Shown: positions 1 through 64,000 of the stretch, one piece after another
Position numbering within the stretch: position 1 is the first letter of the stretch
Layout of the letters: each line of letters begins with the position of its first letter
Assembly (NCBI GenBank): GCA_030550395.1
Contig: JAUQPL010000004.1
Coordinates: forward strand, 125,839 to 189,838
Length of the DNA stretch: 64,000 bases
Direction: 5' to 3'
DNA from: Bacteroidota bacterium
GTDB taxonomy: Bacteria; Bacteroidota; Ignavibacteria; Kapaibacteriales; HRBIN21
The notes under the pieces: generated by a model
Told to the model about the DNA's origin: nothing
What the model saw: only the letters and a program-made list of their open reading frames with translations
Databases searched by the model: none
Translations under genes and position numbers: made by a program

Positions 1-303
1 CCGCCCCTCCAGGAGGGAGCACAGTTTTTCATCGTAGATCCAATGCTTGCCACAGGTGGCAGCATGGAAGCAGCTGTGGAATACTTGCACCGTCGAGGTG
101 CCCGTGAGATCACGCTGGTCTGCATTATCGCTGCCCCGGAGGGAATTGCACGGCTACGCCAACGGTATCCAGACCTGCCTATTATTACCGCAGCGATTGA
201 CCATGGGCTCAATGAGCACGGGTTTATTGTTCCTGGCTTAGGAGATGCAGGAGATCGCGCTATGGGCACGGAAGAAAACGGTTCGCCCACAGGGAGGGCT
301 TAA
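1..303 (+). CDS. upp: Uracil phosphoribosyltransferase, 3' part only (gene starts upstream of the window)
   Basis: The frame from nt 1 translates to ..[12 protein letters not shown]...[11 protein letters not shown], the UPRTase PRPP-binding and C-terminal motifs. Stop TAA at 301-303. Confidence 0.8.
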
Positions 304-345
304 AAAAGAAAAGCGGACATCGGGCAATAGGCACTCCCGATGTCC
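302..345 (-). terminator. Intrinsic terminator for dnaK; 10-bp GC stem ggacatcggg/cccgatgtcc (315-345) followed on the minus strand by GCTTTTCTTTTTTA
   Basis: A perfect inverted repeat is followed by a T-rich tract on the minus strand, 23 nt downstream of the dnaK stop. It lies between convergent upp and dnaK. Confidence 0.6.
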
Positions 346-367
346 TGCTGTAGCGAGTGTGCGGGAC

Positions 368-2281
368 TTATCGGCCGTTATCGTCTACGATACGGTATTC
401 TGCTTCCTGTACTCCCCCGTCGCCGCTACCGCTTGGAGAGGTCGAACTGCTTGGGGAAGATGTCCCCGTTGAGGTTGCTTGCTGATAGAGATGCACGGAG
501 GCTTCGTTCCACGCTCGGTTGAGCTCATCCATAGCGGCTTGCAGTTCATGGACGGGGGCGTTGTTCTTCAGAGCAGCCTGCAACTTTTCTTTTGCCTGGT
601 CAATACGGGCGCGATCGGAGGGGGAGAGTTTCTCACCCAATTCCTTTAGCTGTTTTTCTGTTGAGTACACCAGTGCATCCGCTTTATTGCGCAGCTCTAT
701 CTCTTCGCGCCGCCGCCGATCTTCCTCTGCGTGTTCTTGAGCTTCCCGCTTCATTCGCTCAATTTCCTCTTTGCTCAGCGTACCGGCGCCCGTTATGCGG
801 ATACTTTGCTCTTTGCCGGTGGCTTTATCACGGGCGGTGACGGTCAGGATACCGTTAGCATCGATGTCAAAGGTAACTTCAATCTGCGGGACTCCTCGCG
901 GCGCGGGTGGGATGCCATCCAGATGGAAGCGACCCAGCGAGCGATTGTCCTTTGCCAGGGGACGTTCGCCTTGGAGGACGTGGATTTCTACGGATGTCTG
1001 GTTATCCGTTGCTGTGGTAAAGATTTCGCTCTTGCGCGTTGGGATCGTTGTGTTGGCGGGAATGAGCACGGTCATGACACCCCCGAGGGTCTCCACACCC
1101 AAAGAAAGTGGCGTCACGTCCAACAAGAGAACGTCCCGTACCTCTCCGGCCAGGACAGCCGCTTGGATGGCTGCTCCGACGGCGACCACTTCATCGGGAT
1201 TAACGCTTTTGCTCGGCTCTTTGCCGAAGAATTCTCGGACCAGCTGCTGGATTCGGGGGATACGGGTCGAGCCACCTACGAGGATAACCTCGTCAATTTG
1301 GGCAGGTGTCAGTTTGGCTGCCTCCAGCGCTGTCCGGCAAGGACCCAGCGTTTTCTGGAAGAGATCCTCGCATAGGCTTTCAAACTTCGCCCGTGTAATG
1401 GTCATCTGTAAGTGCTTGGGTCCTTCCGGAGTTGCCGTGATGAAGGGAAGATTAATCTCAGTTTGCAGGAGCTGGGAGAGCTCAATTTTGGCTTTCTCCG
1501 CTGCTTCCCGTAGCCGTTGGAGAGCCATCGGGTCTTTGCGGAGGTCAATGCCCTCTTGCTTATAGAACTCGTCAGCGATGTAGTCTACCAAGCGCTGGTC
1601 AAAGTTATCGCCGCCCAAGTGGGTATCTCCGCTGGTAGCTTTAACTTCAAAGACGCCTTCGCCAATCTCCAGGATGGAGATGTCAAACGTACCCCCACCC
1701 AAGTCGTAGACAGCGACAGTCATAGTCCGCCCGCGCTTGTCCAGCCCGTAGGCAAGGGCTGCGGCGGTGGGTTCGTTGATAATGCGGCGGACGTTCAGCC
1801 CGGCAATCTCCCCGGCAATCTTTGTTGCTTGGCGCTGGGCGTCGTTGAAGTACGCAGGCACGGTGATCACAGCATCGGTGATCTTCTCTCCAAGGTAAGC
1901 CTCTGCATCGGTCTTCAACTTCTGCAGAATCATTGCTGAAATCTCTTCTGGGGCATAGAGACGCCCTTCAATGTCCACGCGAACGGCATGACCATCGGGT
2001 GAAGGCACAACCTTATAGGGCACCATAAGCATTTCCTCGTGGACTTCCTCCGGGCGGCGTCCCATGAAGCGCTTGATGGAATAGACAGTGTTTTTCGGGT
2101 TCACGATAGCTTGCCGTTTCGCTGCCGCTCCGACAAGGCGTTCACCACTCTTGGTAAAGCCGACAACCGATGGGGTCAACCGGGAACCCTCGCTGTTCGG
2201 GATAACAACCGGCTGCCCGCCCTCCATAACAGCGATAACGGAGTTCGTTGTTCCGAGGTCAATTCCGACAATGCGTCCCAT
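368..2281 (-). CDS. dnaK: Molecular chaperone DnaK (Hsp70)
   Basis: The N-terminus [17 protein letters not shown] and the overall 637 aa Hsp70 architecture are unmistakable. Confidence 0.97.
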
Positions 2282-2328
2282 TTGCCACTCTGTTGCTCAG
2301 GGTGATACAAACTCCACAAAAAGCTCGT

Positions 2329-2356
2329 GCGGGAGGGGAGAGTGCCCCCCTCCCGC
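2329..2356. other. GC-rich hairpin (gcgggagggg / cccctcccgc, 8-nt loop) between the Hsp20 stop and the dnaK start
   Basis: A perfect 10-bp inverted repeat; on the minus strand a TTTTTG run follows after 4 nt. It may be an hsp20 terminator/attenuator or a regulatory hairpin in the dnaK leader. It does not match CIRCE. Confidence 0.3.
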
Positions 2357-2379
2357 TAAGTCAGGAAGATGAGAGGCTT

Positions 2380-2823
2380 TTACTGAATGGCGATCTCGGT
2401 CTCCTTCGGCTTGGAGGGCTCAACTTTCGGGAGCGTGATTGTGAGGATGCCGTTTTCAAACTTGGCGTCTACTTTGGCGACGGCGACATTCTCCGGCAAC
2501 GCGAAGCTACGGCAGAAGCTCCCGAAGAGGCGCTCCATGCGAAGGAAGTTCTGAGTCTCTACCTTCCGCTCCTGCTTTTTCTCGCCGCGGATAGTGAGCA
2601 CCCGGTCCTCGGAGATAGTTACCTTTACATCCTCTTTGGCGACGCCGGGCAACTCGGCGTGGATGTAGACGTTGTTCTCATCCTCCACAATGTCTACCCG
2701 TGGCGAGAAGCTACTGACATCAAAGCGGAAGGGCACAGAGCGAACCATGTCATCGAAGAGCTCGTCAAAACGCCGAAGCATGGACTCAAAAGTCCGCAAC
2801 GGCTCAAATCGCACCAGTGTCAT
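2380..2823 (-). CDS. Hsp20/alpha-crystallin family small heat-shock protein
   Basis: An alpha-crystallin domain (..DIVEDENNVYIHAELPGV..ENGILTITLPK). The start was refined to MTLVRFEPL at 2823, preceded by AAGAGGAG. Confidence 0.85.
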   Translation of the reverse strand: MTLVRFEPLRTFESMLRRFDELFDDMVRSVPFRFDVSSFSPRVDIVEDENNVYIHAELPGVAKEDVKVTISEDRVLTIRGEKKQERKVETQNFLRMERLFGSFCRSFALPENVAVAKVDAKFENGILTITLPKVEPSKPKETEIAIQ

Positions 2824-2971
2824 GGCTACTCCTCTTTGATTGTTTGACTGAACCAGTTCTTTTAGGACTTCCACTTCGGAAGCCCACTAGTAGAATAGAG
2901 GAACAGCGTGCCAAGTTCTTCTTCGAGGCTTGATTCTGCCATTCTGGCGGAAAACTTTGTCGGAGAAGGTG

Positions 2972-3514
2972 TCAGAATGACTTTTCTGTCTGCCGTGATG
3001 TGCTGGGTATGAGAAGGCGACGGAAGTGGAGGTGTGAGCCAATGGACAGAAGAGCTGAGAAGGGTTCTACAACGACTCCCCGACTACGTGAGGCGTGAAC
3101 TATTCGCCCATCGCCGAGGTAGATGGCAACGTGGCGCGTACGCCCTTCCTCGGCGACAATGACTAGGTCGCCGGGCAAGAGGGGAGGTTGGATCGGATTG
3201 CCAACACGCGCTTGCTCAGAACTAGTTCGTGGTAGCTGGACGCCTAATTCGGCAAAGACCTTTTGTACGAAGCCGGAGCAGTCTATGCATGATGAGCTGT
3301 TCCCTCCTTGGCAGTAGGGAACGCCTATCCATTGTTGGACAATGTTCCAAAGGCGTTGCTGGACGGTGTGGTCATGGGCAGGAAGAGGAGTCTCTGTTTT
3401 TGGCGCTGAGGTTGATGCCGGCAGGCTAAAGCGGGTTATACTCTGGCAGGCAAGGAGTCCCAACGTACTTACTCCCGCCAGGAGACGGACCATGGTGTGG
3501 AGAGGAGAGGACAT
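2972..3514 (-). CDS. NlpC/P60 (C40) family peptidoglycan peptidase lipoprotein
   Basis: It carries the C40 catalytic Cys motif (CIDCSGFVQKVF) and downstream His. The start was refined to MSSPLHTMVRLLAGVSTLGLLAC (lipobox). Confidence 0.75.
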   Translation of the reverse strand: MSSPLHTMVRLLAGVSTLGLLACQSITRFSLPASTSAPKTETPLPAHDHTVQQRLWNIVQQWIGVPYCQGGNSSSCIDCSGFVQKVFAELGVQLPRTSSEQARVGNPIQPPLLPGDLVIVAEEGRTRHVAIYLGDGRIVHASRSRGVVVEPFSALLSIGSHLHFRRLLIPSTSRQTEKSF

Positions 3515-3596
3515 GATGCCGTTGTATAGAACACAGAGGGAGGCTGAGGCAGTTTTCGTGCCACTTCCCGGCATCGAGGGAAATCGTAGTTTCGAG

Positions 3597-5456
3597 TCAG
3601 GTCGTATGGGGCGTGGAGTGGAAGTACTGGTAGAGGGCTTCCGCTTGGCGGGTGCTTACGACGCGACGCAGTTCTTCCAGCGATGCGGCTCGGATGCGCT
3701 CTACCGAGCTGAAGGCGCGTAGTAGTTTCTGGGCACTTCGTGCCCCGATTCCTGGAATGCTGGTCAGTTCAGTCTGCAATGTCCGTTTGCGTCGTCGCAG
3801 TCGGTGGTATTCTATGGCGAAGCGATGAGCCTCGTTGCGAATGCGCTGGAGTAATCGAAGGCTTTCCGAAGTTTTCGGAAGTACGATGGGTTCCGGTTCC
3901 CCTGGACGGAATAGCTCTTCCAGGCGCTTTGCTAATGCAAGGACGGGAAACTGTCCAGAAAGACCGCTCTCGCTTAGGGCTTCCAGGGCAGCGGAGAGCT
4001 GCCCCTTTCCTCCATCAAGGAGCAGTAGGTTTGGAGCGGCGTCTTCACCGCTTTGAATACGGCGAGCATAGCGGCGAACTACTTCCCGCATAGCAGCGAA
4101 ATCATCATTCCCAGGAACTTGCTCCAAGCGGAAACGGCGGTATTCGGATTTGCGCGGCTTACCATCTACAAAGACCACAAGGGCAGAGACAGGATCCGTA
4201 CCGTGGAGATGAGAATTGTCAATGCAAGCAATACGCCGAGGCAGGATGGGTAGGTTCAAGTCTCGCTGCAGAGCGTAGAGTGTGGCGGGGAGGCGGGAGG
4301 TCTTTTTTGCTTGCTGTGCCAGATGTTGTTCCAGAATTGCCCGAGCATTGAGTGCGGCCATACGGATCAGTTGAGCTTCTTCCCCCTTCAGGGGAGCTAT
4401 GAGGCGCACGGGGGTTCCGCGCCGTTCTGTCAGCCACTGGATAAGCAGCTCAGGGTGTTCGGGCTGTTCAGGAACGAAGATTTCTGCAGGGATGTCCTGT
4501 TGCTGCAGGTACCACTGTTCCAGTGTAGCTTGGACTAAGTGAGCGGAGCTGTCCTCTGGAGCGTGCTGGATAAGCACGTGACGTTTGTCCAGAAGCTTTC
4601 CTTCCCGAATGATGAGGAAGACGGCGCAGGCAGTCGTTCCCTGGACAGCGATGCCGAGGACGTCCCGGTCAATAGGCTCAACACTGATCACCTTCTGTCG
4701 CTCGGTATGTTCTTGCAGAACATAGAGGCGGTTGCGGATTTGGGCAGCCTGTTCAAAGCGAAGCTGCTCGGAGAGAGTGCGCATTTGGGCTTCCAGCTCC
4801 CGTTGGAGCTCACGAGTACGTCCGCGGAGAACTTCTGTTGCTTGGCGGACGAGGCGGTTGTACTCCTCTGCAGAAATGTGCCCTTCGCAGGGACCCAGGC
4901 ATTTTCCAATGTGGTAGTCTAGGCACACACGGAATTTGCCGCGATGGATAGATTCCTCCGTCAGCGGTAAGTCGCAGCTCCGAATGGGGAAGAGTGCCCG
5001 AAGGGTGCGCAGGAGTTGTTTGGCATAGGTGGCGTTCGTATAGGGACCGAAGTAGAGGCTGCCATCGTGGACGATACGGCGTGTTAGGAAGATACGGGGA
5101 TAGGGTTCACGGGTAACACGGATGAAAGGATATGACTTGTCATCGCGCAGCAGGATATTGTAGCGGGGTTTGTGGCGTTTGATGAGGGTATTCTCTAGGA
5201 TGAGAGCCTCCACTTCCGTGTCGGTGGCAATGTATTCGATATCGGCGATGTTGCGTACCAGTGCTTGTGTTTTCGCATCCGTAGAGCGGCTGGACTGGAA
5301 ATACGAGCGAACGCGCTGGCGCAGATTCTTGGCCTTGCCAACGTAGATGATCGTGCCGGCGGCGTTCCGGAAAAGGTAAACCCCGGGGGATGGGGGTAAA
5401 GTTGCAGCCGTAGCGGCAAGCTGTTCAGAGAGAGCAGAGGTTGTGCGACGTTTCAT
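3597..5456 (-). CDS. uvrC: Excinuclease ABC subunit C
   Basis: A GIY-YIG N-terminus (GVYLFRNAAGTIIYVGKAKNLRQR), UvrBC and RNaseH-like/HhH domains. The start was taken at MKRR..; the ORF-track extension overlaps the upstream gene. Confidence 0.9.
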   Translation of the reverse strand: MKRRTTSALSEQLAATAATLPPSPGVYLFRNAAGTIIYVGKAKNLRQRVRSYFQSSRSTDAKTQALVRNIADIEYIATDTEVEALILENTLIKRHKPRYNILLRDDKSYPFIRVTREPYPRIFLTRRIVHDGSLYFGPYTNATYAKQLLRTLRALFPIRSCDLPLTEESIHRGKFRVCLDYHIGKCLGPCEGHISAEEYNRLVRQATEVLRGRTRELQRELEAQMRTLSEQLRFEQAAQIRNRLYVLQEHTERQKVISVEPIDRDVLGIAVQGTTACAVFLIIREGKLLDKRHVLIQHAPEDSSAHLVQATLEQWYLQQQDIPAEIFVPEQPEHPELLIQWLTERRGTPVRLIAPLKGEEAQLIRMAALNARAILEQHLAQQAKKTSRLPATLYALQRDLNLPILPRRIACIDNSHLHGTDPVSALVVFVDGKPRKSEYRRFRLEQVPGNDDFAAMREVVRRYARRIQSGEDAAPNLLLLDGGKGQLSAALEALSESGLSGQFPVLALAKRLEELFRPGEPEPIVLPKTSESLRLLQRIRNEAHRFAIEYHRLRRRKRTLQTELTSIPGIGARSAQKLLRAFSSVERIRAASLEELRRVVSTRQAEALYQYFHSTPHTT

Positions 5457-6172
5457 GGCAGGTCCCCTAATTGCGGTCGGAGCACCAGCTCTTCTGGTAG
5501 TAGGCGCGGCTGTGCCGTCAGGCGCAGCAGGGCACAAGCGGTTTCAGCGACATCCTCGGCTTGGAGCATCCGATGGCGCCAACGCCGACGGAGAGCTCCA
5601 TGCCAGACCGGGGTATCCGTTGCCCCAACGTGGAGATTGACGACTTTGATGCCCTGGGAGCGCAGCTCCTCGCGGAGAGCTCGGAGCATATGGGCAGCGG
5701 CAGCTTTCAGTCCACCGTAGATAGACGAGAAGGCAAACGCCTTCAGGGCAGCAACGGAGCTGATATAGAGAATGACCCCGGACTTCCGCTCTATCATGGC
5801 TGGCAGCACTGCGCGGAGGCAGAGGAAGAGGGAATACACGTTGGCTTGCAGGAGGGATTCAAATTCCGCCGGGGTTGTTTGGACAAAGGGTTTGAAGAGG
5901 GCGTTCCCGACGCAGTGGACGAGGGCATCAATGGTGCCGAAGCGGTGGAGGATTTCAGTGGAGACTTCTGCAACGGCCTCGGGGTCGGAGCAGTCACAGG
6001 GAAGGGGATATATGTGGGGGATTGAGCCTGCTAATCGCCGCAGTAAGTGGGCGCGTCGGGCAGAAGCTACAACGGTATATCTTTCCTCTGCCAAGCGGCG
6101 GGCAATGGCAGCCCCGATCCCGCTGCTGGCGCCCGTGACCCAGACGATGCCGAGAGAAGGGGTATCTGCCAT
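5453..6172 (-). CDS. Short-chain dehydrogenase/reductase (SDR) family oxidoreductase
   Basis: Motifs TGASSGIGAAIA (TGxxxGxG), NAG and YxxxK are present. Confidence 0.8.
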   Translation of the reverse strand: MADTPSLGIVWVTGASSGIGAAIARRLAEERYTVVASARRAHLLRRLAGSIPHIYPLPCDCSDPEAVAEVSTEILHRFGTIDALVHCVGNALFKPFVQTTPAEFESLLQANVYSLFLCLRAVLPAMIERKSGVILYISSVAALKAFAFSSIYGGLKAAAAHMLRALREELRSQGIKVVNLHVGATDTPVWHGALRRRWRHRMLQAEDVAETACALLRLTAQPRLLPEELVLRPQLGDLP

Positions 6173-6175
6173 AAT

Positions 6176-8197
6176 CTACCCAGTGCCGAGCGAATTCTCT
6201 GTGACCAATACCCAATGTTCGGCGACGCTTTCGTCCAGCTCTGTGAGGAAGGGAGAGGGCTTTGCAAGAATCCAGCCACTCTCATGGTCAATGGCGCGAA
6301 GGGGATAGAGGAGGTAGAGGAAGCGCCGGGCGCGAGTGCAGGCAACATAGAAAAGACGCCGTTCTTCTTCGAAAGCTTCTACGGAGTCATACGCCCACGC
6401 CACAGGGAAGCGACCGTCGGTCATCCAGATGAGGAAGACGGCGGTCCACTCCAGCCCTTTGGCGGAATGAACGGTAGAGAGCGTCAGAGGAGATTCCTCC
6501 TGGCTCCCCGGGGCTGCTACATCTGCAACACTCTCGGTTGGGGGATCCAGAGTAAGGTCGGTTAGAAATTCCTGCAGGGTTTGGTAACGTTCGGCGAGGG
6601 CAAGCAGGGCCTCAATGTCCCTCCAGCGTTTGTGGTGGTCGTCGTACTGCCGTTGGAGGAGTGGACGGTAAAGAGTAGCGCATTGGCTGAGGAGTTCGGG
6701 CACAGGTGTATGGCGAAGGTAGAGGCGGAAAAGGGTACAAAGGGCCTCCCAAAGTTGGATGACGGTGGTTCGGATACTGGGGGAGATACCTAGCAGGAGA
6801 TTCTCTATGCTTTGGGGGTCTTCCCATCGCAGAATTCCTTCCCGGATGCCTTCAATGATGCGGTGTGCCGTACGAGGACCAACACCCTCCAGCATCAGAA
6901 GAACTCGGTGCCAACTGACGGTGTCGGTGATATTGAGAAGGATGCGGGCAAAGGCAAGGAGATCTTTGATGTGCGCTGTTTCTGTAAGCTTTAGTCCACC
7001 GAATTTGCGGTAAGGGATGCCCACCCGTGATAGCTCAATTTCCAGCTCAAAGAAGAGGTGGCTGGCACGTGCCAGAACGGCGATATCGGAAAGCGGGATG
7101 CCTTGCTCTCGCAGAGCCAACACTTGCTGCACGACAAACAGCGATTGTTGTCGTTCATCCTCAGCCCGAATGATAGCAGGGGAAGGTCCTTCCTTTTGGC
7201 GACTTTGGAGCTGTTTTCGGTAGCCATAGATTGCACGGCTGATGATGGCATTGGCGAGGTTCAAAATGGGCTGGGTGCTGCGGTAGTTTTCCTCCAGGGT
7301 GATGATGGTGCATTGTTGGAATGCGTTGGGGAAATCCATAATGTTGCGGAAATCTGCCCCACGAAAGGAGTAGATGCTTTGGGCATCATCACCGACGGCG
7401 AGGATATTTTCCTCCGGACCCGCCAAGAGCACGCTGATGCGGTGCTGCAAGGGATTGGTGTCCTGATACTCATCCACCATGACGTAGCGAAACTGAGCGT
7501 GGAGCTGTTGCCGCTTTTCGGGATGCTCTTCCAAGAGTTGGAGCAGGAGCAGGAGGAGGTCGTCGTAGTCCACAAGACCATGGCGACGTTTGTAGAGGCG
7601 GTAGGCGTCGTAGAGCTGCTTCAGTTCCGGGAGCAGGTGTTGGAAGTGGGGGTACTCGGCGGAGAGGATATCGTCAATGCTGCGGTTACGGTTGATTGCG
7701 GTGGAGTAAATGTCGGCAAGGGTCCGTTTGTGTGGGAAGCGTTCCCGGCGCCGTTCGCGGAAGAGTTCGGTGCGGAGGAGATTGAGCACATCTTCGGCAT
7801 CGGTTTGATCTAAGACGGTAAAATCCGGGGAGAGGCCGACGGCGTGACTGTAACGCCGGAGGATCATGTAGGCGAATGAATGGAATGTCCCGCCAGCAAC
7901 GCGCTCGCAGCGACCATCCAACAGCTGTGCTGCTCGGTGAAGCATTTGTCGGGCGGCTTTCCGTGTGAAAGTCAGTAGCAAGATATTCTCAGGGGGGACT
8001 CCGTCCTCCACCAAGCGAGCCACGCGGTAAGCAAGGGTCCGGGTCTTTCCCGTTCCAGCACCAGCAATGACCAGAGCGGCTCCGTTCTGGTGCATAACGG
8101 CTTGCAGCTGGGCAGGATTAAGCTCTTCCTCATACCGCAGGCGATATGTCCGGCGGGCAGGAATGATGCGGACTTGGATGCGCCGTTCGTGTGCCAT
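6176..8197 (-). CDS. UvrD/PcrA/Rep-family ATP-dependent DNA helicase
   Basis: Walker A (AGAGTGKTRTL) and UvrD helicase motifs (LLLTFTRKAA; VMVDEYQDTN). The start was refined to MAHERRIQ.. at 8197. Confidence 0.85.
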   Translation of the reverse strand: MAHERRIQVRIIPARRTYRLRYEEELNPAQLQAVMHQNGAALVIAGAGTGKTRTLAYRVARLVEDGVPPENILLLTFTRKAARQMLHRAAQLLDGRCERVAGGTFHSFAYMILRRYSHAVGLSPDFTVLDQTDAEDVLNLLRTELFRERRRERFPHKRTLADIYSTAINRNRSIDDILSAEYPHFQHLLPELKQLYDAYRLYKRRHGLVDYDDLLLLLLQLLEEHPEKRQQLHAQFRYVMVDEYQDTNPLQHRISVLLAGPEENILAVGDDAQSIYSFRGADFRNIMDFPNAFQQCTIITLEENYRSTQPILNLANAIISRAIYGYRKQLQSRQKEGPSPAIIRAEDERQQSLFVVQQVLALREQGIPLSDIAVLARASHLFFELEIELSRVGIPYRKFGGLKLTETAHIKDLLAFARILLNITDTVSWHRVLLMLEGVGPRTAHRIIEGIREGILRWEDPQSIENLLLGISPSIRTTVIQLWEALCTLFRLYLRHTPVPELLSQCATLYRPLLQRQYDDHHKRWRDIEALLALAERYQTLQEFLTDLTLDPPTESVADVAAPGSQEESPLTLSTVHSAKGLEWTAVFLIWMTDGRFPVAWAYDSVEAFEEERRLFYVACTRARRFLYLLYPLRAIDHESGWILAKPSPFLTELDESVAEHWVLVTENSLGTG

Positions 8198-8247
8198 TGT
8201 CAGATTTCTTGCTCCGAAGGCAAGAGGTGCGACGTTATGAGGGAGGT

Positions 8248-8967
8248 TCACATTGCTTTGGCTATGGCAACTGCGAAGACTCTTCGCGCGCCGAGCTCCA
8301 GCAGAGCCTCGGCACAGCTGTTCAACGTAGAACCAGTCGTCAGTACATCGTCCACCAAAAGAATGGTCTTGGAGCGTACGCAAAGGGCTTGGTCCCCAGC
8401 GGTGAAGACGCCAACAACATTGCGGCGGCGTTCCACTGCATTGAGCCGTGTCTGAGAGGGAGTTGCAACTCTGCGCCGGAGAGCCCTGCTATAGAGCGGA
8501 CGGTGGCATACTTGTGCAAGTCCGGAAGCGATCGCCTCTGCCTGATTGTATCCCCGCTCACGCCGGCGTGCTGGATGGATTGGGACGGGGACAATCCCAT
8601 CCACATCGGGCAGAAGATGGGAAAGGGCGCTTCCCACAACTCTTCCGAGCTCAACACCAAGGTCCCATAGGCCGTAGTACTTCACTGCATAGATCAGCCG
8701 CATTGCCGGTGTCCCCTCTCGGAGACTAAACAGGGCGGCAACGCCGGAGAGAGCAAGATCGTCGGGCGTAAAGAAGTTCAGCAATTCGTTGTAGAGTGTT
8801 TCCGGTGAAGGTGCCACGGGGAGATTGTCCCAGCAAGTGCGACAGACAAAGCGTTCTATCCCTGTGGCGGCTTTCAGCGCCTGCTGGCAGATGCAGCAGC
8901 ACCGGGGAGCAAGCAGCTGGAACCCAAGCTCGCAAAGCTCCCGAAGCGCTTGCCGAAAGCTCTGCAT
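8248..8967 (-). CDS. ComF/GntX-family phosphoribosyltransferase-domain protein
   Basis: An N-terminal Cys cluster (CCCICQQ..CRTCW) and a C-terminal PRTase motif (ILLVDDVLTTGSTL). Confidence 0.75.
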   Translation of the reverse strand: MQSFRQALRELCELGFQLLAPRCCCICQQALKAATGIERFVCRTCWDNLPVAPSPETLYNELLNFFTPDDLALSGVAALFSLREGTPAMRLIYAVKYYGLWDLGVELGRVVGSALSHLLPDVDGIVPVPIHPARRRERGYNQAEAIASGLAQVCHRPLYSRALRRRVATPSQTRLNAVERRRNVVGVFTAGDQALCVRSKTILLVDDVLTTGSTLNSCAEALLELGARRVFAVAIAKAM

Positions 8968-8971
8968 GAGC

Positions 8972-10048
8972 CTAGCGGATTTCTGCTGCGAACCGTAGGT
9001 GTGTTTCTATCTCCGGTGGTATCGGAGGGATTTCCGACGGCGGCAGGAGGTAGTTAGCAAGGCTAGCAAAGTCTTGGAAAATTCGCTGGCGGACTACCGT
9101 TTGCAAGAGATAGTCGTAGCCGCTGGAGCCGCCCGTTCCCACTCTCTGCCCAATCATCCGATTGACCATGATTGCATGCCGATAGCGCCAAAGGCTCATC
9201 TGTTGGTCCAGTTGAACGAGGGTGTCCAAGAGGCGGAACGGAAGCTGGAGGAGCGGGTAGTCACGGTAAAGCATAATGAACAAAGCTGCCAGCGTTGCGC
9301 GATGGGAAAGGCGGCGTTGCCGTGTGTGGAGGAGTTCAGCATAGCGAGCCGGCTCAAAGAAAGCCTCAAAGTTCATGGCGTTTGAGCGGATCTGCTGCAG
9401 CTTTTGCTCCTTCTCATCTGGCGCCAACGCTGGGTGTTGGATGACAGCCTGTTGCTCTCGCTCAAATCTCCGGGCGACGGCTTCCCGATAGCTTTCCCAA
9501 AAGCGATATTGTCGGAATTCCAAGAAGGGCATTCGTTCCAGCCAGTTCTGCACAACGCCAAACAGGGTGGGCTGGGACCTGACATGGTGTAAGTGCTGGC
9601 GGTCCCGGGCGTCCAAGCTGGATTCATAGTCGCAGAGCACGCGGGCTTCCTCATCTAGGCCTAGGCGGATTTCAAGGAGACGAAATTGTAGCGACTGGAA
9701 ACCGCTGGCAGGGTGAAGGAAGTCCCGAAACGCCAGGAAATCCAGCGGTGTCATTGTCTCCAGGAGATCAAATTGGGCGATGGCTAAGCTGAAAATGCTC
9801 TGAATCCGTTTGAGTCGGGACAAGGCTGTGGCGACCTCATGTTCGGGTACATAGGGCTGTCCCATAATGCGGATGACGGAATCCAGCTCATAGAGCGCCT
9901 GTTTGAACCAGAGTTCATAGACCTGGTGCACGATGATGAACAGCAGCTCATCATGGGCCGGTTTGTCCTGCTGCCAACTCAAGGGATGTTGAGCAGAAAG
10001 GAGTGTGTCCAAAGCTAAGTAATCACGGTAGTAAAGCGGTTGGGCCAT
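8972..10048 (-). CDS. kynA: Tryptophan 2,3-dioxygenase
   Basis: The TDO family (YRDYLALDTLLSAQ...; haem-binding region). The start was refined to MAQPLYY. Confidence 0.8.
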   Translation of the reverse strand: MAQPLYYRDYLALDTLLSAQHPLSWQQDKPAHDELLFIIVHQVYELWFKQALYELDSVIRIMGQPYVPEHEVATALSRLKRIQSIFSLAIAQFDLLETMTPLDFLAFRDFLHPASGFQSLQFRLLEIRLGLDEEARVLCDYESSLDARDRQHLHHVRSQPTLFGVVQNWLERMPFLEFRQYRFWESYREAVARRFEREQQAVIQHPALAPDEKEQKLQQIRSNAMNFEAFFEPARYAELLHTRQRRLSHRATLAALFIMLYRDYPLLQLPFRLLDTLVQLDQQMSLWRYRHAIMVNRMIGQRVGTGGSSGYDYLLQTVVRQRIFQDFASLANYLLPPSEIPPIPPEIETHLRFAAEIR

Positions 10049-10070
10049 GGCGTGCTCCGGCTGTTTTGGA

Positions 10071-11435
10071 CTATTGGCGGTAGTACCACAATTCCTCGGC
10101 ACGAAAGAGGCGTTCTCCGAAGCCCATGCCGATGCCAATGTACCACCCACTGAAGCGAGTTGCTTGCTGGAGAATGTCCCACCAGTCCCTGCCTCGGAGC
10201 GCCGAGCCGTTTGCGAAGCCAGCGGTGGCGAAGAGATTCATAGTGTTGCTCAAGCGGAGGATGAGGCGTCCCGACAGGTGGAGAGCGTTGGAAGGATAGT
10301 AGAACGCCTCAGCGCCAATGTCCCCGTAAAGCCCAGCAGGCACAAGCTCGTGCCAGTATCCGATGCGTAAGGGGAGCACACCGATTCCACCGGCATCTAA
10401 TCCCAACACAACGACGCTTGTCAGTGCCGTGCCGGCGTACAGTCCTGGTGGACCAACAGGGAGTGCCAGTTGGACAGGAAGGATACGTCCCACAAGTCCT
10501 GAGATGAGAGAGGAGGTAGCCCACACCGACCTTGCCACGGTGGTTTTCAAGGAAGCAAGCTGACCAAGACCAACGCTCCAGGCCGAATGCCGGTGTTGGC
10601 TCCACTCCTGTTGGAGCTCCTCCTCACGATTGAGGAAGTCGGCCAAGGAGACTCCAAGACCAAGGTACGGCTTCGCATAGCTCTGTGCCTGGAGATTCTG
10701 TGAATTTTCCGGAGTCTGTCCCCAGAGGAATCCCGCATAAGCTCGCAGATTAAGCCCACCGAGGGAACCGGCCTCTAGGGAGCCGAACAGATTCAGATAC
10801 TGCGACGGGAAAAGACTTGTCCCCACGCCGATAGTTGCCGCTACATACGGAGGAACATCCCGCATGTACCACCGTTTGCGGATATACAACGGAAGCAGTC
10901 CGGCAGCCCATTTTTCCTTATACTGGCTGAGAGCAAAGACCTCTAATCCAACACTACCGACGCTCCAATCCCGGGATTGGAAGAACCAGGGGAAATGGTA
11001 CTCCATGACGCCAAATCGGTACCAGGCGCCTGTGAAAAGAGCCGATGTCGGGTTTGTGTTGTTGGAGGCGTTCAGTAGCTCGGGGAAGAGCCCGAAAAGA
11101 CCCCATAAATGTCCCTCAGCGGTGCTTGAAACGCCAAGCAGCCCGACGCTTTCAAAGAGTCCTAGGCGAATGAAGTTGGGGTAGTAGCGTTCAACCACGC
11201 TATCGTAGAATGTAGCACCATACCGGAGCTCTTCCTTGCGAGCGTTGGGGAAAAGGACCCCGCGTGGAGTCTCTCCCGGAGGGTTATGGTAGTCGGTGTA
11301 CCAGGTGGTATCCCGCTGTAGAATTGTGTAGGTGTCCCGCTCTACGCGAGTCAATGGTGATTGCAGGATATCGGTAGCCGTTGCACATCCTCCGAGCACG
11401 TATAGTGGTAGAAGCCACCAAGGAAGTGCTTTCAT
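10071..11435 (-). CDS. Hypothetical outer-membrane lipoprotein (Gly/Tyr/Trp-rich, beta-rich)
   Basis: A signal peptide with lipobox (LGGCAT) and aromatic/Gly-rich composition; I recognise no family. Confidence 0.5.
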   Translation of the reverse strand: MKALPWWLLPLYVLGGCATATDILQSPLTRVERDTYTILQRDTTWYTDYHNPPGETPRGVLFPNARKEELRYGATFYDSVVERYYPNFIRLGLFESVGLLGVSSTAEGHLWGLFGLFPELLNASNNTNPTSALFTGAWYRFGVMEYHFPWFFQSRDWSVGSVGLEVFALSQYKEKWAAGLLPLYIRKRWYMRDVPPYVAATIGVGTSLFPSQYLNLFGSLEAGSLGGLNLRAYAGFLWGQTPENSQNLQAQSYAKPYLGLGVSLADFLNREEELQQEWSQHRHSAWSVGLGQLASLKTTVARSVWATSSLISGLVGRILPVQLALPVGPPGLYAGTALTSVVVLGLDAGGIGVLPLRIGYWHELVPAGLYGDIGAEAFYYPSNALHLSGRLILRLSNTMNLFATAGFANGSALRGRDWWDILQQATRFSGWYIGIGMGFGERLFRAEELWYYRQ

Positions 11436-11782
11436 GGCTGGAGCTCTAAGATTTCTGTGACTTCAACACACGCTCCGATGCCGCACAGCGGTGTGCAGTT
11501 GGGAAGGAGGAGAGCACGGACACGGGCGCGCACATTCTCCCGCTGGAGACGCTGCAGTATGTGTTCCTTCCCACGGAGTTCGTAGAAGGCTTTGTCCTTC
11601 ATAGTGCCGGTTTCCAAAATCCAGCACGTACTTCCGTCCATCCGTAAAGGGTTGATGACCCCGCTGAGCTCAATAACTGTCCCCTGGGGGCGAGGAGTCG
11701 CGCAGCCATAGAAGAGCAGGGCGCAGAGCAGGAGAGGAAAGGCATACTGTTTACTGCTGCATCGCCGCATGGGCATACTCAT
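11432..11782 (-). CDS. Small hypothetical lipoprotein
   Basis: A signal peptide with FYGC lipobox; 4-nt start/stop overlap with the downstream gene. Confidence 0.45.
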   Translation of the reverse strand: MSMPMRRCSSKQYAFPLLLCALLFYGCATPRPQGTVIELSGVINPLRMDGSTCWILETGTMKDKAFYELRGKEHILQRLQRENVRARVRALLLPNCTPLCGIGACVEVTEILELQP

Positions 11783-13127
11783 GGAGGAAGGTTGCTGATG
11801 CCAGGATAGCGCGGAGGAAGTTTTTCACGTGGAAGTGTTCATTCGGAGCGTGGGCACCTTCGGTTTCCAGTCCGAATCCCATCAAAACCGTGGGTACGCG
11901 CAAAAGCTCGGTAAACCATTCCACAACAGGGATTGAACCCCCTTCGCGGACGAAGACGGGAGGGCGACCGAAGGTCTGCTCTAATGCGCGGGCAGCGGCT
12001 TGCATTGGAGGTGTATCCAAAGGGACAAGGACGGGGTTTGCTCCGTGAAGAGCTCGGACGTCAACGACTGCCGTCGGTGGAGCAAGAGCACGGATGGCAG
12101 CTTCGGCTTTGGCAGCGATATCGTCAGCTCGCTGGTTCGGCACAAGGCGCATGGAGAGCTTTGCCGAGGCTGTAGCAGGCAGAACAGTCTTTGCCCCACT
12201 GCCTGTAAACCCTCCCACAATCCCATTGATGTCCAACGTTGGGCGCAGCCACCGCCGCTCCAAGACGGAGTAGCCTACCTCACCAAAGAGCTCGGGGGCA
12301 CCCAAGTGGCGGCGGAGCTCCTCGGCATCAAATGGTAGTTCCGCTAAGCGCTGGCGTTCTTCGGGGGTAGGGTCAAGGACGTGATCGTAAAAGCCAGGAA
12401 TGGTGACACGTCCATAGCCGTCGCGCAGACGCGATAGGATGTGGCTTAGGACAAAGATGGGGTTGTCTACTACTCCACCAAAGACCCCCGAGTGAAGGTC
12501 CGTTGCAGCTGTGCGGACGGTGACTTCCAAGTAGCACAATCCACGAAGACCGTAGCAGAGGGTGGGGAGGTCATCTTGGTACATTGCTGTATCGGAAATC
12601 AGCACAGCGTCGCATGCAAGCAGATCGCGGTGCTGTTCAATGAATGGGCGTAAGTGAAGGCTACCGATCTCTTCTTCGCCTTCAATGAGGAACTTCACCG
12701 TTAGCGGAAGTTGACCGTGGGTGTGGAGGACAGTTTCAATTGCCTTGATGTGAGCAAAGAACTGTCCTTTGTTGTCTGTAGCGCCGCGAGCGTAGATCCG
12801 ACCATTACGGATCACTGGTTCAAACGGTCGACTCTCCCATAGGTCCAATGGGTCGGGGGGTTGGACATCATAGTGTCCGTAGATCAGCACAGTGGGAGTC
12901 CCTGGTGGACCTGCCCAAGTTGCGTAGACAACTGGATGCCCAGGTGTCGGGAAAAGCTCTACAGACGTCGGGGATAGGGTGGATAGGTGCTCAGCCAGCC
13001 ATTCAGCACAGCGATGGACAGATTCCGCATGTGCAGGGTCCGTGCTCACGCTCGGAAAACGCAGGAGTTCGGAGAGCTCTTGGAGAAAGTGGTCACGGTG
13101 TTGCTGCACGTAGGTATGGAAGGGCAT
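11751..13127 (-). CDS. M20/M25/M40 family metallopeptidase (dipeptidase-like)
   Basis: M20 motifs (GHYDVQP; GATDNKG; EGEEEIGS). Confidence 0.8.
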   Translation of the reverse strand: MPFHTYVQQHRDHFLQELSELLRFPSVSTDPAHAESVHRCAEWLAEHLSTLSPTSVELFPTPGHPVVYATWAGPPGTPTVLIYGHYDVQPPDPLDLWESRPFEPVIRNGRIYARGATDNKGQFFAHIKAIETVLHTHGQLPLTVKFLIEGEEEIGSLHLRPFIEQHRDLLACDAVLISDTAMYQDDLPTLCYGLRGLCYLEVTVRTAATDLHSGVFGGVVDNPIFVLSHILSRLRDGYGRVTIPGFYDHVLDPTPEERQRLAELPFDAEELRRHLGAPELFGEVGYSVLERRWLRPTLDINGIVGGFTGSGAKTVLPATASAKLSMRLVPNQRADDIAAKAEAAIRALAPPTAVVDVRALHGANPVLVPLDTPPMQAAARALEQTFGRPPVFVREGGSIPVVEWFTELLRVPTVLMGFGLETEGAHAPNEHFHVKNFLRAILASATFLHEYAHAAMQQ

Positions 13128-13130
13128 ACC

Positions 13131-15575
13131 TTAGCTTGGGCTGCGTGGTACATTGCGGCGGCGTTTGTCGGATTCGGCGTAGTAGTGGTAGTACTTGTAG
13201 TACCGGTAGTAGCGGTAGTAGGAACCGTAGGTGGTGCTGATATCAAACTCATTCAACACAGCGCCAACGATGCGGGCGGAGACTCGCTCCAGGAGTTCTC
13301 GGGCTTTGATCAGAGCTTCTATGCGGGTTTCGTTCGCTCGGGCGACAAGTACGTACGCATGGGCGATGGGAGCCAAGACCAGGGCATCTATGACAGAAAT
13401 GACCGGAGGCGTGTCCAAGAACACGATGTCGTAGTTCTGCCGGAGCTGTTGGAGAAGCTGGCGGGCGCGGTCGGAACCCAGAAGTTCGGAGGGGTTCGGG
13501 GGAATAGGACCGCAGGTAAGGAGGTCCAGGTTGCGAATGCCCGTTGGGCGGCATGCATGATCGGGGGCCAGTTCCCCGATGAGGACGTTGACCAGTCCGG
13601 GTTCACGCCCGAAGCTGAAGACAGTATGGGTTGAGGGGCGGCGTAAGTCAGCATCGATGAGGAGGGTTCGGTAGCCCGCGTGGGCGAAAGTAATAGCGGT
13701 GTTGACCGTTGTGGTGGTTTTCCCTTCTTGTGGGACCGAGCTTGTGATGACTACCAATGGGTGTTCTATGTCGACGGTGGCAAACTGGAGGGCAGTGCGG
13801 ATTGAGCGATAGCTTTCGGCAATCGGTGACTTGGGGTTGCAGTGGGAGATGAGGTGAGGGGGGAGCGGGTGTTCGGCGGGGAAGCGGGTATAGAAGGCGG
13901 CGTCATCTCCGCTTTGGGCAATCATGGCAGCATCCCTGGCGGTCAAGTCAACGGGGATGCGGGGAATTGCCGCCAGCACGACCATCCCTGTGTTCTCTAC
14001 GTCTTCTGGGGAACGCACTGTGGTATCGGTCAGTGCCCGCAGCAGGACGAACCCAATGCCCAGGAGCAGCCCTACAATGGTTGCAATGCTTATGTTTAGC
14101 TTCCGGTTGGGGCTGACTGGGCGTGTGGGGGGCATAGCGCGTTCTAAAACTGAGACAGTGGCAAAGACGGATTGTTCGGCGATGATGGCTTCGTTGAGCT
14201 TCTCCGACAGTAAATCATGCAGTTTTTCCAGGCTTCCCGTCGTTCGTCGGAGGCGTGCCAGTTCGATGATTTGAGCAGGTAGGCGCTGGAATTCTTCATC
14301 GGCCCGCTTCCGAGCACTTTCAATAGCGGCCAGGCGAGCTTCTTCGGCTTGGAGCTGGACGCTGAGCTCGAAGACTTTCTGTCGGAGGTTCTGCAGGGCA
14401 GCTGTCGGTCCCCCGCCTTCGGGAGGGGGGGGGAGTGCTCCGAGCTTGGAACGCTTCAGCTCCTCGGTGCGTTGGCGTAGCTTCTCTTTCAGCTCCGTAA
14501 GCTGGGCTTCCACTTGCTCCATCTGGGTCTGGAAGTACACGGGGCTTGCCACCACTGGTTTGCTGGCAATAATGAGGTCCCGCTGGACTTCCAATTGCGC
14601 TATCTGTTGCTGCAGCGTCTCAATGTAAGGGGAGGATACAGTGGCAAGTTCTTCTGCCAGTGTAGGCTCTATTTCGCGGAGCTGCTGCTGGTACTGGTCC
14701 AATGTGCGCCTGAGAGCATCGCGGGCGATATGGGCTTCGCTGGCTTTACCGTCCAGCTCTGCCAGTTGGGTCACCAAGGCATTAGCACGGGCATCCAATT
14801 CCATGGAACCAGTGCGGCTCATGTAGTCCTGCAATGCCTGTTCCGCTTTCGCCAGTGTGTCTCGGGTCCATTCGTACTGCTGCTGCAGGAACTCCCGTAC
14901 TCGGCGGGCATTGGCACGGTTGTTCTGCTCATTCACTGCAAGGTACACTTCGGCGAAAGTATTGGCGATGAGGGCTGCTTCCTGAGGATCATTGGTTCGG
15001 ACCCGGATATCCACAATGTCGGCATCACGGTTCGGGATAAGGGTTAAAACGCTCCGCAAGCGTCCGGCTATGAAGGCAATGCTGTCTTCCTCTGTCTTTA
15101 AGGGAACTGCTTTTCCTTGGGTACTGCGGAGTAAGGGCAGTGAAACACCCGATCGGACTTTGCGGAGGAGGGCTCGGGCGACGGCGTCCATTGTTTCATG
15201 GGCATTCATCTGCATCAGCTCATTGCGCAGGACGCGGTCATCTTGCCCGTTGAGTCCTACCAGTACGATACCCGTGGGGGGACGGCTGGTGTTGACCAGC
15301 AAGCGGGCGGAGGCTTCGTATACAAATGGACGTGTCCACGTGTAGTAGAAGGCTGCTGCAACGATAGCGCCTGTGATTGCAAGGATCCACCACTTTCCCT
15401 GCCACAACAAGTGGAGGTAGTCAATGAAGGTAAAATGGCGCTGGAGAGCAACTGGAGGGAGTCCGTTTCGCGATGAGGTTGTTCGGGATGTTCGTGGAGT
15501 ACCTGCCATGGGTCCCCCTTGCACTGTGGGGTTGCGAGAGTCGGTGGGTCTCACCGATTGCCGAAAATACAACAT
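13131..15575 (-). CDS. Polysaccharide co-polymerase / BY-family tyrosine autokinase (Wzc-like)
   Basis: Two TM segments flank a long coiled-coil periplasmic domain. The C-terminal P-loop kinase has Walker A (SSVPQEGKTTTTVN) and a Tyr-cluster tail YYRYYRYYKYYHYY. The start is uncertain (15575 or 15509). Confidence 0.85.
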   Translation of the reverse strand: MLYFRQSVRPTDSRNPTVQGGPMAGTPRTSRTTSSRNGLPPVALQRHFTFIDYLHLLWQGKWWILAITGAIVAAAFYYTWTRPFVYEASARLLVNTSRPPTGIVLVGLNGQDDRVLRNELMQMNAHETMDAVARALLRKVRSGVSLPLLRSTQGKAVPLKTEEDSIAFIAGRLRSVLTLIPNRDADIVDIRVRTNDPQEAALIANTFAEVYLAVNEQNNRANARRVREFLQQQYEWTRDTLAKAEQALQDYMSRTGSMELDARANALVTQLAELDGKASEAHIARDALRRTLDQYQQQLREIEPTLAEELATVSSPYIETLQQQIAQLEVQRDLIIASKPVVASPVYFQTQMEQVEAQLTELKEKLRQRTEELKRSKLGALPPPPEGGGPTAALQNLRQKVFELSVQLQAEEARLAAIESARKRADEEFQRLPAQIIELARLRRTTGSLEKLHDLLSEKLNEAIIAEQSVFATVSVLERAMPPTRPVSPNRKLNISIATIVGLLLGIGFVLLRALTDTTVRSPEDVENTGMVVLAAIPRIPVDLTARDAAMIAQSGDDAAFYTRFPAEHPLPPHLISHCNPKSPIAESYRSIRTALQFATVDIEHPLVVITSSVPQEGKTTTTVNTAITFAHAGYRTLLIDADLRRPSTHTVFSFGREPGLVNVLIGELAPDHACRPTGIRNLDLLTCGPIPPNPSELLGSDRARQLLQQLRQNYDIVFLDTPPVISVIDALVLAPIAHAYVLVARANETRIEALIKARELLERVSARIVGAVLNEFDISTTYGSYYRYYRYYKYYHYYAESDKRRRNVPRSPS

Positions 15576-15642
15576 CGCCGCAAGACCATATGCACGAAGA
15601 CTATTGCTTTCTCGTTTGTGGAAGGCGCCGTGGGGAGAGGAA

Positions 15643-16749
15643 ATGGTATGGAGTTTTGTCCTGGCTGCCTTTATTCTGTGGGGATGTGCTGAGGACCCTG
15701 TGTATGAACTGGGGGAAGGCGGTGCGGGTTCGCTTGTGGTTAGCTCTACTTTGCTTGGAGGGACAGAAGGAGAGCCAGGAAGGGAGTATCAATTCACTGC
15801 CGTTCTCGAGCGGCGCCCGAGCTGGTTTCGGGTTGAATGGGATTTCGGTGACGGTTCACCGCGCAAGATCGTCATCGGGGAGCTTGCCGTACGACATCGC
15901 TTCCAAGGGGTAGGCACATACACAGTCGTTGCTCGGGTTTATGAGCATGGGACGGGAGTTCTTTGGGCGACGGGGGCGCTGGTTGCAAACATTCGCTTTA
16001 CGCCACCTCCGCCTGCAATGGTGACGGTTCCACCGGGTAGCTTCCGTATGGGATCAGACCGTGATTTCACAGAGCAACCAATCCGAACCGTCGTTCTGAC
16101 CCGTCCTATGATGGTCCTGCCGACGGAGGTAACGCAGGAGCTTTGGACGGCGGTGATGGGGTATAATCCCAGCTGGTTCCGTGGGGAAAAGCGCCCGGTG
16201 GAAAACATCACATGGTGGGAAGCCATAGATTTCTGCAATCGGCTCTCGGTGCGACACGGTTTCCGCCCGTGCTACCTTACCCGAGGGGATACAGTTTTCT
16301 GGGATCGGACGGCGAGCGGATATCGGCTCCCAACGGAAGCGGAATGGGAGTATGCCTGCCGGGCTGGTACGACCATGGATACCTATGCTGGTGATCTTCG
16401 CCAGCCATGGGGTGGGTGCGAAGAGGAATCCGTCTTGGTTCCTATTGCCTGGTACTGTTGGAATAGCGGTGATCACACTCATCCTGTCGGACTCAAACAG
16501 CCAAATGCGTTCGGGCTCTTTGATATGTTAGGCAACGTTGCTGAATGGGTATGGGATTGGTATAGCAGCACGGCATATCAGGATGCTGATACTTGCAATC
16601 CGGTAGGTCCACCTCTGGGTCAGCGGCGCACCGTGCGTGGGGGAGCGTGGAGTATGGGCTGTTTCCTCCTGCGGGCTTCGGCTCGTGTGGGGATGTCTCC
16701 ATGGCACCATAGTCCGGCTGTTGGCTTCCGAATTGTGCGGATGCCATGA
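15643..16749 (+). CDS. Lipoprotein with PKD domain and FGE-sulfatase (SUMF1/EgtB/PvdO) family domain
   Basis: Start MVWSFVLAAFILWGC follows GGAGAGG. A PKD hallmark (WDFGDGS) is followed by an FGE-sulfatase domain (PGSFRMGS...RGGAWS...GFRIVR). There is only one Cys in the C-terminal region, so it is probably not a true formylglycine generator. Confidence 0.75.
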   Translation: MVWSFVLAAFILWGCAEDPVYELGEGGAGSLVVSSTLLGGTEGEPGREYQFTAVLERRPSWFRVEWDFGDGSPRKIVIGELAVRHRFQGVGTYTVVARVYEHGTGVLWATGALVANIRFTPPPPAMVTVPPGSFRMGSDRDFTEQPIRTVVLTRPMMVLPTEVTQELWTAVMGYNPSWFRGEKRPVENITWWEAIDFCNRLSVRHGFRPCYLTRGDTVFWDRTASGYRLPTEAEWEYACRAGTTMDTYAGDLRQPWGGCEEESVLVPIAWYCWNSGDHTHPVGLKQPNAFGLFDMLGNVAEWVWDWYSSTAYQDADTCNPVGPPLGQRRTVRGGAWSMGCFLLRASARVGMSPWHHSPAVGFRIVRMP

Positions 16750-18095
16750 AGTGGAGCTCCTTCCTTTGGTTGTTGAGCAGTATCTTCCTCTGGGGTGGGT
16801 GTGCGGGGGAGACAGCAGTGCATACCCCTCCGGAGCGTTCGGGAAGGAGCGATACTGCGGCAGTACTTCGTCGGATTGTGGTAGGAGCGGAGCAGTGTCA
16901 GCCTTGCCACCCAAAGCACGTTGAGGAATGGCGGATGTCCCTGCATTCCTATGCAATGGAGGACCCTGTCTTCCATGCCCTTCAGGCGCTTATGCTCCAA
17001 GCACAACCAGTCATTGATGACCAGTTCTGTGTGCGTTGCCACACACCGTTTGGTTCCCTCTTCGGTGAAGCTTTGCCCGGTGCCCGCAAAGAGGAGCTGT
17101 CTCCTTTGGCACGGCAGGGGATTACGTGCGATGTATGCCACCTTATGGCGTTTCCGCAGCCGGCGGGGCGGGGCGTGACGCGCTTTCGGCTAGATGGAGC
17201 ACGCATAGGGAATGTCCCCAATCCTCTCCCGAACCCTTTCCATTCTTCTGTGTACGAGCCTCAATTATCGCAATCGGAAGCCTGTGCTCCATGCCATGAT
17301 GTCGTTAATCCACTCGGAGTCCTTGTGGAGCGGACTTACACAGAATGGCGGGAAAGCCTCTATCCCGGGCGGGGCATCACATGTCAGGTTTGCCATATGC
17401 CGTGGGTTTCGGAACCGATTGTTCCGGATGGGCCTGTCCGCCGCCGGCATAATCATATGATGCCTGGGGTGGATGTACCACTGTCGGATTTCCCTGGGCG
17501 GGAGCAGATAATTGCAGCAGTAGAATACCTGCTCCAGAATGCTCTCCGCATGCTTGTTAGCGTACCTTCGGAACTTTCGCGTCAGAGTCCTCTGACTGTT
17601 CGGGTAGTGTTGGCAAATAATATCACTGGCCATGATATCCCGACCGGTTCTATCTTCACCCGTCAGATGTGGCTTGAGGTCATCGTCCGGGAACTTCCCT
17701 CAGGACGCGTCGTATTTGAGACAGGGACTTTGGATGCTGGTGGTGACCTGCGTACCCTTCATAGCATGGAGGTACAGGCAGGACGTATTCCGCTGGATAC
17801 GGCGCTTGTCCTCTTCAATGGGACAGCACTCCGCAATGGGAGACCTGCTTTCTTCTGGGAGGCGCATGCAGTGGAGTTCCGTACTATCCCTGCCTTTGAT
17901 AGCCGTACAGCTCTCTATACGATTTCTGCACCACCGGGTGGATGGAGTGGCACAGAGTTGGAGGTGTCCGTTCGCTTGCGCTTCCGTGCGTTACCGCCCT
18001 ATCTCCTCCGAGCCTTGGGATTGGAGGAGTTTGTTGAGAGGCTCCCCATTTTTGACATGGAGCGCTTTCAGCATCGGGTGGTGCTCCGCCCATAG
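16746..18095 (+). CDS. Pentaheme c-type cytochrome lipoprotein
   Basis: Five CxxCH motifs (CQPCH, CVRCH, CDVCH, CAPCH, CQVCH) in the N-terminal half and a signal peptide MKWSSFLWLLSSIFLWGGC. Its ATG overlaps the upstream stop (ATGA). Confidence 0.75.
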   Translation: MKWSSFLWLLSSIFLWGGCAGETAVHTPPERSGRSDTAAVLRRIVVGAEQCQPCHPKHVEEWRMSLHSYAMEDPVFHALQALMLQAQPVIDDQFCVRCHTPFGSLFGEALPGARKEELSPLARQGITCDVCHLMAFPQPAGRGVTRFRLDGARIGNVPNPLPNPFHSSVYEPQLSQSEACAPCHDVVNPLGVLVERTYTEWRESLYPGRGITCQVCHMPWVSEPIVPDGPVRRRHNHMMPGVDVPLSDFPGREQIIAAVEYLLQNALRMLVSVPSELSRQSPLTVRVVLANNITGHDIPTGSIFTRQMWLEVIVRELPSGRVVFETGTLDAGGDLRTLHSMEVQAGRIPLDTALVLFNGTALRNGRPAFFWEAHAVEFRTIPAFDSRTALYTISAPPGGWSGTELEVSVRLRFRALPPYLLRALGLEEFVERLPIFDMERFQHRVVLRP

Positions 18096-18200
18096 GGTGT
18101 GCTAAAGCTTTGGGGCAAAAAGCGTAATTTGCATTGCTTTTCCATAGCCGATTTCGACAGAACGCAGTGTATGTCTCACGATGAGGGATAGACAGACTGC

Positions 18201-20105
18201 ATGACAAGTTCGACGGGTGCTCCAGCAATGGGGGCGTATCAGCGCCAGCGGCTCCTAGAAGAGTTGTGGCAGGGGACGAAGGCACCACCGGCGGTAGACG
18301 ATGAACAATTAGCGCGGCTTTATGAGGCAACGATATCGCGGCTGCGAGAAGGGGAGGTTGTCAAAGGACGTATCGTTAGTGTCGGTAAGAACGAGGTCCT
18401 GGTCGATATCGGAGCGAAGTCTTTAGGAGTTGTGCCGCGACGGGAGTTTGTAACTGACCCAAAAGTAGGGGAGGAGATAGAGGTCTTCGTGGAGAAGGCT
18501 GAAGATAAGGAAGGACGAGCCGTGCTCTCCCGACGTCGGGCAGAGCTTTTGCAGCTGTGGCAGCGCGTTCAGGAGATTTACCAGAAGCAGGAGACGGTAT
18601 CGGTGACCATTGCCCGGCGGGTCAAGGGGGGCTTTGTGGTAGATCTGATGGGTATGGAGGCATTTTTGCCAGGCTCGCAAGTAGATATCCGCCCTGTTCG
18701 TGATTTCGATGCATGGCTGGGGCGTACCATTGAGGTGCGGATTGTCAAGCTGAATCAGCCGGGGGAGAATGTTGTTGTAAGCCGGAAGGTACTCTTGGAG
18801 GATCAAATTGCTGAGCAACGCCAGCGCATTTTGAGCCAGCTGGAACGCGGTTTGGTTTTGGAAGGAACGGTCAAGGCGATCACGGATTTCGGGGTCTTTG
18901 TGGATTTAGGTGGTGTGGACGGCTTGGTGCATATTACGGATCTCTCCTGGGGGCGTGTCAATCATCCAAGTGAGATTGTCTCGCTGGATCAGACCGTCAA
19001 GGTTGTAGTACTGGACTTTGACGAGGAGAAGAAGCGTATTTCGCTGGGCATTAAGCAATTGACCCCTCACCCGTGGGATACCATCGGGGATAAGTATCAG
19101 CCTGGCACGATCGTGCGTGGGAAGGTGGTCAGCATTACCGATTACGGGGCTTTCGTTGAGATTGAAAAGGGCATTGAGGGGCTGATCCACATCAGCGAGA
19201 TGTCATGGACCCAGCACATTAAGCATCCATCCCAGGTTCTCTCGCTGGGTCAAATGGTGGAGGCAATGGTATTGAGCATTGACAAGCAGGAGCGTAAGCT
19301 GGCTTTAGGACTCAAGCAGTTGCAACCGGATCCGTGGCAAGAGTTGGTGAAGAAGTATCCGATTGGTTCTCGGCACAAGGGGGTTGTGCGTAATATCACA
19401 AACTTTGGGGTCTTTGTGGAGCTTGAGCCGGGTGTGGAAGGGTTGGTGCATGTTAGCGACCTGTCGTGGACGAAGAAGGTGCGGCATCCTGGTGAATTAG
19501 TCCGTCGCGGGCAAGAGCTGGAGGTGGTTGTGTTGGACGTTGATCCGGAGCATCGTCGCATTGCGTTAGGACATAAGCAGCTACAGCCCGATCCGTGGGA
19601 CTTCTTCGCTGAGAAGTACAAGGTGGGGGCAGAAACCGAGGGGCGCATTGTGCGGATTGTGGAACGGGGGGTTGTTGTAGAGCTGCCGGATGGCGTGGAT
19701 GGGTTTGTCCCGGCGTCGCAGCTCTCGTTTGCTCCTGTTTCCTCCGTTGCTGATTACTTCCAAGTTGGGGACCTACTCCCCTTGAAGGTTGTTGAGTTTG
19801 ACCGGGAGGCACGAAAAATCGTGCTATCTGCCGTGGAGTACCTCCGGGATAAGGACCGCTCTGTCATTGACGCTTACAATGCGCAACATCCAGTACCCGG
19901 CGCGGAGAAATACGCTTTCATCGTTTCGGGTAGCGCTCCGGAAGCCGGGGTGGAAGGACCGAAGGAAGTGGCTTCGGATGCGGAAGCAAAGTCTAGGAAG
20001 GCGAGAGCCACAGCCCGACGTCGGGCGGTAGCATCGGGAGCCTCCGATTCAGAGGGTACATCAGCAGAGCCAGAGGCATCTGCTCCGGGTACTCCGTCAT
20101 CGTAA
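18201..20105 (+). CDS. rpsA: 30S ribosomal protein S1 (long form with disordered Ala/Ser/Glu-rich C-terminal tail)
   Basis: Six S1 domains (repeated G..V.G.V..I.D.GAFV/FGVFV motifs). Confidence 0.9.
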   Translation: MTSSTGAPAMGAYQRQRLLEELWQGTKAPPAVDDEQLARLYEATISRLREGEVVKGRIVSVGKNEVLVDIGAKSLGVVPRREFVTDPKVGEEIEVFVEKAEDKEGRAVLSRRRAELLQLWQRVQEIYQKQETVSVTIARRVKGGFVVDLMGMEAFLPGSQVDIRPVRDFDAWLGRTIEVRIVKLNQPGENVVVSRKVLLEDQIAEQRQRILSQLERGLVLEGTVKAITDFGVFVDLGGVDGLVHITDLSWGRVNHPSEIVSLDQTVKVVVLDFDEEKKRISLGIKQLTPHPWDTIGDKYQPGTIVRGKVVSITDYGAFVEIEKGIEGLIHISEMSWTQHIKHPSQVLSLGQMVEAMVLSIDKQERKLALGLKQLQPDPWQELVKKYPIGSRHKGVVRNITNFGVFVELEPGVEGLVHVSDLSWTKKVRHPGELVRRGQELEVVVLDVDPEHRRIALGHKQLQPDPWDFFAEKYKVGAETEGRIVRIVERGVVVELPDGVDGFVPASQLSFAPVSSVADYFQVGDLLPLKVVEFDREARKIVLSAVEYLRDKDRSVIDAYNAQHPVPGAEKYAFIVSGSAPEAGVEGPKEVASDAEAKSRKARATARRRAVASGASDSEGTSAEPEASAPGTPSS

Positions 20106-20107
20106 TT

Positions 20108-21688
20108 TCAGTAACCTAATCGGAGTTCCAAAAGAAGCCATACCTGGCGGAGCGGGTTGTTCCCACCAGTGCGATTGCTGTAATCCAAGGTCAGGAAGCT
20201 CATAACATTGGGGAGCCACTCTGCTTCCAGTTGAAGGCGGAGGTGGCGCTGTATGCTCCGACGTCCCCGGAGGAAGCGATTGGGAGCGAGCATGTCACCA
20301 TCCCCACGGAGGATATCCCCTCCGACGTTGCCGATGGGGATAATGGTTCCATTGCGCTCTTCGGTCAAGAGCTTCCCATCGGGACCGAGCAGATTTTCCC
20401 CATGCCGAGTGTAGTCTGCACTAAGGGTAAGGGCAATCCGTGGGGCAAGCCAGTACCGGAGCTGCAGTGCCCAACGGTCGCTGTTCGGCTGCATTGGGTA
20501 ACCCAAGGGGGTATTGAGGTGAGTCCATGAATTGACAATTGTGCGGTGGGAGAAAACAAAAGGACCCAACCGAACATACTCGGCCGTGAGCTGGAGTCCA
20601 TCACCGATGGGGATCAACCCGGTTGCGCCGAGCTGGAAGGCAAATTTGTTCGTGTTGCCCGCAACAGTGGTGTCGAAGAGCGTTGAGTAGTTGAGGTCGT
20701 CGACGGCCAGCGTTCCATATAGTAGCAGTCCCCGCTGGGGGCGTAGGGCTATCTCTACTGCCAAGAGCGAATTGTCCGTGTTGCTCCGTTCAGCTGTCTG
20801 CAGCCCAGCGGAAACAAAGAAGGCAAGGGGATTCAGGTAACTGAAGTCCAGTCCGCGACCGGAGTAGACAATCATGTCATAGAGTGCCACGGCAAATCCA
20901 GCAGATGGTTCCCAACCGAGGCGATGGAGGGCGATAAATTTAGAGGAGACGGGCACGTTTGCCGTATCTGTTCCCTCGGCTGCGGCATGGAGGTAGGTGA
21001 AGCGGAATGCCTTATGGGGAAGGTCCACCAATAGAGCGTCCATCATCGGGGCTTGGAGGGAGAGCAATAGGTTGTCAATGGGACTATAGCCAAAGGTGAG
21101 CGCCTCTCGTCCAAAGCGGAGTCGTGCCTGATTCCACCGAAGCTGGAGGTACCCTGCGTAGCGGTCGAAGTAGCGTCGTGCTTCAATAGACAGCTTCAGG
21201 GTTCGCCCTAAGCTTGGGTCAGTCTGAATAGCGGCTTCTGGAGTTCCGGCAAACCGGATTCCGTTGGAAATATCAACGAAGCCTTCAATGGAGGCGCCGT
21301 AGCGGAACAGAGCTTGGAAGCCGAGGCGCCCCAAAAGGAGGGTGGAGCTGGTATCCCTGGAGCGGAGATACCCGCTCCGATTCATAAGGCTCCCGTTTAC
21401 GATGAGTCGGAAGAGAGTGTCGGCGCTGGACAAAAGGAATCGGTACCTTCCGAAGCGGGGGAAAAGGGAAGTTCCGCTGTCCGGCGCCAGAAAAGGGGGC
21501 GCGGTGGGAGGGTGCTCTTCTGGTGGGAGGACAGCTGGAAGTTCTGCAAGGGGGATTGGCCAGAGTACGTACCGTTGGAGCGAGACGGTGTCTGCTGTCA
21601 AGATGTGACGTAAGGCACGCTGGCGGGTCCATGGGTCAGAGAGCGGGTCAACATTTTGAGCTGTTGCGACGTATACCAAAAGAGGCAT
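20108..21688 (-). CDS. Hypothetical outer-membrane beta-barrel protein (possibly capsule-assembly Wzi-like)
   Basis: A signal peptide, alternating aromatic/Gly beta-strand-like composition and a C-terminal aromatic residue. The Wzi assignment is an inference from EPS-locus context only. Confidence 0.4.
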   Translation of the reverse strand: MPLLVYVATAQNVDPLSDPWTRQRALRHILTADTVSLQRYVLWPIPLAELPAVLPPEEHPPTAPPFLAPDSGTSLFPRFGRYRFLLSSADTLFRLIVNGSLMNRSGYLRSRDTSSTLLLGRLGFQALFRYGASIEGFVDISNGIRFAGTPEAAIQTDPSLGRTLKLSIEARRYFDRYAGYLQLRWNQARLRFGREALTFGYSPIDNLLLSLQAPMMDALLVDLPHKAFRFTYLHAAAEGTDTANVPVSSKFIALHRLGWEPSAGFAVALYDMIVYSGRGLDFSYLNPLAFFVSAGLQTAERSNTDNSLLAVEIALRPQRGLLLYGTLAVDDLNYSTLFDTTVAGNTNKFAFQLGATGLIPIGDGLQLTAEYVRLGPFVFSHRTIVNSWTHLNTPLGYPMQPNSDRWALQLRYWLAPRIALTLSADYTRHGENLLGPDGKLLTEERNGTIIPIGNVGGDILRGDGDMLAPNRFLRGRRSIQRHLRLQLEAEWLPNVMSFLTLDYSNRTGGNNPLRQVWLLLELRLGY

Positions 21689-21714
21689 TCCCCACCACAG
21701 TTGGATGGATTGCC

Positions 21715-22758
21715 TTACCATTCCAAAAGGGGGGCGGCGGGGCATGTGACATACTCGCTCGGCAGAGCAACACTCTGTCCGCCATTTGCCAACGAGAGTT
21801 GGGCCGCTTCTAAGAGAGCAACGACGGCTCGTCCGAAGAATCCGTCGCTGATAGGACGTTGTCCTGTTCGAATGCAGGTGATGAAATGCTGAACAACTCG
21901 GCTGAGGGCTTCTTGATTCGGCAAGGGGGGTGCGTACATTTGTCCTGCGCGATATTGCACACGGAGCTTTTCTTCTCCCTCTTTGGAGGTGATCTCAACT
22001 CCGCGGTCGTAGACTCGCACCTTCTCGCTGGTTTCCATGTCGTCGTAGATGACCATTCGCCGGGAGCCGCCGATACAGATCGTTCGGAGCTTAACGGGGG
22101 AGAGCCAATTGACGTGGAAGTGTGCCAGGAAGGGCGTTTCGTAGTGGACGGTCACGTATGCAAGGTTTTCTAACTCGTAGTAGTGTCGGGCTCCTACAGC
22201 GGAGACGGCGACAGGGGCTGCTTCAATGAGATAGAGCAAAATCGCAGCATCGTGCGAGGCAAGGTCCCAGACGACATTGACGTCGGGCTGGAAAAGCCCC
22301 AGATTGGCTCGTACGGAGTCAAAGTACAACGGTTCCCCTAATTCACCGTAGACGAGAAGTTCCTTGAGCTTTTGCACTGCGTCGGTGAACAGGAAGGTAT
22401 GGTCAACCATTAAGATCCGTCCGGCGGACTCTGCCAGGGCGAGGAGCTCAGATGCTTCCATTGCGCGCCGGGTGAGGGGTTTCTCTACCAAGACGTGTTT
22501 TCCCCGTTTCAGGGCGCAGGAAGCTAGCTCGTAGTGGAGGGCCACCGGGGTTGCGATGGCGATGGCATTGATGGCTGGATCGTTGAGCACAGTGGAGGGG
22601 CTAGAGGTTGTCCGCACCCAGCGGAAGCGCTGTCGAACAGCCTCCAGACGGGTTTCGTCTGGATCGCATGCAATTACGGCTTCTACCTCAGGATTCTGCA
22701 GGAAATTTCGGATAAGGTTCGGTCCCCAGTATCCACATCCGAGAACAGCAACAACCAT
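21715..22758 (-). CDS. Gfo/Idh/MocA family NAD(P)-dependent oxidoreductase (sugar dehydrogenase-like)
   Basis: An N-terminal Rossmann fold (VAVLGCGYWGPNLIRNF), EKP motif and family architecture. The start was refined to MVVAVLG, 2 nt after the upstream stop. Confidence 0.8.
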   Translation of the reverse strand: MVVAVLGCGYWGPNLIRNFLQNPEVEAVIACDPDETRLEAVRQRFRWVRTTSSPSTVLNDPAINAIAIATPVALHYELASCALKRGKHVLVEKPLTRRAMEASELLALAESAGRILMVDHTFLFTDAVQKLKELLVYGELGEPLYFDSVRANLGLFQPDVNVVWDLASHDAAILLYLIEAAPVAVSAVGARHYYELENLAYVTVHYETPFLAHFHVNWLSPVKLRTICIGGSRRMVIYDDMETSEKVRVYDRGVEITSKEGEEKLRVQYRAGQMYAPPLPNQEALSRVVQHFITCIRTGQRPISDGFFGRAVVALLEAAQLSLANGGQSVALPSEYVTCPAAPLLEW

Positions 22759-22760
22759 GG

Positions 22761-24269
22761 TTACCGGTTCTGTCCACGCAGCATGTACGGTATGGTCTTC
22801 AGGAGGACGTAGAGGTCTAACCAAGGAGAGACGTTCCGAACGTAGTAAATGTCCAGAAGCAGCATTTGAGCGAACGTATGGGAGCGATCCGAGATTTGCC
22901 ATAGCCCTGTGCAGCCAGGAGCGATTTGATGGCGCCACCGTTGCCACTCAGGGAAGTGGTCTGCTTCTTCAGGTAGGAGCGGGCGCGGTCCTACCAGGCT
23001 CATTTCTCCTTTCAAGACATTCCAGAGTTGCGGGAGTTCATCCAGGCTCCATCGGCGGAGCCATCGTCCAATGCGTGTTAGGCGGCGCTGAGGGACAATC
23101 TTCCGCAGAGGTTTGTTGGTCGTGATATGCTCGCGAATGCTGGCCTTCCACTCGTGGTAGGCTTCGTCACCGGTGTGCATTGTGCGGAACTTGTACATCC
23201 AGAAACGCCTACCGTGACGTCCAATGCGCTGCTGCCGGTGTAAGACGGGTCCTGGCGAGTCTAACTTGATAGCAATGGCAATTGCAACAAAGAAGGGGAC
23301 AAGCAGCAGGAGGGATACCACTGCCAATATGAAATCCATCCCGCGTTTCAGGAACAGGAGCAGCTGGCGAGACTCTACCTCGGTGAGGCTAAGGAGCGGG
23401 ATTCCTCCGATGTCGTCCAACAGGCGTTCGGGAAGAAGAGTGGGGTAGAGTTCTGCTACAATGGAGACAGTTGCACCTGTCTGCGTCCATGCTCGGGCCG
23501 ATGTGAGTATTGCTTCTGGCGAAAGGGTGGGATCGGCATAGATGACGTGTTTGATGCCTGCCGTTGTAGTGGTCGGAGCCTGCCATGAGCCTAAGACCCG
23601 ATAACCGTTCAGTACTGGTGTTCCCATGGGGAGAGTGTCGGCAAGGAAGCCAATCAGTTTGCAGTCGTGTCCGTTATCGGCCAGGAGACGTTCGGCAACG
23701 TACTGTGCTAACGCTGTAGTTCCAGCAATGGCTGTTGGACGTTGGAAACGGTCGGTGCGGAGGAGGGAACGATGCAAGAAATAGAAGATGCCGAGGCGCC
23801 ATATACCCAGAAGGAATGTGCCTGCAACGAAGGTCGCTCCGGTAATGAGCCGGCTATCCAGCCAATGAGGCGGACGCAGGAAGAAGGAGATGACAGCGAA
23901 GCCGATGAGGGCATAAAAAGTGGACCGTAGCAATAGGACTGTATGCCGGGGGAGCGAACGGAGTGAGCGCAGCTTGTACAAACCGTGGTGTTGCAGAATG
24001 AGAATCCATGCGATTCCGAATCCGGCGAAGGCAAGCCACGAACCCCACTGTTGCAGTACGATCCAAGCATCTGGACGCCCGAATCCATATGCCAATGCAG
24101 CGGTGGCGATTCCATAGCCCGATAGGACACAACAGTAATCGCCCGCAACCAGGAGCAGCTTGTAAGCAGGGTAACGTGGTAAAAGTCGCATGCTTTCCTC
24201 CCTTATTGGGTACCTAGCATTCGTTGCCGTACGATTTCCACGCTGCCCCCACCGCTCCCTGACACCCAA
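22761..24269 (-). CDS. Exopolysaccharide polyprenyl-phosphate sugar phosphotransferase (WbaP/CpsE-like 'sugar transferase')
   Basis: An N-terminal multi-TM region plus the C-terminal bacterial sugar transferase domain (..[17 protein letters not shown]). The start may be MRLLPRYP at 24191. Confidence 0.8.
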
Positions 24270-24368
24270 GCAAACTGCAAATTATGGAACGGCAACTACA
24301 TGGAAAGCGTTTAGAATACCGCCGGTCGAGGTCGGAACAAGCGACCAAGGACTCGGCAAGGGATTTTG

Positions 24369-24376
24369 TAAGTTTG
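24369..24376 (+). promoter_or_regulatory. Candidate Bacteroidetes-type sigma-A -7 element TAAGTTTG upstream of the ferredoxin gene
   Basis: An exact TAnnTTTG 34 nt upstream of the ATG, within a GC-rich intergenic region. Confidence 0.4.
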
Positions 24377-24409
24377 CAGCGTCTGTTGTAGGTTGAGCTT
24401 AGGTAAGCA

Positions 24410-24757
24410 ATGGCACTCTACATCACAAGTGATTGCATTAACTGTGGTGCATGCGAACCCGAATGCCCAAATACAGCAATCTACGAGCCAGGCTCGGAGT
24501 GGACACTGGGGGGACAAACCTATCGGGGGTCCTATTCCCCTGGTGGATACAAGCGGGATTTTTGGTCGGAGGAGTATTACTTCATCGTTCCGGACAAGTG
24601 CACAGAGTGTGTAGGCTTTTATGACGAGCCTCAGTGCGCGGCGGTCTGTCCCGTTGACTGTTGCCTGCCGGATCCATTAGCACCGGAGACCCGGGAGCAG
24701 TTGGAGGCGAAGAAGGCGTATTTGGATCAGATTGACCCCGGACGGGTGCGGGTCTAA
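24410..24757 (+). CDS. 2x[4Fe-4S] ferredoxin
   Basis: [12 protein letters not shown] and [18 protein letters not shown] cluster motifs. Confidence 0.8.
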
Positions 24758-24771
24758 GTTGCTGAGGGGTC

Positions 24772-26316
24772 ATGCAGGCCCAGCAGATTTGGCTTCGCAT
24801 TCGGGGGGGGCGTCTGCGGGAGGTTTTCCCACACGACGGAGAGGTAGTTGTTGAGACGGAGGAACGTATAGAACGGTACCCCGGCTGTTGGGCTTTTCCG
24901 GGGTTTGTGGATGCTCATGGACACGTGGTCTTCTATGGGCTGGAGTTGGGGCAGCCCTCCTTGCGTTCATGCCGGAGTGCCGAGGAATGTGTGGAAGTCC
25001 TTCGCTCCTGGGCGCCGAACCGAGGGGAGTGGCTGCTTGGAGGAGGCTGGGACCAAGAGGCCTGGACTTCGGCGGAATTTCCCTCAGCGGAGCTCTTGGA
25101 CGCTGTGTTTCCTGATATCCCTGTTGCGCTGCGTCGGACGGATGGACATGCCCTTTGGGTCAATTCAGAAGCCTTGCGCCGAGCCCATATCCAGGATGAT
25201 ACCCCCGATCCACCGAGTGGACTTATTGTCCGCACGGCAACAGGCAAGCCGACGGGTGTCCTCATTGATGCAGCAGCGGAGTTAGTCCTTCGCTGTATTC
25301 CTGCCCCAAGTTCTGAGGAAATCCGGCAGGCGATTCGGCGGGCTACTGCTCAGTTGCTTCGCTTCGGTATTACGGAAGTTCACGACATGGACGTGGATCC
25401 TTGCTGGGTTCCTGTCTTTGAAGAGCTTGCACGGGCGGGGCAACTTCCTCTCCGAATTCAGAGTTACGTCCGGGCTCAGCATGGGGAGTGGGACGTAGCC
25501 GGACTACTTCCAACGACGGGTGAATTCTTTCAGCTCCGGGGGGTCAAGTTTTATGCTGATGGTGCTTTGGGTTCGTACGGGGCAGCTCTCTTGGAGCCGT
25601 ATAGTGACAAGGTTGGACATCAAGGGTTTCTCTTCTTCAACGCCGAGACCTTGAAGGAGGCTATTCTAGCGGCTTTAGAAGTAGGTTGGCACATCGCCGT
25701 GCACGCCATTGGCGATGCCGCGAACCGGCAAGTTGCGCAAGTATTCCACGCCTTACGGCTACGGGGTATTGATACGACTGAGCAACGGTTGCGCGTAGAA
25801 CATACGCAGATTGTGCATCCGGATGACATTCCCATCTTAGCGGAGGCGGGCTGTGTTGCCTCCGTTCAGCCCCTCCATTGTGTCCATGATGCTCCGATGG
25901 CGCGTCGGAGGCTTGGAAATCAGCGCAGGAGTATTCCCTATCCGTGGCGGAGTCTCCTGGCAGCGGGTGTGCCGATAGCCGCAGGTTCGGATTTTCCCAT
26001 TGAGCCTCCGAATGTCCTTGCAGGAGTTGCTGCTTTTTGCCTCCGCCGCCCCTTCGGGGAGGTGGCCCCGTGGATTCCCGAGGAGTCTCTGGAGTTGGAA
26101 GAGGCGTTTGCGGCGTATACAAACTGGGCGCATTATGCCGCAGCCGTGGATGACCGCCGTGGGCTTCTGCTGCCGGGGTATGATGCCGATGTAGTCATTG
26201 TAGACCGGAATCCAGGTGCATGTTTGCCGGAAGAGGTTTCCAATGTGAGAATTGTTGCCGTCTACGTTGCAGGGGTGAGGCGATGGAGTACAGAGGATAC
26301 AAGAGTGCCTGCATGA
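24772..26316 (+). CDS. Amidohydrolase family protein (Amidohydro_3/YtcJ-like metal-dependent hydrolase)
   Basis: An N-terminal GFVDAHGH metal-binding motif and length typical of the family. Confidence 0.75.
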   Translation: MQAQQIWLRIRGGRLREVFPHDGEVVVETEERIERYPGCWAFPGFVDAHGHVVFYGLELGQPSLRSCRSAEECVEVLRSWAPNRGEWLLGGGWDQEAWTSAEFPSAELLDAVFPDIPVALRRTDGHALWVNSEALRRAHIQDDTPDPPSGLIVRTATGKPTGVLIDAAAELVLRCIPAPSSEEIRQAIRRATAQLLRFGITEVHDMDVDPCWVPVFEELARAGQLPLRIQSYVRAQHGEWDVAGLLPTTGEFFQLRGVKFYADGALGSYGAALLEPYSDKVGHQGFLFFNAETLKEAILAALEVGWHIAVHAIGDAANRQVAQVFHALRLRGIDTTEQRLRVEHTQIVHPDDIPILAEAGCVASVQPLHCVHDAPMARRRLGNQRRSIPYPWRSLLAAGVPIAAGSDFPIEPPNVLAGVAAFCLRRPFGEVAPWIPEESLELEEAFAAYTNWAHYAAAVDDRRGLLLPGYDADVVIVDRNPGACLPEEVSNVRIVAVYVAGVRRWSTEDTRVPA

Positions 26317-26324
26317 GGGTTGTG

Positions 26325-26332
26325 TAAATTTG
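26325..26332 (+). promoter_or_regulatory. Candidate -7 element TAAATTTG upstream of kbl
   Basis: An exact TAnnTTTG 40 nt upstream of the ATG. Confidence 0.4.
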
Positions 26333-26372
26333 TAACCATCTTGATTAGCCTTGAGCAGAGGGAAGGGTCCCG

Positions 26373-27587
26373 ATGTACGATGCAGCATTCCGAGAATATC
26401 TGCAACAAGAGTTAGCCTCTATCCGCAAGGCAGGCTTGTATAAGGAGGAGCGGGAGATCCTGGGTCCGCAGGGACCTGTTGTTTCAGTCCGACTTCCCGA
26501 TGGGCGAGTGCGGGAGCTATTGAACTTTTGCGCCAATAACTACCTGGGTCTGTCGGCAGATCCGCGCATCATTGAGGCGGCAAAGCGAACGATGGACACC
26601 CATGGCTTCGGGATGTCCAGTGTCCGCTTCATCTGTGGAACGCAGGATCTGCACAAAGAGTTGGAGCGGAAAATTGCAGAGTTCTGCGGTACGGAGGATA
26701 CCCTCCTCTACGCTGCTTGCTTTGATGCTAATGGAGGGCTTTTTGAGCCTTTCTTCACTGAGCAGGATGCTATCATTTCTGATGAGCTTAACCACGCCTC
26801 TATCATTGACGGTATTCGGCTCACGAAGGCGAGGCGCTATCGGTATAAGAACTGCGATATGGCAGACTTGGAGGCGAAACTTCAGCAAGCCGATGCGGAA
26901 GGTGCCCGCTTCAAGATTATCGCAACGGATGCAGTGTTCTCTATGGATGGCAATATGGCACCTTTGGACCAAATCTGTGACCTCGCCGAGCGCTATCGGG
27001 CGCTGGTTATGGTGGATGAGAGCCACTCGCTGGGCTTTGTAGGGAAGACGGGGCGTGGAGTTACAGAATATTTCGGTGTCATTGGCAGGGTGGACATCAT
27101 TACGGGTACTCTGGGGAAAGCGTTGGGGGGTGGCATAGGAGGCTTTACGACGGGACGACGGGAAATTATTGAGATGCTGCGGCAGCGTTCGCGTCCATAT
27201 CTGTTCAGCAATTCGTTGCCGCCGATGGTAGTCGGGGCTGCTATCGCTGTCTTTGACCTCCTGTCGGAGACAACGGAGCTCCGGGACCGGTTGGAGTGGA
27301 ACACGCGGTATTTCCGCCAGAAAATGGTGGCTGCCGGTTTTGACATCAAGCCAGGGGATCATCCCATTGTTCCGATTATGCTTTACGATGCCGTCTTGGC
27401 CCATCGGTTTGCCCATCGGATGCTGGAGGAGGGAATCTATGTGGTTGGCTTCTCCTATCCAGTCGTCCCACGAGGGCAGGCGCGCATTCGAGTGCAGATT
27501 TCGGCTGCTCACAGCCAAGAGCACTTGGAGCGTGCCGTGGAGGCTTTTGTGAAGGTTGGACGGGAGTTGGGTGTTCTCAAGGACTGA
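26373..27587 (+). CDS. kbl: Glycine C-acetyltransferase (2-amino-3-ketobutyrate CoA ligase)
   Basis: Class-II PLP aminotransferase with KBL signature regions (NFCANNYLGL; SDELNHASIIDG; the TLGKALGG region, which I take to include the PLP-lysine, inferred from the family). Confidence 0.85.
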   Translation: MYDAAFREYLQQELASIRKAGLYKEEREILGPQGPVVSVRLPDGRVRELLNFCANNYLGLSADPRIIEAAKRTMDTHGFGMSSVRFICGTQDLHKELERKIAEFCGTEDTLLYAACFDANGGLFEPFFTEQDAIISDELNHASIIDGIRLTKARRYRYKNCDMADLEAKLQQADAEGARFKIIATDAVFSMDGNMAPLDQICDLAERYRALVMVDESHSLGFVGKTGRGVTEYFGVIGRVDIITGTLGKALGGGIGGFTTGRREIIEMLRQRSRPYLFSNSLPPMVVGAAIAVFDLLSETTELRDRLEWNTRYFRQKMVAAGFDIKPGDHPIVPIMLYDAVLAHRFAHRMLEEGIYVVGFSYPVVPRGQARIRVQISAAHSQEHLERAVEAFVKVGRELGVLKD

Positions 27588-27592
27588 GCCTA

Positions 27593-28444
27593 ATGGAGAG
27601 TATTGGGATTTGCGGGGCCGGGACTATGGGGCGTGGGATAGCTATCGCTTGCCTGCAAGCGGGCTATCGCGTCCTGTTGTACGACATCCGTTCTGACATC
27701 CTACGGCAGGCAGAAGCCGTCATTAGTGAACAGTTGCAGAAAGCGGAGGTAAAAGGGAAGCTCCCCGCGCCAGCCAGTGAGCTTCGGCAGCAGTTGGTTT
27801 TGGTACCAATCCTGGCAGAGCTTATCCCATGCGATATCATCATTGAGGCGATCGTGGAGAATCGGTCAGCAAAACAGGAGCTCTTCCGAGCGCTGGAATC
27901 ATTGGGAGTTGCCCCAGAGACTATCATTGCCACGAACACCTCTTCTATCTCTATTACGGCTCTGGCTTCTGTCCTGCATCACCCGGAACGCTGTATTGGT
28001 CTGCATTTCTTCAATCCAGCCCATGTGATGCGCTTGGTAGAGGTAGTCCGTGGAGCGCGGACGTCGGAAGAGACCCTTCAACGAGCGCTCAACTTCGTCG
28101 AACGGCTGGGGAAGACGCCGGTTGTGGTGCGGGATATCCCGGGCTTTATTGTCAACCGGGTGGTCCGTAATTACTACAACGAGGCACTCCGCATGGTTGC
28201 CGAAGGGATGGCAACGGTGCAGCAGATTGACTGCCTTCTGCGGAGTGCGGGGTTCCCGATGGGACCTTTTGAGTTGATGGACCTCATCGGAGTAGACGTC
28301 AATCTGGAAGTGACGCGCTCTATCTATGAACAGCATTTCCATGAGCCGCGTTTTGCCCCATCTCTGCTGCAGCAGCAGTATGTAGATGCGGGGCTGCTGG
28401 GGCGGAAGGTGGGGCGTGGCTTCTACCCGTATGAGAGCAAGTGA
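27593..28444 (+). CDS. 3-hydroxyacyl-CoA / 3-hydroxybutyryl-CoA dehydrogenase
   Basis: An N-terminal NAD-binding region (IGICGAGTMGRGIA) and a 3HCDH C-terminal domain. Confidence 0.85.
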   Translation: MESIGICGAGTMGRGIAIACLQAGYRVLLYDIRSDILRQAEAVISEQLQKAEVKGKLPAPASELRQQLVLVPILAELIPCDIIIEAIVENRSAKQELFRALESLGVAPETIIATNTSSISITALASVLHHPERCIGLHFFNPAHVMRLVEVVRGARTSEETLQRALNFVERLGKTPVVVRDIPGFIVNRVVRNYYNEALRMVAEGMATVQQIDCLLRSAGFPMGPFELMDLIGVDVNLEVTRSIYEQHFHEPRFAPSLLQQQYVDAGLLGRKVGRGFYPYESK

Positions 28445-28469
28445 TGTCTTACAATCGAGGATAGGAGCA

Positions 28470-30461
28470 ATGCGGTACACGGTAGGTCTGGTAGGTGGGA
28501 TTTTGATGGGGTTTGTGGCCTTGGCGCAGCAGATTGTAGCTCCGGTGCTGCCGACGGAGATGACGCCAGTGGAATCCCCTCTGGGGCGGCAAGGGCAAGG
28601 TGGGTATTGGCAGGTACCTCCGATACCACTGATGCTCAAAGGTGGGCGCAGACCGGTTTCTATCCAGGAGTTCATCTTTGATTCCCTGGTCAATGCTTTC
28701 TCTTACTACTCCTGGCAGCAGCAGCCCGTGTGGTGGGATCCGGCCAGTGACGTTCTGATAACGCTCAAGCGTGGTGGGGCAACTTCTCCTGCCGGTGATG
28801 GTAATCGGCTTTACTATCGGTACTCAACTGACCGTGGGCGGTCGTGGTCGGAGCCGGTTCGGGTTTTTGACGGGAATCCACCGACAGGGCGTTTGCCGCG
28901 GTATCCGAGCGTGTATTTACTGAATGCGAACAATTCCACGGATCCGAACGATCTCATGGTGATTTTCGCCAGCCCGGTGACTGATGGAAGCGCATGGGTT
29001 GGGTTCCAAGATGGCTTCACGTACTTGGGGACTACGGATGTCCAGAGCTGGTTCAACGACGGAGTGACGGTGTCTCTCCCGAGCGGCCAGGTCCGATATA
29101 CATGGAGCACAGATTCCCGGATTGCCGCAACACGGGCTGGAGACTTGGCGTTGACCGTTGGGGCACTGATTGCTCCCAGTGGGGTTCCAACGTCGGAGCA
29201 GAATTACATTGGGTTGCGGATACAAGACTTTGCCTCACCCCCATTTGGTTATGTTCCCGACGAATGGCCCAGCAGTCTCTTCGGTGATCCTGGACAGCCC
29301 GGCTACCGTACAAATGTGCCGATCGGTATAGCCCGGGACGATGCAGGGAATCTGGTTGTTGCAATTTTTGGACGATATGCAAACTCGGACGATCCCGCTC
29401 TACCCACCGTTGGCTTCTTTATCTCCCGTGATGGAGGAAATTCATGGCAGGGTCCGAACATCTTGCAGCCTTCGGCAATTCGGGCATATGCGGTAGCGCA
29501 GGGGGCGACGCCCGATTCGGTTTCTGTGCCTTTCGGACTACAGACAGGCGCAGGGGGAAGCATTGCTATACCCAAGTCTTTTACTGCTTACGGAAACGGG
29601 AATGTGAGCATCGCCTTCCAGATTTTTGAGTTTGATAGTCAGAAGCCGCTGGAGCAGCGGGTTGCGCAAATGGTGGAAGCAACTTACAGTAATGGAACAT
29701 GGAACTTGCGGAAAATTAGCGATCGTTCCTGGCTCTCGTTTGCGCTGATAGCGGACCCGAACTCGGCGGCTTCTACGCAGGTTGGCAATGAGCTTCAACT
29801 TTGCCGGACAGCTGATGGTAGGACTCTTTTGGCGAAGTGGATTGAAGGCGCCATCTATATTGCACAAGCGGATATCAACGGCGATGGGATGGCTCCGGAT
29901 ACATTTGTGACAACGGATGTCTACGTAGCCACGCGCCAGCTGCCCGATGGGGAGTGGTCGCAACCGACCAATGTAACTGAGACCCCGATGTGGGATAAGC
30001 TAGCATGGATTCCGCCAATTGTGCCGAACGACCTGCAGCAGATCCCGTTGCTGATGGTGAAGACAGTAGTAGACACATTTGTGTACCCGACGATTTTGGA
30101 GCGATTGGTCAACAGCCAGTGGCAGCTCTTGGAGCGGCAGTATGTGACAATAGGCAACTTCTCGGCTGTGGTGTCAGCTCCGAGTGTGGCGACAAGGAGG
30201 GGACAGGGGTTACAGCTGAAGGTTTTGCCGCATCCTGTGCAGCAGGAGTTGCGTCTTGCAATTGGGAATGCTCTTGGAGGGAATGCTGAAGTTATGCTCT
30301 ACACAGTCAGTGGGGAGCTTGTCATAGCCCGACGGTTAAGCCTTGCGGCGGGAGAGCAGTTGGTTGTGGTACCGCTTGGGGCAATAGCGGCGGGGACGTA
30401 CATGCTGCATGTGCGCCATGGGGGTGAGACAGTAGTTCAGCCTGTGCTTGTCGTACGCTGA
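28470..30461 (+). CDS. Secreted BNR/Asp-box repeat protein with type IX secretion system C-terminal sorting domain
   Basis: The start was refined to MRYTVGLVGGILMGFVALAQQ (signal peptide) after an AGGAG. It has Asp-box motifs (STDRGRSW, SRDGGNSW). The C-terminal ~80 aa matches the Por_Secre_tail pattern (..VLPHPVQQELRLAI..MLYTVSGELV..GTYMLHV..). Confidence 0.6.
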   Translation: MRYTVGLVGGILMGFVALAQQIVAPVLPTEMTPVESPLGRQGQGGYWQVPPIPLMLKGGRRPVSIQEFIFDSLVNAFSYYSWQQQPVWWDPASDVLITLKRGGATSPAGDGNRLYYRYSTDRGRSWSEPVRVFDGNPPTGRLPRYPSVYLLNANNSTDPNDLMVIFASPVTDGSAWVGFQDGFTYLGTTDVQSWFNDGVTVSLPSGQVRYTWSTDSRIAATRAGDLALTVGALIAPSGVPTSEQNYIGLRIQDFASPPFGYVPDEWPSSLFGDPGQPGYRTNVPIGIARDDAGNLVVAIFGRYANSDDPALPTVGFFISRDGGNSWQGPNILQPSAIRAYAVAQGATPDSVSVPFGLQTGAGGSIAIPKSFTAYGNGNVSIAFQIFEFDSQKPLEQRVAQMVEATYSNGTWNLRKISDRSWLSFALIADPNSAASTQVGNELQLCRTADGRTLLAKWIEGAIYIAQADINGDGMAPDTFVTTDVYVATRQLPDGEWSQPTNVTETPMWDKLAWIPPIVPNDLQQIPLLMVKTVVDTFVYPTILERLVNSQWQLLERQYVTIGNFSAVVSAPSVATRRGQGLQLKVLPHPVQQELRLAIGNALGGNAEVMLYTVSGELVIARRLSLAAGEQLVVVPLGAIAAGTYMLHVRHGGETVVQPVLVVR

Positions 30462-30552
30462 GCTTGGGGCTCGCCTGGGTATGGTCATAGCGGCTGACAA
30501 AGGGGAGCTTCTGTAACAGGTATGCAGGGGTGAGAGTGGACGCCCGAAGGCA

Positions 30553-32193
30553 ATGGAGCAGGGCTTTCGAATAGCTGGACATGTGGTTCTGCTTGACCAG
30601 CGGCGGATTGAGCCGGCGGAGGTTGTGGTCCGGGACGGCAGGATTGCTGCCGTAGAAGCACGCCGAGCTTCGGAAGTACCATCGGTATACCTGCTACCGG
30701 GTTTTGTAGATGCCCACGTTCACGTGGAGAGTTCCTTGTTGCCACCTCCAGAGTTTGCCCGTCTGGCGGTTGTCCATGGGACGGTTGCAACCGTCTCCGA
30801 CCCCCATGAGATCGCAAATGTGCTTGGCGTTGAAGGGGTGCGTTATATGCTCCGGACCGGAGCGATGGTCCCGTTCATTTTCTGGTTTGGAGCTCCTTCG
30901 TGCGTACCGGCGACGCATTTTGAAACAGCTGGGGCGGAGTTGACGGCGGAGGATATCCGCACCTTGTTTGAGGAAGGGGTACCGTACTTGAGCGAGATGA
31001 TGAACTTCCCCGGGGTGCTGGAAGGGGACCCGGAGGTTATGGCGAAGCTGGAGCTGGCGCATTCCTATGGTCGTCCTGTGGACGGGCATGCTCCCGGATT
31101 GCGGGGGGAACAAGCGCGGAGATATGCTGCTGCAGGGATTTCCACAGACCATGAGTGTTTTACGCTGGAGGAAGCGCTGGACAAGGTGGAGGCGGGCATG
31201 TGGATTCTTATCCGCGAGGGCTCCGCAGCGCGCAATTTTGACGCCCTGCATCCCCTCCTGCGGCTCCATCCAGAACGCTGTATGTTTTGCACCGATGACC
31301 TGCATCCGGACCGGCTTGTGGAGGGGCATATCAACGGGTTAGTTCGACGTGCGATAGCTCTGGGTTACGATTTCTGGGATGTTCTCCGGGCAGCATGCCT
31401 CCATCCAGTACTCCACTACGGGTTACCGCTTGGGCGCCTACGTCCTGGTGACCCTGCTGACTTCATCGTGGTTGAAGATCTTGTGAACTTCCGGGTTCTG
31501 GCCACCTATATCCGTGGGGAGTGTGTTGCTCGGGAAGGCAACACGTTGATACCGCATTATCCGGTCGAGCGTGTGAATCGCTTTCGGAAGCGAATAGTGC
31601 GGGAGGAGGAGCTGCGGGTTCCGGCGCATGGGAAGACTCTGCGCCTTATAGAAGCCTATGATGGGCAGCTGGTCACCGGAGAGATTCACTGCTCTGCGCC
31701 GGTCCGGGATGGCGCTATCGTTGCTGATCCCGAGCAGGACATTCTCAAGCTGGTTGTGGTCAACCGCTATGCGGAGGCACCTCCGGCGGTAGCCTTTATT
31801 CGGGGCTTTGGGCTACGCCGTGGAGCGATTGCTTCCAGTGTCGCTCATGATTCGCACAATGTTATTGCCGTTGGAGGAAGTGATCGGGAATTGTGCTCTG
31901 CTCTCAACGCTGTCATGGAGGCGGAGGGAGGCTTGGCGGTTGCAGAAGGAGAACATGTTTCCGTGCTTCCCTTGAGCATTGCTGGGCTGATGAGCCCGGA
32001 GGATGGCTATACTGTGGCTCAGCGCTATACGGAACTCGATCGTGCCGCCAAGCAATGCGGTTCATCGCTGCAGGCACCCTTTATGACCCTTTCGTTTATG
32101 GCGTTGTTGGTCATTCCGGCGCTGAAGCTGAGTGATCGGGGGCTCTTCGACGGCAGGGCATTTCGATTTGTCCCGCTATGCGTGGAGTCGTAA
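30553..32193 (+). CDS. ade: Adenine deaminase
   Basis: Ade signature LLPGFVDAHVHVESS and ~550 aa two-domain architecture. Confidence 0.8.
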   Translation: MEQGFRIAGHVVLLDQRRIEPAEVVVRDGRIAAVEARRASEVPSVYLLPGFVDAHVHVESSLLPPPEFARLAVVHGTVATVSDPHEIANVLGVEGVRYMLRTGAMVPFIFWFGAPSCVPATHFETAGAELTAEDIRTLFEEGVPYLSEMMNFPGVLEGDPEVMAKLELAHSYGRPVDGHAPGLRGEQARRYAAAGISTDHECFTLEEALDKVEAGMWILIREGSAARNFDALHPLLRLHPERCMFCTDDLHPDRLVEGHINGLVRRAIALGYDFWDVLRAACLHPVLHYGLPLGRLRPGDPADFIVVEDLVNFRVLATYIRGECVAREGNTLIPHYPVERVNRFRKRIVREEELRVPAHGKTLRLIEAYDGQLVTGEIHCSAPVRDGAIVADPEQDILKLVVVNRYAEAPPAVAFIRGFGLRRGAIASSVAHDSHNVIAVGGSDRELCSALNAVMEAEGGLAVAEGEHVSVLPLSIAGLMSPEDGYTVAQRYTELDRAAKQCGSSLQAPFMTLSFMALLVIPALKLSDRGLFDGRAFRFVPLCVES

Positions 32194-32234
32194 AAAGTGC
32201 CAGGAGTTGCGGGATACTTGAGCGTGGGAGCAGC

Positions 32235-32242
32235 TAAGTTTG
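32235..32242 (+). promoter_or_regulatory. Candidate -7 element TAAGTTTG upstream of the fused E1 gene
   Basis: An exact TAnnTTTG 30 nt upstream of the ATG. Confidence 0.4.
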
Positions 32243-32271
32243 TAGTGCCATAGCTAGCAACGGAGGCATCG

Positions 32272-34371
32272 ATGCCCGGGCCGGTGTGGTCTCCTGTGGC
32301 AACTCGTCGGGAGCAGAAGTCTAGCGCAGAGCTATGGTGGGAAGTAGCGCGCTTACTGCTTGTGTCCCGTCGGATTGACGAGATAGAAGAGCAGCGGCTG
32401 CTGCCAGCGGGAAAGATTACGTATCAGTTTTCCGCCAAAGGACACGAGTTGGCACAGATTCTTCTGGGCTTGCACTTGGGGCATTCCCATGATGGGGCAG
32501 CGGTATATTACCGCTCGCGCCCGTTCATGCTGGCGGTCGGACTGACACCGGAGGAGGCTTTTGCTGGGCCTTTAGGGAGGGTGGGGAGTCCGAACAGTGG
32601 GAGGGACATTGGGGTAGTGTTCAATATGCCACCGCGGCGAGGCGTAACGGTGCTTCCTGCCAGCGGTGATGTCGGAGCGCAGTATACTCCGGCAGCCGGA
32701 TGGGCACAGGCGATTCTGTACCGACAGCGGGTATTGCAAGAGCGGGAATGGGAGGGAGCTGTCGCTGTGGCTCTGGGTGGGGATGGCTCCGTGGCTACCA
32801 ATGGCTTTTGGTCGGCATTGACAATGGCTACCACACTCCGGCTACCCATGCTGTTTTTCATTGAGAACAACGGTTATGGCATCTCCGTACCAGCGTCGCG
32901 GCAGGCGCCGGGTGGGCGGATTGCTCCCAATCTGCGCTCTTTCCGTGGTCTGCGCATCTGGGAGGTAGATGGGACCGATCCGAAGGCGATGCAGGAGGTG
33001 CTGATGGAGGTTTTACCGTTTGTCCGCTCTGCCGAGGGACCGGCATTGGTGGAGGTTTCTGTGCCTCGGTTGTGCGGGCATTCCAGTGCGGACACGCAGG
33101 CGTATAAGACGCCAGAGGAACGGGAACAAGAGCAGGCGCGCGATCCACTCCCTCGGCTTCGCCGATTCTTACTGCGGCATCGCCTCGTGGATGCCCAAAG
33201 TTGGCAACAACTGGAGCAGCAGGTTGAACAAGAAGTTCAGTCAGCACTTCAAGCAGCTCTCTCACAGCCAGAGCCCGATCCAGCAACAGCGCGTCGCTTT
33301 CTCTTCTCAGAACCTGGTACTCTCCAGCATGTCGGTGGACTTGCTCCTGAGGGGGTGCAGTTGCCAGAGGGCACGCCGATACCGCAGCCCAGCGGGCCAC
33401 GGATCAATATGGTGGATGCGATTCGGCGAACTCTGGAGCGGGAGATGGAGCTGAATCCTCGGCTGCTGATTTTCGGAGAAGATGTTGGGGTTAAAGGGGG
33501 AGTCCATGGAGCAACGTTGGACCTCCAGCAGAAGTTCGGCGCTGAGCGTGTCTTTGATACTTCGCTTTCTGAGGAGGGAATTATTGGGCGTGCCATTGGA
33601 ATGGCGTTGGCGGGACTGCTTCCGGTCCCGGAGATTCAGTTCCGCAAGTATGCCGATCCGGCAACCGAGCAGCTCAACGATTGTGGGACAATTCGCTGGC
33701 GCACAGCTGGGCGTTTTGCTGCCCCAATTGTTGTGCGTATTCCGGTCGGCTTCAGCAAAGTTACAGGTGACCCATGGCATAGCGTCTGTGGGGAAGCGGT
33801 CTTCGCTCATGCTCCCGGATGGCGGATTGCATTCCCCTCCAATGCAGAGGACGCTGTCGGTCTTTTGCGCGCGGCTCTGCGCGGCAACGATCCCACGATT
33901 TTCTTAGAGCATCGGGCTCTGTACGATACCCCACAGGCACGCCGCCCTTACCCGGGTGATGATTTTGTCCTCCCCTTTGGACAAGCAGCCTTAGTGCGGA
34001 AGGGCGCCTTGGTAACGGTAGTGACGTGGGGAGCGATGCTCTATCGCGTTATAGAGGCGATGGATCGCAGCGGGATTGAAGGTGATGTTATTGACCTGCG
34101 CACGCTGGTTCCCTGGGATAAGGAGGCGGTTTTAAACTCGGTGCGGAAGACGGGACGGTGTCTCATAGTGCACGAGGACACGTGGACGTGTGGGTTTGGA
34201 GCGGAAATTGCTGCTGTCGTTGCTCGGGAAGCTTTCCAATGGTTGGACGCTCCAATTGAGCGCGTTGCTGCGCTGGATTGCCCCGTTCCGTACAACCGGG
34301 GCTTGATGGATGCTGTGCTGCCTACAGTGGAGCGGATTGCGGTAGCATTGGAGCGCCTTCTACGCTTCTGA
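32272..34371 (+). CDS. 2-oxoacid (branched-chain alpha-keto acid) dehydrogenase E1 component, fused alpha/beta subunits
   Basis: The N-terminal half is TPP-binding E1-alpha-like; the C-terminal half is transketolase-like E1-beta. It is a single 699-aa polypeptide. Confidence 0.85.
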   Translation: MPGPVWSPVATRREQKSSAELWWEVARLLLVSRRIDEIEEQRLLPAGKITYQFSAKGHELAQILLGLHLGHSHDGAAVYYRSRPFMLAVGLTPEEAFAGPLGRVGSPNSGRDIGVVFNMPPRRGVTVLPASGDVGAQYTPAAGWAQAILYRQRVLQEREWEGAVAVALGGDGSVATNGFWSALTMATTLRLPMLFFIENNGYGISVPASRQAPGGRIAPNLRSFRGLRIWEVDGTDPKAMQEVLMEVLPFVRSAEGPALVEVSVPRLCGHSSADTQAYKTPEEREQEQARDPLPRLRRFLLRHRLVDAQSWQQLEQQVEQEVQSALQAALSQPEPDPATARRFLFSEPGTLQHVGGLAPEGVQLPEGTPIPQPSGPRINMVDAIRRTLEREMELNPRLLIFGEDVGVKGGVHGATLDLQQKFGAERVFDTSLSEEGIIGRAIGMALAGLLPVPEIQFRKYADPATEQLNDCGTIRWRTAGRFAAPIVVRIPVGFSKVTGDPWHSVCGEAVFAHAPGWRIAFPSNAEDAVGLLRAALRGNDPTIFLEHRALYDTPQARRPYPGDDFVLPFGQAALVRKGALVTVVTWGAMLYRVIEAMDRSGIEGDVIDLRTLVPWDKEAVLNSVRKTGRCLIVHEDTWTCGFGAEIAAVVAREAFQWLDAPIERVAALDCPVPYNRGLMDAVLPTVERIAVALERLLRF

Positions 34372-35673
34372 GGACAGGGCCTCTGTCAGGTAAGGGCTCA
34401 AGAGGGCAACTATGCGCTCAGTTCCTCCCAGGTGCTCCTGGATGACGGAGCAAGCGGCAGCACCACGGCGTCGGCGTTCTGCAGGGTGAAGTGCCATGTT
34501 GGAGAGCCAATGAGCCAGCTCGTCAGCTGTGTGGACGATCGTAAGTGCTCCGGCAGCTATGAGTTTGGGGGCGTCTGGGGAGCCGTCGATGGCCGGTCCG
34601 CAGGATAGGGGTAACCCATAGGCAGCCGGTTCGGCAAGGTTGTGCACACAGCGCCCGAAGCCTCCACCCACGTACGCTACCGTTCCGTATCCATAGAGCG
34701 AAAGCAGCAGCCCCAACCGGTCAATGATGAGGACGGGGAACTCTCCGTTTGCGGGAACGTCGGCCGTCATAGAGCTCCAGCAGAGAGCATGGGGGAAGAG
34801 GGAAAGAAGGCTTTGGATAGTGTTAGCGGTGGGCTCATGAGGGACAAGAATGAGGGTGGAGCGGGACTTTATCTCCTCGGGGAGTTGCTGAAGGGCGCGG
34901 AAGAGGAGTTGATGGTCCGCATCCCAGGTGCTCCCAGCGATGATATGGAAGCGTTCAGCAGAAAGGAAAACTTCCGGAAGGGGGAGGGACGGACGACACT
35001 GAGCGGCTTCCCAGATGCGGTCGTAGCGGGGATCGGGGACGACTGGGAAAGAGACTTTCGGCAGCAACTGCCGGAATTGCTCTGCATCGTCAGGTGTCAA
35101 AGGGACGATGGCATGGAATTGGCTGAGTATGCGGCACAGTATCGACCGGGCCCCTGGCAGCCTCCAGAGCCGATTTCGGGGAAAGGTAGCAGCAATGAGC
35201 AGTGTCGGTATCCTCTCTTGTCGGAGACGCCAGAGATAGTTGGGCCAGAGTTCATAGCGGATGAAGACAGCTACGTGAGGCCGCACAAGAGTGATAAACC
35301 GGCGGGCGTTTGCAGGGGTATCCGGCGGAAGAAGGATAACGGCATCTGCCAGTGGTGTCCGCTGATGGGCGGCGAAACCAGAGGGGGAGAAGAAAGACAC
35401 AACGACGAAGAGCTGGGGAAACGTTTCCCGGAGTTGGGCAATGACGGAGCGAACATGTTCAAATTCACCGGCGGAAGCAACGTGAACCCACAAGCGGGGA
35501 ACCCCCAGCGCAGAGGTAAGGAGCTCCGGAAGTTGGTGGAGATGCTCCCGCCATTGCTGGCGGAGCTGAAGCTTCCGACGGAGGGAGGGCACTGCTGCAG
35601 CAACGGTAGAGGCAATTTTCAAAGCGATACTGGAAAGCCACAGAAGAAGAGGCATCGGACGGTATGTGACCAC
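34360..35673 (-). CDS. waaA: 3-deoxy-D-manno-octulosonic acid (Kdo) transferase
   Basis: KdtA N-terminal region (WVHVASAGEFEHV..) and a glycosyltransferase GT30 C-terminal domain. Confidence 0.8.
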   Translation of the reverse strand: MVTYRPMPLLLWLSSIALKIASTVAAAVPSLRRKLQLRQQWREHLHQLPELLTSALGVPRLWVHVASAGEFEHVRSVIAQLRETFPQLFVVVSFFSPSGFAAHQRTPLADAVILLPPDTPANARRFITLVRPHVAVFIRYELWPNYLWRLRQERIPTLLIAATFPRNRLWRLPGARSILCRILSQFHAIVPLTPDDAEQFRQLLPKVSFPVVPDPRYDRIWEAAQCRPSLPLPEVFLSAERFHIIAGSTWDADHQLLFRALQQLPEEIKSRSTLILVPHEPTANTIQSLLSLFPHALCWSSMTADVPANGEFPVLIIDRLGLLLSLYGYGTVAYVGGGFGRCVHNLAEPAAYGLPLSCGPAIDGSPDAPKLIAAGALTIVHTADELAHWLSNMALHPAERRRRGAAACSVIQEHLGGTERIVALLSPYLTEALSSEA

Positions 35674-35708
35674 CGCGTGCTGGGGAGTGATTTCAAAATT
35701 ACCGTAAA

Positions 35709-36260
35709 TTGCCCTTCCAGCGGGAGCCAGAGATGGTGCCGGACCAGGTGGTGACGAGCGTCTTGGAGCGGAAGACCCGGCAGCGTCTCCGAGAGTATGG
35801 TGTGCTTGTGCTGATGCTGGGTTTTTTCGTCAGCGTGTTTACGCCGGTGGTAGAACTTGGCCTCGCACTCCCGATTGGCCTCTTAGCATTGGCCATGGGG
35901 ATGAGCTTGGCATGGTTGCGGGAATATCGGCGATTGCTTGCGAATTCATACTATCGCTTGGCGGTAGAGGCGTCGGAAAGCTTTCTGTTGCTAGTGTTGT
36001 TGGGAGGTTCGGCTTTTTTAGCCCATGGTCTGCGCCTATCGCTGGTTCTGTACCAAGCACATTTGAGCTATGCACTCTTTGGGTACTTAGTTGGCTCGTT
36101 AGCGGGGGAGGTAGGGTGGCGTCGTTTGGTGTTCGGACGGCTTTTAGCCGAGCAGCAGTATCGGTATGTGCAGAATCTCTCGCCCTCGGTTCTTCTTCCC
36201 TACTCGTGGCGTCATTTCCGGTTGCTGTGGCGTCGGTGGCGTGATGGTCGTGAGGGATGA
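35709..36260 (+). CDS. Hypothetical 4-TM membrane protein
   Basis: Hydrophobic segments; the start is possibly MVPDQ at 35733. Its stop overlaps the next ATG (ATGA). Confidence 0.45.
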   Translation: MPFQREPEMVPDQVVTSVLERKTRQRLREYGVLVLMLGFFVSVFTPVVELGLALPIGLLALAMGMSLAWLREYRRLLANSYYRLAVEASESFLLLVLLGGSAFLAHGLRLSLVLYQAHLSYALFGYLVGSLAGEVGWRRLVFGRLLAEQQYRYVQNLSPSVLLPYSWRHFRLLWRRWRDGREG

Positions 36261-37663
36261 GCCTTGTAGCGGCGGTGGTAGGCACACTGATTGGGACGGC
36301 AGTTCCGGGGGAACAGGTGCTGCCCTATTTTCCTGAGGCGGCGGCCGTCGTGGCTGTGGCTGCCCGGCGGGAGTATACAAAGGAACGCCGTAGGGCGGTA
36401 CATTTCCGGAAGGCTACCGTGCGAAAGCCGAGCGTGCGGAGGGGAAAGAGAATGTCCGCACGGGACCGATTACATCGTAGGATACGGCGCTTTGCTCCGC
36501 GATGGTACGAAGTTGCTGACACGACGTTGGCAATTGGAGTGCGGTACCAGCGGTATCGGGTCGTAGCGTCTCCCGAGCGGCGGGTCCACGTGATACGGGT
36601 CTGGCTGCGCCAACCAGGGGTCGAGGTAAAACTAATCCCCGCGCTCCCAGGGCAGCGAGAGACGCTTGCCGATATTGTCCGGCGGTATGATACATCCAGC
36701 CCTCTCTACGAAGTCGTGGCTGCCGTCAATGGGTATTTCTGGAGTCGTTGGGGGGCTTTCCCCGTAGGCATAGCGGCTACGGATGGAGAACTTCTGCAAG
36801 CTTCGCGCTACAAGCGCTGGAGCGCCTTCGCTGTGGACGGGAGGGGGAATGCGTTTGTGGATACGTTTCTGCTACAGCTTGCTGTGCGTTTGCCCGATGG
36901 CTGCCGGCTGCCACTCCACTCAGTAAATCGGCGGGATGATACGGTGAGCAATGTCCTATACACGCGGTTTGCTGGGGATACGATTCCACGGCCCCAAGCG
37001 GTGGTCATGACAGTTGTAGAGGGGGACAGTTTGGATAGCGTTGCCGTTGTAAATATCCCAGCTGATACGCTAGAGCCGTTGCATTGGAAGCTGCGCCTGC
37101 GGTATCTGCGGACGCCCTTTCTCGGAGGATCTTTGCCGTGTTTAGTCGTGGGAGTTGATTCAGGCTCAGTCCCGATGCCTTTACGGGGGTGTCTCCTTTC
37201 GCTTGGCCGTCCTTTCTCTCTGGCTGCTCTTCCGCAAGTGGGTGACACGGTATGGTTGGAGAGCACCTTTTCCCCGTCTGTGAAAAGCTCGGTCCAGCAT
37301 GTCTGGAGCGGGACTCCCCGGCTTGTTCGCAATGGACGGGTGCAGGTGGAAGCGGCGCGGGAAGGGACGACCTCGGCACGCTTCCTCTATCGGAGGCGGG
37401 CGCGGACGGCGGTCGGATTGACAAGGCGTGGAGAGCTCCTGCTCGTTGTCGTAGAGCATGGACATAGCTCTGGTGGGGCCACGATTGCGGAACTGGCTCA
37501 ATGGATGCGCCATCTGGGGGCGTATCAGGCGCTCAATTTGGATGGGGGTTCTTCCTCAGGGGTGTATATTCCAGGGGTCGGGACGTTGGGGAACACCTTC
37601 CCCGTTGCTTCGGCTTTAGCTGTGATTTGCCGCAAAATGCCGGCATCGGGAGGATTACGGTGA
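36257..37663 (+). CDS. Phosphodiester glycosidase (NAGPA-like) family protein
   Basis: C-terminal NLDGGSSS motif typical of the family; assignment from memory of the domain. Confidence 0.55.
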   Translation: MSLVAAVVGTLIGTAVPGEQVLPYFPEAAAVVAVAARREYTKERRRAVHFRKATVRKPSVRRGKRMSARDRLHRRIRRFAPRWYEVADTTLAIGVRYQRYRVVASPERRVHVIRVWLRQPGVEVKLIPALPGQRETLADIVRRYDTSSPLYEVVAAVNGYFWSRWGAFPVGIAATDGELLQASRYKRWSAFAVDGRGNAFVDTFLLQLAVRLPDGCRLPLHSVNRRDDTVSNVLYTRFAGDTIPRPQAVVMTVVEGDSLDSVAVVNIPADTLEPLHWKLRLRYLRTPFLGGSLPCLVVGVDSGSVPMPLRGCLLSLGRPFSLAALPQVGDTVWLESTFSPSVKSSVQHVWSGTPRLVRNGRVQVEAAREGTTSARFLYRRRARTAVGLTRRGELLLVVVEHGHSSGGATIAELAQWMRHLGAYQALNLDGGSSSGVYIPGVGTLGNTFPVASALAVICRKMPASGGLR

Positions 37664-38887
37664 GAGTTGGTCCCAAACTAAGCGGGAGCGATCGGAGAGC
37701 CAAGCGATGAGAGGCTTGCGTCCGATGTAAATCGCTGCCTCTATGGGCAGACCTTTGCGCAACGCAAGTCCTGCCGTGGAATGCCTAGCAAGGCGGTGAG
37801 TTCGGAGGGTGTCCCCTTCCAATGATGCTCGGACCCGGTAAGCGAGGGTGTGCCCGTTGGTTGTGAGGTCTTCGGCCACGCTTTCAACGCGTCCCCAGAG
37901 CGCTTCCCATTGTCCGGGCGGGAAGCCGGCGATAAGGTATCGTACCCGTTGACCAGGGCGTACCATTACGATGTCCTCTGGAGCGACGAACAGCTCTACC
38001 TCAAGCTGCATATCCGGGGTGATAGTGAGCACTTCCTGTCCGGCAGCGACATAAACCCCTGCTTGGGAAATGTAGAGCTGGCTGATCTGCCCACTGATAG
38101 GAGCGATAAGAGCAGTTTTGTGCAGCTGTTCATGCAGCAGTCCCACAAGCTGCCGCAATTCCCGCAGGCGGTTTTCTCCTGCCTCTATGCGTTGTGCAAG
38201 TTCTTGGCGGCGAGACTGTAAGTATTGCAGGGTGCGCAGTTCTTGGAGGCGAAGCTCTGTTGTGACCGCTTCGTACTCCTCAGCACTGGCGAATTGTTTT
38301 TCGTGGAGAGCCCCTGTACGTTCCCAGCCTTTGCGCAGTGATTCATAGTGGCGGGCGAAGAGTTGTAAGTCTTTGCGGATGGTTTCGGCCAGATTCCGCA
38401 CCTGGGGCGTGGAGAAAGAAAGGGGGGGGAACTGGGCCAGTAGCTGAGAAGGGGTTCCGCTAGTGGGCAAATGACGGAGCAGTTGGGAAAGCTCGGTAAG
38501 GAGTCGCTCTTCGTGGCGCAATTCCTCTTCGGTTCCTTGGAGGCGGAGTCGGATGTCAGTGTTGCGAAGTTGGAGGAGGGTATCTCCGCGCCGTACTTGC
38601 TGGTGGAGGTGAACGAGAACGGCTTCTACAATTCCTTCTGCGGGGCTACGGAGGGTCTGGGTTGGCAAGAGGGAGCGAATATAGCCACGGCAGCGCACAG
38701 TGACTTCTAATTCCGCAAAAAGGGTCCAAAGGGCAGCGGCGACTATAAAAGCGCCCATACCCCAGAAGAGCCATAGTCCTACGGCTGGGGGGCGTACCAA
38801 CTGGGTTTCCAGGCTCTCCGGTAATGTGTCCGCAGGGATAAGAGAATGCTCTAGCTCCTTCCATTGCTGACCCGCTCGGGGGTTCAT
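37655..38887 (-). CDS. HlyD-family membrane fusion protein (type I secretion / peptide exporter adaptor)
   Basis: An N-terminal TM, long coiled coil, C-terminal beta domain; overlaps the ABC gene by 4 nt. Confidence 0.8.
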   Translation of the reverse strand: MNPRAGQQWKELEHSLIPADTLPESLETQLVRPPAVGLWLFWGMGAFIVAAALWTLFAELEVTVRCRGYIRSLLPTQTLRSPAEGIVEAVLVHLHQQVRRGDTLLQLRNTDIRLRLQGTEEELRHEERLLTELSQLLRHLPTSGTPSQLLAQFPPLSFSTPQVRNLAETIRKDLQLFARHYESLRKGWERTGALHEKQFASAEEYEAVTTELRLQELRTLQYLQSRRQELAQRIEAGENRLRELRQLVGLLHEQLHKTALIAPISGQISQLYISQAGVYVAAGQEVLTITPDMQLEVELFVAPEDIVMVRPGQRVRYLIAGFPPGQWEALWGRVESVAEDLTTNGHTLAYRVRASLEGDTLRTHRLARHSTAGLALRKGLPIEAAIYIGRKPLIAWLSDRSRLVWDQLSP

Positions 38888-41157
38888 AGCGATCCCGTGG
38901 GTTCAGTAGTGGCACTAACAGTATAGCGCCGCCAAAGGCGAGCATAGAGCCCATTGCGGGCAAGGAGTTCCTCGTGCGTTCCTTCTTCCCGGATCCGTCC
39001 ATCTGCCAAGAGAGCAATTTTATCGGCGATGTGAACGGTGCTCAGCCGATGGGCAATCAGCAGGATAGTCATGCCTTCCTCCTGGCACAGCTCCTGCAGT
39101 AGACGCAGGATAAGGGCTTCGGCATCGGCATCCAAGTTGCTTGTGGCCTCGTCCAAAACAAGGATGCGAGGCTGGCGGTAGAGAGCTCGGGCAATTGCTA
39201 AGCGTTGGCGCTGCCCGCCGGAGAGACTCATCCCATGCTCTCCAAGCAGGGTCTCGTATCGCCCGGGAAGCTCTGCAATAGTCCGTTCTAACCCGACACG
39301 ACGGCAGACAGCGATGACGCGTTCGCGGTCGGGCTGCATATCTCCATAGGCAACGTTTTCTAAGACGGTCCCGTGAAAAAGCTCTACTTCCTGGGGGACG
39401 ATCCCAATGATGCGGCGGAGGGAGTCTGTGTCAATGTCCCGCACGTCGATGTTGTCCACCAAAACAGCGCCTTCTTGGGCGGTGTAGAGCTTGAGTAAGA
39501 GGCGAACCAGCGTTGTTTTCCCAGACCCCGATTCTCCAACAATGGCGGTAATGCTGCCAGCGGGGATGAAAAGGGAACATTGGCGCAGGACGGGGGGACG
39601 AGCGCCGTATCGGAATGTACAGTTGCGAAATTCAATCGCACCGCGAACCTGCGAGGGGAGTAGGATAATGCCACGCTGTTCCATGCGCTCTTCCGTCTCC
39701 AGCACCATGATTTCAAAGAGGCGGTCGGCAGCGATGAGAGCATCATGGACCATTTGTTGCAGAGCAAGGAATCGCCCCATTGGTTGAGCCAGTAATCCTA
39801 ACAGAAGCGAAAAGGTGATGAGTTCACCGACACTGAGTCGGGCCTGGAGGATCAGTAGGCTTCCCCACCAGAAGACACCCACCAGGGCCAGTCCACCAAT
39901 CAGCTCCCCGGAAATGGTTGCCGTAAGGTAATGGCGGAGCGAACGTCCCAGGAGGCGGAGAATTCCAACGAATGTCCGCTCGGCTTTCCATTGGCTATAG
40001 AGTTCGGCGGTTAAGGCTTTGACAGTCGCGATACCGGTGATGGTTGTAGTGAAATGGGCATTGAGGTCAGCACCCTGTTCCATCAGCGCTCGTTGGGTTT
40101 GCTGAATTGGACGGCGGAGAGCCAAGATGACACCGGCGTATAAGGGAATTGTGGCTGTGGATATCAATGCCAGTGGTGGGGAGTACAACCACATGAGGGC
40201 AAATGCTGCAGCGATTGTGGTGGTATCTACAAGGATGGTCAAGGCGGCTGTACTGATTGCATTGCGGACCTTGACGGCGTCGTAAACACGAGAGAGAATT
40301 TCCCCAGTGCGTCGGGCATCAAAGAAGGCTTGCGGAAGGCGGAGGAGGTGCCGGAAGTAGCCTAAAACGAGCCCTGCATCAATGCGTTGTACAACATGGA
40401 AGAGAAGGACTGAGCGCATCCACCCGAAAAAGGCACGGAGGAGGAGGAGCCCGATGAGAGCCACGGAGAGGGCGTGCAGGAGAGCAACGTTACCGGTAGG
40501 GAGCACTGTGTCAAAGAGCAGACCGGCATAGACAGCGGGTGCCATCCCAAGCAGCGTATAGAAGAGAGCGCCCAGGAATGCTTGGAAAAGCCAGGCTCGG
40601 TGCGGGCGGAGAAGACGCCAAAAGGTTTTCCATCGGGAGGGACTTAGCTCTGCTGCATGGAAATCCTCCCGGGGAGCTAAGATGACCACAATGCCTGTCC
40701 ACTGGGCTAGGAACTCCTCCATGGGCATCCGCACCAGTCCACGGGCAGGATCGCCCACGAGAAGCCGCTCGGACTCCACCTGGTAGAGCACGACGAAGTG
40801 GTAGCGATTGCGTTCTGCAATGTACATGTGAGCGATGGCAGGTAAGGGAACGTCCGCCAACATAGTCGGCAGGATGCGGACTCCCTTTGCGTAAAATCCC
40901 AACTGTTCTGCTGCCCGGACAATTCCTAAGACAGTCGTTCCCTCCCGGTCTGTCATCGTGTACTGGCGGAGGAGCGCTAACGGCAGTTGCAGTCCCCAAT
41001 AACTGGCAACGGATGCCAGAACGGCGGCTCCACAGTCTGTGGGATCGTGTTGGCGGACAACAACGGGACGCCGTCCCATCCTTGGCTGAGCTTTGGTTCG
41101 TGCAAAATTAGGGTTTCGTAGGGCAGCTTTGCTGGGCTCTGCAGCACTGTCTAACAT
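38884..41157 (-). CDS. Peptidase C39 domain-containing ABC transporter (double-glycine leader peptide processing/export ATPase-permease)
   Basis: An N-terminal C39 domain with catalytic Cys (HDPTDCGAAVLASVASYWG) and His (YHFVVLY), 6-TM permease, and a C-terminal ABC ATPase (GESGSGKTTL; LSGGQRQR; ILVLDEATS). The start may be MGRRP at 41079. Confidence 0.85.
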   Translation of the reverse strand: MLDSAAEPSKAALRNPNFARTKAQPRMGRRPVVVRQHDPTDCGAAVLASVASYWGLQLPLALLRQYTMTDREGTTVLGIVRAAEQLGFYAKGVRILPTMLADVPLPAIAHMYIAERNRYHFVVLYQVESERLLVGDPARGLVRMPMEEFLAQWTGIVVILAPREDFHAAELSPSRWKTFWRLLRPHRAWLFQAFLGALFYTLLGMAPAVYAGLLFDTVLPTGNVALLHALSVALIGLLLLRAFFGWMRSVLLFHVVQRIDAGLVLGYFRHLLRLPQAFFDARRTGEILSRVYDAVKVRNAISTAALTILVDTTTIAAAFALMWLYSPPLALISTATIPLYAGVILALRRPIQQTQRALMEQGADLNAHFTTTITGIATVKALTAELYSQWKAERTFVGILRLLGRSLRHYLTATISGELIGGLALVGVFWWGSLLILQARLSVGELITFSLLLGLLAQPMGRFLALQQMVHDALIAADRLFEIMVLETEERMEQRGIILLPSQVRGAIEFRNCTFRYGARPPVLRQCSLFIPAGSITAIVGESGSGKTTLVRLLLKLYTAQEGAVLVDNIDVRDIDTDSLRRIIGIVPQEVELFHGTVLENVAYGDMQPDRERVIAVCRRVGLERTIAELPGRYETLLGEHGMSLSGGQRQRLAIARALYRQPRILVLDEATSNLDADAEALILRLLQELCQEEGMTILLIAHRLSTVHIADKIALLADGRIREEGTHEELLARNGLYARLWRRYTVSATTEPTGSL

Positions 41158-41177
41158 CCCGAAAGGGGGCTTTTTTC

Positions 41178-41185
41178 TATTTTTG
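41178..41185 (+). promoter_or_regulatory. Candidate Bacteroidetes-type -7 promoter element TATTTTTG for the tRNA-Ala/tRNA-Gln pair
   Basis: An exact TAnnTTTG ending 14 nt before the tRNA 5' end, preceded by a T-run. Confidence 0.5.
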
Positions 41186-41199
41186 CAACGGCTATCTGT

Positions 41200-41272
41200 G
41201 GGCCGGTAGCTCAGTTGGGAGAGCGCCAGAATCGCACTCTGGAGGTCGGGAGTTCGAATCTCCTCCGGTCCA
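41200..41272 (+). tRNA. tRNA-Ala (anticodon CGC)
   Basis: Cloverleaf folded by hand: acceptor GGGCCGG/CCGGTCC with G3:U70, D-arm GCTCAGTTGGGAGAGC, anticodon loop AUCGCAC, T-loop TTCGAAT, A73; no CCA encoded. Confidence 0.85.
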
Positions 41273-41280
41273 CGTGAGCA

Positions 41281-41353
41281 TGCCCCGTGGTGTAACTGGC
41301 AACACGCCTGACTCTGGATCAGGAGAGTCCAGGTTCGAGTCCTGGCGGGGCAG
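41281..41353 (+). tRNA. tRNA-Gln (anticodon CUG)
   Basis: Cloverleaf folded by hand: acceptor TGCCCCG/CGGGGCA (U1:A72 typical of bacterial tRNA-Gln), anticodon stem CCTGA/TCAGG, loop CUCUGGA, T-loop TTCGAGT; no CCA encoded. Confidence 0.8.
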
Positions 41354-41365
41354 CGACGAATCTCT

Positions 41366-42034
41366 ATGCTGATGGATGCACAGCCATTACCCCTGTCGGC
41401 GACGGTTTTTCACTCTTTAAGTCGTCTAGCGTGGTGGACGGCGTTCTTCACCGTTGTCTATAACTTCTGTGAAGGGGTTTTTGCCCTATGGGCGGGGCAT
41501 ATTGGGAGCAGCTGGGGAGTGATCAGTTTTGGAATAGATGCCGTAGCAGAGTCACTCTCGGGAGGGGTAATCCTGTGGCGTTTTGCCCCCGGTATACGGG
41601 CAGACGAGCGCGAGCGCTTTGCCCAGAGAGAGCGGAGGGCGGTGGTTCTTATTGGACTGAGCTTCCTTGTCCTGAGTATGGTGGTTTTCGTTGAAGCCAT
41701 CCAACGCTTGCTGGGACATGTCCATGCTGAGGAGCACGGGCTGGCATTCATCGTAGCAGGGGTATCGCTCGTTGTGAAACCGCTCCTGTTCGGGATGAAA
41801 TGGTATCTGGGACAGCGCCTCCAGAGCGAGGCTCTACGTGCAGATGCCAAGCAGACATTGGCCTGTGCTGGCCTCTCTGCAGCGCTATTGCTTGGATTGG
41901 GAATGAATCAATGGTTTGGGGTATGGCAGGCAGATTCTGTGTTAGCTCTCCTCATCGCAGCAGTTTTGGTGCGGGAGGGGTTTCATGCTCTCCGCCATCG
42001 CCATATCCTGTGCTGTCCAATTTCCCAGCGATGA
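41366..42034 (+). CDS. Cation-efflux (CDF)-like membrane protein, transmembrane domain only
   Basis: Six predicted TM helices with Asp/His-containing TM motifs resembling CDF; it lacks the usual C-terminal cytoplasmic domain (222 aa). Confidence 0.45.
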   Translation: MLMDAQPLPLSATVFHSLSRLAWWTAFFTVVYNFCEGVFALWAGHIGSSWGVISFGIDAVAESLSGGVILWRFAPGIRADERERFAQRERRAVVLIGLSFLVLSMVVFVEAIQRLLGHVHAEEHGLAFIVAGVSLVVKPLLFGMKWYLGQRLQSEALRADAKQTLACAGLSAALLLGLGMNQWFGVWQADSVLALLIAAVLVREGFHALRHRHILCCPISQR

Positions 42035-42041
42035 GGAAGCC

Positions 42042-43775
42042 ATGAAGAAAGGAGGATTTCTCTCTGTTCTGCTCTTACTTGCCCTCGGATGCGCACGGGA
42101 ACGCTCCACGGAGGAACTCCGCCCAGCAGCCGGCGGACGCTTTTATGGCGGGACTTACCGCGTCAACGAAGTTGGAGAAGTTCGCTCTTTGGACCCCGTC
42201 CAAATCAATGACGTCACTTCCGCTCACGTTGCAGAGCAGATTTACGACAAGCTTCTTACCCTTGACGAGCGGTTACAGCTTCAGCCGGAGTTGGCAGAGC
42301 GCTGGGAAGTTTCGCCCGATGGGCTGGTTTACCGATATATCTTACGGCGGGGGGTCTATTTCCACGATAATCCTTGCTTCCCCGGTGGCAGGGGACGGGA
42401 GCTTACGGCGGAGGATGTCAAGTACTCGCTCACCCGCGCGTGCGATTTCCGGACGGGTACGCTGGGATATGACTACTTCCGTGGCAAGGTCAAGGGGGCC
42501 GATATCTACTTTGAAGCTACCCGTCGGGCGGCTCAGTCGGGCAAATCCCCTGAAGTAACCGAAGTGTCGGGTTTTGTGGTCCGCGATCGCTATACGTTTG
42601 AAATTCACCTGACCCGTCCTTTCGCTCCGTTTGAGTATTATGTCTCGCTTGTCACCTTCGCCGTCGTCCCACGAGAAGCGGTGGAGTATTACGGGGCCGA
42701 CTTTTTCCGTAATCCAGTCGGCTCTGGTCCCTTTATCCTCGTCTCGTGGACACCTGATCGGGAGCTACGCTTACGGCGTAACCCGCGGTATTGGCAGCGC
42801 GATGAGTATGGGAATCCACTCCCATATCTGGAGGCGATTTCGTTCCGCTTCATCAAGGACGAGAAGACACAGCTTTTGGAGTTTCGCCAAGGGAATCTGG
42901 AGGAGTGCTATCGGATCCCGGCAGAGTTTTTTCCGCAAGTGGTGGATGAACACAAGCAGCTGCGGGGAGAGTGGCGCCGTTTCCAGCTGCTCCGAGTTCC
43001 GGCAGTGGCAACGCAGTATTATGGAATGCTGACCCAACATCCGGTCTTTCGTGACCGGAGGGTTCGGCAAGCATTTGCCTATGCTATAGATCGGGAGCGT
43101 ATTGTTCGCTATGTGCTCCGAGGGCAAGCGGGAGAACCTGGGCATTATGGGCTTGTGCCACCATCGCTACCGGGATATCCTGCACGGAGCATACGGGGAT
43201 ACCGGTTTGATCCTGAGCGAGCACGGCGCTTATTAGCCGAGGCCGGGTATCCAGACGGGCGGGGATTCCCACGGATTACACTGCAACTCAACGCCGGTGG
43301 TGGACGCAACGTGCAGGTTGCCGAAGCTGTGCAGGCAATGCTGCGGGAGCATTTGGGCATAGAGGTAGAACTGCGCCAAGTAGAGTTTGCGCAGCATTTG
43401 CGGGAAATTGATGCAGGGCGTGTGCCCTTCTTCCGCTTGGGTTGGGTGGCTGATTACCCGGAGCCGGAAAACTTCCTCAACCTCTTCTACGGGAAGTTCG
43501 TGCCGGATAGGGAAGGCGATATCAGCCCAATCAACTCGACGCGCTACCGCAATCCTGCCTTTGATGCAGTGTTTGAGCAAGCACTGGTCACAACGGATCG
43601 GCAACGCCGGATGGAGCTCTATCGACAGGCAGAGCAGATTGCTATGGATGACGCGCCCATGATCATCCTTTTCTACGACGAAGATTACCGCCTACTGCAG
43701 CCTTATGTTGCCGGCTATCGGAACAATGCCATGGATCGGCGCTGGTACAAATACGTCTGGCTGCGCTCCCGCTGA
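42042..43775 (+). CDS. ABC transporter substrate-binding protein, family 5 (peptide/nickel/opine type) lipoprotein
   Basis: SBP_bac_5 architecture; the start was refined to MKKGGFLSVLLLLALGC (lipobox). Confidence 0.75.
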   Translation: MKKGGFLSVLLLLALGCARERSTEELRPAAGGRFYGGTYRVNEVGEVRSLDPVQINDVTSAHVAEQIYDKLLTLDERLQLQPELAERWEVSPDGLVYRYILRRGVYFHDNPCFPGGRGRELTAEDVKYSLTRACDFRTGTLGYDYFRGKVKGADIYFEATRRAAQSGKSPEVTEVSGFVVRDRYTFEIHLTRPFAPFEYYVSLVTFAVVPREAVEYYGADFFRNPVGSGPFILVSWTPDRELRLRRNPRYWQRDEYGNPLPYLEAISFRFIKDEKTQLLEFRQGNLEECYRIPAEFFPQVVDEHKQLRGEWRRFQLLRVPAVATQYYGMLTQHPVFRDRRVRQAFAYAIDRERIVRYVLRGQAGEPGHYGLVPPSLPGYPARSIRGYRFDPERARRLLAEAGYPDGRGFPRITLQLNAGGGRNVQVAEAVQAMLREHLGIEVELRQVEFAQHLREIDAGRVPFFRLGWVADYPEPENFLNLFYGKFVPDREGDISPINSTRYRNPAFDAVFEQALVTTDRQRRMELYRQAEQIAMDDAPMIILFYDEDYRLLQPYVAGYRNNAMDRRWYKYVWLRSR

Positions 43776-43843
43776 GGATAGTAGGCAGCGTATGTTTGGG
43801 AAATTTTGTTTTTTGCAATCCCGGCTGTGTGCATTGGCGGCGG

Positions 43844-45532
43844 GGGATGCAGCGTTCTTTGAAAATCGGGATATTGGTGGTTGTGGTGTCGCTGTTGCTT
43901 GGGTGCCGCTCCAGGGAAGGGATTCCGTCAGACAGCAGCTTTGTTTACAACGAGGCAGAGGGAATCACTACATTAGACCCTGCCCACATGAGCTACATGG
44001 GCGCAATCTGGGTGGGGGCACAATTGTACAATGGCTTGGTTGAGTTTGATTCGGCTTTGCGTGTGGTACCGTGTCTTGCCCGCTCGTGGAGTGTAGATTC
44101 TACAGGCCGTCGCTGGCGGTTCGTTGTGCGTACGGATGTTTTTTTCCACGAGGATCGGTGCTTTGGTGGGGTATTGCGGCGGCTGCGTGCAGCGGATGTG
44201 AAATTCTCCTTTGAACGTATCTGCGATGCGCGAACGCGCTCGCCCGGTTTATGGGTCTTCTGGGGTAAGCTGGAAGGGGTAGAGGAGTTCCATGCTGCCA
44301 CTGCTCAGGGCAAGAAGCCTCCGGGCGGGCTTCGAGGTCTGTGGGTCGTTGATGACAGTACGCTGGAAATCCATCTCCAGCGGCCATTTGCTCCGTTCCT
44401 GGAGCTTTTGACGGTGCCTTACTGCTGGATTGTTCCTGAAGAGGCGGTGCGTTTCTACGGGGAGGAATTCTTCCGCCATCCTGTCGGAACGGGACCTTTC
44501 CGCCTCCAGGAGTGGCAACCAGATGTCCGCTTGGTGTTGCGGCGGAATGAACGTTACTTCAAGCGCGACCGTCACGGAGTGCAGCTGCCGTATTTGGAAT
44601 CCGTTGTTGTGCGTTTCCTGCGTGATCCCAAGATAGCCTTCTGGGAGTTCCAGCAGGGGAGGCTGGATATGATCTCGGGGCTCGATCCCAGTATAGTCCC
44701 CACAGTTTTGACGGCGGAAGGGAAGTTGCGGCACGAGTTCGCTCGCTATCAGCTCCTAACGGCTCCTGCGTATGCGGTGGAATACTATGGCATCATGCTG
44801 GATACAACGACCGAAGGGGGGAGGACATCGCCGCTGGCGCGTTCTCGGCTATTGCGACAAGCTCTCAATTATGCCATTGACCGGGAGCGGATTATCCGCA
44901 ATGTGCTGCATGGGTTAGCAGAGCCAGCTCACCACGGAATATTGCCCCCTGGATTCCCGGGATTCTCGCCGCAAGTTGTGGGGTACCGCTACGATCCTCA
45001 GAAGGCACAACAGCTCCTTGCTGCTGCGGGCTTTCCTAAAGGGAAGGGGTTGCCGCCACTTGTTCTGCAATTAGGAGCGAACCCACGCACGCTCTCGGTC
45101 GCGGAAGCTGTTCAACAGCAGCTTGCCGAGTTTGGCATCCGGGTAGAGCTTCGGCAGGTCAATTTCCCGCAACACCTGGCTATGGTTCGCCAAGGACAAT
45201 GTATGCTCTGGCGCACGAACTGGATTGCCGACTATCCAGATCCGGAGAACTTCCTGGCCTTGTTCTACTCGCCCTACAGGGCGCCATGGGGTCCGAATAC
45301 GACCCGTTTCCATAGCCCTGTGCTTGATTCTCTCTACGAGCGTGCATTGACCGAAAGAGTTACGGAACGCCGCTTTGAGCTCTACCGCTCCATGGAGCAT
45401 TCCGTTATCGGGGAGGCACCGTGGGTGTTTTTGTACTATCCGCGCCTTGTCCGCCTGCTCCAGCCGACGGTGACGGGGATGTGGCTGGATGGCAGTGACC
45501 GTCTCGTGCTGGAGACCGTTCGTAAGAGGTGA
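43844..45532 (+). CDS. ABC transporter substrate-binding protein, family 5 lipoprotein (paralog)
   Basis: SBP_bac_5 architecture parallel to the upstream paralog; the start was refined to MQRSLKIGILVVVVSLLLGC. Confidence 0.75.
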   Translation, partial: GMQRSLKIGILVVVVSLLLGCRSREGIPSDSSFVYNEAEGITTLDPAHMSYMGAIWVGAQLYNGLVEFDSALRVVPCLARSWSVDSTGRRWRFVVRTDVFFHEDRCFGGVLRRLRAADVKFSFERICDARTRSPGLWVFWGKLEGVEEFHAATAQGKKPPGGLRGLWVVDDSTLEIHLQRPFAPFLELLTVPYCWIVPEEAVRFYGEEFFRHPVGTGPFRLQEWQPDVRLVLRRNERYFKRDRHGVQLPYLESVVVRFLRDPKIAFWEFQQGRLDMISGLDPSIVPTVLTAEGKLRHEFARYQLLTAPAYAVEYYGIMLDTTTEGGRTSPLARSRLLRQALNYAIDRERIIRNVLHGLAEPAHHGILPPGFPGFSPQVVGYRYDPQKAQQLLAAAGFPKGKGLPPLVLQLGANPRTLSVAEAVQQQLAEFGIRVELRQVNFPQHLAMVRQGQCMLWRTNWIADYPDPENFLALFYSPYRAPWGPNTTRFHSPVLDSLYERALTERVTERRFELYRSMEHSVIGEAPWVFLYYPRLVRLLQPTVTGMWLDGSDRLVLETVRKR

Positions 45533-45559
45533 GGTTCCACAATCAGGGAGGGTGAAGCC

Positions 45560-46414
45560 ATGAAAGTACTCATCCACGTCCTCTGCGCTGCTGTTGCCTT
45601 TGTGGCTGTGGATATGTGGAAAGCACCTGCTGCCTTCGCTGTGCAGCAGTTGAAGAAAGCAGGGCAGTGGGTAAGCAAAGCAAAAAAGAAAAAGGGGAGG
45701 GCTTACCACCGTGCTATCCGTCGTGAGCAGCTCCGCCAAGAAGCATTGGAAATGGTCCGTTTGCATTCCTCTGCGCTGTGGGATATGGTGAACGGAGGAA
45801 GCCGTCCATTGCATCCAGATACCGTTGTTGCCTCGTCCTCCGAAGTGGTGTTGGAGGGAGAAGATCCTGAGGAGCTCCTCCGGGAGGATGATGTCCCTGT
45901 CGACATAGAGACCTTCCGCCAGTTATGGCTTGCTTACATGGAGGGGACGTCTGAGGATGAACGTACGCCGGCGGGCTTGAATAAGCGGCGGTTGATGGAT
46001 TTCATCCTTCAATGGCTCGGGGTTCCCTACCGGTTTGGGGGAACGACGGCGGAGGGGATAGACTGCTCGGGCTTTATCCGGCGCTTGTTCGCTGAGGTGG
46101 CTGCAGTGGTGTTGCCCCGAACAGCGGCATCACAGTATATGCTCGGCATGCCAGTGTCACGGCAAGAGTTACAGTTTGGCGACTTGGTGTTCTTCCATAC
46201 GCGGCGGCATGCCTATGTGTCGCACGTGGGTATTTACTTGGGGGACGATCTCTTTGCGCACGCTAGCTCCCGCGGAGGGGTTACCATTTCCTCGCTCCGG
46301 AGTACGTACTACAGCAAGCGCTTCATCGGGGCGCGGCGTCTGACGGAACGGACGCTCCTCCAATTAGCGGCAGCCCAGAGGATAGTACCCGAGGAGGTGG
46401 AGATAGGGAATTGA
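45560..46414 (+). CDS. NlpC/P60 (C40) family peptidase
   Basis: C40 catalytic motif GIDCSGFIRRLF with downstream His (HVGIYLG). Confidence 0.8.
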   Translation: MKVLIHVLCAAVAFVAVDMWKAPAAFAVQQLKKAGQWVSKAKKKKGRAYHRAIRREQLRQEALEMVRLHSSALWDMVNGGSRPLHPDTVVASSSEVVLEGEDPEELLREDDVPVDIETFRQLWLAYMEGTSEDERTPAGLNKRRLMDFILQWLGVPYRFGGTTAEGIDCSGFIRRLFAEVAAVVLPRTAASQYMLGMPVSRQELQFGDLVFFHTRRHAYVSHVGIYLGDDLFAHASSRGGVTISSLRSTYYSKRFIGARRLTERTLLQLAAAQRIVPEEVEIGN

Positions 46415-46780
46415 ATGCCGTTGCATCTGCTACCGTAGGGAAGCGGCCAGCCTTTTTACGATGGCAGTCTGTGTTCTCGGTGCCGGCCGGTAGCCCAACC
46501 GTCGGCAACCATCCCTTCTTGGCACATCCAGTAGCGGTCGTGTAGTGCCGCAGGAAGGCACGAGGAGTTTAGACTTCGGGTCTGGCTACCGATGGGATAT
46601 CGACTGCAAGGGGGTCAGAGGGTTCTACTTCTGTGACTCCATGTTCTTGCCTCAGAAGGGCAGGGTAGAGAGGCTCAAGAGGGGGTGGTATGCACGATGA
46701 GCCCCCAAAGCGGTAGAGATTCCGCCGGGGGACAGAGGCATACGGTGTGAGTGCCGGCGTGGGGAGCTAGCTTTCGTGCA

Positions 46781-46948
46781 TTATCGGTTGGCGCCTTTCT
46801 CTTGGCGGGCGATCTCTCGGGCGATCCGCTCCCGTTGCCGAGTTCGCTCGTGCCAGTTGAGGCTATACCACCACCGGCGTACCTGTCGTAGTGATTGCCC
46901 TGTCAAGCGCGCATATGCGTTCAGCAGGAGAACCGTCCGCTGGTTCAT
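46781..46948 (-). CDS. Small (55 aa) putative helix-turn-helix DNA-binding protein (excisionase/AlpA/MerR-like HTH)
   Basis: Not in the ORF track (<60 aa). Translation MNQRTVLLLNAYARLTGQSLRQVRRWWYSLNWHERTRQRERIAREIARQEKGANR. The core LNAYARLTGQSLRQVRRW resembles HTH_17-type recognition helices. Confidence 0.3.
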   Translation of the reverse strand: MNQRTVLLLNAYARLTGQSLRQVRRWWYSLNWHERTRQRERIAREIARQEKGANR

Positions 46949-47089
46949 TGCAGTGTGCTTTGCTGGAAGACGAGCTTGGGAACAGACGCAAAATTAGAAA
47001 GCCTGCTCCTTGACTGCGGATTGAGAAGGGGCTTGGTTCGGCAGAGTGTTTCCCTAATTTCGCCCTGTGTCGAATACAGCGGGCGAGAC

Positions 47090-48091
47090 ATGCAGGCATT
47101 AGTGCTGAGGGCAGACAATTTCGGTATTGAGGAGGTGGAGCTACCTGTGCTACGTTCGGGGGAAGCGCGAGTGCGCCTATTGGCGGCAGCGCTTAACCGA
47201 AGGGATGAGTGGATTCGGCAGGGGCGGTATGCACGGATTCGATATCCGGCGATCTTGGGTTCGGATGGCTGCGGGATAGTGGAAGCAGTTGGTTCTGACG
47301 AACATCGGGAGTGGGTGGGGAAGACGGTGATTATCAATCCCAGTATCGGTTGGGGTACCGATCCACGGGCCCAGGGAGCTGACTACGAGATTCTTGGAAT
47401 GCCAAGAGCTGGGACCCTTGCCGAGTATGTCCATGTTCCTGTGGATCGGCTCCATGAAAAGCCGCCGCATATGACCGTGGAGCAAGCAGCAGCGCTTCCA
47501 TTAGCTGGGTTGACGGCATATCGGGCTTTATTCACCCAAGGGAAGCTCCAGCCTCGGCAGAAGGTTCTCATCACTGGTATTGGCGGAGGAGTGGCGGTTT
47601 TCGCTCTTCAATTTGCCGTTGCTGTTGGAGCACGAGTTTTTGTGACCTCTGGGCGCGCGGAGAAATTGGAGCGGGCGCAAGCGCTCGGTGCCATCGGTGG
47701 CGTCAATTACCATCATCCGGAGTGGGAACGCTTGCTGCGAGAGTTCGCCGATGGGGAGTTTGAGCTTGTTGTGGATAGCGCTGGCGGCGAACCTTTCAAT
47801 GCCTTGTTGGGCTTGACGGCTCCTGGGGGTACCATCGTCGTCTACGGAGCGACCTTGGGGACCGTGCCGGCTTTCAATCTCCATCGCCTCTTCTGGCGTC
47901 AGCTTCACATTGTGGGGAGCACAATGGGAACGGATGAGGAATTTGTCGCTATGGTGCGCTTCGTCTGCGAGCACCGTATTGTGCCCGTTGTCGACAGTGT
48001 GTTCCCCTTTGAGCAAGTGATGGATGCCTTTGAGCGCTTGCGTTCCGAGGAACATATGGGAAAAATTGTCGTCCGAATTGCCGAGGCTTAG
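47090..48091 (+). CDS. Zinc-binding alcohol dehydrogenase / quinone oxidoreductase (MDR family)
   Basis: GroES-like N-terminal domain plus a Rossmann fold (ITGIGGGVAVFALQ). The start was refined to MQALVLR at 47090. Confidence 0.8.
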   Translation: MQALVLRADNFGIEEVELPVLRSGEARVRLLAAALNRRDEWIRQGRYARIRYPAILGSDGCGIVEAVGSDEHREWVGKTVIINPSIGWGTDPRAQGADYEILGMPRAGTLAEYVHVPVDRLHEKPPHMTVEQAAALPLAGLTAYRALFTQGKLQPRQKVLITGIGGGVAVFALQFAVAVGARVFVTSGRAEKLERAQALGAIGGVNYHHPEWERLLREFADGEFELVVDSAGGEPFNALLGLTAPGGTIVVYGATLGTVPAFNLHRLFWRQLHIVGSTMGTDEEFVAMVRFVCEHRIVPVVDSVFPFEQVMDAFERLRSEEHMGKIVVRIAEA

Positions 48092-48945
48092 CGTCGTCCG
48101 TAGGTTTGCTCTCGGATGCGTTCCAGCAGCTCCGAATTCTCCGCCGATTGAGGGGTAAGGTTTTGAGAGCGGATGCGGGCAAGGAGGTCGGTGTAAGTGG
48201 CAATTTCCTGTTCTCGTTGTTGGATTTCCCGTTCCAGCTCCCGGCGACGTTGGGCTAACCATTCGGGGTCCGAAAGGGGAAGGCAGAAAGGTTCTTCGGC
48301 ACGAAGTTGCTCCAGCCGACGGCGCTCAACAGTAAGGCGTCGTTCCAGCTGGCTAATTCGGCGGCGCAGATACTCAAGTGAAGCCGGCTCAGATTCTGGC
48401 TCGGCGTCAAGCATTTCGCTGCACAGGAGGAAGTAAAGTTGCCGTAAGTGGTGGATGTTCCGCTCGCGGTAGGCGCGCTGAACCGCTGTCCAGTATCGGC
48501 GGAATTCCTCTGTTTCTGCTCCAGCGGCATCGGGATGGAGCCGTTTGACGAGTAGACGGTAGAGCTTGGGAAACTCTTCGGCCTCTGCTGCAGGAGATTG
48601 TGTCCGGTGCGGTTGTTCAGGAGCATGAAGACGTTCCCATAGGGCTGCAAATTCTCGGGCGACGATTTGTTCCACCAAAGCAAAGGTGCGCTCTGTGATG
48701 GGTTCCCCCCGCTGGAGTTTGACGAGGAGCAGTTCTACACGTCGGCGCAATTGCGCCGCGCGGAGGGAGACATTCTGGAGTTGAAGCTCTAAGGTGCGGA
48801 AGTGGCGTTCGTATTCGGCAAGGAGGGAGGGATAGAGTTCGGTGCGGAGAAAGAAGTATTCCTGCAGTGTCTGCCGCAGGGCATCCTGAAGCTCACGGTA
48901 TCGTTGCCGGAGCTGTTCAATTTCCGGATGGGGAATCGGTTGCAT
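48088..48945 (-). CDS. J-domain (DnaJ-like) protein with long coiled-coil N-terminal region
   Basis: HPD motif in J-domain context (KLYRLLVKRLHPDAAG). The start was refined to MQPIPHPE at 48945, after GGAGGA. Confidence 0.55.
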   Translation of the reverse strand: MQPIPHPEIEQLRQRYRELQDALRQTLQEYFFLRTELYPSLLAEYERHFRTLELQLQNVSLRAAQLRRRVELLLVKLQRGEPITERTFALVEQIVAREFAALWERLHAPEQPHRTQSPAAEAEEFPKLYRLLVKRLHPDAAGAETEEFRRYWTAVQRAYRERNIHHLRQLYFLLCSEMLDAEPESEPASLEYLRRRISQLERRLTVERRRLEQLRAEEPFCLPLSDPEWLAQRRRELEREIQQREQEIATYTDLLARIRSQNLTPQSAENSELLERIREQTYGRR

Positions 48946-49297
48946 AGGGGGATGACTCCTCCGGATGCCACTGTTCGAGCGCCTCAATGGTGAAACGCAG
49001 GTGAGGGATAACAATGGAACCACCAACGATTAGCCCAATGGAGAGAGCTTCGTAAATCTCCTGCCGTGTAGCACCGTAATGCAGAGCTTGGTCCAGGTGG
49101 TAGAGGATGCAGTCGTTGCACCGCAGCACAAGCGACGCCACCAGTCCCATGAGCTCTTTGATGCGGCGTGGCAGTGCTCCCTCCTCGTACGTAGCGCCGT
49201 CTAAAGCGAAAAAGCGACGGAAATGCCGGACGTCGGTAGCCAGGATGGCGGCATTCTGCTGTTTGCGCCGTTGGCGGAACTCTTCCCATAGGGTCAT
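48917..49297 (-). CDS. Carboxymuconolactone decarboxylase (AhpD-like) family protein
   Basis: CMD-family core with a CxxxH-type motif (LRCNDCILYHLDQAL). Confidence 0.7.
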   Translation of the reverse strand: MTLWEEFRQRRKQQNAAILATDVRHFRRFFALDGATYEEGALPRRIKELMGLVASLVLRCNDCILYHLDQALHYGATRQEIYEALSIGLIVGGSIVIPHLRFTIEALEQWHPEESSPYATDSPSGN

Positions 49298-51222
49298 GGG
49301 GAATGCCAGAAAGGTTGCACGAAGCGCCGGCTGGGCGAGTGGACCGAGAACCAGTACACACCTGGTGCGATATCCAGCCGTGGAGAAAAGACGTGCTCAC
49401 CCTGCTGGAGGTGCATTGTAGAGTGCCACACTTCGCGTCCCATAGAATCGTAAAGCCGTAGTTGGTATCCCCCATCTTCGTCGGCAAGGAGGGTGATGGT
49501 GAGTTGGTTGGGGGAGTCGCGTCGGAGTTGGAGCCGGAGGGGGTGTCCCGTTGTTATCGGGGAGAAGGTTCCAGGGCAATGGCTCTGGACGCTGACAAAG
49601 CCGGGGGTAAGTTCCGCACGAAAGGCTTCGGTCCCGTGCCAATCCACCGAGAGAATTTCCATCGGTGCCCCAGGAGGTATGCCTTCCAGATAACGCAGGG
49701 CAAGGCGGAAGAGAGTATCGGTTGCTCGGAGTCGTGTCTCGTAGTGCACGGTGTCCCAGGTACGAGGGACACTTTCGCCCTCTCGTTCCAAAAGCCATGC
49801 GGGTATGCGCAGCGTAATGCGACAGGCGAAGCTATCGGTCTGCAGCAGGGGAATCCAATCGTAATCTTCGTGGAGTACGGGAAGGAAGTCCCGCTTCCCG
49901 GCGACTCCGGCCAGCGACGGTAGTCGGAGCCGTATAGGGTACTTGAGCACGACGGCGAGGGTATCTTCCCTGCTCTGCTCTATCCCACTTGCCCAGAGAC
50001 GGATAGCGGAATCCCGTCCGACGGACACGATGAGCTTCCCATCCAGGGAGTAGTCAACGGAGAGTACCTGTCCGCCGTGCCAGAGGATGGGATTCAGCGG
50101 GGTCCCCGAAGGAGTCCATTGGCGCACAGTGCTATCCAAGGAACCCGAGACAATACGGCGCCCCCATGGCAGCGCTCGTACGGATCGGACGTGGAAGCGG
50201 TGCCCAATTGCTTGAGAACGTTCCCGTCCTGTCCGTGAGTCCCACAGGCGCACTACTCGGTCTACCCCACCCGAGGCCAGGAGCTGTTCCTCGGTGCCGA
50301 AGCTGAGGCTCCAGATAACTCGGTTGCCCGTTGAGTCCCCGTGTTGTCCGAGTCGGTGCATCGGCTGTCCGGGCTGTTGCCATTGGCGCAGGTAGACAAT
50401 ACCGTCATTGCCTCCGTAGGCTATCAGGGCGCCGTCCGGAGAGAAGGCGACGCTATACCAGGAACTCACCCCCGGCTCACCCCAACATACGAGCGGTTGG
50501 CGAGATTCCAAGTCCCAAAGGCAGATGAGGGAATCATCGGCTGCTGTTGCCGCGTACCGCCCCGAGGGGTGGATTGCTAAATCGCGGATAAAGCTGCGGT
50601 GAATCCCAAAACCAAAGATCGTACGCTGCCCGCTGATGCGATCGTATAGCAGCAGCAAGGAATCAACAGTGATGAGCAGGCGGCTCGAATCCCTGACGAA
50701 GGCGGCACTGTTCAGGGAGGTTGTTCGGGTGCCGAGAATCAAGACATCGGCTGCTTCCAATGTTGCGGTATTCCAGAGCTTGACGACCCCGTCCTCCCCC
50801 GTGGTTACGATGTATGTTCCATCAGGGGAGAAACGGGCGCAGCGGATCGGTGCTTGGTGGGCTTTTTTGCGTTCGCGTATCGGCACGGGCGTTGCCCCGT
50901 ACTCTAAGCGCAGGCGGAGCAGGAGTTGCACGGTATCTACTGCCGGGACATTCCACAGGAAGCGGTCGGTAGGATTGTCAAGGAAGAGAGGTTGCCACGT
51001 CTTCCCGGTGTCTGTGGAATACCACACACTGGCGCTGGAGAATTGTCCCCCTTGCCAATGGAGGAAAAGGGGGCGACCCATAAGGACAGTGTCGCCCGGC
51101 TGTGGGGAAAGCCACTGTGCTTCTCCTGTGAGGGTTCCTACGATGAGGAGACCAACCAACGTGGGCTTACGGTGGAGGAGTGGTCTCATCCTTACGGAGC
51201 CGCCGGGATAGGGCCACTTCAA
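49294..51222 (-). CDS. WD40-repeat beta-propeller protein with T9SS C-terminal sorting domain
   Basis: Multiple WD repeats (VKLWN, ICLWD, VRLWD, IRLWA) and a C-terminal ~80 aa Por_Secre_tail-like region (..YQLRLYDSMGREV..GVYWFSV..). Confidence 0.65.
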   Translation of the reverse strand: MKWPYPGGSVRMRPLLHRKPTLVGLLIVGTLTGEAQWLSPQPGDTVLMGRPLFLHWQGGQFSSASVWYSTDTGKTWQPLFLDNPTDRFLWNVPAVDTVQLLLRLRLEYGATPVPIRERKKAHQAPIRCARFSPDGTYIVTTGEDGVVKLWNTATLEAADVLILGTRTTSLNSAAFVRDSSRLLITVDSLLLLYDRISGQRTIFGFGIHRSFIRDLAIHPSGRYAATAADDSLICLWDLESRQPLVCWGEPGVSSWYSVAFSPDGALIAYGGNDGIVYLRQWQQPGQPMHRLGQHGDSTGNRVIWSLSFGTEEQLLASGGVDRVVRLWDSRTGRERSQAIGHRFHVRSVRALPWGRRIVSGSLDSTVRQWTPSGTPLNPILWHGGQVLSVDYSLDGKLIVSVGRDSAIRLWASGIEQSREDTLAVVLKYPIRLRLPSLAGVAGKRDFLPVLHEDYDWIPLLQTDSFACRITLRIPAWLLEREGESVPRTWDTVHYETRLRATDTLFRLALRYLEGIPPGAPMEILSVDWHGTEAFRAELTPGFVSVQSHCPGTFSPITTGHPLRLQLRRDSPNQLTITLLADEDGGYQLRLYDSMGREVWHSTMHLQQGEHVFSPRLDIAPGVYWFSVHSPSRRFVQPFWHSP

Positions 51223-53257
51223 CTGCCGCTAGTATGAGGGCAAGACCCAAGCAGTATTGCCACAGTTCCGTCGCCTCTATTCCCTCTATGGATAGCGAGA
51301 GCAGCTTCTCCGGCGAGGGGATATATCGGAACGAAGCGGCTGGACTTAAGACCTGACGGAACCACGCGGCGATAGTCTCCTGGTCTGCGTGCTCTAATTG
51401 TAGTTCAGCCGCGGGAAGATTTGCATTGACTGTGGCAACAGGAGCACCTTGGAGAGTTGCCAGTTCGTAAGTCCCAATGTCCCTGAGCTGCCCCAATTCT
51501 ATGCGAGTTCCCGAGCTTAAGGGAAGCGAAGGCACAGTTCGCCGGCTCCCGTTAGGCTCGCGCACGGTGAAGGCATCTGCTGAGGTCGGTAACGTCAATG
51601 CTACTTGTTCACCACTGCTGCGGAAGAAGACAGGTGCTGCAGCCGGACCGGCAAGGAGAACAGCGCGCACCAAAAATATTGGGAAAAGCCCACTGCGGGG
51701 AAAGTCGCCCCATGTCGGATCGACAGCAAGCCCGCAGAAAAAAAGATGTCCTTGCCCGATGCGCTGTTCGGCAAGGACGGCTCCGGCGGAGCTCCGGAGC
51801 AGCGGAACGGTGCCGCTGAGAAGCATCAGGCGCTCCAGACGTGGAGTCTCTGGCAGGCGTTCCCCATCGCTTTCTCCAATAAAGACCCCCGCAAAGAGCG
51901 GATGGTGCTTATCAGCCCAGGTCACAGTCGCTGGCTGTGTTGGAGGAAAGCTCCGTTGCTGTGCTGTAAGTCCAAAGCGGGCAAGCCATCTGGGCAGAAG
52001 GTCAGCGGACTGACCGCCTGCTGCAAACAGAACGACTCCACCGCCAGCTCGGAGGAAGGCTTCGATCCGCTGTAGAGACACTTCCCGGAGGTCATCGGTA
52101 GCAATGACCAGTACTCGGAAAGCACTGAGATTCTCCGCTTCTAAAGCGGTGGATGAGAGCACCTGTGGTTGAAAGGGAAGTACTTGGGCAGGGAAGGCAG
52201 AGAGGGCAGCTTCTATGAAGGGGCGGGCAGCTTCATTGGTAATGACCCCTACGGGGAATGGCTCTGGCACGGCAAAGCCCGCAAAGCAGCGCTCCCCAAT
52301 AGGAGCAACATCCCCTTCGGCGATGACAACGGCGGAGGTGAAGCCCGGACGGAGAGGAGTACCCGTTAATGTGAGAGTTCGCCTCTCTCCGGCGCGGAGG
52401 GCAACATGCTGTTGGGCAACCCGCTCCTGTCCCAACAAGAGTCCAATCATCGCTTCTGCCGTGCCTTCTCCGAAGGCACGGACTCGGACTGTTACGGTGA
52501 CCGGCTCCCCAAGGGCGCGCAACTGTGTTTCCAGAGCTACAGAATCAAGAACAAGCACAGCACGGGACAGCTTCGCTTCACCTAAATCAACAGCGTGCAC
52601 GCTGGTGCGGCCATCAAAAAGATGCATCTCTGGCGGTGCTTCTGCGAGAGCACTTCTTTGGAAATCGCTCAATACGAGGACAAAACGATGGGCATGAGAA
52701 GACCGGTTGAGGAGAAGAGCCGCTCGCTGGAGTGCTTGGCTCAGGTTTCCCTGACTCGGCTGTGGGTTTAGAGCGGAGAGTAATCTCAAGACCTCCCCGC
52801 GAGGGCTGTCCCACCCCTCCGCCTGTGCTGGCGCGTTGGGAATGACAGGCACAATGGCAACCTCATCTTCTGCCGAAAGCGAGCGGATGAGGCGTTCAGC
52901 ATACTGTTGGAGTCGCCGGAAGCGTTCGCCCTGGACATCGGCGATACCCATGCTGGCGGAGTTGTCCACGATGAGCACAACGCTGGCGGGGGCTCGGGTC
53001 CCCACCAGGGGGATTTTTCCTGGAATAACCGGTTGGGCAAAGGCCAGAACGATAGAGGCTATCAAAGCCATCCGCACAGCTAAGAGCAAGAGCTGTCGGA
53101 GCCGGAAGCGGCGAGCCGTGCTCCGTTGGAGTTCCTTCAGGAAACGCAGAGAGCTGAACGGGAATGGGCGGGGCTTCCGCAGTGTGAGGAAATGCAGCAG
53201 CAGTGGAACAAGCGTTGCTGCTAACGCTACCAACGCAAGGGGATTGAGGAAATTCAT
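51167..53257 (-). CDS. BatA-type N-terminal double-TM + von Willebrand factor A (VWA) domain protein
   Basis: N-terminus MNFLNPLALVALAATLVPLLLHFL..; VWA MIDAS motif (VVLIVDNSASMG). Confidence 0.7.
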   Translation of the reverse strand: MNFLNPLALVALAATLVPLLLHFLTLRKPRPFPFSSLRFLKELQRSTARRFRLRQLLLLAVRMALIASIVLAFAQPVIPGKIPLVGTRAPASVVLIVDNSASMGIADVQGERFRRLQQYAERLIRSLSAEDEVAIVPVIPNAPAQAEGWDSPRGEVLRLLSALNPQPSQGNLSQALQRAALLLNRSSHAHRFVLVLSDFQRSALAEAPPEMHLFDGRTSVHAVDLGEAKLSRAVLVLDSVALETQLRALGEPVTVTVRVRAFGEGTAEAMIGLLLGQERVAQQHVALRAGERRTLTLTGTPLRPGFTSAVVIAEGDVAPIGERCFAGFAVPEPFPVGVITNEAARPFIEAALSAFPAQVLPFQPQVLSSTALEAENLSAFRVLVIATDDLREVSLQRIEAFLRAGGGVVLFAAGGQSADLLPRWLARFGLTAQQRSFPPTQPATVTWADKHHPLFAGVFIGESDGERLPETPRLERLMLLSGTVPLLRSSAGAVLAEQRIGQGHLFFCGLAVDPTWGDFPRSGLFPIFLVRAVLLAGPAAAPVFFRSSGEQVALTLPTSADAFTVREPNGSRRTVPSLPLSSGTRIELGQLRDIGTYELATLQGAPVATVNANLPAAELQLEHADQETIAAWFRQVLSPAASFRYIPSPEKLLSLSIEGIEATELWQYCLGLALILAAVEVALSRRLRKDETTPPP

Positions 53258-53324
53258 AAATCCGCCGCTTTAGCTACTTCAGGGCTGCATAGACGAAGCC
53301 TTTGGCAGCGCCGTGCAGTTGAGG

Positions 53325-54803
53325 CTAAAATGGTGTGTCCTCTTCGTACGGAGGAGGCGGCGGTTCGGGGTAGTGGATGGCTAAATTCTCAAAGCGAGCG
53401 AAGTCCCGCAGATATGCCAAGCGTACTTCTCCGACGGGACCATTCCGTTGCTTGCCGACAATGATTTCCGCTGTCCCTTCCGTTGGAGTACCGTCGTCGT
53501 ACGTAGTGATGCCGTACATTTCCGGACGGTGGACGAAGATAACCACGTCGGCATCCTGCTCCAGCGAACCCGACTCCCGCAAGTCCGCCAGCATGGGGCG
53601 TTTATCGGCACGGGATTCCACAGAGCGGTTCAACTGCGCCAGGGCGACAACGGGGATTTCCAACTCCTTTGCCATCATCTTCAACGAGCGGGAAATGAGG
53701 GCCACTTCGCGCTCGCGGCTTTCCGCCTTTGGTGGATGAACCAGCTGGAGGTAGTCCACAATGACCAGCTGTACGTTGTGTTCAGCGCGGAGGCGGCGCG
53801 ATTTTGCCCGTAGTTCTAGGAGGGAGAGCATAGGGGTATCGTCCACAAAAATTGGGGCTTCTGCCAGCCGACCTGTTGCCTGCACAATCCGGGGCATCAT
53901 CTCTGGGGTGATCCGCCCCGTGCGTAGGCGATGTAGGTCTATCTGGGCTTCTGCCGAAAGGAGGCGCAGCATCAACTGCTGGGCGGACATTTCCAGAGAG
54001 AAGATGGCGACCGGAATCCGGTGTTCAACGGCTATATTCCGCGCAATAGAGAGTGCCAGAGCGGTCTTCCCCATCGAGGGACGTCCGGCGATGACGATAA
54101 AATCGGAGCGCTGGAACCCCCCCAGGAGTTCATCTAGCCGGATGTAGCCGGTTGGGATACCAGTGACCCCATGGCGGGCATTGCGTTCGATAAGGTGGGT
54201 GAGAGTCTCAAACGTGTTTCGCGCCAATACGCGGAGCGGCAGAGCGCTTTGTCGCAAGCGCTTTTCGGCAATCTCAAAGATGGCGCTTTCGGCGCGGTCC
54301 AGCTCTTCCAGTGCATCGGTACCCTCATCGTAGCAAGCGTGGAGGATTTCCGCCGCTGTTCGGATGAGACTTCGCTTGAAATAGTGCTCCAGTACGATGC
54401 GGGCATAGTGTTCGACAGCTCCAACCGAGGGGACTCGTAGGCTCAGCTCTGCCAGGTACGCCGTGCCCCCGACGTTTTCCAAAATCCCCCGCCGACGCAG
54501 TTCTTCGGCAACAGTCAGCGCATCGACGGTTGTTCCTCGTTCAAACAGCGAGACCATCGTAGCGAACAAAAGCTGGTGTGCCTCGCGGTAGAAGCATTCC
54601 GGTTCCAACAGCTCTATGGCTTTCGTCAAGGCGGCTCGGTCGAGCAACATTGCTCCAAGGACCGCCATTTCGGCCTCTACCGAGTGAGGCGGTATACGCT
54701 CACTGATTCGTTCCAAGGGGATGATCTCCGCCCGTCGGCGTCCTGAGCGGAGGAACTTCTCCAGGGGATATCCTGCTGTCTCCTCCATCCCTTCCGCTAC
54801 CAT
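53325..54803 (-). CDS. dnaB: Replicative DNA helicase DnaB
   Basis: DnaB N-terminal domain, Walker A (GRPSMGKTALAL), RecA-like C-terminal domain. The start was refined to MVAEGMEE; the upstream ORF-track extension is low-complexity and overlaps the neighbouring gene. Confidence 0.9.
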   Translation of the reverse strand: MVAEGMEETAGYPLEKFLRSGRRRAEIIPLERISERIPPHSVEAEMAVLGAMLLDRAALTKAIELLEPECFYREAHQLLFATMVSLFERGTTVDALTVAEELRRRGILENVGGTAYLAELSLRVPSVGAVEHYARIVLEHYFKRSLIRTAAEILHACYDEGTDALEELDRAESAIFEIAEKRLRQSALPLRVLARNTFETLTHLIERNARHGVTGIPTGYIRLDELLGGFQRSDFIVIAGRPSMGKTALALSIARNIAVEHRIPVAIFSLEMSAQQLMLRLLSAEAQIDLHRLRTGRITPEMMPRIVQATGRLAEAPIFVDDTPMLSLLELRAKSRRLRAEHNVQLVIVDYLQLVHPPKAESREREVALISRSLKMMAKELEIPVVALAQLNRSVESRADKRPMLADLRESGSLEQDADVVIFVHRPEMYGITTYDDGTPTEGTAEIIVGKQRNGPVGEVRLAYLRDFARFENLAIHYPEPPPPPYEEDTPF

Positions 54804-54833
54804 AGGACAGTCCTCCTGTAGGTGGGCTTGGCT

Positions 54834-54841
54834 CAAAAATA
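54834..54841 (-). promoter_or_regulatory. Candidate -7 element TATTTTTG upstream of dnaB (minus strand)
   Basis: An exact TAnnTTTG on the minus strand ending ~31 nt before the dnaB ATG. It is embedded in the 13-mer AAAATACACAAAA that recurs at 62247-62259. Confidence 0.45.
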
Positions 54842-54921
54842 CACAAAAGCGGAGTGCGAGGGGTGAGCACATTTTGCCAGGACTGGTCACTTTGCAGGAG
54901 CCGTGGAAGAATCCCCTGTTC

Positions 54922-55803
54922 TCACCCCTCCGTATTTGTTGGGAAGCGGTTAAGCAGTTCGAGCAAGCGGCTGTAGTGCTCAGGTAGGAGGAGATTGTGC
55001 TGGCGGGCGATAGAGCCAATGGCAGCCAGGAGATGGCCATATGCTTCTGCTTCGGCGGGGGACAGAGCCTGGAGGTGACGCTGGAGGGTATCCCAGTCGC
55101 CACGGACAATTGGTCCGGTAAGAGGTGGTGGACCCGGAGAGGCGAAGACATTGGAGAGAGCCGTGGAGGCGATAGGTTGCAGGAAGAGTGCGTCGGGGAT
55201 ATTTGCTCTGCGGGCAAGCTGGCGTGCCAGTAGGAGGATGGCTACAAGGGCATTGGAAGCCACCACAGCGGCGGCATGGTAGAGGGCACGCCGTTGTGCA
55301 TCAATGTGGGCGAGGACAATGGGGATTCCGTCCAAGGCGCGCACAACTGTGGCAAGCTGTTGCTGGGTCTGCGCATGCGGGCTTTCAATGAGCCAGCCAA
55401 TACACCGCAGGAGCTGGGGTTGCGGGGGCAGTGGGAAAGTCTGGAATGGATGAGCACAGCCCCAGCGGAGTTCTCCTGCCCACGGTTGGAAGGGTTCCCC
55501 ACCGAGGCTCCCAGCCGTGTGCACAAGGCTTGTCTGACGTAGGAATTGCAAACCCAGGGCGTGGATGCACTCGGCAACAACGGTTGCAATCTGGTGGTCG
55601 GGCACAGTCAGCCACAACAGCTCGACTGGGGGAAGTTCCTCCCAGCGGTCGGCGTAGGGTAGAGCGTGGGTATGCGCCCAGTGTGCATGCTCGTGGGAGC
55701 GCCCTTTGACGAAGCGGAGACATCCTCTGCGGTGGAAGGCCAGGGCCAAAGTCCTACCCAATCGCCCTAGTCCGATGAGCCCGCACGTGGGTAGCTCGCT
55801 CAT
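54922..55803 (-). CDS. Rossmann-fold / DUF2520-like putative oxidoreductase
   Basis: An N-terminal GxGxxG (IGLGRLGRTLA). The start ATG overlaps the cysS stop (ATGA). Confidence 0.55.
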   Translation of the reverse strand: MSELPTCGLIGLGRLGRTLALAFHRRGCLRFVKGRSHEHAHWAHTHALPYADRWEELPPVELLWLTVPDHQIATVVAECIHALGLQFLRQTSLVHTAGSLGGEPFQPWAGELRWGCAHPFQTFPLPPQPQLLRCIGWLIESPHAQTQQQLATVVRALDGIPIVLAHIDAQRRALYHAAAVVASNALVAILLLARQLARRANIPDALFLQPIASTALSNVFASPGPPPLTGPIVRGDWDTLQRHLQALSPAEAEAYGHLLAAIGSIARQHNLLLPEHYSRLLELLNRFPTNTEG

Positions 55804-57251
55804 AGGCGTTCGATGATATAGCCGTCGCGGAGGTCCTTGATGGTATAGCCAGCTTGCTGGATCTGGTAGCGAAGTGCATCGGCTTCGGCGTAACGTCGCT
55901 GCAGACGCAGTTGCCAACGCTGCTCGGCTAGACGGCGAATTTCTTCGGGAATTTCCTCTGGCGGGCGTGGGGCGATATCCCAGACGTCCACGATTTGGTT
56001 GAGTTCCGAGATAAAGTGCAGGACTTCCCGGCGACTTTCGGCAGAGAGAGCAGTAGCGGGAGTGGCGTTGAGGAAGCTGAAGAATTCAGCGAATGCTTTC
56101 GGTGTATGGAGGTCATGGGCAAGGTGACTAAAGATGCGTTCCCGGACAGCAGCAACATCGACGTGGATGCCATCGTCTGGTGCTGGCTCGTGGAGGGCAT
56201 AGATGTACTCCTGTACCCGCTTCCGAGCACCTCGGGCAGCTTCTATACCGGCAAAGGTGAAGTTGAACGGTGAGCGGTAGTGTGCCCCCAGCATGGCGAA
56301 ACGGATATCCAGTGGGTCTATACCCTGCTTCAGCAGGTCGCGCAGTGTGAAGAAGTTGCCCAAGGACTTGCTCATCTTCTGTCCCTCTACCTCCAAGAAC
56401 TCGTTGTGCACCCAGAAGCGGGTGGGGTCTACGCCGTATCCTGCCATGCTTTGGGCGATCTCATTTTCGTGATGGGGGAAACGCAGGTCAATTCCGCCGG
56501 TGTGGATGTCAAAGGGGAGCCCCAACAGTTCGTGTTCCATTGTGGAACATTCCAGGTGCCATCCAGGGCGCCCAGGCAGCTGACGTCCCTGGAGCTCAAA
56601 GTCCCAGTATGGTTCGCCGGGCTTCCATGCCTTCCAGAGCACAAAGTCGGTTACTTCCTGGCGTTCGTACTGGTCGGCGTCAATGCGGGCACCAGGCTTA
56701 ATGGAGGCAAGGTCAATCGGAAGAAGGCGCCCGTATGGAGCAACGGCCTGCCAGGCAGAGAGGTCAAAGTAGACGCTATTGCCGGCGATATAGCCGAAGC
56801 CGCGCTCTACGATGCGGCGTACCAGGTCTTGCATCTGCGGGATGTATTCTGTCGCCCGTGGCATAGCCGAGAGATCACGACGGCGGATGTGTAACCGCTC
56901 GATGTCTTCCAGAAAGGCTTGTTCGTAGAAGCTAGTGTAGCGGCGGAGATTCTCCCGCGGGTCATCGGTCTGCTCGCCCATTTCCGGACGCCAGAGAGGG
57001 CTGCCAGGAGCACTGCCACGGATGGTCTTGTCGTCGATATCGGTAATGTTCATCACCCAACGGACCTCATAGCCGCCGACCACGCGCAGCACCCGCTGCA
57101 AAAGATCTGCACAGAGGAAAGCCCGCATGTTGCCGATATGAGCGTAGTCGTAGACAGTTGGTCCGCACGTGTACATGCGAACCTCTCCATCCCGGAGAGG
57201 TTCAAAGGGATCAATGCGGCGGGTCAGCGTGTTGAAAAGCTCAATCTGCAT
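55800..57251 (-). CDS. cysS: Cysteine--tRNA ligase
   Basis: Class I aaRS HIGH (HIGN) and KMSKS motifs; N-terminus MYTCGPTVYDYAHIGN. Confidence 0.92.
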   Translation of the reverse strand: MQIELFNTLTRRIDPFEPLRDGEVRMYTCGPTVYDYAHIGNMRAFLCADLLQRVLRVVGGYEVRWVMNITDIDDKTIRGSAPGSPLWRPEMGEQTDDPRENLRRYTSFYEQAFLEDIERLHIRRRDLSAMPRATEYIPQMQDLVRRIVERGFGYIAGNSVYFDLSAWQAVAPYGRLLPIDLASIKPGARIDADQYERQEVTDFVLWKAWKPGEPYWDFELQGRQLPGRPGWHLECSTMEHELLGLPFDIHTGGIDLRFPHHENEIAQSMAGYGVDPTRFWVHNEFLEVEGQKMSKSLGNFFTLRDLLKQGIDPLDIRFAMLGAHYRSPFNFTFAGIEAARGARKRVQEYIYALHEPAPDDGIHVDVAAVRERIFSHLAHDLHTPKAFAEFFSFLNATPATALSAESRREVLHFISELNQIVDVWDIAPRPPEEIPEEIRRLAEQRWQLRLQRRYAEADALRYQIQQAGYTIKDLRDGYIIERL

Positions 57252-58653
57252 CGTGTCTCTGGGAGCGATAGCTGTTGATGTCGATGGCGTATTCTTTGAT
57301 TAAGCGATGACAATGTTCGCGGCTAATACCCAGCCTGTGGGCTGTCTGAGTGACATTGCCCCTACATACCTTGAGCGTTTGTATCAGTAGCTCTTGAGTG
57401 ACCCGTTTTTTGGTTTCCCACAATCCACCGTTGGTAGGAGACGGCTGTTGGGTTTTAGCTCTTTTTAGGGCTGCCAGTACGATCCGTCGGGTGATAGACG
57501 AGGTGCCTTCATCGGCAGCAATGATGAGGCAGTTGCGGATGACGTTTTGGAGTTCGCGCACGTTCCTTTCCCATTTATGCAACCGAAGTTCTTCCAGGGC
57601 TGGTTCTGCGAACTCAAAGTGGCGAGGCTTCTGGTCCTTCCAAATTTGTGTCGGTAGCGTGCGGGCGAAATACCGGGCTAAATGGTCAATATCTTCAGGG
57701 CGTTCGCTCAGAGATGGCACGGTAAGGATTGCTTGGCTGAGGCGCTCGTAAAGGTCGCGGCGAAAACGCCCTTCATCCACCATGCGGGGGAGCTCACAGT
57801 TTGTTGCCGAAATGATGCGGATGTCAACAGTTTCCTCTTTGGTGGAACCTACTCGGGTGAAGCGTTTCTCTTCAATCGGCTTGAGGAGCTTTAGCTGTTG
57901 CTCCGGCGAGAGGTTGCCGATTTCGTCCAGGAAGAGGGTGCCTCTATTGGCTTCGTGGAAGAAGCCATCGGTGTTTTCGGCTCCTGTATATGCTCCCTTG
58001 GCGGTGCCAAAGAGGCGGCTACTGAAAAGCTCGGTAGAGCTAGCAATATTGGGGATATCCACTGTAACCCAGGGTCCATTCCGGCGGTGACTTGCTTCGT
58101 GTAAGGCACGGGCGATGAGCGTCTTGCCTGTTCCCGTTTCTCCTAAGATGAGGACAGAAAGCTCTGTCGGGCCGTAGGACGTAATGAAGCGGGCAACCTC
58201 TACCATTGCAGGGCTTCGGGTCTCTATGCCAAAGTGGCGGAGATACTGCAGAAGTTCGCTCGTTTTGCCAGGGAGCTCCTGGCGCAATGTCCCTAAGTGC
58301 TCGACTAAATTTGCTAGCTGGTCTTTAGGGATATAGCTACGTGCCCCTTGCTTAATGGCCTGTTCTATGTAGACGGCTCGCTCGTAGTTGGAGAGCATAA
58401 ACACCGGAGGCGGAGAAGGCAGTTGAAGGATGTTGTCCAGCAATTGGAGTCCTAATGGTTCTTCTCCAAAGCGGACGTCCAGCAGGACGGCGAAAACGTT
58501 TGCTGAAGAGGAATTAGACACGAAGGACAGTCCTTCCTCTGGATCCGTGAAGCCTCGGACTTGGTAGCCGTGGGGGGTGAGGAGCTCGTGGATACGGTCA
58601 ATAGAGCTCTGTTCATCGTCAATTGCCACAACGAGGTAAGGCTCCTGTAGCAT
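57241..58653 (-). CDS. Sigma-54-dependent Fis-family response regulator (NtrC-like)
   Basis: A receiver domain (phospho-Asp in LLDVRFG), an AAA+ sigma-54 activator domain (ILGETGTGKTLIARALH), and a C-terminal Fis-type HTH. Confidence 0.85.
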   Translation of the reverse strand: MLQEPYLVVAIDDEQSSIDRIHELLTPHGYQVRGFTDPEEGLSFVSNSSSANVFAVLLDVRFGEEPLGLQLLDNILQLPSPPPVFMLSNYERAVYIEQAIKQGARSYIPKDQLANLVEHLGTLRQELPGKTSELLQYLRHFGIETRSPAMVEVARFITSYGPTELSVLILGETGTGKTLIARALHEASHRRNGPWVTVDIPNIASSTELFSSRLFGTAKGAYTGAENTDGFFHEANRGTLFLDEIGNLSPEQQLKLLKPIEEKRFTRVGSTKEETVDIRIISATNCELPRMVDEGRFRRDLYERLSQAILTVPSLSERPEDIDHLARYFARTLPTQIWKDQKPRHFEFAEPALEELRLHKWERNVRELQNVIRNCLIIAADEGTSSITRRIVLAALKRAKTQQPSPTNGGLWETKKRVTQELLIQTLKVCRGNVTQTAHRLGISREHCHRLIKEYAIDINSYRSQRHDAD

Positions 58654-58707
58654 GGAGAAATACAGGGAGGTTTATGGTACACGAACCCACCCAAATTTAG
58701 CACGTTC

Positions 58708-59151
58708 TTAGCGAACGCAGCAGAGTCGTGCGGTCTCCAGTGAGTCATAGAGAGCCCAGAAAAGCTCGTTCCCGTGGGTACGATAGCGAGGATTCCAGAC
58801 GATGCGCATGAGGGCTGTGGGGGAACGGTACTCAACGAACCGTTGGGTATCGGCTGGTACGTAGAAGGCTTGGACGGTGAGGAAAGCATGGTGGGCTTGG
58901 GAAAGGAGGCGACAGTAGAGTTCCCCCTTTATCCGACCCAGCTGGATGCGGCTGAGAAGGGAATCACCCGTGGCGTGGTAGCGGAAGAGTTCTCCACGGG
59001 AAGTTAGCTCGTAGCCGAGGATGTTTGTCCCTGTGCTGTCCTGAATACCCCAGCGGAGGCGGAGTTCGGAGAGAGCAGGCGTCAGGCAGGGAGGAGTGCT
59101 GTAGCAGGCGATCAGCAGTATGCAGGTGCTGAGGGGAAGGCACCACTTCAT
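58708..59151 (-). CDS. Hypothetical lipoprotein
   Basis: Start MKWCLPLSTCILLIACY (lipobox); the ATG overlaps the gltX stop (ATGA). Confidence 0.45.
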   Translation of the reverse strand: MKWCLPLSTCILLIACYSTPPCLTPALSELRLRWGIQDSTGTNILGYELTSRGELFRYHATGDSLLSRIQLGRIKGELYCRLLSQAHHAFLTVQAFYVPADTQRFVEYRSPTALMRIVWNPRYRTHGNELFWALYDSLETARLCCVR

Positions 59152-60632
59152 ACGGCTGTCCGGAGGTACTCCATGAAGATAGGGAGCTGCGAGGCAAGGA
59201 ATTCCCGGAGGCGTCGGATGCATTCGGATTTTCCGAGGACCTCCATTGTTTCGAAGATGCCAGCCCCGACAGATTTACCAGTGAGGATAAGGCGCAGCGG
59301 GTGAACAAGCGCTCGCAACGGTTGACCCCGGCTTTCAGTGAATTCCCGGATGCGCTGTTGGAGGAGTTCGGCGTGGAAAGGTTCCGTCTGCTCCAGAACG
59401 CGGATCAGCTCTTCCAGCCATTGGGGGAGATCTTCATGCCAGTGCTTGCGGAAGTAGTCCCAGTCGTATGAGCGTGGTGGGATGAAGAGGTAGTCTCCAA
59501 AGGTAGCAATCTCCGGAAGCCTATTGACCCGTTCCCGTAGCAAGGCGATGGCTCGCATGAGATACGTTTGTGGGAACTCGGGGTAACCTAATTGAGACAA
59601 GTACGGCTGGAGTTCCCGGGCTAATCGTTCCAACGGCAGGCGTCGGAGATACTGGGCATTAAGCCAATCCAGCTTGTTGCGGTCAACGATTGCCGGAGCC
59701 CGATTGACTTTAGTAAGCTCGAAGCTGGCGATGAGTTCGTCCAACGTGAAGAGTTCTCGGTCTGCTGTAGGATTCCAGCCTAGGAGGGCGACGAAATTGA
59801 GCAGTGCCTCTGGGAAGTAGCCCTGGCGACGGAAGTCTTCTACCGCAACGTCCCCGTGGCGCTTGCTCAGCTTACTGCGGTCGGGATTGAGCAAGAGAGG
59901 TAAGTGAGCAAATTGTGGCGGTTCCCAGCCGAAGGCTTCGTAGAGGAGAATGTGCTTCGGGGTGGAGGGAATCCACTCCTCACCTCGGATGACGTGAGTG
60001 ATACGCATAAAGTGGTCATCTACCACATTCGCCAGATGGTAGGTGGGGAATCCGTCGGATTTGAGGAGTACCTGGTCGTCGATGTCTCGGCTGTGCACGC
60101 TGATTTCTCCGCGGATGAGGTCATGGAAACAAATCTGGCGGTCCAAAGGCACCAGCAACCGTATGACGGCAGGAGCGCCTTCGGATAGGAGCCGTCGTAC
60201 CTCCTCCGGTGGCAAGGTGAAGCTATTGCGCATGGAAAATCGGTCGTACTTGGGCGCAATTCCCGCACGCCGTTGGTGTTCACGCATCCGCTCTAACTCC
60301 TCCGGAGTGTCAAAAGCGTAATAGGCGCTTCCCCGCTCCACGAGGAGGTGCGCTTGCTGTCGGTAAAGTTCCAGGCGCTGGGATTGGACGTATGGACCGT
60401 AAGGACCGCCAACGTGAGGACCTTCGTCAAACTCCAATCCGACCCAGCGGAGCATTTCGATGATGTTCTCCACCGCTCCGGGAACGGTTCGCTCCTGGTC
60501 GGTGTCTTCTATGCGAAGGATGAAGCTACCTCCATGGTGCCGGGCAAAGAGGAAGTTGTAGAGGGCTGTCCGCAGACCACCGATGTGGAGGAGACCCGTC
60601 GGCGAAGGAGCAAAACGGACACGGGTGCTCAT
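59148..60632 (-). CDS. gltX: Glutamate--tRNA ligase
   Basis: N-terminus RFAPSPTGLLHIGGLRTALYN (HIGH) and a KLSKR (KMSKS) motif. Confidence 0.92.
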   Translation of the reverse strand: MSTRVRFAPSPTGLLHIGGLRTALYNFLFARHHGGSFILRIEDTDQERTVPGAVENIIEMLRWVGLEFDEGPHVGGPYGPYVQSQRLELYRQQAHLLVERGSAYYAFDTPEELERMREHQRRAGIAPKYDRFSMRNSFTLPPEEVRRLLSEGAPAVIRLLVPLDRQICFHDLIRGEISVHSRDIDDQVLLKSDGFPTYHLANVVDDHFMRITHVIRGEEWIPSTPKHILLYEAFGWEPPQFAHLPLLLNPDRSKLSKRHGDVAVEDFRRQGYFPEALLNFVALLGWNPTADRELFTLDELIASFELTKVNRAPAIVDRNKLDWLNAQYLRRLPLERLARELQPYLSQLGYPEFPQTYLMRAIALLRERVNRLPEIATFGDYLFIPPRSYDWDYFRKHWHEDLPQWLEELIRVLEQTEPFHAELLQQRIREFTESRGQPLRALVHPLRLILTGKSVGAGIFETMEVLGKSECIRRLREFLASQLPIFMEYLRTAV

Positions 60633-61102
60633 GCAGACTTCTGGGTCGTGAGACTTTCAGGCTCGTGATGCTGGACAGACAGTGGGAGGCTCACCTCCGC
60701 AAAGGTACGTTCGGTTTCATGGACGCGCACCCACAGGCGATGCAGGTTCGGGTATTGAGAGAGGGAAACGCTGAGCTGTTCGGCAAGCCAGCGGGCAATA
60801 TTTTCTGCCGTGCTTGGGAAGGGAACGTAGACGACCTTAAGGGTAGGGTGTTGACGGAAGAAGGTGGTCATGACCGTATCGTCTTCGGAGCAAAGAAATG
60901 CATGGTCCAAGCGTTGGATGATTGGCTCAACGAGGCGTGCTAGCTCTATGTAGTCCAGCACCATGCCCTGTGCATCGGGCTTACCTTCCAGGGTAATGAC
61001 GGCGCGATAGGAATGACCATGCAGATTCTGGCAACCGCAGGTGTGAAAGGGAAGGCGGTGTGCCATCTCCCAGCGGAATTCCTTAGCAATGCGCATGGTC
61101 AT
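60629..61102 (-). CDS. queD: 6-carboxy-5,6,7,8-tetrahydropterin synthase QueD
   Basis: CxxxHGH motif (CQNLHGHSY) and PTPS fold length. The start was refined to MTMRIAKEF; it has ATGA overlaps at both ends. Confidence 0.8.
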
Positions 61103-61452
61103 GAGGTTTCTGGGCGTTCGTAGCGTGCGTGGATTACCGAGCGCATACCACCGCGGGTATTCCACTCCGTAATGACCTCCATCTCCAGCGGGTCGCAAGC
61201 TGCGACTAAGTCGTCCAAGATGCGGTTGGTGACATCCTCGTAGAAGATACCCATGTTGCGGTACTGGAGGAAGTAGTACTTCAGCGATTTTAGCTCCAGG
61301 CAGAGCTTATCGGGCACATAGCGGATGGTCACTGTACCGAAATCAGGAAGTCCTGTCCGGGGGCAAACAGAGGTGAACTCAGGATTGATGTGGGTAATAA
61401 CGTAGCGCCGACCGGGCTTAGGGTTGGGAAAGGTTTCGATCTGAGCTGCCAT
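61099..61452 (-). CDS. queF: NADPH-dependent 7-cyano-7-deazaguanine reductase QueF (type I)
   Basis: QueF motifs ([16 protein letters not shown]; the C-terminal E..HE region). Confidence 0.85.
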
Positions 61453-61477
61453 ACCAACGGGAGGGCAACCATGGGAC

Positions 61478-61485
61478 GGATTAAA
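61478..61485 (-). promoter_or_regulatory. Candidate -7 element TAATTTTG upstream of queF (minus strand)
   Basis: An exact TAnnTTTG on the minus strand ending 25 nt before the queF ATG. Confidence 0.4.
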
Positions 61486-61528
61486 TACAAAATTAGAAGC
61501 CTTGGGGCAGATTTGGGGGTAAGTGTGC

Positions 61529-62215
61529 CTATGGGGTGCGCTCTATAACGAGAGGCTGGCACTGACATTGGCGAGCAACGGTTGGGCGAGCTTTTTCAGC
61601 GTCTTCACGGCTTTGGTACGAGCCTACGACAACGGCATAGTGCTGCGTCCCCTGCCAGATTTTCGGCATGATCTCGGCCCGGAGCCGACGTTGGCGGAGG
61701 CGTTCCACCTCTTTATGAGCAAGTTTGGGGCTGCGGAAAAGGCTAACTTGCAGAGTGTATGGAGATGCCTTCGGGGTGAAGTCCTTTGAGAAAGATGTTG
61801 GAGGAACACCAACCGTTGCTCGCAGTGTCTCCCAGGCGTATACGAGGAAGTCCGAGGTAGGGTATGAGTGACGGAATTGCTCGTAGAGCTGCCATGCCCG
61901 GAGGCTATCACGGCGGAGAGCAAAGTACTGGACCAGTCGGCAGAGGGCATCATCAGCCCATGGGCTGTTGGGAAACTCGCCAACGATGCGTTCATAAATC
62001 GATACTGCCTGCCGGGCGTCAGAAAGAGTGGTTGCCTGTAAGAAGAGGAGAGATGGTTCATTCGGGTAGCGTGCCAGCCATGCGGGAAGCTCACGGCGGA
62101 CTGTGTCTAACTCTCCGGAGGCAATCCGCAGTAGGGCTTTGCGGGCATATTCCGTGGGGGATTGAGCCATGAGGGCTCCAGCAAGGAGGAAAAGGGCAGT
62201 GGAACGGATCAGCAT
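61529..62215 (-). CDS. SPOR-domain protein with TPR-like N-terminal region
   Basis: Signal peptide; a C-terminal SPOR repeat ([10 protein letters not shown]...[18 protein letters not shown]). Confidence 0.65.
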
Positions 62216-62301
62216 TCAGCTTCTTGATGCGGGATGACCAGGGGTACGAAAATACACAAAACCACTGCGTGTCTCATCCTCTGTAGTTCTGGGACGATTC
62301 C

Positions 62302-63402
62302 ATGGAGCCGCAGCTGCGCCTATTAGTGGCCGCCGGTGGAACAGGTGGGCATTTCTTTCCCGCTGTGGCTGTGATCCAGGAAGCAGAGCGGTTGGGGAAG
62401 GGGCTGCGCGTCTGCTTTCTGGGACGGGCCGATCGAATTGAAGGGCGGTTAGCGCCAGCATTGGGATACGAGTTCTTCCCGCTGTCCGTGAGTGGCTTTG
62501 CCGGCTGGAATCGGTGGCAGAGTTATCGGGCTATGGTGCAAATGGTATCGAGCTCGGTGCGCCTTGCCCGGTTTGTGCGACGCTTTCGTCCGCATGTGGT
62601 GTTGACTACGGGAGCGTACCTGGCCATCCCGACGGGGGTAGTTGCCCGCTGGTATGGAATTCCGTTGGTGGTGCTGGAGTTAAATGTAGTACCGGGACGG
62701 GCGGTGCGCCTTTTGGCTCCTTGGGCCACCGTGGTGGCAACGGCGTATGAACGGACGGCTTACTTCTTGCCACCTTCTGGGCGAGCGCGCCTGCAGTGGG
62801 TTGGAGCGCCAGTGCGGCAGGAGTTCTTTACGGTCCCATCGTCTGCGGAGGCTCGGCGGCAATTAGGACTGGAACCGGACAGAGCCACTGTTGCCATCCT
62901 CGGGGGGAGTCTGGGAGCGGCACGGCTTAATACGGTTGCCCGGCAGTTACTGCCTTTTGTAGAGCAAGGGCGTTTTCAGCTCATCTGGCAGTATGGTCAT
63001 CGTTGTCCACCTCCGGAGGGGCTCCCGCGCTGTGGGGTCTTGGCACGTCCGTTTTTTGAGGAGCCAGCTTTACTGCTAGCGGCGGCAGACTGTGTTGTAG
63101 CACGGGCGGGCGGCATGACGATTGCGGAACTATGTGCGGTTGGACGGGCGGCAATTTTGGTGCCGTATCCAGCAGCGACGGATCAGCATCAGTGGGCGAA
63201 CGCTCGGTGGATGGAAGAAATGGGGGCCGCCGTGTGCATAGCCGACGAGCGGGCAGAGATCGAGGTCCCCCCGATGGTAGAGCGGCTCCTCGGTGAAGAG
63301 ACAACACGGGAGCAGATGGCAATGGCTGCCCGCCGTTTAGGCAGACCTGAGGCAGCATCGCGGCTTGCTTTGCTTCTATGGAGCCATCGGAAGGAATGGT
63401 AA
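62302..63402 (+). CDS. murG: Undecaprenyldiphospho-muramoylpentapeptide beta-N-acetylglucosaminyltransferase MurG
   Basis: N-terminal GGTGGH motif and GT28 N- and C-terminal domains. Confidence 0.8.
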   Translation: MEPQLRLLVAAGGTGGHFFPAVAVIQEAERLGKGLRVCFLGRADRIEGRLAPALGYEFFPLSVSGFAGWNRWQSYRAMVQMVSSSVRLARFVRRFRPHVVLTTGAYLAIPTGVVARWYGIPLVVLELNVVPGRAVRLLAPWATVVATAYERTAYFLPPSGRARLQWVGAPVRQEFFTVPSSAEARRQLGLEPDRATVAILGGSLGAARLNTVARQLLPFVEQGRFQLIWQYGHRCPPPEGLPRCGVLARPFFEEPALLLAAADCVVARAGGMTIAELCAVGRAAILVPYPAATDQHQWANARWMEEMGAAVCIADERAEIEVPPMVERLLGEETTREQMAMAARRLGRPEAASRLALLLWSHRKEW

Positions 63403-63589
63403 TATCCCTCCTCTCTGTCAGGGCGGCAGTGCGGAAGCGGTCGTCACCGACGGATAACGTAGACGTCAGGGATTGAGCCGTGACGCCTAATTTTGTGCCC
63501 GTGCGAAGAGGTGCTGACATCGCAGGTAGGTCGGCACAGACGGTTGTGTTGAACCAAGGCTTCTCCAGCTTTGCTCGGTCCAGGAGAGT

Positions 63590-64000
63590 ATGACATCAGT
63601 TCCGGTAAGGGGGGAGAAAGTATTTCGGTACCGTGTGGACATCTACTGGCGGGCACTGGCACTCTATCTTCTGGCGCTTCTTGGGTATGGCTTTCTGCGG
63701 AGCGGAATCAGCAACGGTTATGTTACCGTAGTGCTCACGGATCCGGTATCGCTGCTGTTGTTACTCTTTGTAGTATGGGCAGCGGCCGCACTGCTGTGGG
63801 TATGGTATCGCCAGCCTAGTATTGGAGTGGGACACGACTATGTTCGCTTGCGGACGCGCTTTCGGGAGCGTGTGGTCCGACTGCAGGAGATTGAGCGTTT
63901 ATCGTTGCCTCGGTGGCAGCGGGGGTGGGGACGCCTAATCCGTATCCGACTGAAAGGGCGGCGCATTCTGGTCATACGGCCGGCTGCCTATGAGCGTCCC
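63590..64000 (+). CDS. Hypothetical membrane protein, 5' part (runs off the window end)
   Basis: An open frame from ATG 63590 with no stop before the window end; two hydrophobic helices followed by an Arg-rich region. It is not in the ORF track because it is incomplete. Confidence 0.35.
   Translation, partial: MTSVPVRGEKVFRYRVDIYWRALALYLLALLGYGFLRSGISNGYVTVVLTDPVSLLLLLFVVWAAAALLWVWYRQPSIGVGHDYVRLRTRFRERVVRLQEIERLSLPRWQRGWGRLIRIRLKGRRILVIRPAAYERP

Follow-up and report, generated by a model that had tools for sequence, protein, structure and literature searches.

A pentahaem cytochrome c lipoprotein of the low-potential c552 fold and its overlapping gene partner, a predicted non-catalytic FGE-fold lipoprotein, in one bacterial lineage

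The 64-kb stretch of DNA analysed here (the window) carries two overlapping genes, A and B, which appear from their sequences to form a two-gene operon, with both products predicted to be lipid-anchored proteins of the cell envelope (Table 1). The product of A is assigned to the PKD plus FGE-fold proteins of the non-catalytic, TvpA-like C-type-lectin kind, and the product of B consists of an alpha-helical haem cap and an Ig-like stem in the fold of the Thermochromatium tepidum low-potential cytochrome c552. The pairing of the two genes is kept in one bacterial lineage, which suggests that A and B probably work together outside the cytoplasm, perhaps as physical or redox partners. They do not constitute a general module.

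Table 1. Features of the A-B gene pair (positions are those of the window)
Feature	Position	Strand	Remarks
Gene A	15643..16749	+	368-aa lipoprotein; PKD domain and predicted non-catalytic FGE-fold (C-type-lectin-like) domain
Signal peptide and lipobox of A (MVWSFVLAAFILWG-C15)	15643..15687	+	C15 invariant in 21 orthologues
PKD/Ig-like domain of A, aa 42-99, with WDFGDGS	15766..15939	+	Pfam PF00801 E 3.8e-8; PF18911 E 3.9e-6
FGE-sulfatase-fold domain of A, aa 124-366, without the FGE Cys pair	16012..16740	+	PF03781 E 6e-44
ATGA, B start codon overlapping A stop codon	16746..16749	+	read directly from sequence
Gene B	16746..18095	+	449-aa pentahaem c-type cytochrome lipoprotein, LPC c552 / PHC fold
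Haem 1 motif CQPCH (C51-H55) of B	16896..16910	+	in 76/76 homologues covering the position (77 aligned)
Haem 2 motif CVRCH (C95-H99) of B	17028..17042	+	counterpart of the MccSep catalytic haem
Haem 3 motif CDVCH (C128-H132) of B	17127..17141	+	
Haem 4 motif CAPCH (C180-H184) of B	17283..17297	+	
Haem 5 motif CQVCH (C213-H217) of B, followed by invariant M218	17382..17396	+	
C-terminal Ig-like beta-sandwich "stem" of B, ~aa 250-449	17493..18092	+	aligns to the 5ZE8 Ig-like domain
G295-H296-D-I-P-T-G-S302 loop of B	17628..17651	+	homologous to the MccSep GHSIPDG-U325 active-site loop (HMMER vs 9WT8)

The overlap of the B start codon with the A stop codon is present in the sequence as originally predicted, and an identical 4-nt overlap occurs in loci L001, L004 and L087. 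Ten window ORFs, among them the flanking genes apart from rpsA, were identified by Pfam scans as genes for EPS, housekeeping and other functions, none of them a sulfatase. Among ORFs of at least 100 aa, the window has no further multihaem protein. A general link to the flanking EPS genes (Wzc, Wzi and a sugar transferase) was considered and rejected, as synteny with these genes is limited to the closest relatives. A scan of positions 15300-18350 for sigma-70 promoters and terminators gave nothing beyond the expectation from shuffled sequence.

The original description of A as a lipoprotein of the FGE-sulfatase family with a PKD domain is borne out by the Pfam matches to both domains and by the lipobox, and the ATG chosen as its start matches the N-termini of the orthologues. 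Residues 29-117 are modelled by AF2 as beta strands with pLDDT above 90. Alignment to the Streptomyces FGE with HMMER places a 3-residue deletion in A at the first catalytic Cys and matches the second with C340 (in SMGC), in line with the single Cys noted earlier, and A as an aerobic FGE/SUMF1 was rejected because the Cu(I)-binding Cys pair (human C336/C341) is missing. In the orthologues the position of C340 is occupied by N, S, A or another residue, and the non-FGE status of A is therefore stronger than the original prediction held. The invariant residues of the orthologues comprise generic fold motifs (LPTEAEWEY, GNV.EW, RGG and GFR) with no candidate for a catalytic or metal site among them, and the segment that separates RGG from GFR shows some of the lowest conservation between orthologues. 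In agreement with the predicted lack of a sulfatase gene nearby, no sulfatase C/S-x-P-x-R signature was detected by regular expression in any window ORF of at least 100 aa, noting that sulfatases can be encoded elsewhere. Certainly, the automatic names given to homologues of A, "formylglycine-generating enzyme" and "SUMF1/EgtB/PvdO nonheme iron enzyme", need to be read with caution.

The nearest relatives of A are TvpA, which has a ligand-binding C-type-lectin fold, followed by PvdO and PorK, and structurally A is closer to TvpA, PvdO, PorK and pFGE than to true FGE. TvpA is the target of a diversity-generating retroelement, and its ligand-binding surface is presumably the region between RGG and GFR. 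The TvpA-like FGE-subtype CLec fold is present in A. A role for A as a retroelement variable protein, suggested by the TvpA match, was rejected, as blastn of positions 16301-16760 returned no template repeat of the A 3' region in the window beyond 32-nt chance matches and the close orthologues are not hypervariable. A differs from TvpA (Treponema denticola variable protein 1, PDB 2Y3C) in carrying a PKD domain at its N-terminus and in being paired with a cytochrome. NCBI gives the name dihydropyoverdine dehydrogenase to PvdO, which has the FGE fold but not the Cys pair. Against the NCBIfam models, A scores 69.2 bits for PvdO of pyoverdine maturation (NF051459, cutoff 500), with no pyoverdine genes adjoining, and 86.8 bits for PorK/GldK, the T9SS ring lipoprotein (TIGR03525, cutoff 350), with no T9SS ring genes adjoining; assignment to PorK/GldK, PvdO, EgtB or SenA was rejected with all scores well under the cutoffs. 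The earlier proposal of a non-FGE protein resembling NirV, EgtB or PvdO thus stands in its first part, given the unconserved lone Cys, and gives way in its second to TvpA, rather than NirV or EgtB, as the nearest relative. Fusions of FGE-sulfatase domains to kinases, caspases, TIR and NACHT domains are widespread, a pattern typical of sensor or binding modules.

The product of B has the lipobox LWGG-C19, matches Pfam Cytochrome_C554 (E 2e-8) and contains exactly the five haem motifs listed in the original prediction. All five are invariant among 77 homologues wherever the position is covered, so these motifs are not a chance pattern. Profile matches were obtained to the T. tepidum low-potential pentahaem cytochrome c552 (LPC, PDB 5ZE8; E 5e-32) and to MccSep (E 3e-11), and at an E value of 1e-30 or better the cytochrome family comprises 1,914 cluster representatives (50% identity clusters). 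As in the 5ZE8-like c552/PHC fold, five CXXCH motifs lie in an N-terminal helical domain and are followed by a C-terminal Ig-like beta-sandwich, and the overall fold matches as well; AF2 models residues 268-448 as strands with pLDDT of 92-99. The C-terminal half of B, previously left unassigned, is recognisable as the Ig-like stem of a known pentahaem fold, that of c552 and MccSep. B and T. tepidum LPC share only 22% identity; LPC comes from a purple sulfur bacterium and is soluble, unlike the lipoprotein B, and a Cys of LPC (in PLCQ) that aligns with E195 of B is lacking in the B family. A PHC family has been proposed for cable bacteria and Geobacter, in which ExtKL, Gsu2801 and sPHC/lPHC are related to T. 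tepidum c552 and all members have a pentahaem and an Ig-like domain (PMC11976967). B belongs to the same structural family concept, although that work deals with Desulfobacterota proteins and truncated-haemoglobin fusions and does not include an FCB-group lipoprotein subfamily or an FGE-fold partner.

Profile comparison also makes B a distant relative of MccSep/ExtKL (GSU2937-2936 of Geobacter sulfurreducens, PDB 9WT8), a multihaem selenoprotein polysulfide reductase. The active site of MccSep has been described, and its GH-x-x-P-x-G loop carries the catalytic Sec (bioRxiv 10.1101/2025.11.18.688581). B shares with it the five CXXCH motifs, the haem cap and Ig-like stem, and the conserved G-H-x-x-P-x-G loop directed toward haem 2, but differs in that Sec325 is replaced by Ser and C239, the distal ligand of haem 2, by V194/E195. 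The position of U325 corresponds to S302 in B and is T, A, S or V across the 77 homologues, none of which has Cys or Sec where MccSep has C239 and U325, and their alignment contains no conserved Cys beyond the haem motifs and lipobox. With these replacements, and with a weak match of 37.9 bits to the ExtKL model (NCBIfam NF040886, cutoff 250), the Se/S mechanism of MccSep cannot apply to B, and B as an MccSep-type polysulfide reductase was rejected for lack of conservation at the Sec and Cys sites. G295, H296, P299, G301, R306 and W309 are invariant in the 77 homologues, and E195, E200, R306, Q307, W309, R414 and the GH-x-x-P-x-G loop are invariant across phyla at 28-77% identity. E195, E200, R306, Q307, R414 and this loop sit at the domain interface of B. 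Six further histidines are near-invariant for the five haems (H58, H67, H166, H235, H237 and H296) and on alignment evidence would be enough for bis-His ligation at all of them. We infer that B most likely transfers or stores electrons and is not an MccSep-type enzyme, although the invariant interface residues could form a catalytic pocket instead of serving a pure electron carrier.

Genomes were scanned for cytochrome loci with a 10-sequence alignment, and in 13 of the 79 genome loci an A gene immediately precedes B. These 13 are adjacent in the neighbour-joining tree and constitute one Kapabacteria/Ignavibacteria clade, in which the cytochromes are 42-77% identical to the window protein. Within the clade the linkage (overlap or a gap of at most 7 nt) spans at least 7 unrelated gene contexts, with wholly different flanking genes in different subgroups, and two more linked cases are metagenomic. 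A metagenomic protein (P0214) joins FGE-like, cytochrome, beta-helix and dockerin domains in a single ORF of 1412 aa; no second FGE-cytochrome fusion occurred among its best 120 matches, which were dominated by FGE-domain proteins. The remaining 66 genomes with the cytochrome have no adjoining A gene. Many B-type cytochromes are solitary amid housekeeping genes, and orthologues of A without an adjoining cytochrome are found ~10 kb away from it, on other contigs, or beside DUF1800-DUF1501 or beta-helix genes. The expectation that the pair would be conserved as neighbours in related genomes thus holds for a single clade, with A orthologues also unlinked. Likewise, the proposal of a redox module gains from adjacency across these contexts and from the fusion and is weakened by the majority of genomes in which A does not adjoin. 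Elsewhere the cytochrome is fused to CBM2, to FG-GAP, to beta-helix and dockerin, or to DPBB and SPOR domains, or neighbours FG-GAP/T9SS and PSCyt1-propeller genes. No recurrent substrate-specific neighbours (transporters or maturases) were seen in the cytochrome loci, and the 77-homologue alignment showed no conserved residues specific to the A-linked cytochrome clade of the kind expected at a dedicated docking surface. Literature searches on formylglycine with pentaheme, FGE-sulfatase with multiheme, and Kapabacteria with multiheme returned nothing relevant.

We tentatively favour, at somewhat less than an even chance, an explanation in which B is an envelope electron-transfer cytochrome and A its interchangeable ligand-binding or targeting partner, the synthesis of the two being coupled through the gene overlap. 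A would place cytochrome B on, or deliver it to, a periplasmic or cell-surface ligand, and the stop/start overlap may give coupled and roughly equimolar synthesis of both proteins. In other lineages the role of A could be taken by CBM2, FG-GAP, beta-helix/dockerin or SPOR modules, either fused to the cytochrome or encoded next to it.

Several other explanations of the pair have to be weighed against this one. The strong PF03781 match of A and the database names of its homologues are what a true formylglycine-generating enzyme, acting on a sulfatase encoded elsewhere, would give; this is very improbable with the first Cys of the Cu-binding pair deleted, the second unconserved, no sulfatase signature in the window, and a structure closer to TvpA, PvdO, PorK and pFGE. 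We also doubt, if less strongly, that A is a PvdO-type periplasmic oxidoreductase with B as its dedicated electron acceptor or donor, an arrangement in which substrate oxidation would feed the respiratory chain via the five haems. The PvdO score is far below its cutoff, the invariant residues of the orthologues are those of the fold and offer no catalytic or metal site, the nearest relative is the non-enzymatic TvpA, and the RGG-GFR stretch, which we take to be the ligand-binding surface in TvpA, is poorly conserved.

It is unlikely, in our judgement, that B is a reductase or oxidase of a small inorganic substrate, using the pocket between haem cap and Ig-like stem (the MccSep site with different chemistry), with A assisting in substrate capture or assembly or being irrelevant. 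The residues invariant across phyla would suit such an enzyme, as would the catalytic Sec in the equivalent loop of MccSep and the frequent encoding of the cytochrome alone, from which a function independent of A follows; the lack of a Cys or Sec nucleophile, the sufficiency of the conserved histidines for five bis-His haems and the absence of recurring transporter- or maturase-type neighbours argue against it. Co-transcription of two functionally unlinked envelope lipoproteins in one lineage would be in keeping with the separation of most relatives of either gene from the other and with a cytochrome lacking clade-specific adaptation. However, the tight adjacency outlasts changes of flanking genes in at least 7 contexts and down to 42% identity, and the domains follow one another in the same order in an independent fusion, so that this reading too seems rather improbable.

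Beyond the favoured explanation of a cytochrome with a ligand-binding or targeting partner, a wider and more speculative possibility, which we consider unlikely as it stands, is that A is the subunit that recognises the substrate or ligand in a new and widespread class of pentahaem cytochromes without Cys/Sec, which together with the CBM2, FG-GAP, beta-helix/dockerin and SPOR versions would represent modular cell-surface electron transfer. If true, a common haem core would be directed to various ligands outside the cell (polysaccharide, cell wall or mineral) through interchangeable binding modules. The B family is large and has no experimentally studied member, and its characterised relatives are limited to a purple-bacterial cytochrome and the recently described selenoenzyme MccSep. 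The branch represented by B retains the MccSep active-site loop minus the Cys/Sec chemistry and recurs beside or fused to binding-type modules, and A is a further example of the non-catalytic FGE-fold proteins, whose known number is growing. This branch provides a testable handle on function in uncultured Kapabacteria, Ignavibacteria, Calditrichota, Marinimicrobia and Myxococcota.

Both open reading frames of the original prediction are present in the window on one strand: the gene for a PKD and FGE-sulfatase-fold lipoprotein (A) and then that for a pentahaem cytochrome (B). The proposed ATGA overlap at 16746-16749 was also borne out, as the TGA of A shares bases with the ATG of B. The start of A was set at 15643 since a longer reading frame from 15424 would run into a divergent wzc-like gene and the chosen start agrees with the N-termini of orthologues. 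The two genes encode two co-translated lipoproteins.

Features of the window and of the loci and proteins compared with it
Feature	Location	Details
ORF A	15643-16749 (+)	start ATG 15643; 368 aa; lipobox ILWG-C15
PKD domain of A	aa 42-99	Pfam E 3.8e-8
FGE-sulfatase domain of A	aa 124-366	Pfam E 6e-44
ORF B	16746-18095 (+)	449 aa; lipobox LWGG-C19; five CXXCH motifs
Exopolysaccharide/capsule set	13131-15575 (-), 20108-21745 (-), 21715-22947 (-), 22761-24269 (-)	
Two overlapping lipoprotein-like ORFs	10071-11435 (-), 11432-11782 (-)	454 and 116 aa; L-x-G-C lipoboxes
Tandem pair of family-5 extracellular solute-binding proteins (peptide/nickel type), then NlpC/P60 peptidase	41985-45532 (+), 45560-46414 (+)	
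A-linked cytochrome loci	L001-L004, L021, L024, L027, L030, L033, L042, L047, L060, L078	13 loci
Trio loci	L014, L016, L019, L036, L063, L065 and about 25 others	cytochrome at about 6001-7300 in each
Cytochrome-fusion proteins besides P0214	P0199, P0202, P0195, P0293, P0333	

The A-B-rpsA block lies within a set of exopolysaccharide or capsule genes (Wzc-like chain-length/tyrosine-kinase, Wzi-like, GFO/IDH/MocA oxidoreductase and initiating sugar transferase), a synteny limited to its nearest relatives (L001, L002, L004 and L078). The two overlapping lipoprotein-like frames have no Pfam match and are 55-69% identical to counterparts in the closest Kapabacteria relatives; the solute-binding and NlpC/P60 genes are unrelated to the pair.

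By sequence, the best solved relative of A is the Treponema denticola variable protein TvpA (2Y3C; E 2e-44), with true FGEs (E about 1e-15), PorK and PvdO all far behind. Alignment to Streptomyces FGE places a 3-residue deletion where the first catalytic Cys would be and pairs only C340 with the second, confirming the single Cys noted earlier in this region; among 17 orthologues this position is occupied by N, S, A or other residues. The family thus lacks any FGE-type Cys, which rules out a formylglycine-generating enzyme as expected, and no ORF of at least 100 aa in the window carries a sulfatase signature. Because TvpA is the target of a diversity-generating retroelement, a template repeat of the 3' end of A was sought within the window; none was found. 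With a distant FGE domain as the query, the fold was seen to be regularly joined to kinase, caspase, TIR and NACHT domains, as sensor or binding modules typically are. A is a non-catalytic protein of the FGE/C-type-lectin fold with a PKD domain.

B matches Cytochrome_C554 in Pfam (E 2e-8), and a profile of 24 homologues matches the T. tepidum pentahaem cytochrome c552 (5ZE8) at E 5e-32 and the Geobacter selenoprotein MccSep/ExtKL (9WT8/9) at E 3e-11. The 5ZE8 match spans both halves, so the C-terminal half is not unassigned as had been thought, and B is a pentahaem c552-fold protein. Its family is large, with 1,914 representatives (50% identity) at E 1e-30 or better, the closest named relatives being Candidatus Kapabacteria MAGs (74-80% identity). 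Invariant or near-invariant are the five CXXCH motifs, the spare histidines H58, H67, H166, H235, H237 and H296, and D73, E195, E200, M218, R306, Q307, W309 and R414.

A scan at one genome per species gave 79 cytochrome-encoding loci, and an A orthologue lies directly upstream at 13 of these, with a 4-nt overlap or a gap of at most 7 nt wherever starts are unambiguous. The linked cytochromes are 42-77% identical to B and their loci group side by side in a neighbour-joining tree. Only the closest relatives share the wzc-like gene upstream and rpsA downstream; in the remaining linked subgroups the flanks are wholly different, and two further metagenomic contigs carry the pair with other flanks again. 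The junction is the sole element conserved over seven or more contexts, a pattern that points to selection for keeping A and B together. As a separate case, one metagenomic ORF (P0214, L089:4639-8877; 1412 aa) joins an FGE-like domain that likewise lacks the Cys pair to a B-type cytochrome in the same order, with a beta-helix and dockerin after them.

A and B are thus conserved as neighbours at these loci and on the two contigs; 66 of the 79 loci have no adjacent A. A rival reading is that the two genes are simply co-transcribed, with no functional link. Sister Kapabacteria clades have a solitary cytochrome flanked by housekeeping genes (MutS or an EF-G-like gene, for example), no clade-specific conserved residues were found in the A-linked cytochromes, and the fusion is known from a single sequence. 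Some A orthologues lie about 10 kb from the cytochrome or on another contig of its genome. Two (P0097 and P0106; L084:634-3888 and L088:572-2182) directly follow DUF1501 genes, preceded in L084 by a DUF1800 gene, with no cytochrome near either, and P0098 (L081) precedes a beta-helix protein gene.

Alternatively, A could be a PvdO-like oxidoreductase wired to B, in line with the suggested NirV/EgtB/PvdO-like identity; GldK, PvdO, EgtB and SenA all score far under their NCBIfam cutoffs, and TvpA is nearer. B could itself be an enzyme, and conserved polar residues around its inter-domain loop leave room for a catalytic pocket. The MccSep active site combines haem 2, with distal Cys239, and Sec325 on the GHSIPDGU loop of an Ig-like domain (bioRxiv 10.1101/2025.11.18.688581). 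That loop is homologous to G295-H296-DIPTG-S302 of B, but position 302 varies among T, A, S and V across 77 homologues and Cys239 is replaced by V/I/A/L194, adjoining invariant E195, so the MccSep mechanism cannot apply to B. The presence of six spare histidines alongside five haems points to bis-His ligation throughout and to a function in electron transfer. We favour a pair in which B would shuttle or store electrons in the envelope and A would recognize or position a ligand.

Elsewhere the cytochrome has other partners. In Calditrichota, KSB1 and Marinimicrobia it is the middle gene of a different conserved trio, with a PSCyt1 monohaem plus beta-propeller protein encoded upstream and, downstream, an FG-GAP/VCBS protein (about 700 aa) that carries a C-terminal T9SS sorting domain. 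Its upstream end is overlapped in Myxococcota by the gene for a small PSCyt1 cytochrome (~155 aa). Fusion partners are FG-GAP (P0241), CBM2, a NosD-like beta-helix with dockerin, DPBB with SPOR, DUF2330 and PSCyt1. The folds of A and B are both already known; neither the Cys/Sec-free pentahaem branch nor its association with an FGE-fold lipoprotein is described in the literature searched. The partners that recur are either small c-type cytochromes or modules for extracytoplasmic binding or anchoring, and A may be one among several interchangeable binding partners of the cytochrome core.

Follow-up and report, generated by a model that had tools for sequence, protein, structure and literature searches.

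TAnnTTTG boxes ahead of most operons in a Kapabacteria genome segment: candidate -7 elements of a Bacteroidetes-type sigma-A

AT-rich octamers of the form TAnnTTTG recur upstream of functionally unrelated genes, a tRNA pair included, in DNA from an uncultured bacterium. This raises the question of the factor that reads them. An earlier note on this DNA had taken TAnnTTTG for the established Bacteroidetes sigma-A element, and the published sigma-A box, located at -12 to -5, is indeed this word (PMC9723704, PMC7366714). Exact matches to the octamer (TANNTTTG) were analysed on both strands of the whole 64,000-nt stretch, hereafter the window. We favor, with a probability of about 0.87, the reading that the octamers are the -7 element of a Bacteroidetes-type housekeeping sigma-A in an uncultured Kapabacteria bacterium.

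The closest protein matches of the fused E1 dehydrogenase and of S1 belong to bacterium HR21 and to Candidatus Kapabacteria/Kapaibacterium MAGs, and Kapaibacteriaceae are included in Bacteroidota by current NCBI taxonomy. Judged from its protein sequences, the host is an uncultured Candidatus Kapabacteria ("Chlorobi lineage 5"), not a classical Bacteroidetes. Protein homology thus independently confirms the earlier assignment to the FCB group.

Number, position and form of the boxes

The window contains 29 matches to the octamer vs 16.2±3.4 in dinucleotide shuffles, none of 100 shuffles reaching 29. The earlier note had guessed about 10 chance occurrences and a GC content of 62%, whereas the window measures 56.9%. 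The surplus over expectation is entirely intergenic: 12 matches fall within the 2,558 nt (4%) of intergenic DNA, all of them on the gene-facing strand (2,901 nt), and the non-promoter strand of intergenic DNA (2,215 nt) has none. The 17 coding matches are close to chance expectation, and the promoter-facing strand of intergenic DNA has ~22 times the box density of coding DNA. The form of the box here is S-TAWNTTTG-Y, with A or T always at position 3 and G or C before the box in ~90% of the sites; all 12 intergenic matches conform to TAWNTTTG, vs merely 4 matches in 61 kb of coding DNA. Moreover, the top words of an unbiased de novo 6-mer enrichment (TAATTT, TGTATT, ATTTTG) are pieces of the box.

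Measured from its first T, the box lies 31, 37, 38, 41, 43, 46, 46, 48, 48, 56, and 102 nt before the start codon; some of these values depend on gene starts that were curated by hand from signal peptides and the positions of Pfam domains. At the tRNA box the corresponding distance, to the mature 5' end of tRNA-Ala, is 22 nt. The 12 exact boxes hence span 22-102 nt upstream of their genes, with 10 of them at 31-56 nt, so that the 25-45 nt proposed earlier was roughly right. Among ~22 inferred transcription units (our count, from gene order and gaps), 12 have an exact box and six a conserved one-step variant, either TAnnTTGY (one T shorter) or TAWTTTCG. TAnnTTTG is the mark of the start of most operons in the window. 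The few units devoid of a box are dnaK, hsp20, and the FGE-sulfatase/cytochrome operon, which probably use other sigma factors; the adenine deaminase gene likewise has none.

In the mechanism proposed, RNA polymerase holoenzyme would bind the S-TAWNTTTG-Y box, open the DNA there and begin transcription ~5 nt past the final G. Protein genes would then have 5' leaders of ~19-44 nt (median 34), and the tRNA-Ala/tRNA-Gln precursor one of 10 nt. The box stands out because it is an isolated AT-rich island in a 57% GC background. It should be noted that rpoD is in neither the window nor any relative locus examined, and a Bacteroidetes-type sigma factor is for this reason assumed from phylogeny.

Exact boxes and their counterparts in relatives

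Phylogenetic footprinting used syntenic relatives with 50-97% protein identity (loci designated L below), whose orthologous sites do not count as independent observations. Boxes are kept while their flanks have diverged at the ferredoxin (fdx), kbl, tRNA, C39-ABC exporter, queF, sigma-54 activator, and 55-aa ORF sites, as well as at dnaB in one of two relatives. In addition, 18 of the 23 matches found in six high-GC loci (L103-L106, L110, L111; 122 kb) fall within the 3.1% of intergenic DNA, 31-54 nt before called gene starts or just before uncalled tRNA genes; gene calls in these loci are independent of the hand curation applied to the window.

Six exact boxes had been reported in the earlier note, and five of them lie where it placed them. 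Three are on the plus strand upstream of protein genes. The box of the ferredoxin-amidohydrolase operon (TAAGTTTG, 24369-24376; ATG 24410), with a predicted start site at ~24381 and a 5'UTR of ~29 nt, is kept in five of five lineages as TAAGTTTG or TAAATTTG amid diverged flanks, and L105 has TAATTTTG. At the operon comprising kbl, 3-hydroxyacyl-CoA dehydrogenase, and secreted-protein genes (TAAATTTG, 26325-26332; ATG 26373; predicted start site ~26337), GTAAATTTG forms the sole invariant block, of nine columns, in a six-sequence alignment with a mean column identity of 59%. The box of the fused E1 gene (TAAGTTTG, 32235-32242; ATG 32272; predicted start site ~32247) is kept in L003, L004, and L016 and missing from L002 and L005, in which E1 directly adjoins the gene before it. 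Also on the plus strand, the box of tRNA-Ala, tRNA-Gln and the genes downstream (TATTTTTG, 41178-41185) is preceded by a T-run and has a predicted start site at ~41190; CTATTTTTG is invariant in four lineages, and in L110 TATTTTCG takes the place of the box. The dnaB box (TATTTTTG, 54834-54841, minus strand; predicted start site ~54829) precedes what we identify as the true start, ATG 54803 and not TTG 55217. It is kept in L110 as TATTTTTGAG at -34 and is degenerate in L103 (GTTTTTTG). The sixth box, that of the minus-strand queF/queD/gltX operon (TAATTTTG; ATG 61452), is at 61488-61495, 10 nt away from the 61478-61485 given previously; it is kept in L022.

Six further exact sites were found. 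On the minus strand, the Kdo transferase gene (ATG 35655) has TAATTTTG at 35694-35701, with a predicted start site at ~35689. The C39-peptidase ABC exporter/HlyD operon has TAATTTTG at 41103-41110, with a predicted start site at ~41098; the true ATG of the exporter is 41079, in frame with the ORF starting at 41157, and L002, L003, L004, L005, L110, and L111 all retain the box, at 31-36 nt from the start. An overlooked 55-aa ORF (46781-46948; ATG 46948), whose product shows 71-76% identity to relatives, has TAATTTTG at 46989-46996, matched by TAAATTTG in L103, TAATTTTG in L111, and TAATTTCG in L110. The sigma-54 activator/cysS/DUF2520 operon (ATG 58653) has TAAATTTG at 58692-58699, kept in L022. 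The remaining two sites, both on the plus strand, are poorly supported. The weakest is the exact match TATGTTTG (43791-43798; ATG 43847) before the second SBP5 lipoprotein gene (SBP5b), possibly an internal promoter, which is not conserved in L103, L110, and L111, where the inter-gene gap is only 11-27 nt. The other is TAATTTTG at 63488-63495. The ORF that follows begins 102 nt further on, at 63590, which implies that either its leader is long or its start codon is wrongly placed.

Variant boxes and the factor reading them

Near-matches had previously been noted ahead of rpsA, the sugar transferase gene, the membrane-protein gene, the SPOR gene and wzc, and all were recovered at those places. 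Two of the TAnnTTGY form are on the plus strand. The rpsA variant (TAATTTGC, 18125-18132) lies within a conserved 26-nt block (18116-18141) and is conserved in four of four lineages. That of the membrane-protein/NAGPA operon (TAAATTGC, 35705-35712) stands back to back with the Kdo transferase box (35694-35712 in all), is kept as a TAnnTTGY box in five of five relatives, and matches the form described as motif SM5 in F. psychrophilum (PMC9723704). On the minus strand, the sugar transferase/GFO/Wzi operon (ATG 24191) has TAATTTGC at 24277-24284. On the same strand, wzc (ATG 15509), which heads a long chain of genes, has TATTTTCG at 15562-15569, and the SPOR/TPR gene (ATG 62215) has TATTTTCG at 62247-62254, which is kept as GTGTATTTTCGT in L022. 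The zinc alcohol dehydrogenase (ADH) gene has TAATTTCG at 47055-47062 on the plus strand (ATG 47090), kept in L103, L110, and L111. Variants are thus retained in relatives at rpsA, the membrane-protein gene, ADH, and SPOR.

It could be proposed that sigma-A reads the exact boxes and that an alternative sigma factor reads the TAnnTTGY boxes (rpsA, sugar transferase, membrane protein) and the TAWTTTCG boxes (wzc, SPOR, ADH). Such a reader has been suggested for motif SM5, envelope genes follow two of the three TAnnTTGY boxes, and this form is stable at rpsA and the membrane-protein gene in all lineages examined. Nevertheless, exact and variant forms replace each other at orthologous positions. 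The sugar transferase gene has TAATTTGY (TAATTTGC or TAATTTGT) in four lineages and the exact box TAAGTTTG in HR21. At wzc, TATTTTCG here corresponds to TATTTTTG in three relatives, 48-54 nt before the gene. Conversely, the exact box of the Kdo transferase gene is TAATTTCG or TAATTTGG in relatives, and the exchanges described above for the tRNA and 55-aa ORF boxes in L110 go in the same direction. In addition, rpsA is an unlikely target of a minor sigma factor. A division of labor of this kind is therefore rather improbable, and the variants would be read by the same sigma factor as the exact boxes.

Other readings of the octamer can be weighed against the same data. That the boxes are functionless products of AT-rich intergenic DNA might be argued from the composition of the intergenic regions (44-58% GC, somewhat AT-richer than the window average) and from the unconserved SBP5b site. 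However, dinucleotide-preserving shuffling of the promoter-facing intergenic DNA gives 0.75±0.86 matches (maximum 7), and none of 2,000 trials reaches the 12 observed. Together with the uniform orientation and with boxes persisting as invariant islands within diverged alignments, this refutes a chance origin, and the boxes are real on stronger grounds than first stated. An operator of one specific transcription factor would likewise appear as a short conserved sequence ahead of genes, and the back-to-back pair at 35694-35712 looks palindromic. A single regulon is nonetheless very hard to reconcile with genes as unrelated as tRNAs, dnaB, ferredoxin, kbl, queF, an exporter, S1, and LPS genes, with a directional box at more than half of the transcription units, with its narrow distance to start codons and with a sequence identical to that of the sigma-A box published for this phylum. 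Finally, the motif might act at the RNA level, in translation or stability of the 5' leader: it is within 60 nt of start codons, and Bacteroidetes are known for unusual AT-rich translation signals that replace the Shine-Dalgarno sequence. Yet the box 14 nt before a tRNA gene excludes any translation role, distances of 31-56 nt are too long and too variable for ribosome contact, and at the box sites Rfam gave no match and no covariation or structure was associated with the box. We give this last reading scarcely any credence.

Comparison with known promoter systems

The sigma-A reading was further compared with characterized promoters. The initial TA of the box, together with the T four bases on, fits the TAnnnT core of the -10 element of canonical sigma-70 promoters (TTGACA-N17-TATAAT), and the function, housekeeping initiation, would be the same. 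In contrast to sigma-70 promoters, TATAAT-like hexamers are not enriched (6 vs 5.3 expected) and canonical -35/-10 pairs are absent (0 vs 0.53 expected). The conserved TTTG extension has no sigma-70 counterpart, and the box is nearer to the predicted start site.

In a related lineage of the Bacteroidota/Chlorobiota group, the RpoD motif of Chlorobaculum tepidum determined by dRNA-seq is TTG-N17-23-TA[ATC][ATC][AT]T, and according to the preprint RpoD proteins from the two groups fall into one clade (bioRxiv 10.1101/172254). The TA start and the AT-rich core at the same place are shared. However, the terminal TTTG, invariant here, is missing from the C. tepidum consensus, whose TTG at ~-35 is detectable while none is seen here, and position 4 is G in two boxes (TAAGTTTG), which that consensus does not allow.

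The closest likeness is to Bacteroidetes sigma-A. As summarized in PMC7366714 and PMC9723704, promoters of this factor (sigma-ABfr; Bayley 2000, Vingadassalom 2005) have TAnnTTTG at -7 and an optional TTTG/TTG at -33, and are described in Bacteroides fragilis, B. thetaiotaomicron, Flavobacterium johnsoniae, and F. psychrophilum. In B. thetaiotaomicron, 81% of primary start sites have the motif upstream (PMC9723704, PMC7366714). The -7 consensus here is identical, directional, and placed before most transcription units; canonical -35/-10 elements are lacking and the one-bp-shorter TAnnTTGY variant occurs in both systems. Moreover, the predicted median leader of 34 nt is close to the published medians of 24 nt in F. 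psychrophilum and 32 nt in B. thetaiotaomicron (PMC9723704, PMC7366714). The boxes would thus represent the known Bacteroidetes housekeeping promoter signal, unusually clear in a little-studied sister lineage. Differences exist. The candidate promoters considered here belong to a Kapabacteria MAG at 57% GC, outside class Bacteroidia; the A/T at position 3 and the preceding G/C are particular to them, and in 38 aligned sites a search over all spacings revealed no TTG/TTTG element at -33. Also unlike Bacteroidetes, about a third of the genes here have Shine-Dalgarno-like sequences.

TAnnTTTG boxes and the gene map of the window

The exact box TANNTTTG, the -7 element of Bacteroidetes sigma-A promoters, was found 29 times on the two strands of the window by pattern search, as compared with 16.2±3.4 occurrences in dinucleotide-preserving shuffles. 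Twelve of these 29 octamers are intergenic, and every one of them lies on the strand that reads towards the adjacent gene. When the promoter-facing intergenic DNA (2,901 nt) was shuffled, 2,000 trials gave 0.75±0.86 matches and never more than 7, against the 12 observed; the opposite strand of the intergenic DNA (2,215 nt) holds no octamer. The 17 coding octamers are at chance level, and the enrichment over coding DNA, calculated on the first gene map, was about 22-fold. Five of the six exact sites proposed as sigma-A promoters in the earlier note are located where it placed them, and the sixth, upstream of queF, is at 61488-61495 (minus strand), ten bases away from the position it gave. The GC content of the window is 56.9% and not 62% as had been stated; the boxes are unusually legible because the background is GC-rich.

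These counts rely on a gene map of about 52 genes established via Pfam, with starts deduced from domain positions, lipoprotein and signal peptides, overlaps with neighbours and the gene tables of relatives. Two quick codon-score gene callers were dropped in favour of this hand curation, having missed or over-extended many genes. During curation, longest-ORF starts proved wrong in several genes. The curated start of dnaB is ATG 54803 rather than TTG 55217, that of the C39-ABC exporter gene is ATG 41079, and wzc and the zinc alcohol dehydrogenase gene (ADH) start at 15509 and 47090, respectively. Two genes were absent from the first map: a 55-aa ORF (46781-46948, minus strand), whose product shares 71-76% identity with proteins called in relatives, and a CMD-family gene (48917-49297, minus strand), recognised from the gene table of a relative. 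The analysis of the boxes itself led to the corrected starts of dnaB, the C39-ABC exporter gene, wzc and others, and to the missed 55-aa gene. The 348-nt gap at 48946-49293 was rejected as intergenic DNA since it holds the CMD-family gene, and the 675-nt gap at 46415-47089 was rejected as a gene-less promoter region since it corresponds to the conserved 55-aa ORF plus the remnant of a deleted gene. This remnant (46477-46602, minus strand) corresponds to the C-terminal 43 residues of a D-serine-dehydratase-like protein (tblastn, 51% identity, E 1.4e-8), whose gene is intact after the 55-aa ORF in the homologous loci of two relatives, L110 and L111, and deleted in the window. Apart from two tRNA genes, tRNA-Ala (41200-41273) and tRNA-Gln (41281-41354), Rfam returned nothing, and the large gaps hold no RNA gene by this search. 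After these corrections, the intergenic share of the window amounts to 2,558 nt (4.0%).

The distance from the exact box to the start codon is 31-56 nt in ten cases and 102 nt in one; the remaining box lies 22 nt from the mature end of tRNA-Ala. Position 3 is A or T in 12/12 intergenic matches (TAWNTTTG), a form seen just four times in 61 kb of coding DNA. A search of the promoter-facing intergenic DNA with no prior pattern gave TAATTT, TGTATT, ATTTTG, GTATTT and CTAATT as the most over-represented 6-mers, all of which are pieces of the box. In box-aligned sites, the base before TA is G or C in about 90% of cases, and the base after the final G is mostly a pyrimidine. Taken with the variant forms described below, a box precedes about 18 of roughly 22 transcription units (12 exact boxes, 6 conserved variants), the number of units being our own estimate from gene order and gaps. 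Two AT-rich exact boxes also fall within genes: TATTTTTG on the sense strand of batA (51671-51678, minus strand) and TAAATTTG, antisense, in the sigma-54 activator gene (58306-58313, plus strand). These two sites could be internal and antisense promoters, respectively, or chance occurrences.

Conservation and exchange of exact and variant boxes

Gene order is kept in the relatives, with protein identities ranging from about 50% to 97%, so that the intergenic DNA had time to diverge. At orthologous promoters, the box is kept while its flanks diverge, the exceptions being the second SBP5 lipoprotein gene (SBP5b), whose unconserved box is the weakest site, the fused E1 dehydrogenase gene (E1; kept in 3/5 relatives) and dnaB (kept in 1/2). 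A six-sequence alignment upstream of kbl (mean identity 59%) has a single invariant block of nine columns, GTAAATTTG, and the box is part of it. Four lineages share an identical tRNA box, CTATTTTTG; the ferredoxin box persists in 5/5 lineages, and that of the exporter gene in all relatives examined. For the 55-aa ORF, L103 and L111 retain the box, and L110 has TAATTTCG. For queF and the sigma-54 activator gene, the box is kept in L022, the single close relative identified by a metagenome scan with gltX; the other loci of that scan (45-62% identity) either lacked synteny or were too distant.

Octamers were also located in relatives with independent gene calls. In six high-GC loci (L103-L106, L110 and L111; 122 kb), 18/23 octamers fall in the 3.1% of intergenic DNA, where they precede a called gene by 31-54 nt or lie immediately upstream of the uncalled tRNA genes; in L103, L110 and L111, all octamers are intergenic and promoter-oriented. 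In three low-GC loci labelled Kapaibacterium or Ignavibacteria, coding octamers are abundant by chance, and 11/17 intergenic octamers (about two-thirds) are located 28-55 nt before genes. A plain word search in GC-rich members of the group delivers promoters with very little noise, which is useful for the annotation of metagenome-assembled genomes and the design of expression tools.

Five near-matches to the box had also been proposed, and all of them turn out to be real orthologous sites, kept in relatives or exchanged with the exact box. Those of the TAnnTTGY form are TAATTTGC upstream of rpsA, in 4/4 lineages; TAATTTGC upstream of the sugar transferase gene, where four lineages carry TAATTTGY and bacterium HR21 carries TAAGTTTG; and TAAATTGC upstream of the membrane-protein gene, with a TAnnTTGY word in all six lineages. 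Those of the TAWTTTCG form are GTGTATTTTCGT upstream of the SPOR gene, kept in L022, and TATTTTCG upstream of wzc, replaced at the same position by the exact TATTTTTG in three relatives. A sixth variant, TAATTTCG upstream of ADH, had not been listed and is kept in 4/4 lineages.

Two of these regions show further features. The rpsA box is inside a 26-nt block, CAAAAAGCGTAATTTGCATTGCTTTT (18116-18141), conserved in four lineages, and is flanked by an inverted repeat AAAAGC/GCTTTT; other promoters have a shorter conserved stretch, so the block may contain an additional regulatory or UP-like element. At 35694-35712, the Kdo transferase gene and the divergent membrane-protein operon are served by two boxes, one on each strand in back-to-back orientation with three bases between them (CAAAATTACCGTAAATTGC). 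Five relatives keep this layout, as CAAATTAcgTAATTTG-like sequences, and the overlap of the two polymerase binding sites suggests that the two promoters may fire in a mutually exclusive or coupled manner.

Relation to published sigma-A promoters and host lineage

The unusual primary sigma factor of Bacteroides and Flavobacterium binds TAnnTTTG, which covers positions -12 to -5 (PMC7366714; PMC9723704). In B. thetaiotaomicron, the motif precedes 81% of the primary start sites (PMC7366714; PMC9723704); here too, it comes before the majority of transcription units. If the geometry of these organisms is applied, transcription start sites are predicted 5 nt past the final G of the box. The leaders implied by this published geometry would be 19, 25, 26, 29, 31, 34, 34, 36, 36, 44 and 90 nt long (median 34 nt), and the tRNA leader 10 nt long; published median 5'UTRs are 24 and 32 nt (PMC9723704). 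The boxes provide likely start sites and operon boundaries in a lineage that is uncultured and has been met only in metagenomes.

The best genome matches of the E1 protein (78-84% identity) are HR21 and metagenome-assembled genomes labelled Candidatus Kapabacteria, Candidatus Kapaibacterium, Chlorobiota or Bacteroidota; those of ribosomal protein S1 agree (HR21 and Candidatus Kapabacteria/Kapaibacterium), and NCBI taxonomy places Kapaibacteriaceae within Bacteroidota. The placement in the FCB group advanced in the earlier note is therefore correct, although the lineage is not one of classical Bacteroidetes. It corresponds to the former "Chlorobi lineage 5"/OPB56 clade, which is known from metagenomes only, many of them from thermal sites (PMC6338057). 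The additional argument drawn from T9SS cargo proteins is plausible but thin at 28470-30461, which encodes a 663-aa secreted protein whose C-terminal part (residues 587-657) resembles the T9SS sorting domain Por_Secre_tail only weakly (E 0.0065). According to 10.1101/172254, the RpoD proteins of Bacteroidetes and of Chlorobi group in one clade. By the E1 and S1 matches, the NCBI placement and this RpoD clade, the host is placed in the lineage expected to carry the unusual primary sigma factor; rpoD itself is not among the genes of the window or of any relative locus analysed. As a side observation, the next matches of E1 (32272-34371; loci L006-L018), at 57-63% identity, are mostly Chloroflexota/Anaerolineae metagenome-assembled genomes, with one labelled Sphingomonas and none from Bacteroidia, a pattern that hints at gene exchange between lineages.

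Judged from sequence analysis, the boxes represent an already described promoter type, newly recorded in an uncultured lineage, and no new kind of system. The -33 element of the published systems is variable, and in F. johnsoniae it escaped global recovery (PMC7366714). Here, no -33 element (TTTG or TTG 17-23 nt upstream of the box) emerged from searches with fixed and variable spacing on 12 and then 38 aligned sites, the 38 coming from the window and relatives; positional TTG enrichment is absent, and TTG recurs at no constant distance upstream. Canonical sigma-70 promoters are not enriched: TTGACA-N16-18-TATAAT at 9 of 12 positions gave no match upstream of genes, against 0.53 expected, TATAAT with at most one mismatch was not enriched (6, against 5.3 expected), and no canonical sigma-70 promoter was found in 46300-47200. 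As for the variants, the window TAnnTTGY form exactly matches the SM5 motif of F. psychrophilum: the spacing between TA and TTG is shorter by one bp than that of the sigma-A box, and a pyrimidine follows. SM5 occupies the position of the sigma-A box, is one base shorter and was attributed preferentially to an alternative sigma factor (PMC9723704). The interchange of exact and variant forms at orthologous promoters argues, by inference, for a single sigma factor reading all of them. It can be tentatively proposed, with a probability of about one in three, that the housekeeping promoter of Kapabacteria is essentially of a "-7 only" type (S-TAWNTTTG-Y), devoid of a -33 element, and that TAnnTTGY and TAWTTTCG are read by the same sigma-A. 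If so, the Bacteroidetes-type sigma/promoter pair would be older than the split between Kapabacteria and Bacteroidia, green sulfur bacteria would later have relaxed the TTTG half, and the alternative-sigma view of the flavobacterial SM5-type motif would need revising.

In the literature searched, no account of promoters was found for Kapabacteria or Ignavibacteria. The nearest published data outside class Bacteroidia are those of a preprint on Chlorobaculum tepidum, in which the dRNA-seq consensus, TTG-N17-23-TA[ATC][ATC][AT]T, is without TTTG, unlike the Kapabacteria box (10.1101/172254). The documented range of the full TAnnTTTG is extended to "Chlorobi lineage 5", between Bacteroidia and green sulfur bacteria, which is mildly informative on the timing of the origin of the promoter/sigma pair and brings no new mechanism.

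Genes without a box and other signals

Neither an exact nor a variant box precedes dnaK, hsp20, the adenine deaminase gene or the FGE-sulfatase/cytochrome operon. For the heat-shock genes dnaK and hsp20, the regions concerned are 2282-2379 and 2824-2971; upstream of hsp20, TGGCAC-N5-TCCT is weakly sigma-54-like, departing from the sigma-54 pattern at two positions. The window also carries a sigma-54 activator gene (57241-58653). As candidate sigma-54 promoters, nine matches to TGGCAC-N5-TTGC with at most one mismatch were retrieved, against 5.1 expected, and were discarded, none being convincingly placed. Upstream of the FGE-sulfatase/multihaem cytochrome operon, a block GCACGAAG...TTGCTCGTTT (15592-15617) is kept in three relatives; this candidate promoter could be recognised by an alternative sigma factor, possibly one of the ECF type.

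Finally, Shine-Dalgarno (SD)-like motifs (GGAG, GAGG or AGGA) are present 4-19 nt before 17/49 start codons, as compared with 8-10/49 at in-gene control positions. Some SD pairing may take place in the Kapabacteria lineage, unlike in class Bacteroidia.

Follow-up and report, generated by a model that had tools for sequence, protein, structure and literature searches.

A stretch of 64,000 nucleotides of a Bacteroidota genome (contig JAUQPL010000004.1; hereafter the window) encodes an ordinary, intact peptidase-containing ABC transporter (PCAT), predicted to cleave peptides, together with a periplasmic adaptor. The pair is vertically inherited in a group of Kapabacteria (Chlorobiota) and consists of core genes, not of a stray bacteriocin locus. 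With a probability of roughly 0.7, we regard it as the inner-membrane module of a type I secretion system (T1SS) of the bacteriocin/microcin (PCAT) type whose cargo is encoded elsewhere. A leader of the double-glycine (GG) type would be bound and cut in the cytoplasm by the C39 domain, the cargo would cross the inner membrane through the ABC core, and the HlyD-type adaptor would connect this core with a TolC-like channel in the outer membrane, itself encoded elsewhere; the module would carry its own housekeeping-type promoter, and the cargo gene or genes would be located elsewhere in the genome. The locus is ordinary and the mechanism involves no departure from known PCAT/T1SS systems, and exporters of this kind that lack a nearby cargo gene have been described before. 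What is new here is the lineage-wide orphan state in the loci examined, the strong purifying selection, and the invariant TAATTTTG box upstream of the PCAT gene.

An intact PCAT gene is coupled to an HlyD-type adaptor gene

A single polypeptide carries matches to the Pfam models for the peptidase (Peptidase_C39, PF03412; E = 4.8e-33), transmembrane (ABC_membrane, PF00664; 8e-44), and ATPase (ABC_tran, PF00005; 5e-33) domains (Table 1). The mechanical open reading frame (ORF) runs to 41157, but we placed the start at the ATG at 41079, Met27 of the long ORF, because the orthologues are 722 to 730 aa long and upstream conservation begins at this ATG. The alignment with PCAT1 (4RY2/8VP9; E ~1e-164) spans the whole protein (long-ORF residues 29 to 744), with HDPTDCGAAV corresponding to YDLTDCGAAC, YHFVVLY to AHFVVIY, and GDPARG to ADPGKG. 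An earlier note on this DNA had read the C39 domain as intact, and careful alignment bore this out: the full catalytic set, Gln10, Cys16, His94, and Asp110, aligned to PCAT1 (4RY2) and was identical across 10 homologues. The Walker A, signature, Walker B, and H-loop motifs of the ATPase are likewise all intact.

Among the NCBIfam models, the top-scoring one was TIGR01193 (peptide cleavage/export ABC transporter), at 502.5 bits, narrowly below its cut-off of 523.85. Two other exporter classes were rejected. An HlyB-type RTX exporter has a degenerate C39-like domain without the catalytic Cys, whereas Cys16 is present and invariant here, and TIGR01846 scored 471 against a cut-off of 725. The NHLP/Nif11 three-gene export cluster (TIGR03794/03796/03797) does not fit either, as there is no second ABC gene and the scores were 461 against 853 for TIGR03796 and 57 against 156 for TIGR03794.

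The adaptor matched HlyD_3 at 7e-20 and has a single N-terminal hydrophobic anchor at approximately residues 35 to 53. TIGR01843 was hit with E = 7e-36 but at 124 bits, below the cut-off of 208.65; the nearest solved structures are the T1SS adaptors HlyD of Escherichia coli (8DCK/7SGR) and LipC (5NEN). The adaptor start overlaps the PCAT stop by 4 nt (ATGA), as had been noted before, and the adaptor is translationally coupled. As in a T1SS, a membrane fusion protein gene is encoded together with the ABC gene. A TolC-like gene was found neither in the window (Pfam on unassigned ORFs) nor in the gene-caller Pfam lists of the flanks and orthologous loci; TolC-like outer membrane factors are usually unlinked to the exporter genes.

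The surroundings also agreed with the first description of the locus, which had two tRNA genes upstream and a convergent NAGPA-like gene overlapping the HlyD 3′ end. ARAGORN and Rfam identified tRNA-Ala and tRNA-Gln, the sole Rfam matches, on the upstream side of the PCAT gene and transcribed divergently from it. Pfam assigned the NAGPA-like gene to PF09992; its overlap with the adaptor gene is 9 nt, and it lies beside HlyD in all orthologous loci.

Table 1. Features of the exporter locus and its neighbours (window coordinates)
Feature	Position	Strand	Remarks
PCAT gene	38884..41079	(-)	731 aa from corrected start; full-length; 38884-41157 in the ORF map
C39 peptidase domain	40666..41061	(-)	PF03412; residues 33-164 of the long ORF
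C39 catalytic codons	Gln10 41050-41052; Cys16 41032-41034; His94 40798-40800; Asp110 40750-40752	(-)	Corrected-start numbering
ATPase core, nucleotide-binding domain	38884..39537	(-)	Pfam ABC_tran
ATPase motifs	Walker A GESGSGKT from 39537; signature LSGGQ 39225; Walker B ILVLDE 39165; H-loop His 39049-39051	(-)	
HlyD-family membrane fusion protein gene	37655..38887	(-)	410 aa; Pfam HlyD_3, HlyD_D23; position as in the ORF map
NAGPA-like phosphodiester glycosidase gene	36257..37663	(+)	PF09992, E = 2e-29; neighbour
Four-helix membrane-protein gene	35709-36260	(+)	183 aa; stop overlapped by NAGPA-like start; no family assignment
tRNA-Ala(cgc)	41200-41273	(+)	ARAGORN and Rfam
tRNA-Gln(ctg)	41281-41354	(+)	ARAGORN and Rfam
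TAATTTTG, putative -7 promoter box	41103..41110	(-)	Bacteroidetes/Chlorobi sigma-A type; 24 nt upstream of PCAT start
TATTTTTG box	41178..41185	(+)	15 nt upstream of tRNA-Ala; neighbour element, outside the exporter

Gene order around the exporter is conserved and no GG-leader gene was found in cis

The loci of PCAT orthologues with 85, 81, and 77% identity have an identical gene order, including tRNA-Ala/tRNA-Gln, in genomes with saturated synonymous sites. The order CDF-tRNA-tRNA, PCAT-HlyD, NAGPA-membrane protein-KdtA is preserved in three diverged genomes, and the same tRNA-Ala/tRNA-Gln pair occupies the same position in L001, L004, and L007. In L005, where the PCAT is 69% identical, the block PCAT-HlyD-NAGPA-membrane protein-KdtA-E1 is kept, while the upstream side differs and has no tRNAs. 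Scanning a genome collection with the PCAT protein yielded one true orthologue, in a Candidatus Kapabacteria metagenome-assembled genome (MAG); the other 16 loci were weak matches of 22 to 36% identity. Assemblies with the orthologue are bacterium HR21 (GCA_002898295.1), the Kapabacteria MAG CALKEU01, GCA_039630485.1, and the bin to which ENA contig ERZ27245615:k141_26902 belongs.

We searched for GG-leader peptides across approximately 84 kb of this genome and approximately 20 kb around each orthologue. No GG-leader ORF was detected by six-frame scanning in the window, in the 10 kb beyond each of its ends, or in four orthologous loci. A strict GG-leader regular expression applied to every start codon gave nothing relevant, its lone match lying inside a ComF-like phosphoribosyltransferase ORF, and manual reading of all ORFs of at least 25 aa in the 22 intergenic gaps yielded no precursor but, among others, a ferredoxin, QueF, and a CMD-family protein. 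We also searched the N-terminal 90 residues of each ORF of at least 20 aa with a leader HMM, from every start codon and in six frames. The best score in the window and the four orthologous loci was 4.2 bits, compared with 4.7 bits for a reversed-sequence null; real peptides scored 8 to 16 bits, although the HMM was partly trained on neighbour peptides, so that the high scores of those peptides are circular. A conserved 55-aa ORF (46781-46948, minus strand) was rejected as cargo, being basic, without a GG motif, and without a family match; the small ORFs upstream of the PCAT gene in L005 are not leader-like either.

RiPP enzymes (LanM/LanB/LanC or other) were absent from the window, the 10-kb extensions, and the orthologous loci; Pfam scanning covered the look-up flanks and 16 window genes, and most of the remaining window genes were judged by inspection of their translations. 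A lanthipeptide locus with a LanT-type exporter was rejected on the same grounds, LanB occurring only in the distant L009.

The pair was an orphan, with no GG peptide in cis, in each orthologous locus examined, and no cargo, immunity, or regulator genes lay close by in any relative examined. The earlier note had found no plausible precursor on either flank and had concluded that the substrate must be encoded in trans or be very small and unannotated. The wider search, carried down to 20 aa, past the window ends, and into related genomes, sustained the first point: since the flanks hold no GG precursor, the cargo must be trans-encoded or bear an unrecognizable leader.

The second of these options leads to the alternative that a cargo is present in cis after all, with an atypical leader or as something other than a small peptide, for example, the 183-aa membrane protein, the NAGPA-like protein, or an unrecognized ORF. 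PCAT, HlyD, NAGPA, and membrane-protein genes stay linked even in L005 despite its changed other flank, the 183-aa protein matches no family, and an atypical cleavage signal has likewise been considered in a study on the PCAT HetC (PMC10986499). We nevertheless think it unlikely. The two neighbours are on the opposite strand, in an overlapping operon of their own; their N termini have no L..EL..x.GG-like motif; nothing exceeded the null in the HMM search; and linkage over such an evolutionary distance may be merely inherited.

The exporter is maintained by purifying selection

The PCAT dN/dS ratios of approximately 0.05 to 0.11 indicate strong purifying selection, although these values are rough given the saturation of dS. 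In three of four comparisons, amino-acid divergence (dN) was lower in the C39 domain than in the other two domains, while the dN/dS of the C39 domain was comparable to theirs and not consistently the lowest. The PCAT identities of 85, 81, and 77% equal those of adenine deaminase, the E1 dehydrogenase, and ADH and exceed those of KdtA (64, 51, and 50%) and NAGPA. Each of the eight protein clusters with at least 69% identity to the PCAT is full length.

These results bear on the idea that the pair is a relic, that is, a former bacteriocin locus stripped of its peptide and immunity genes, with the exporter idle or scavenging foreign or paralogous peptides. The nearest non-orthologous homologues (44 to 47% identity; Bacteroidota/Kapaibacterium) are PCAT-HlyD pairs with GG peptides in cis: one in L006 (MEKFNNLPVVELNSVELSSFVGG...), two between the ABC and HlyD genes in L008, and three in L009, accompanied by CPBP/Rce1-like proteins, a LytTR two-component system, and LanB. 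In contrast to these bacteriocin-type loci, the clade of the window has neither GG-leader peptide genes nor the accessory genes of L009. As all of the closest non-orthologous homologues sit in peptide-bearing loci, it is plausible that the ancestor had peptide genes in cis and that these were lost later, and a relic would also agree with the lack of cargo in the sequence scanned. However, an idle gene would not keep such a dN/dS ratio together with low divergence of its peptidase domain, conservation on a par with central-metabolism enzymes across genomes with saturated synonymous sites, and full-length orthologues with invariant catalytic residues. We therefore judge a relic to be improbable.

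Transport of a non-peptide substrate such as a lipid or LPS precursor, with the C39 domain in another role, appears more doubtful still. A recent survey (2025) reports no PCAT function beyond the export of GG-signal proteins (PMC12219008). The transmembrane and ATPase parts match MsbA models well (365 bits), though far under the cut-offs, and a Kdo transferase gene (KdtA) lies 2 kb from the pair. Against this, the peptidase catalytic set is invariant and the C39 domain diverges little in amino-acid sequence, the top full-length match is PCAT1 and not MsbA, and an HlyD adaptor suits trans-envelope export.

The suggestion, made in the earlier note, that a site beside tRNA genes hints at an acquired island is already contradicted and very improbable: in other bacteria, mobile PCAT loci are common, and two tRNA genes do adjoin the pair, but the gene order including the tRNAs is the same in the three diverged genomes (16 of 16 genes checked were syntenic), the pair stays with the KdtA side in the fourth genome while the tRNA side changes, GC content is flat (0.56 to 0.58 across the locus versus a window mean of 0.569), neither att-like repeats nor a repeat of the tRNA 3′ end was found, the pair lies 5′ of the tRNA genes, opposite to the side expected for an element integrated at a tRNA 3′ end, and, as the same note had observed, no integrase is present.

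Exporters of this type with cargo encoded elsewhere have precedents

A PCAT is usually taken to mark a bacteriocin or RiPP locus, and genome-mining tools search its neighbourhood for the cargo. The exporter described here is stable and strongly constrained, and no cargo, immunity, or regulator genes lie close to it in any relative examined, a pattern that points to a conserved role in the cell and not to strain-level warfare.

PCAT1 of Clostridium (Acetivibrio) thermocellum, whose cargo CtA is encoded beside the PCAT1 gene, belongs to a monoderm and has no HlyD partner, whereas here an adaptor is present and adjacent cargo absent. The two share the same three domains, with matching Cys/His/Asp and ATPase motifs (PDB 4RY2, 6V9Z, 7T54-57). 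In a diderm, E. coli, the colicin V (class II microcin) exporter CvaB/CvaA/TolC also combines a PCAT with a membrane fusion protein. The genes for microcin V and immunity adjoin cvaAB, on a plasmid, while the pair described here belongs to the core chromosome and has no peptide or immunity gene beside it. The outer-membrane channel used by CvaAB is encoded elsewhere (PMC12219008).

Two further systems provide a precedent for PCATs with substrates encoded elsewhere. ComAB and BlpAB of Streptococcus pneumoniae process GG peptides from other loci (PMC6016807; PMC7018657) and share one substrate pool (PMC6016807); they differ in belonging to a monoderm, in having ComB/BlpB accessory proteins instead of a T1SS adaptor, and in being regulated by quorum sensing. 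HetC of Nostoc PCC 7120 is a PCAT encoded on the chromosome; it has the catalytic Cys and His but no GG-leader gene nearby and no established physiological substrate (PMC10986499). It has no nearby membrane fusion protein gene, is tied to heterocyst differentiation, and comes from another phylum; we claim no orthology.

Within the preferred reading, a trans-encoded cargo, we tentatively entertain a narrower version in which the pair is a lineage-wide "housekeeping" PCAT module whose cargo, encoded elsewhere, is a conserved GG-leader peptide or protein other than a bacteriocin, for example, a signal or a component of the envelope or matrix. If true, the case would resemble that suspected for the cyanobacterial HetC. 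What the orphan PCATs of diderm bacteria export is a puzzle already posed by HetC, and the locus extends it to a second, unrelated lineage. It also yields a comparative prediction: across Kapabacteria, the orthologue should be accompanied by a GG-leader gene family that encodes the cargo.

Candidate promoter boxes precede the PCAT gene and the divergent tRNA genes

Scanning for the sigma-70 consensus gave sites no commoner than in shuffles, with none in the intergenic region. The box TAATTTTG, of the Bacteroidetes type (-7 consensus TAnnTTTG; bioRxiv 10.1101/172254), emerged instead from an alignment of orthologous upstream regions, where it was unchanged in all five, including that of L005 with its different flank. 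The window contains five copies against 0.89 expected, every one of them at a gene 5′ end, and we infer that this box is a putative promoter of the PCAT gene. On the opposite strand, the TATTTTTG box sits inside the block GCAAAAATAG, which is kept in the four tRNA-bearing loci, and is likely the promoter of the divergent tRNA pair.

Exporter and adaptor

The exporter's long open reading frame (ORF) matched Peptidase_C39 (E value, 4.8e-33), ABC_membrane (8e-44), and ABC_tran (5e-33) in Pfam, and in a comparison with solved structures the ABC protein matched PCAT1 (4RY2 and 8VP9), a PCAT (peptidase-containing ABC transporter), over its full length (E value, ~1e-164). The C39 domain, described as intact in the earlier note, is so: HDPTDCGAAV, YHFVVLY, and GDPARG correspond to YDLTDCGAAC, AHFVVIY, and ADPGKG of PCAT1, and the aligned Gln10, Cys16, His94, and Asp110 were unchanged throughout ten homologues. 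The set of ATPase motifs was also complete. The protein narrowly missed the curated cutoff of NCBIfam TIGR01193 (502.5 versus 523.85) and scored clearly below the cutoffs of the HlyB, NHLP, and LssB subfamily models; structurally it is a PCAT and, with its adaptor, constitutes two-thirds of a type I secretion system.

The adaptor gene is codirectional with the PCAT gene and overlaps it by 4 nt (ATGA). Its product has a single N-terminal hydrophobic anchor and, among solved structures, comes closest to HlyD (8DCK and 7SGR) and LipC (5NEN), both adaptors of type I secretion. With the domains, the overlap, the two upstream tRNA genes, and the convergent NAGPA-like gene all recovered, the earlier description of the locus was accurate. 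Because the orthologues measure 722 to 730 aa and upstream nucleotide conservation begins exactly at ATG 41079, we placed the true PCAT start at Met27 of the long ORF. Similar overshoots affect the DnaB ORF (630 aa versus 492 aa as called) and the zinc ADH ORF, and coordinates from a longest-ORF list are unsuitable as gene starts in this window.

Features of the window; many genes were assigned by inspection of their translations alone
Feature	Coordinates	Strand	Remark
454-aa protein	10071-11435	-	no Pfam match
116-aa lipoprotein-like ORF	11432-11782	-	overlaps the 454-aa gene
Polysaccharide export/biosynthesis cluster	13131-24269		
E1 alpha/beta fusion	32272-34371	+	2-oxoacid dehydrogenase, 699 aa
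TAATTTTG	35694-35701	-	upstream of KdtA
Membrane protein	35709-36260	+	183 aa
NAGPA-like gene	36257-37663	+	converges on HlyD end, 9-nt overlap
HlyD adaptor	37655-38887	-	410 aa; ORF map, Pfam HlyD_3 and HlyD_D23
PCAT, long ORF	38884-41157	-	start corrected to ATG 41079
TAATTTTG	41103-41110	-	upstream of PCAT
TATTTTTG, second box	41178-41185	+	precedes tRNA-Ala
tRNA-Ala(cgc)	41200-41273	+	divergent from exporter
tRNA-Gln(ctg)	41281-41354	+	divergent from exporter
Cation diffusion facilitator (CDF) homologue	41366-42034	+	222 aa (214-223 aa in relatives)
SBP_bac_5 gene, first	41985-43775	+	lipoprotein-like
SBP_bac_5 gene, second	43796-45532	+	lipoprotein-like
55-aa ORF	46781-46948	-	MNQRTVLLLNAYARLTGQSLRQVRRWWYSLNWHERTRQRERIAREIARQEKGANR
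Zinc ADH ORF	46895-48091	+	
TAATTTTG	46989-46996	-	upstream of 55-aa ORF
DnaB ORF	53325-55217	-	
TAATTTTG	61488-61495	-	upstream of QueF
TAATTTTG	63488-63495	+	upstream of gene after MurG

Search for cargo in cis

The earlier note had seen no precursor gene on either flank, and leader scans of the window, its extensions, and the orthologous loci agreed. A strict double-glycine (GG) leader expression, applied at every start codon, matched solely inside a ComF-like ORF, and none of the ORFs of at least 25 aa in 22 intergenic gaps, all of which were read, was precursor-like; the small-ORF rescan proposed in that note gave no candidate near the exporter. We trained a GG leader HMM on canonical leaders and six leaders found in this analysis and applied it to the N-terminal 90 residues of each possible ORF. 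In the window together with four orthologous loci (147 kb in all) it reached 4.2 bits at best, versus 4.7 in a reversed-sequence null; genuine peptides scored 8 to 16 bits, a circular result since they were in the training set, and by eye they fit the consensus Leu(-12)...Glu(-8)-Leu(-7)...Gly-Gly (PMC6363468). A further 10 kb past each window end held no GG-leader ORF either, and the window with these extensions contained neither a TolC-like gene nor a RiPP enzyme, and no CPBP protein of the immunity-like kind or LytTR regulator. Comparison with related genomes, also proposed earlier, found the orphan state in all orthologous loci examined. Given these scans, an atypical cargo encoded in cis among the conserved neighbours is improbable.

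Constraint on the exporter

The PCAT gene is strongly constrained, with a dN/dS of 0.05 to 0.11 (synonymous sites saturated). Its identity (85, 81, and 77%) is at the level of the nearby adenine deaminase, E1 dehydrogenase, and zinc ADH and exceeds that of KdtA, NAGPA, the CDF transporter, and HlyD. In three of four comparisons, nonsynonymous divergence was lower in the C39 domain than in the other two domains, its dN/dS being not consistently lowest. Such constraint contradicts the reading of the orphan exporter as a relic, which we consider unlikely.

Nearest homologues and proposed mechanism

Identity falls from at least 69% in the ortholog group straight to 47%, and four loci beyond it (L006, L008, L009, and L010) were fetched. 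L006 (Candidatus Kapaibacterium) encodes a peptide, MEKFNNLPVVELNSVELSSFVGG continuing DNTAT... (8089-8223), ~1.8 kb upstream of PCAT with an M61-like peptidase gene in between; its match to the TIGR04149 leader is weak and subthreshold. L008 has two GG/GA-leader peptides (5455-5625 and 5957-6130) between the ABC and HlyD genes, while L009 has three GG peptides (780-989, 1238-1384, and 1445-1597), three CPBP/Rce1-like proteins (putative immunity), a histidine kinase/LytTR pair, and a LanB dehydratase. On the short contig of L010, a CPBP protein is encoded but no evident peptide. The GG-leader genes, on Kapaibacterium- or Bacteroidota-like metagenomic contigs, are unannotated or hypothetical. 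Because L006, L008, and L009 pair exporters with GG peptides, the surrounding family does the known PCAT job; the window's clade appears to have kept the exporter, its cargo genes no longer being adjacent. A non-peptide substrate for the pair is very doubtful.

We put at about 70% the probability that these are vertically inherited core genes for a type I exporter of GG-leader cargo encoded elsewhere. The C39 domain would bind a cytoplasmic precursor by its GG-type leader and cut it after Gly-Gly, and the ABC core would translocate the cut cargo, with the HlyD adaptor leading it on to a TolC-like channel whose gene would be unlinked. The mechanism is unremarkable and the system of a known type: class II microcins use C39 leader cutting, ABC export, an adaptor, and a TolC-like channel (PMC12219008), and leader binding, cutting, and translocation by PCAT1 are described in PMC6959990 and PMC8794836. 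ComAB and BlpAB, which draw on one substrate pool (PMC6016807), offer a precedent for trans-encoded cargo. Another is HetC of Nostoc, a PCAT that has active-site residues and no nearby GG-leader gene; its substrate is not known (PMC10986499).

Synteny of the locus

The closest proteins belong to metagenome bins named bacterium HR21, Chlorobiota bacterium, Candidatus Kapaibacterium, and Candidatus Kapabacteria. PCAT identity to the window was 85% in orthologous loci L001, L002, and L011, 81% in L003 and L004 (bacterium HR21), and 77% in L007. Three diverged genomes repeat the order CDF - tRNA-Gln - tRNA-Ala / PCAT - HlyD / NAGPA - membrane protein (175 aa) - KdtA - E1 dehydrogenase - adenine deaminase, and L005 (69%) retains PCAT through E1, with cytochrome oxidase genes and no tRNAs on its upstream side. 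These relatives are far apart (dS ~2 or more, saturated; KdtA identity just 46 to 64%). Where integration occurs at a tRNA gene, its target is the 3' end. The earlier note was borne out on the orphan exporter and not on its suggestion that tRNA adjacency marks an acquired island, which is highly improbable given the kept synteny, an exporter GC content (0.557 to 0.575) close to that of the flanks and the window mean (0.569), the absence of tRNA-derived direct repeats, and the pair's position 5' of the tRNA genes. The one mildly unusual aspect is that this PCAT behaves as a strongly conserved syntenic core gene, lineage-wide without cargo, immunity, or regulatory genes.

A recurrent promoter-like box

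In the 120-bp divergent intergenic region, all five loci, including L005, carry an invariant TAATTTTG whose distance upstream of the PCAT start is 24 nt. Five copies of the octamer were counted in the window (0.89 expected; 0/100 shuffles reached five), and each precedes by 20 to 45 nt the start of a gene on its own strand. It fits TAnnTTTG, the -7 element of sigma-A promoters of the Bacteroidetes type, which the Chlorobaculum RpoD motif most resembles (bioRxiv 10.1101/172254), and looks like a Bacteroidetes/Chlorobi-type -7 box with a presumed promoter function; it could help annotate transcription units in this genome. One copy precedes a very basic 55-aa ORF with no Pfam/NCBIfam match and 71 to 76% identity in L001 and L007.

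Other features of the window

Elsewhere the window carries housekeeping genes: those for DnaK, UvrC, UvrD, ribosomal protein S1, CysRS, GluRS, MurG, and DnaB, a capsule/EPS cluster, and the Kdo transferase gene. The 183-aa membrane protein has four predicted helices and no family match; its gene overlaps the NAGPA-like gene (ATGA), and this pair adjoins PCAT-HlyD in all orthologous loci, L005 included. The CDF homologue matches essentially the membrane part only of the Pfam/TIGR models, the usual C-terminal cytoplasmic domain seemingly being absent. The tandem SBP_bac_5 (peptide/nickel-binding family) genes have no adjoining ABC permease/ATPase genes and are flanked by CDF and NlpC/P60 peptidase genes in all close relatives; the first is the neighbourhood's most conserved gene (86 to 88%). 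E1 alpha and beta are fused in the window and three relatives and separate in L005 (11312-13403; 387 and 320 aa). GC skew is positive throughout 30000-50000 (~+0.03 to +0.22), independent of gene orientation. The 454-aa and 116-aa ORFs are both called genes on the source contig. The polysaccharide cluster includes genes for a chain-length/tyrosine kinase protein resembling Wzc and a protein weakly resembling Wzi and, assigned by eye only, Gfo/Idh/MocA oxidoreductase-like and sugar transferase-like ORFs; the genes for ribosomal protein S1 and a multihaem cytochrome-like protein break it up.
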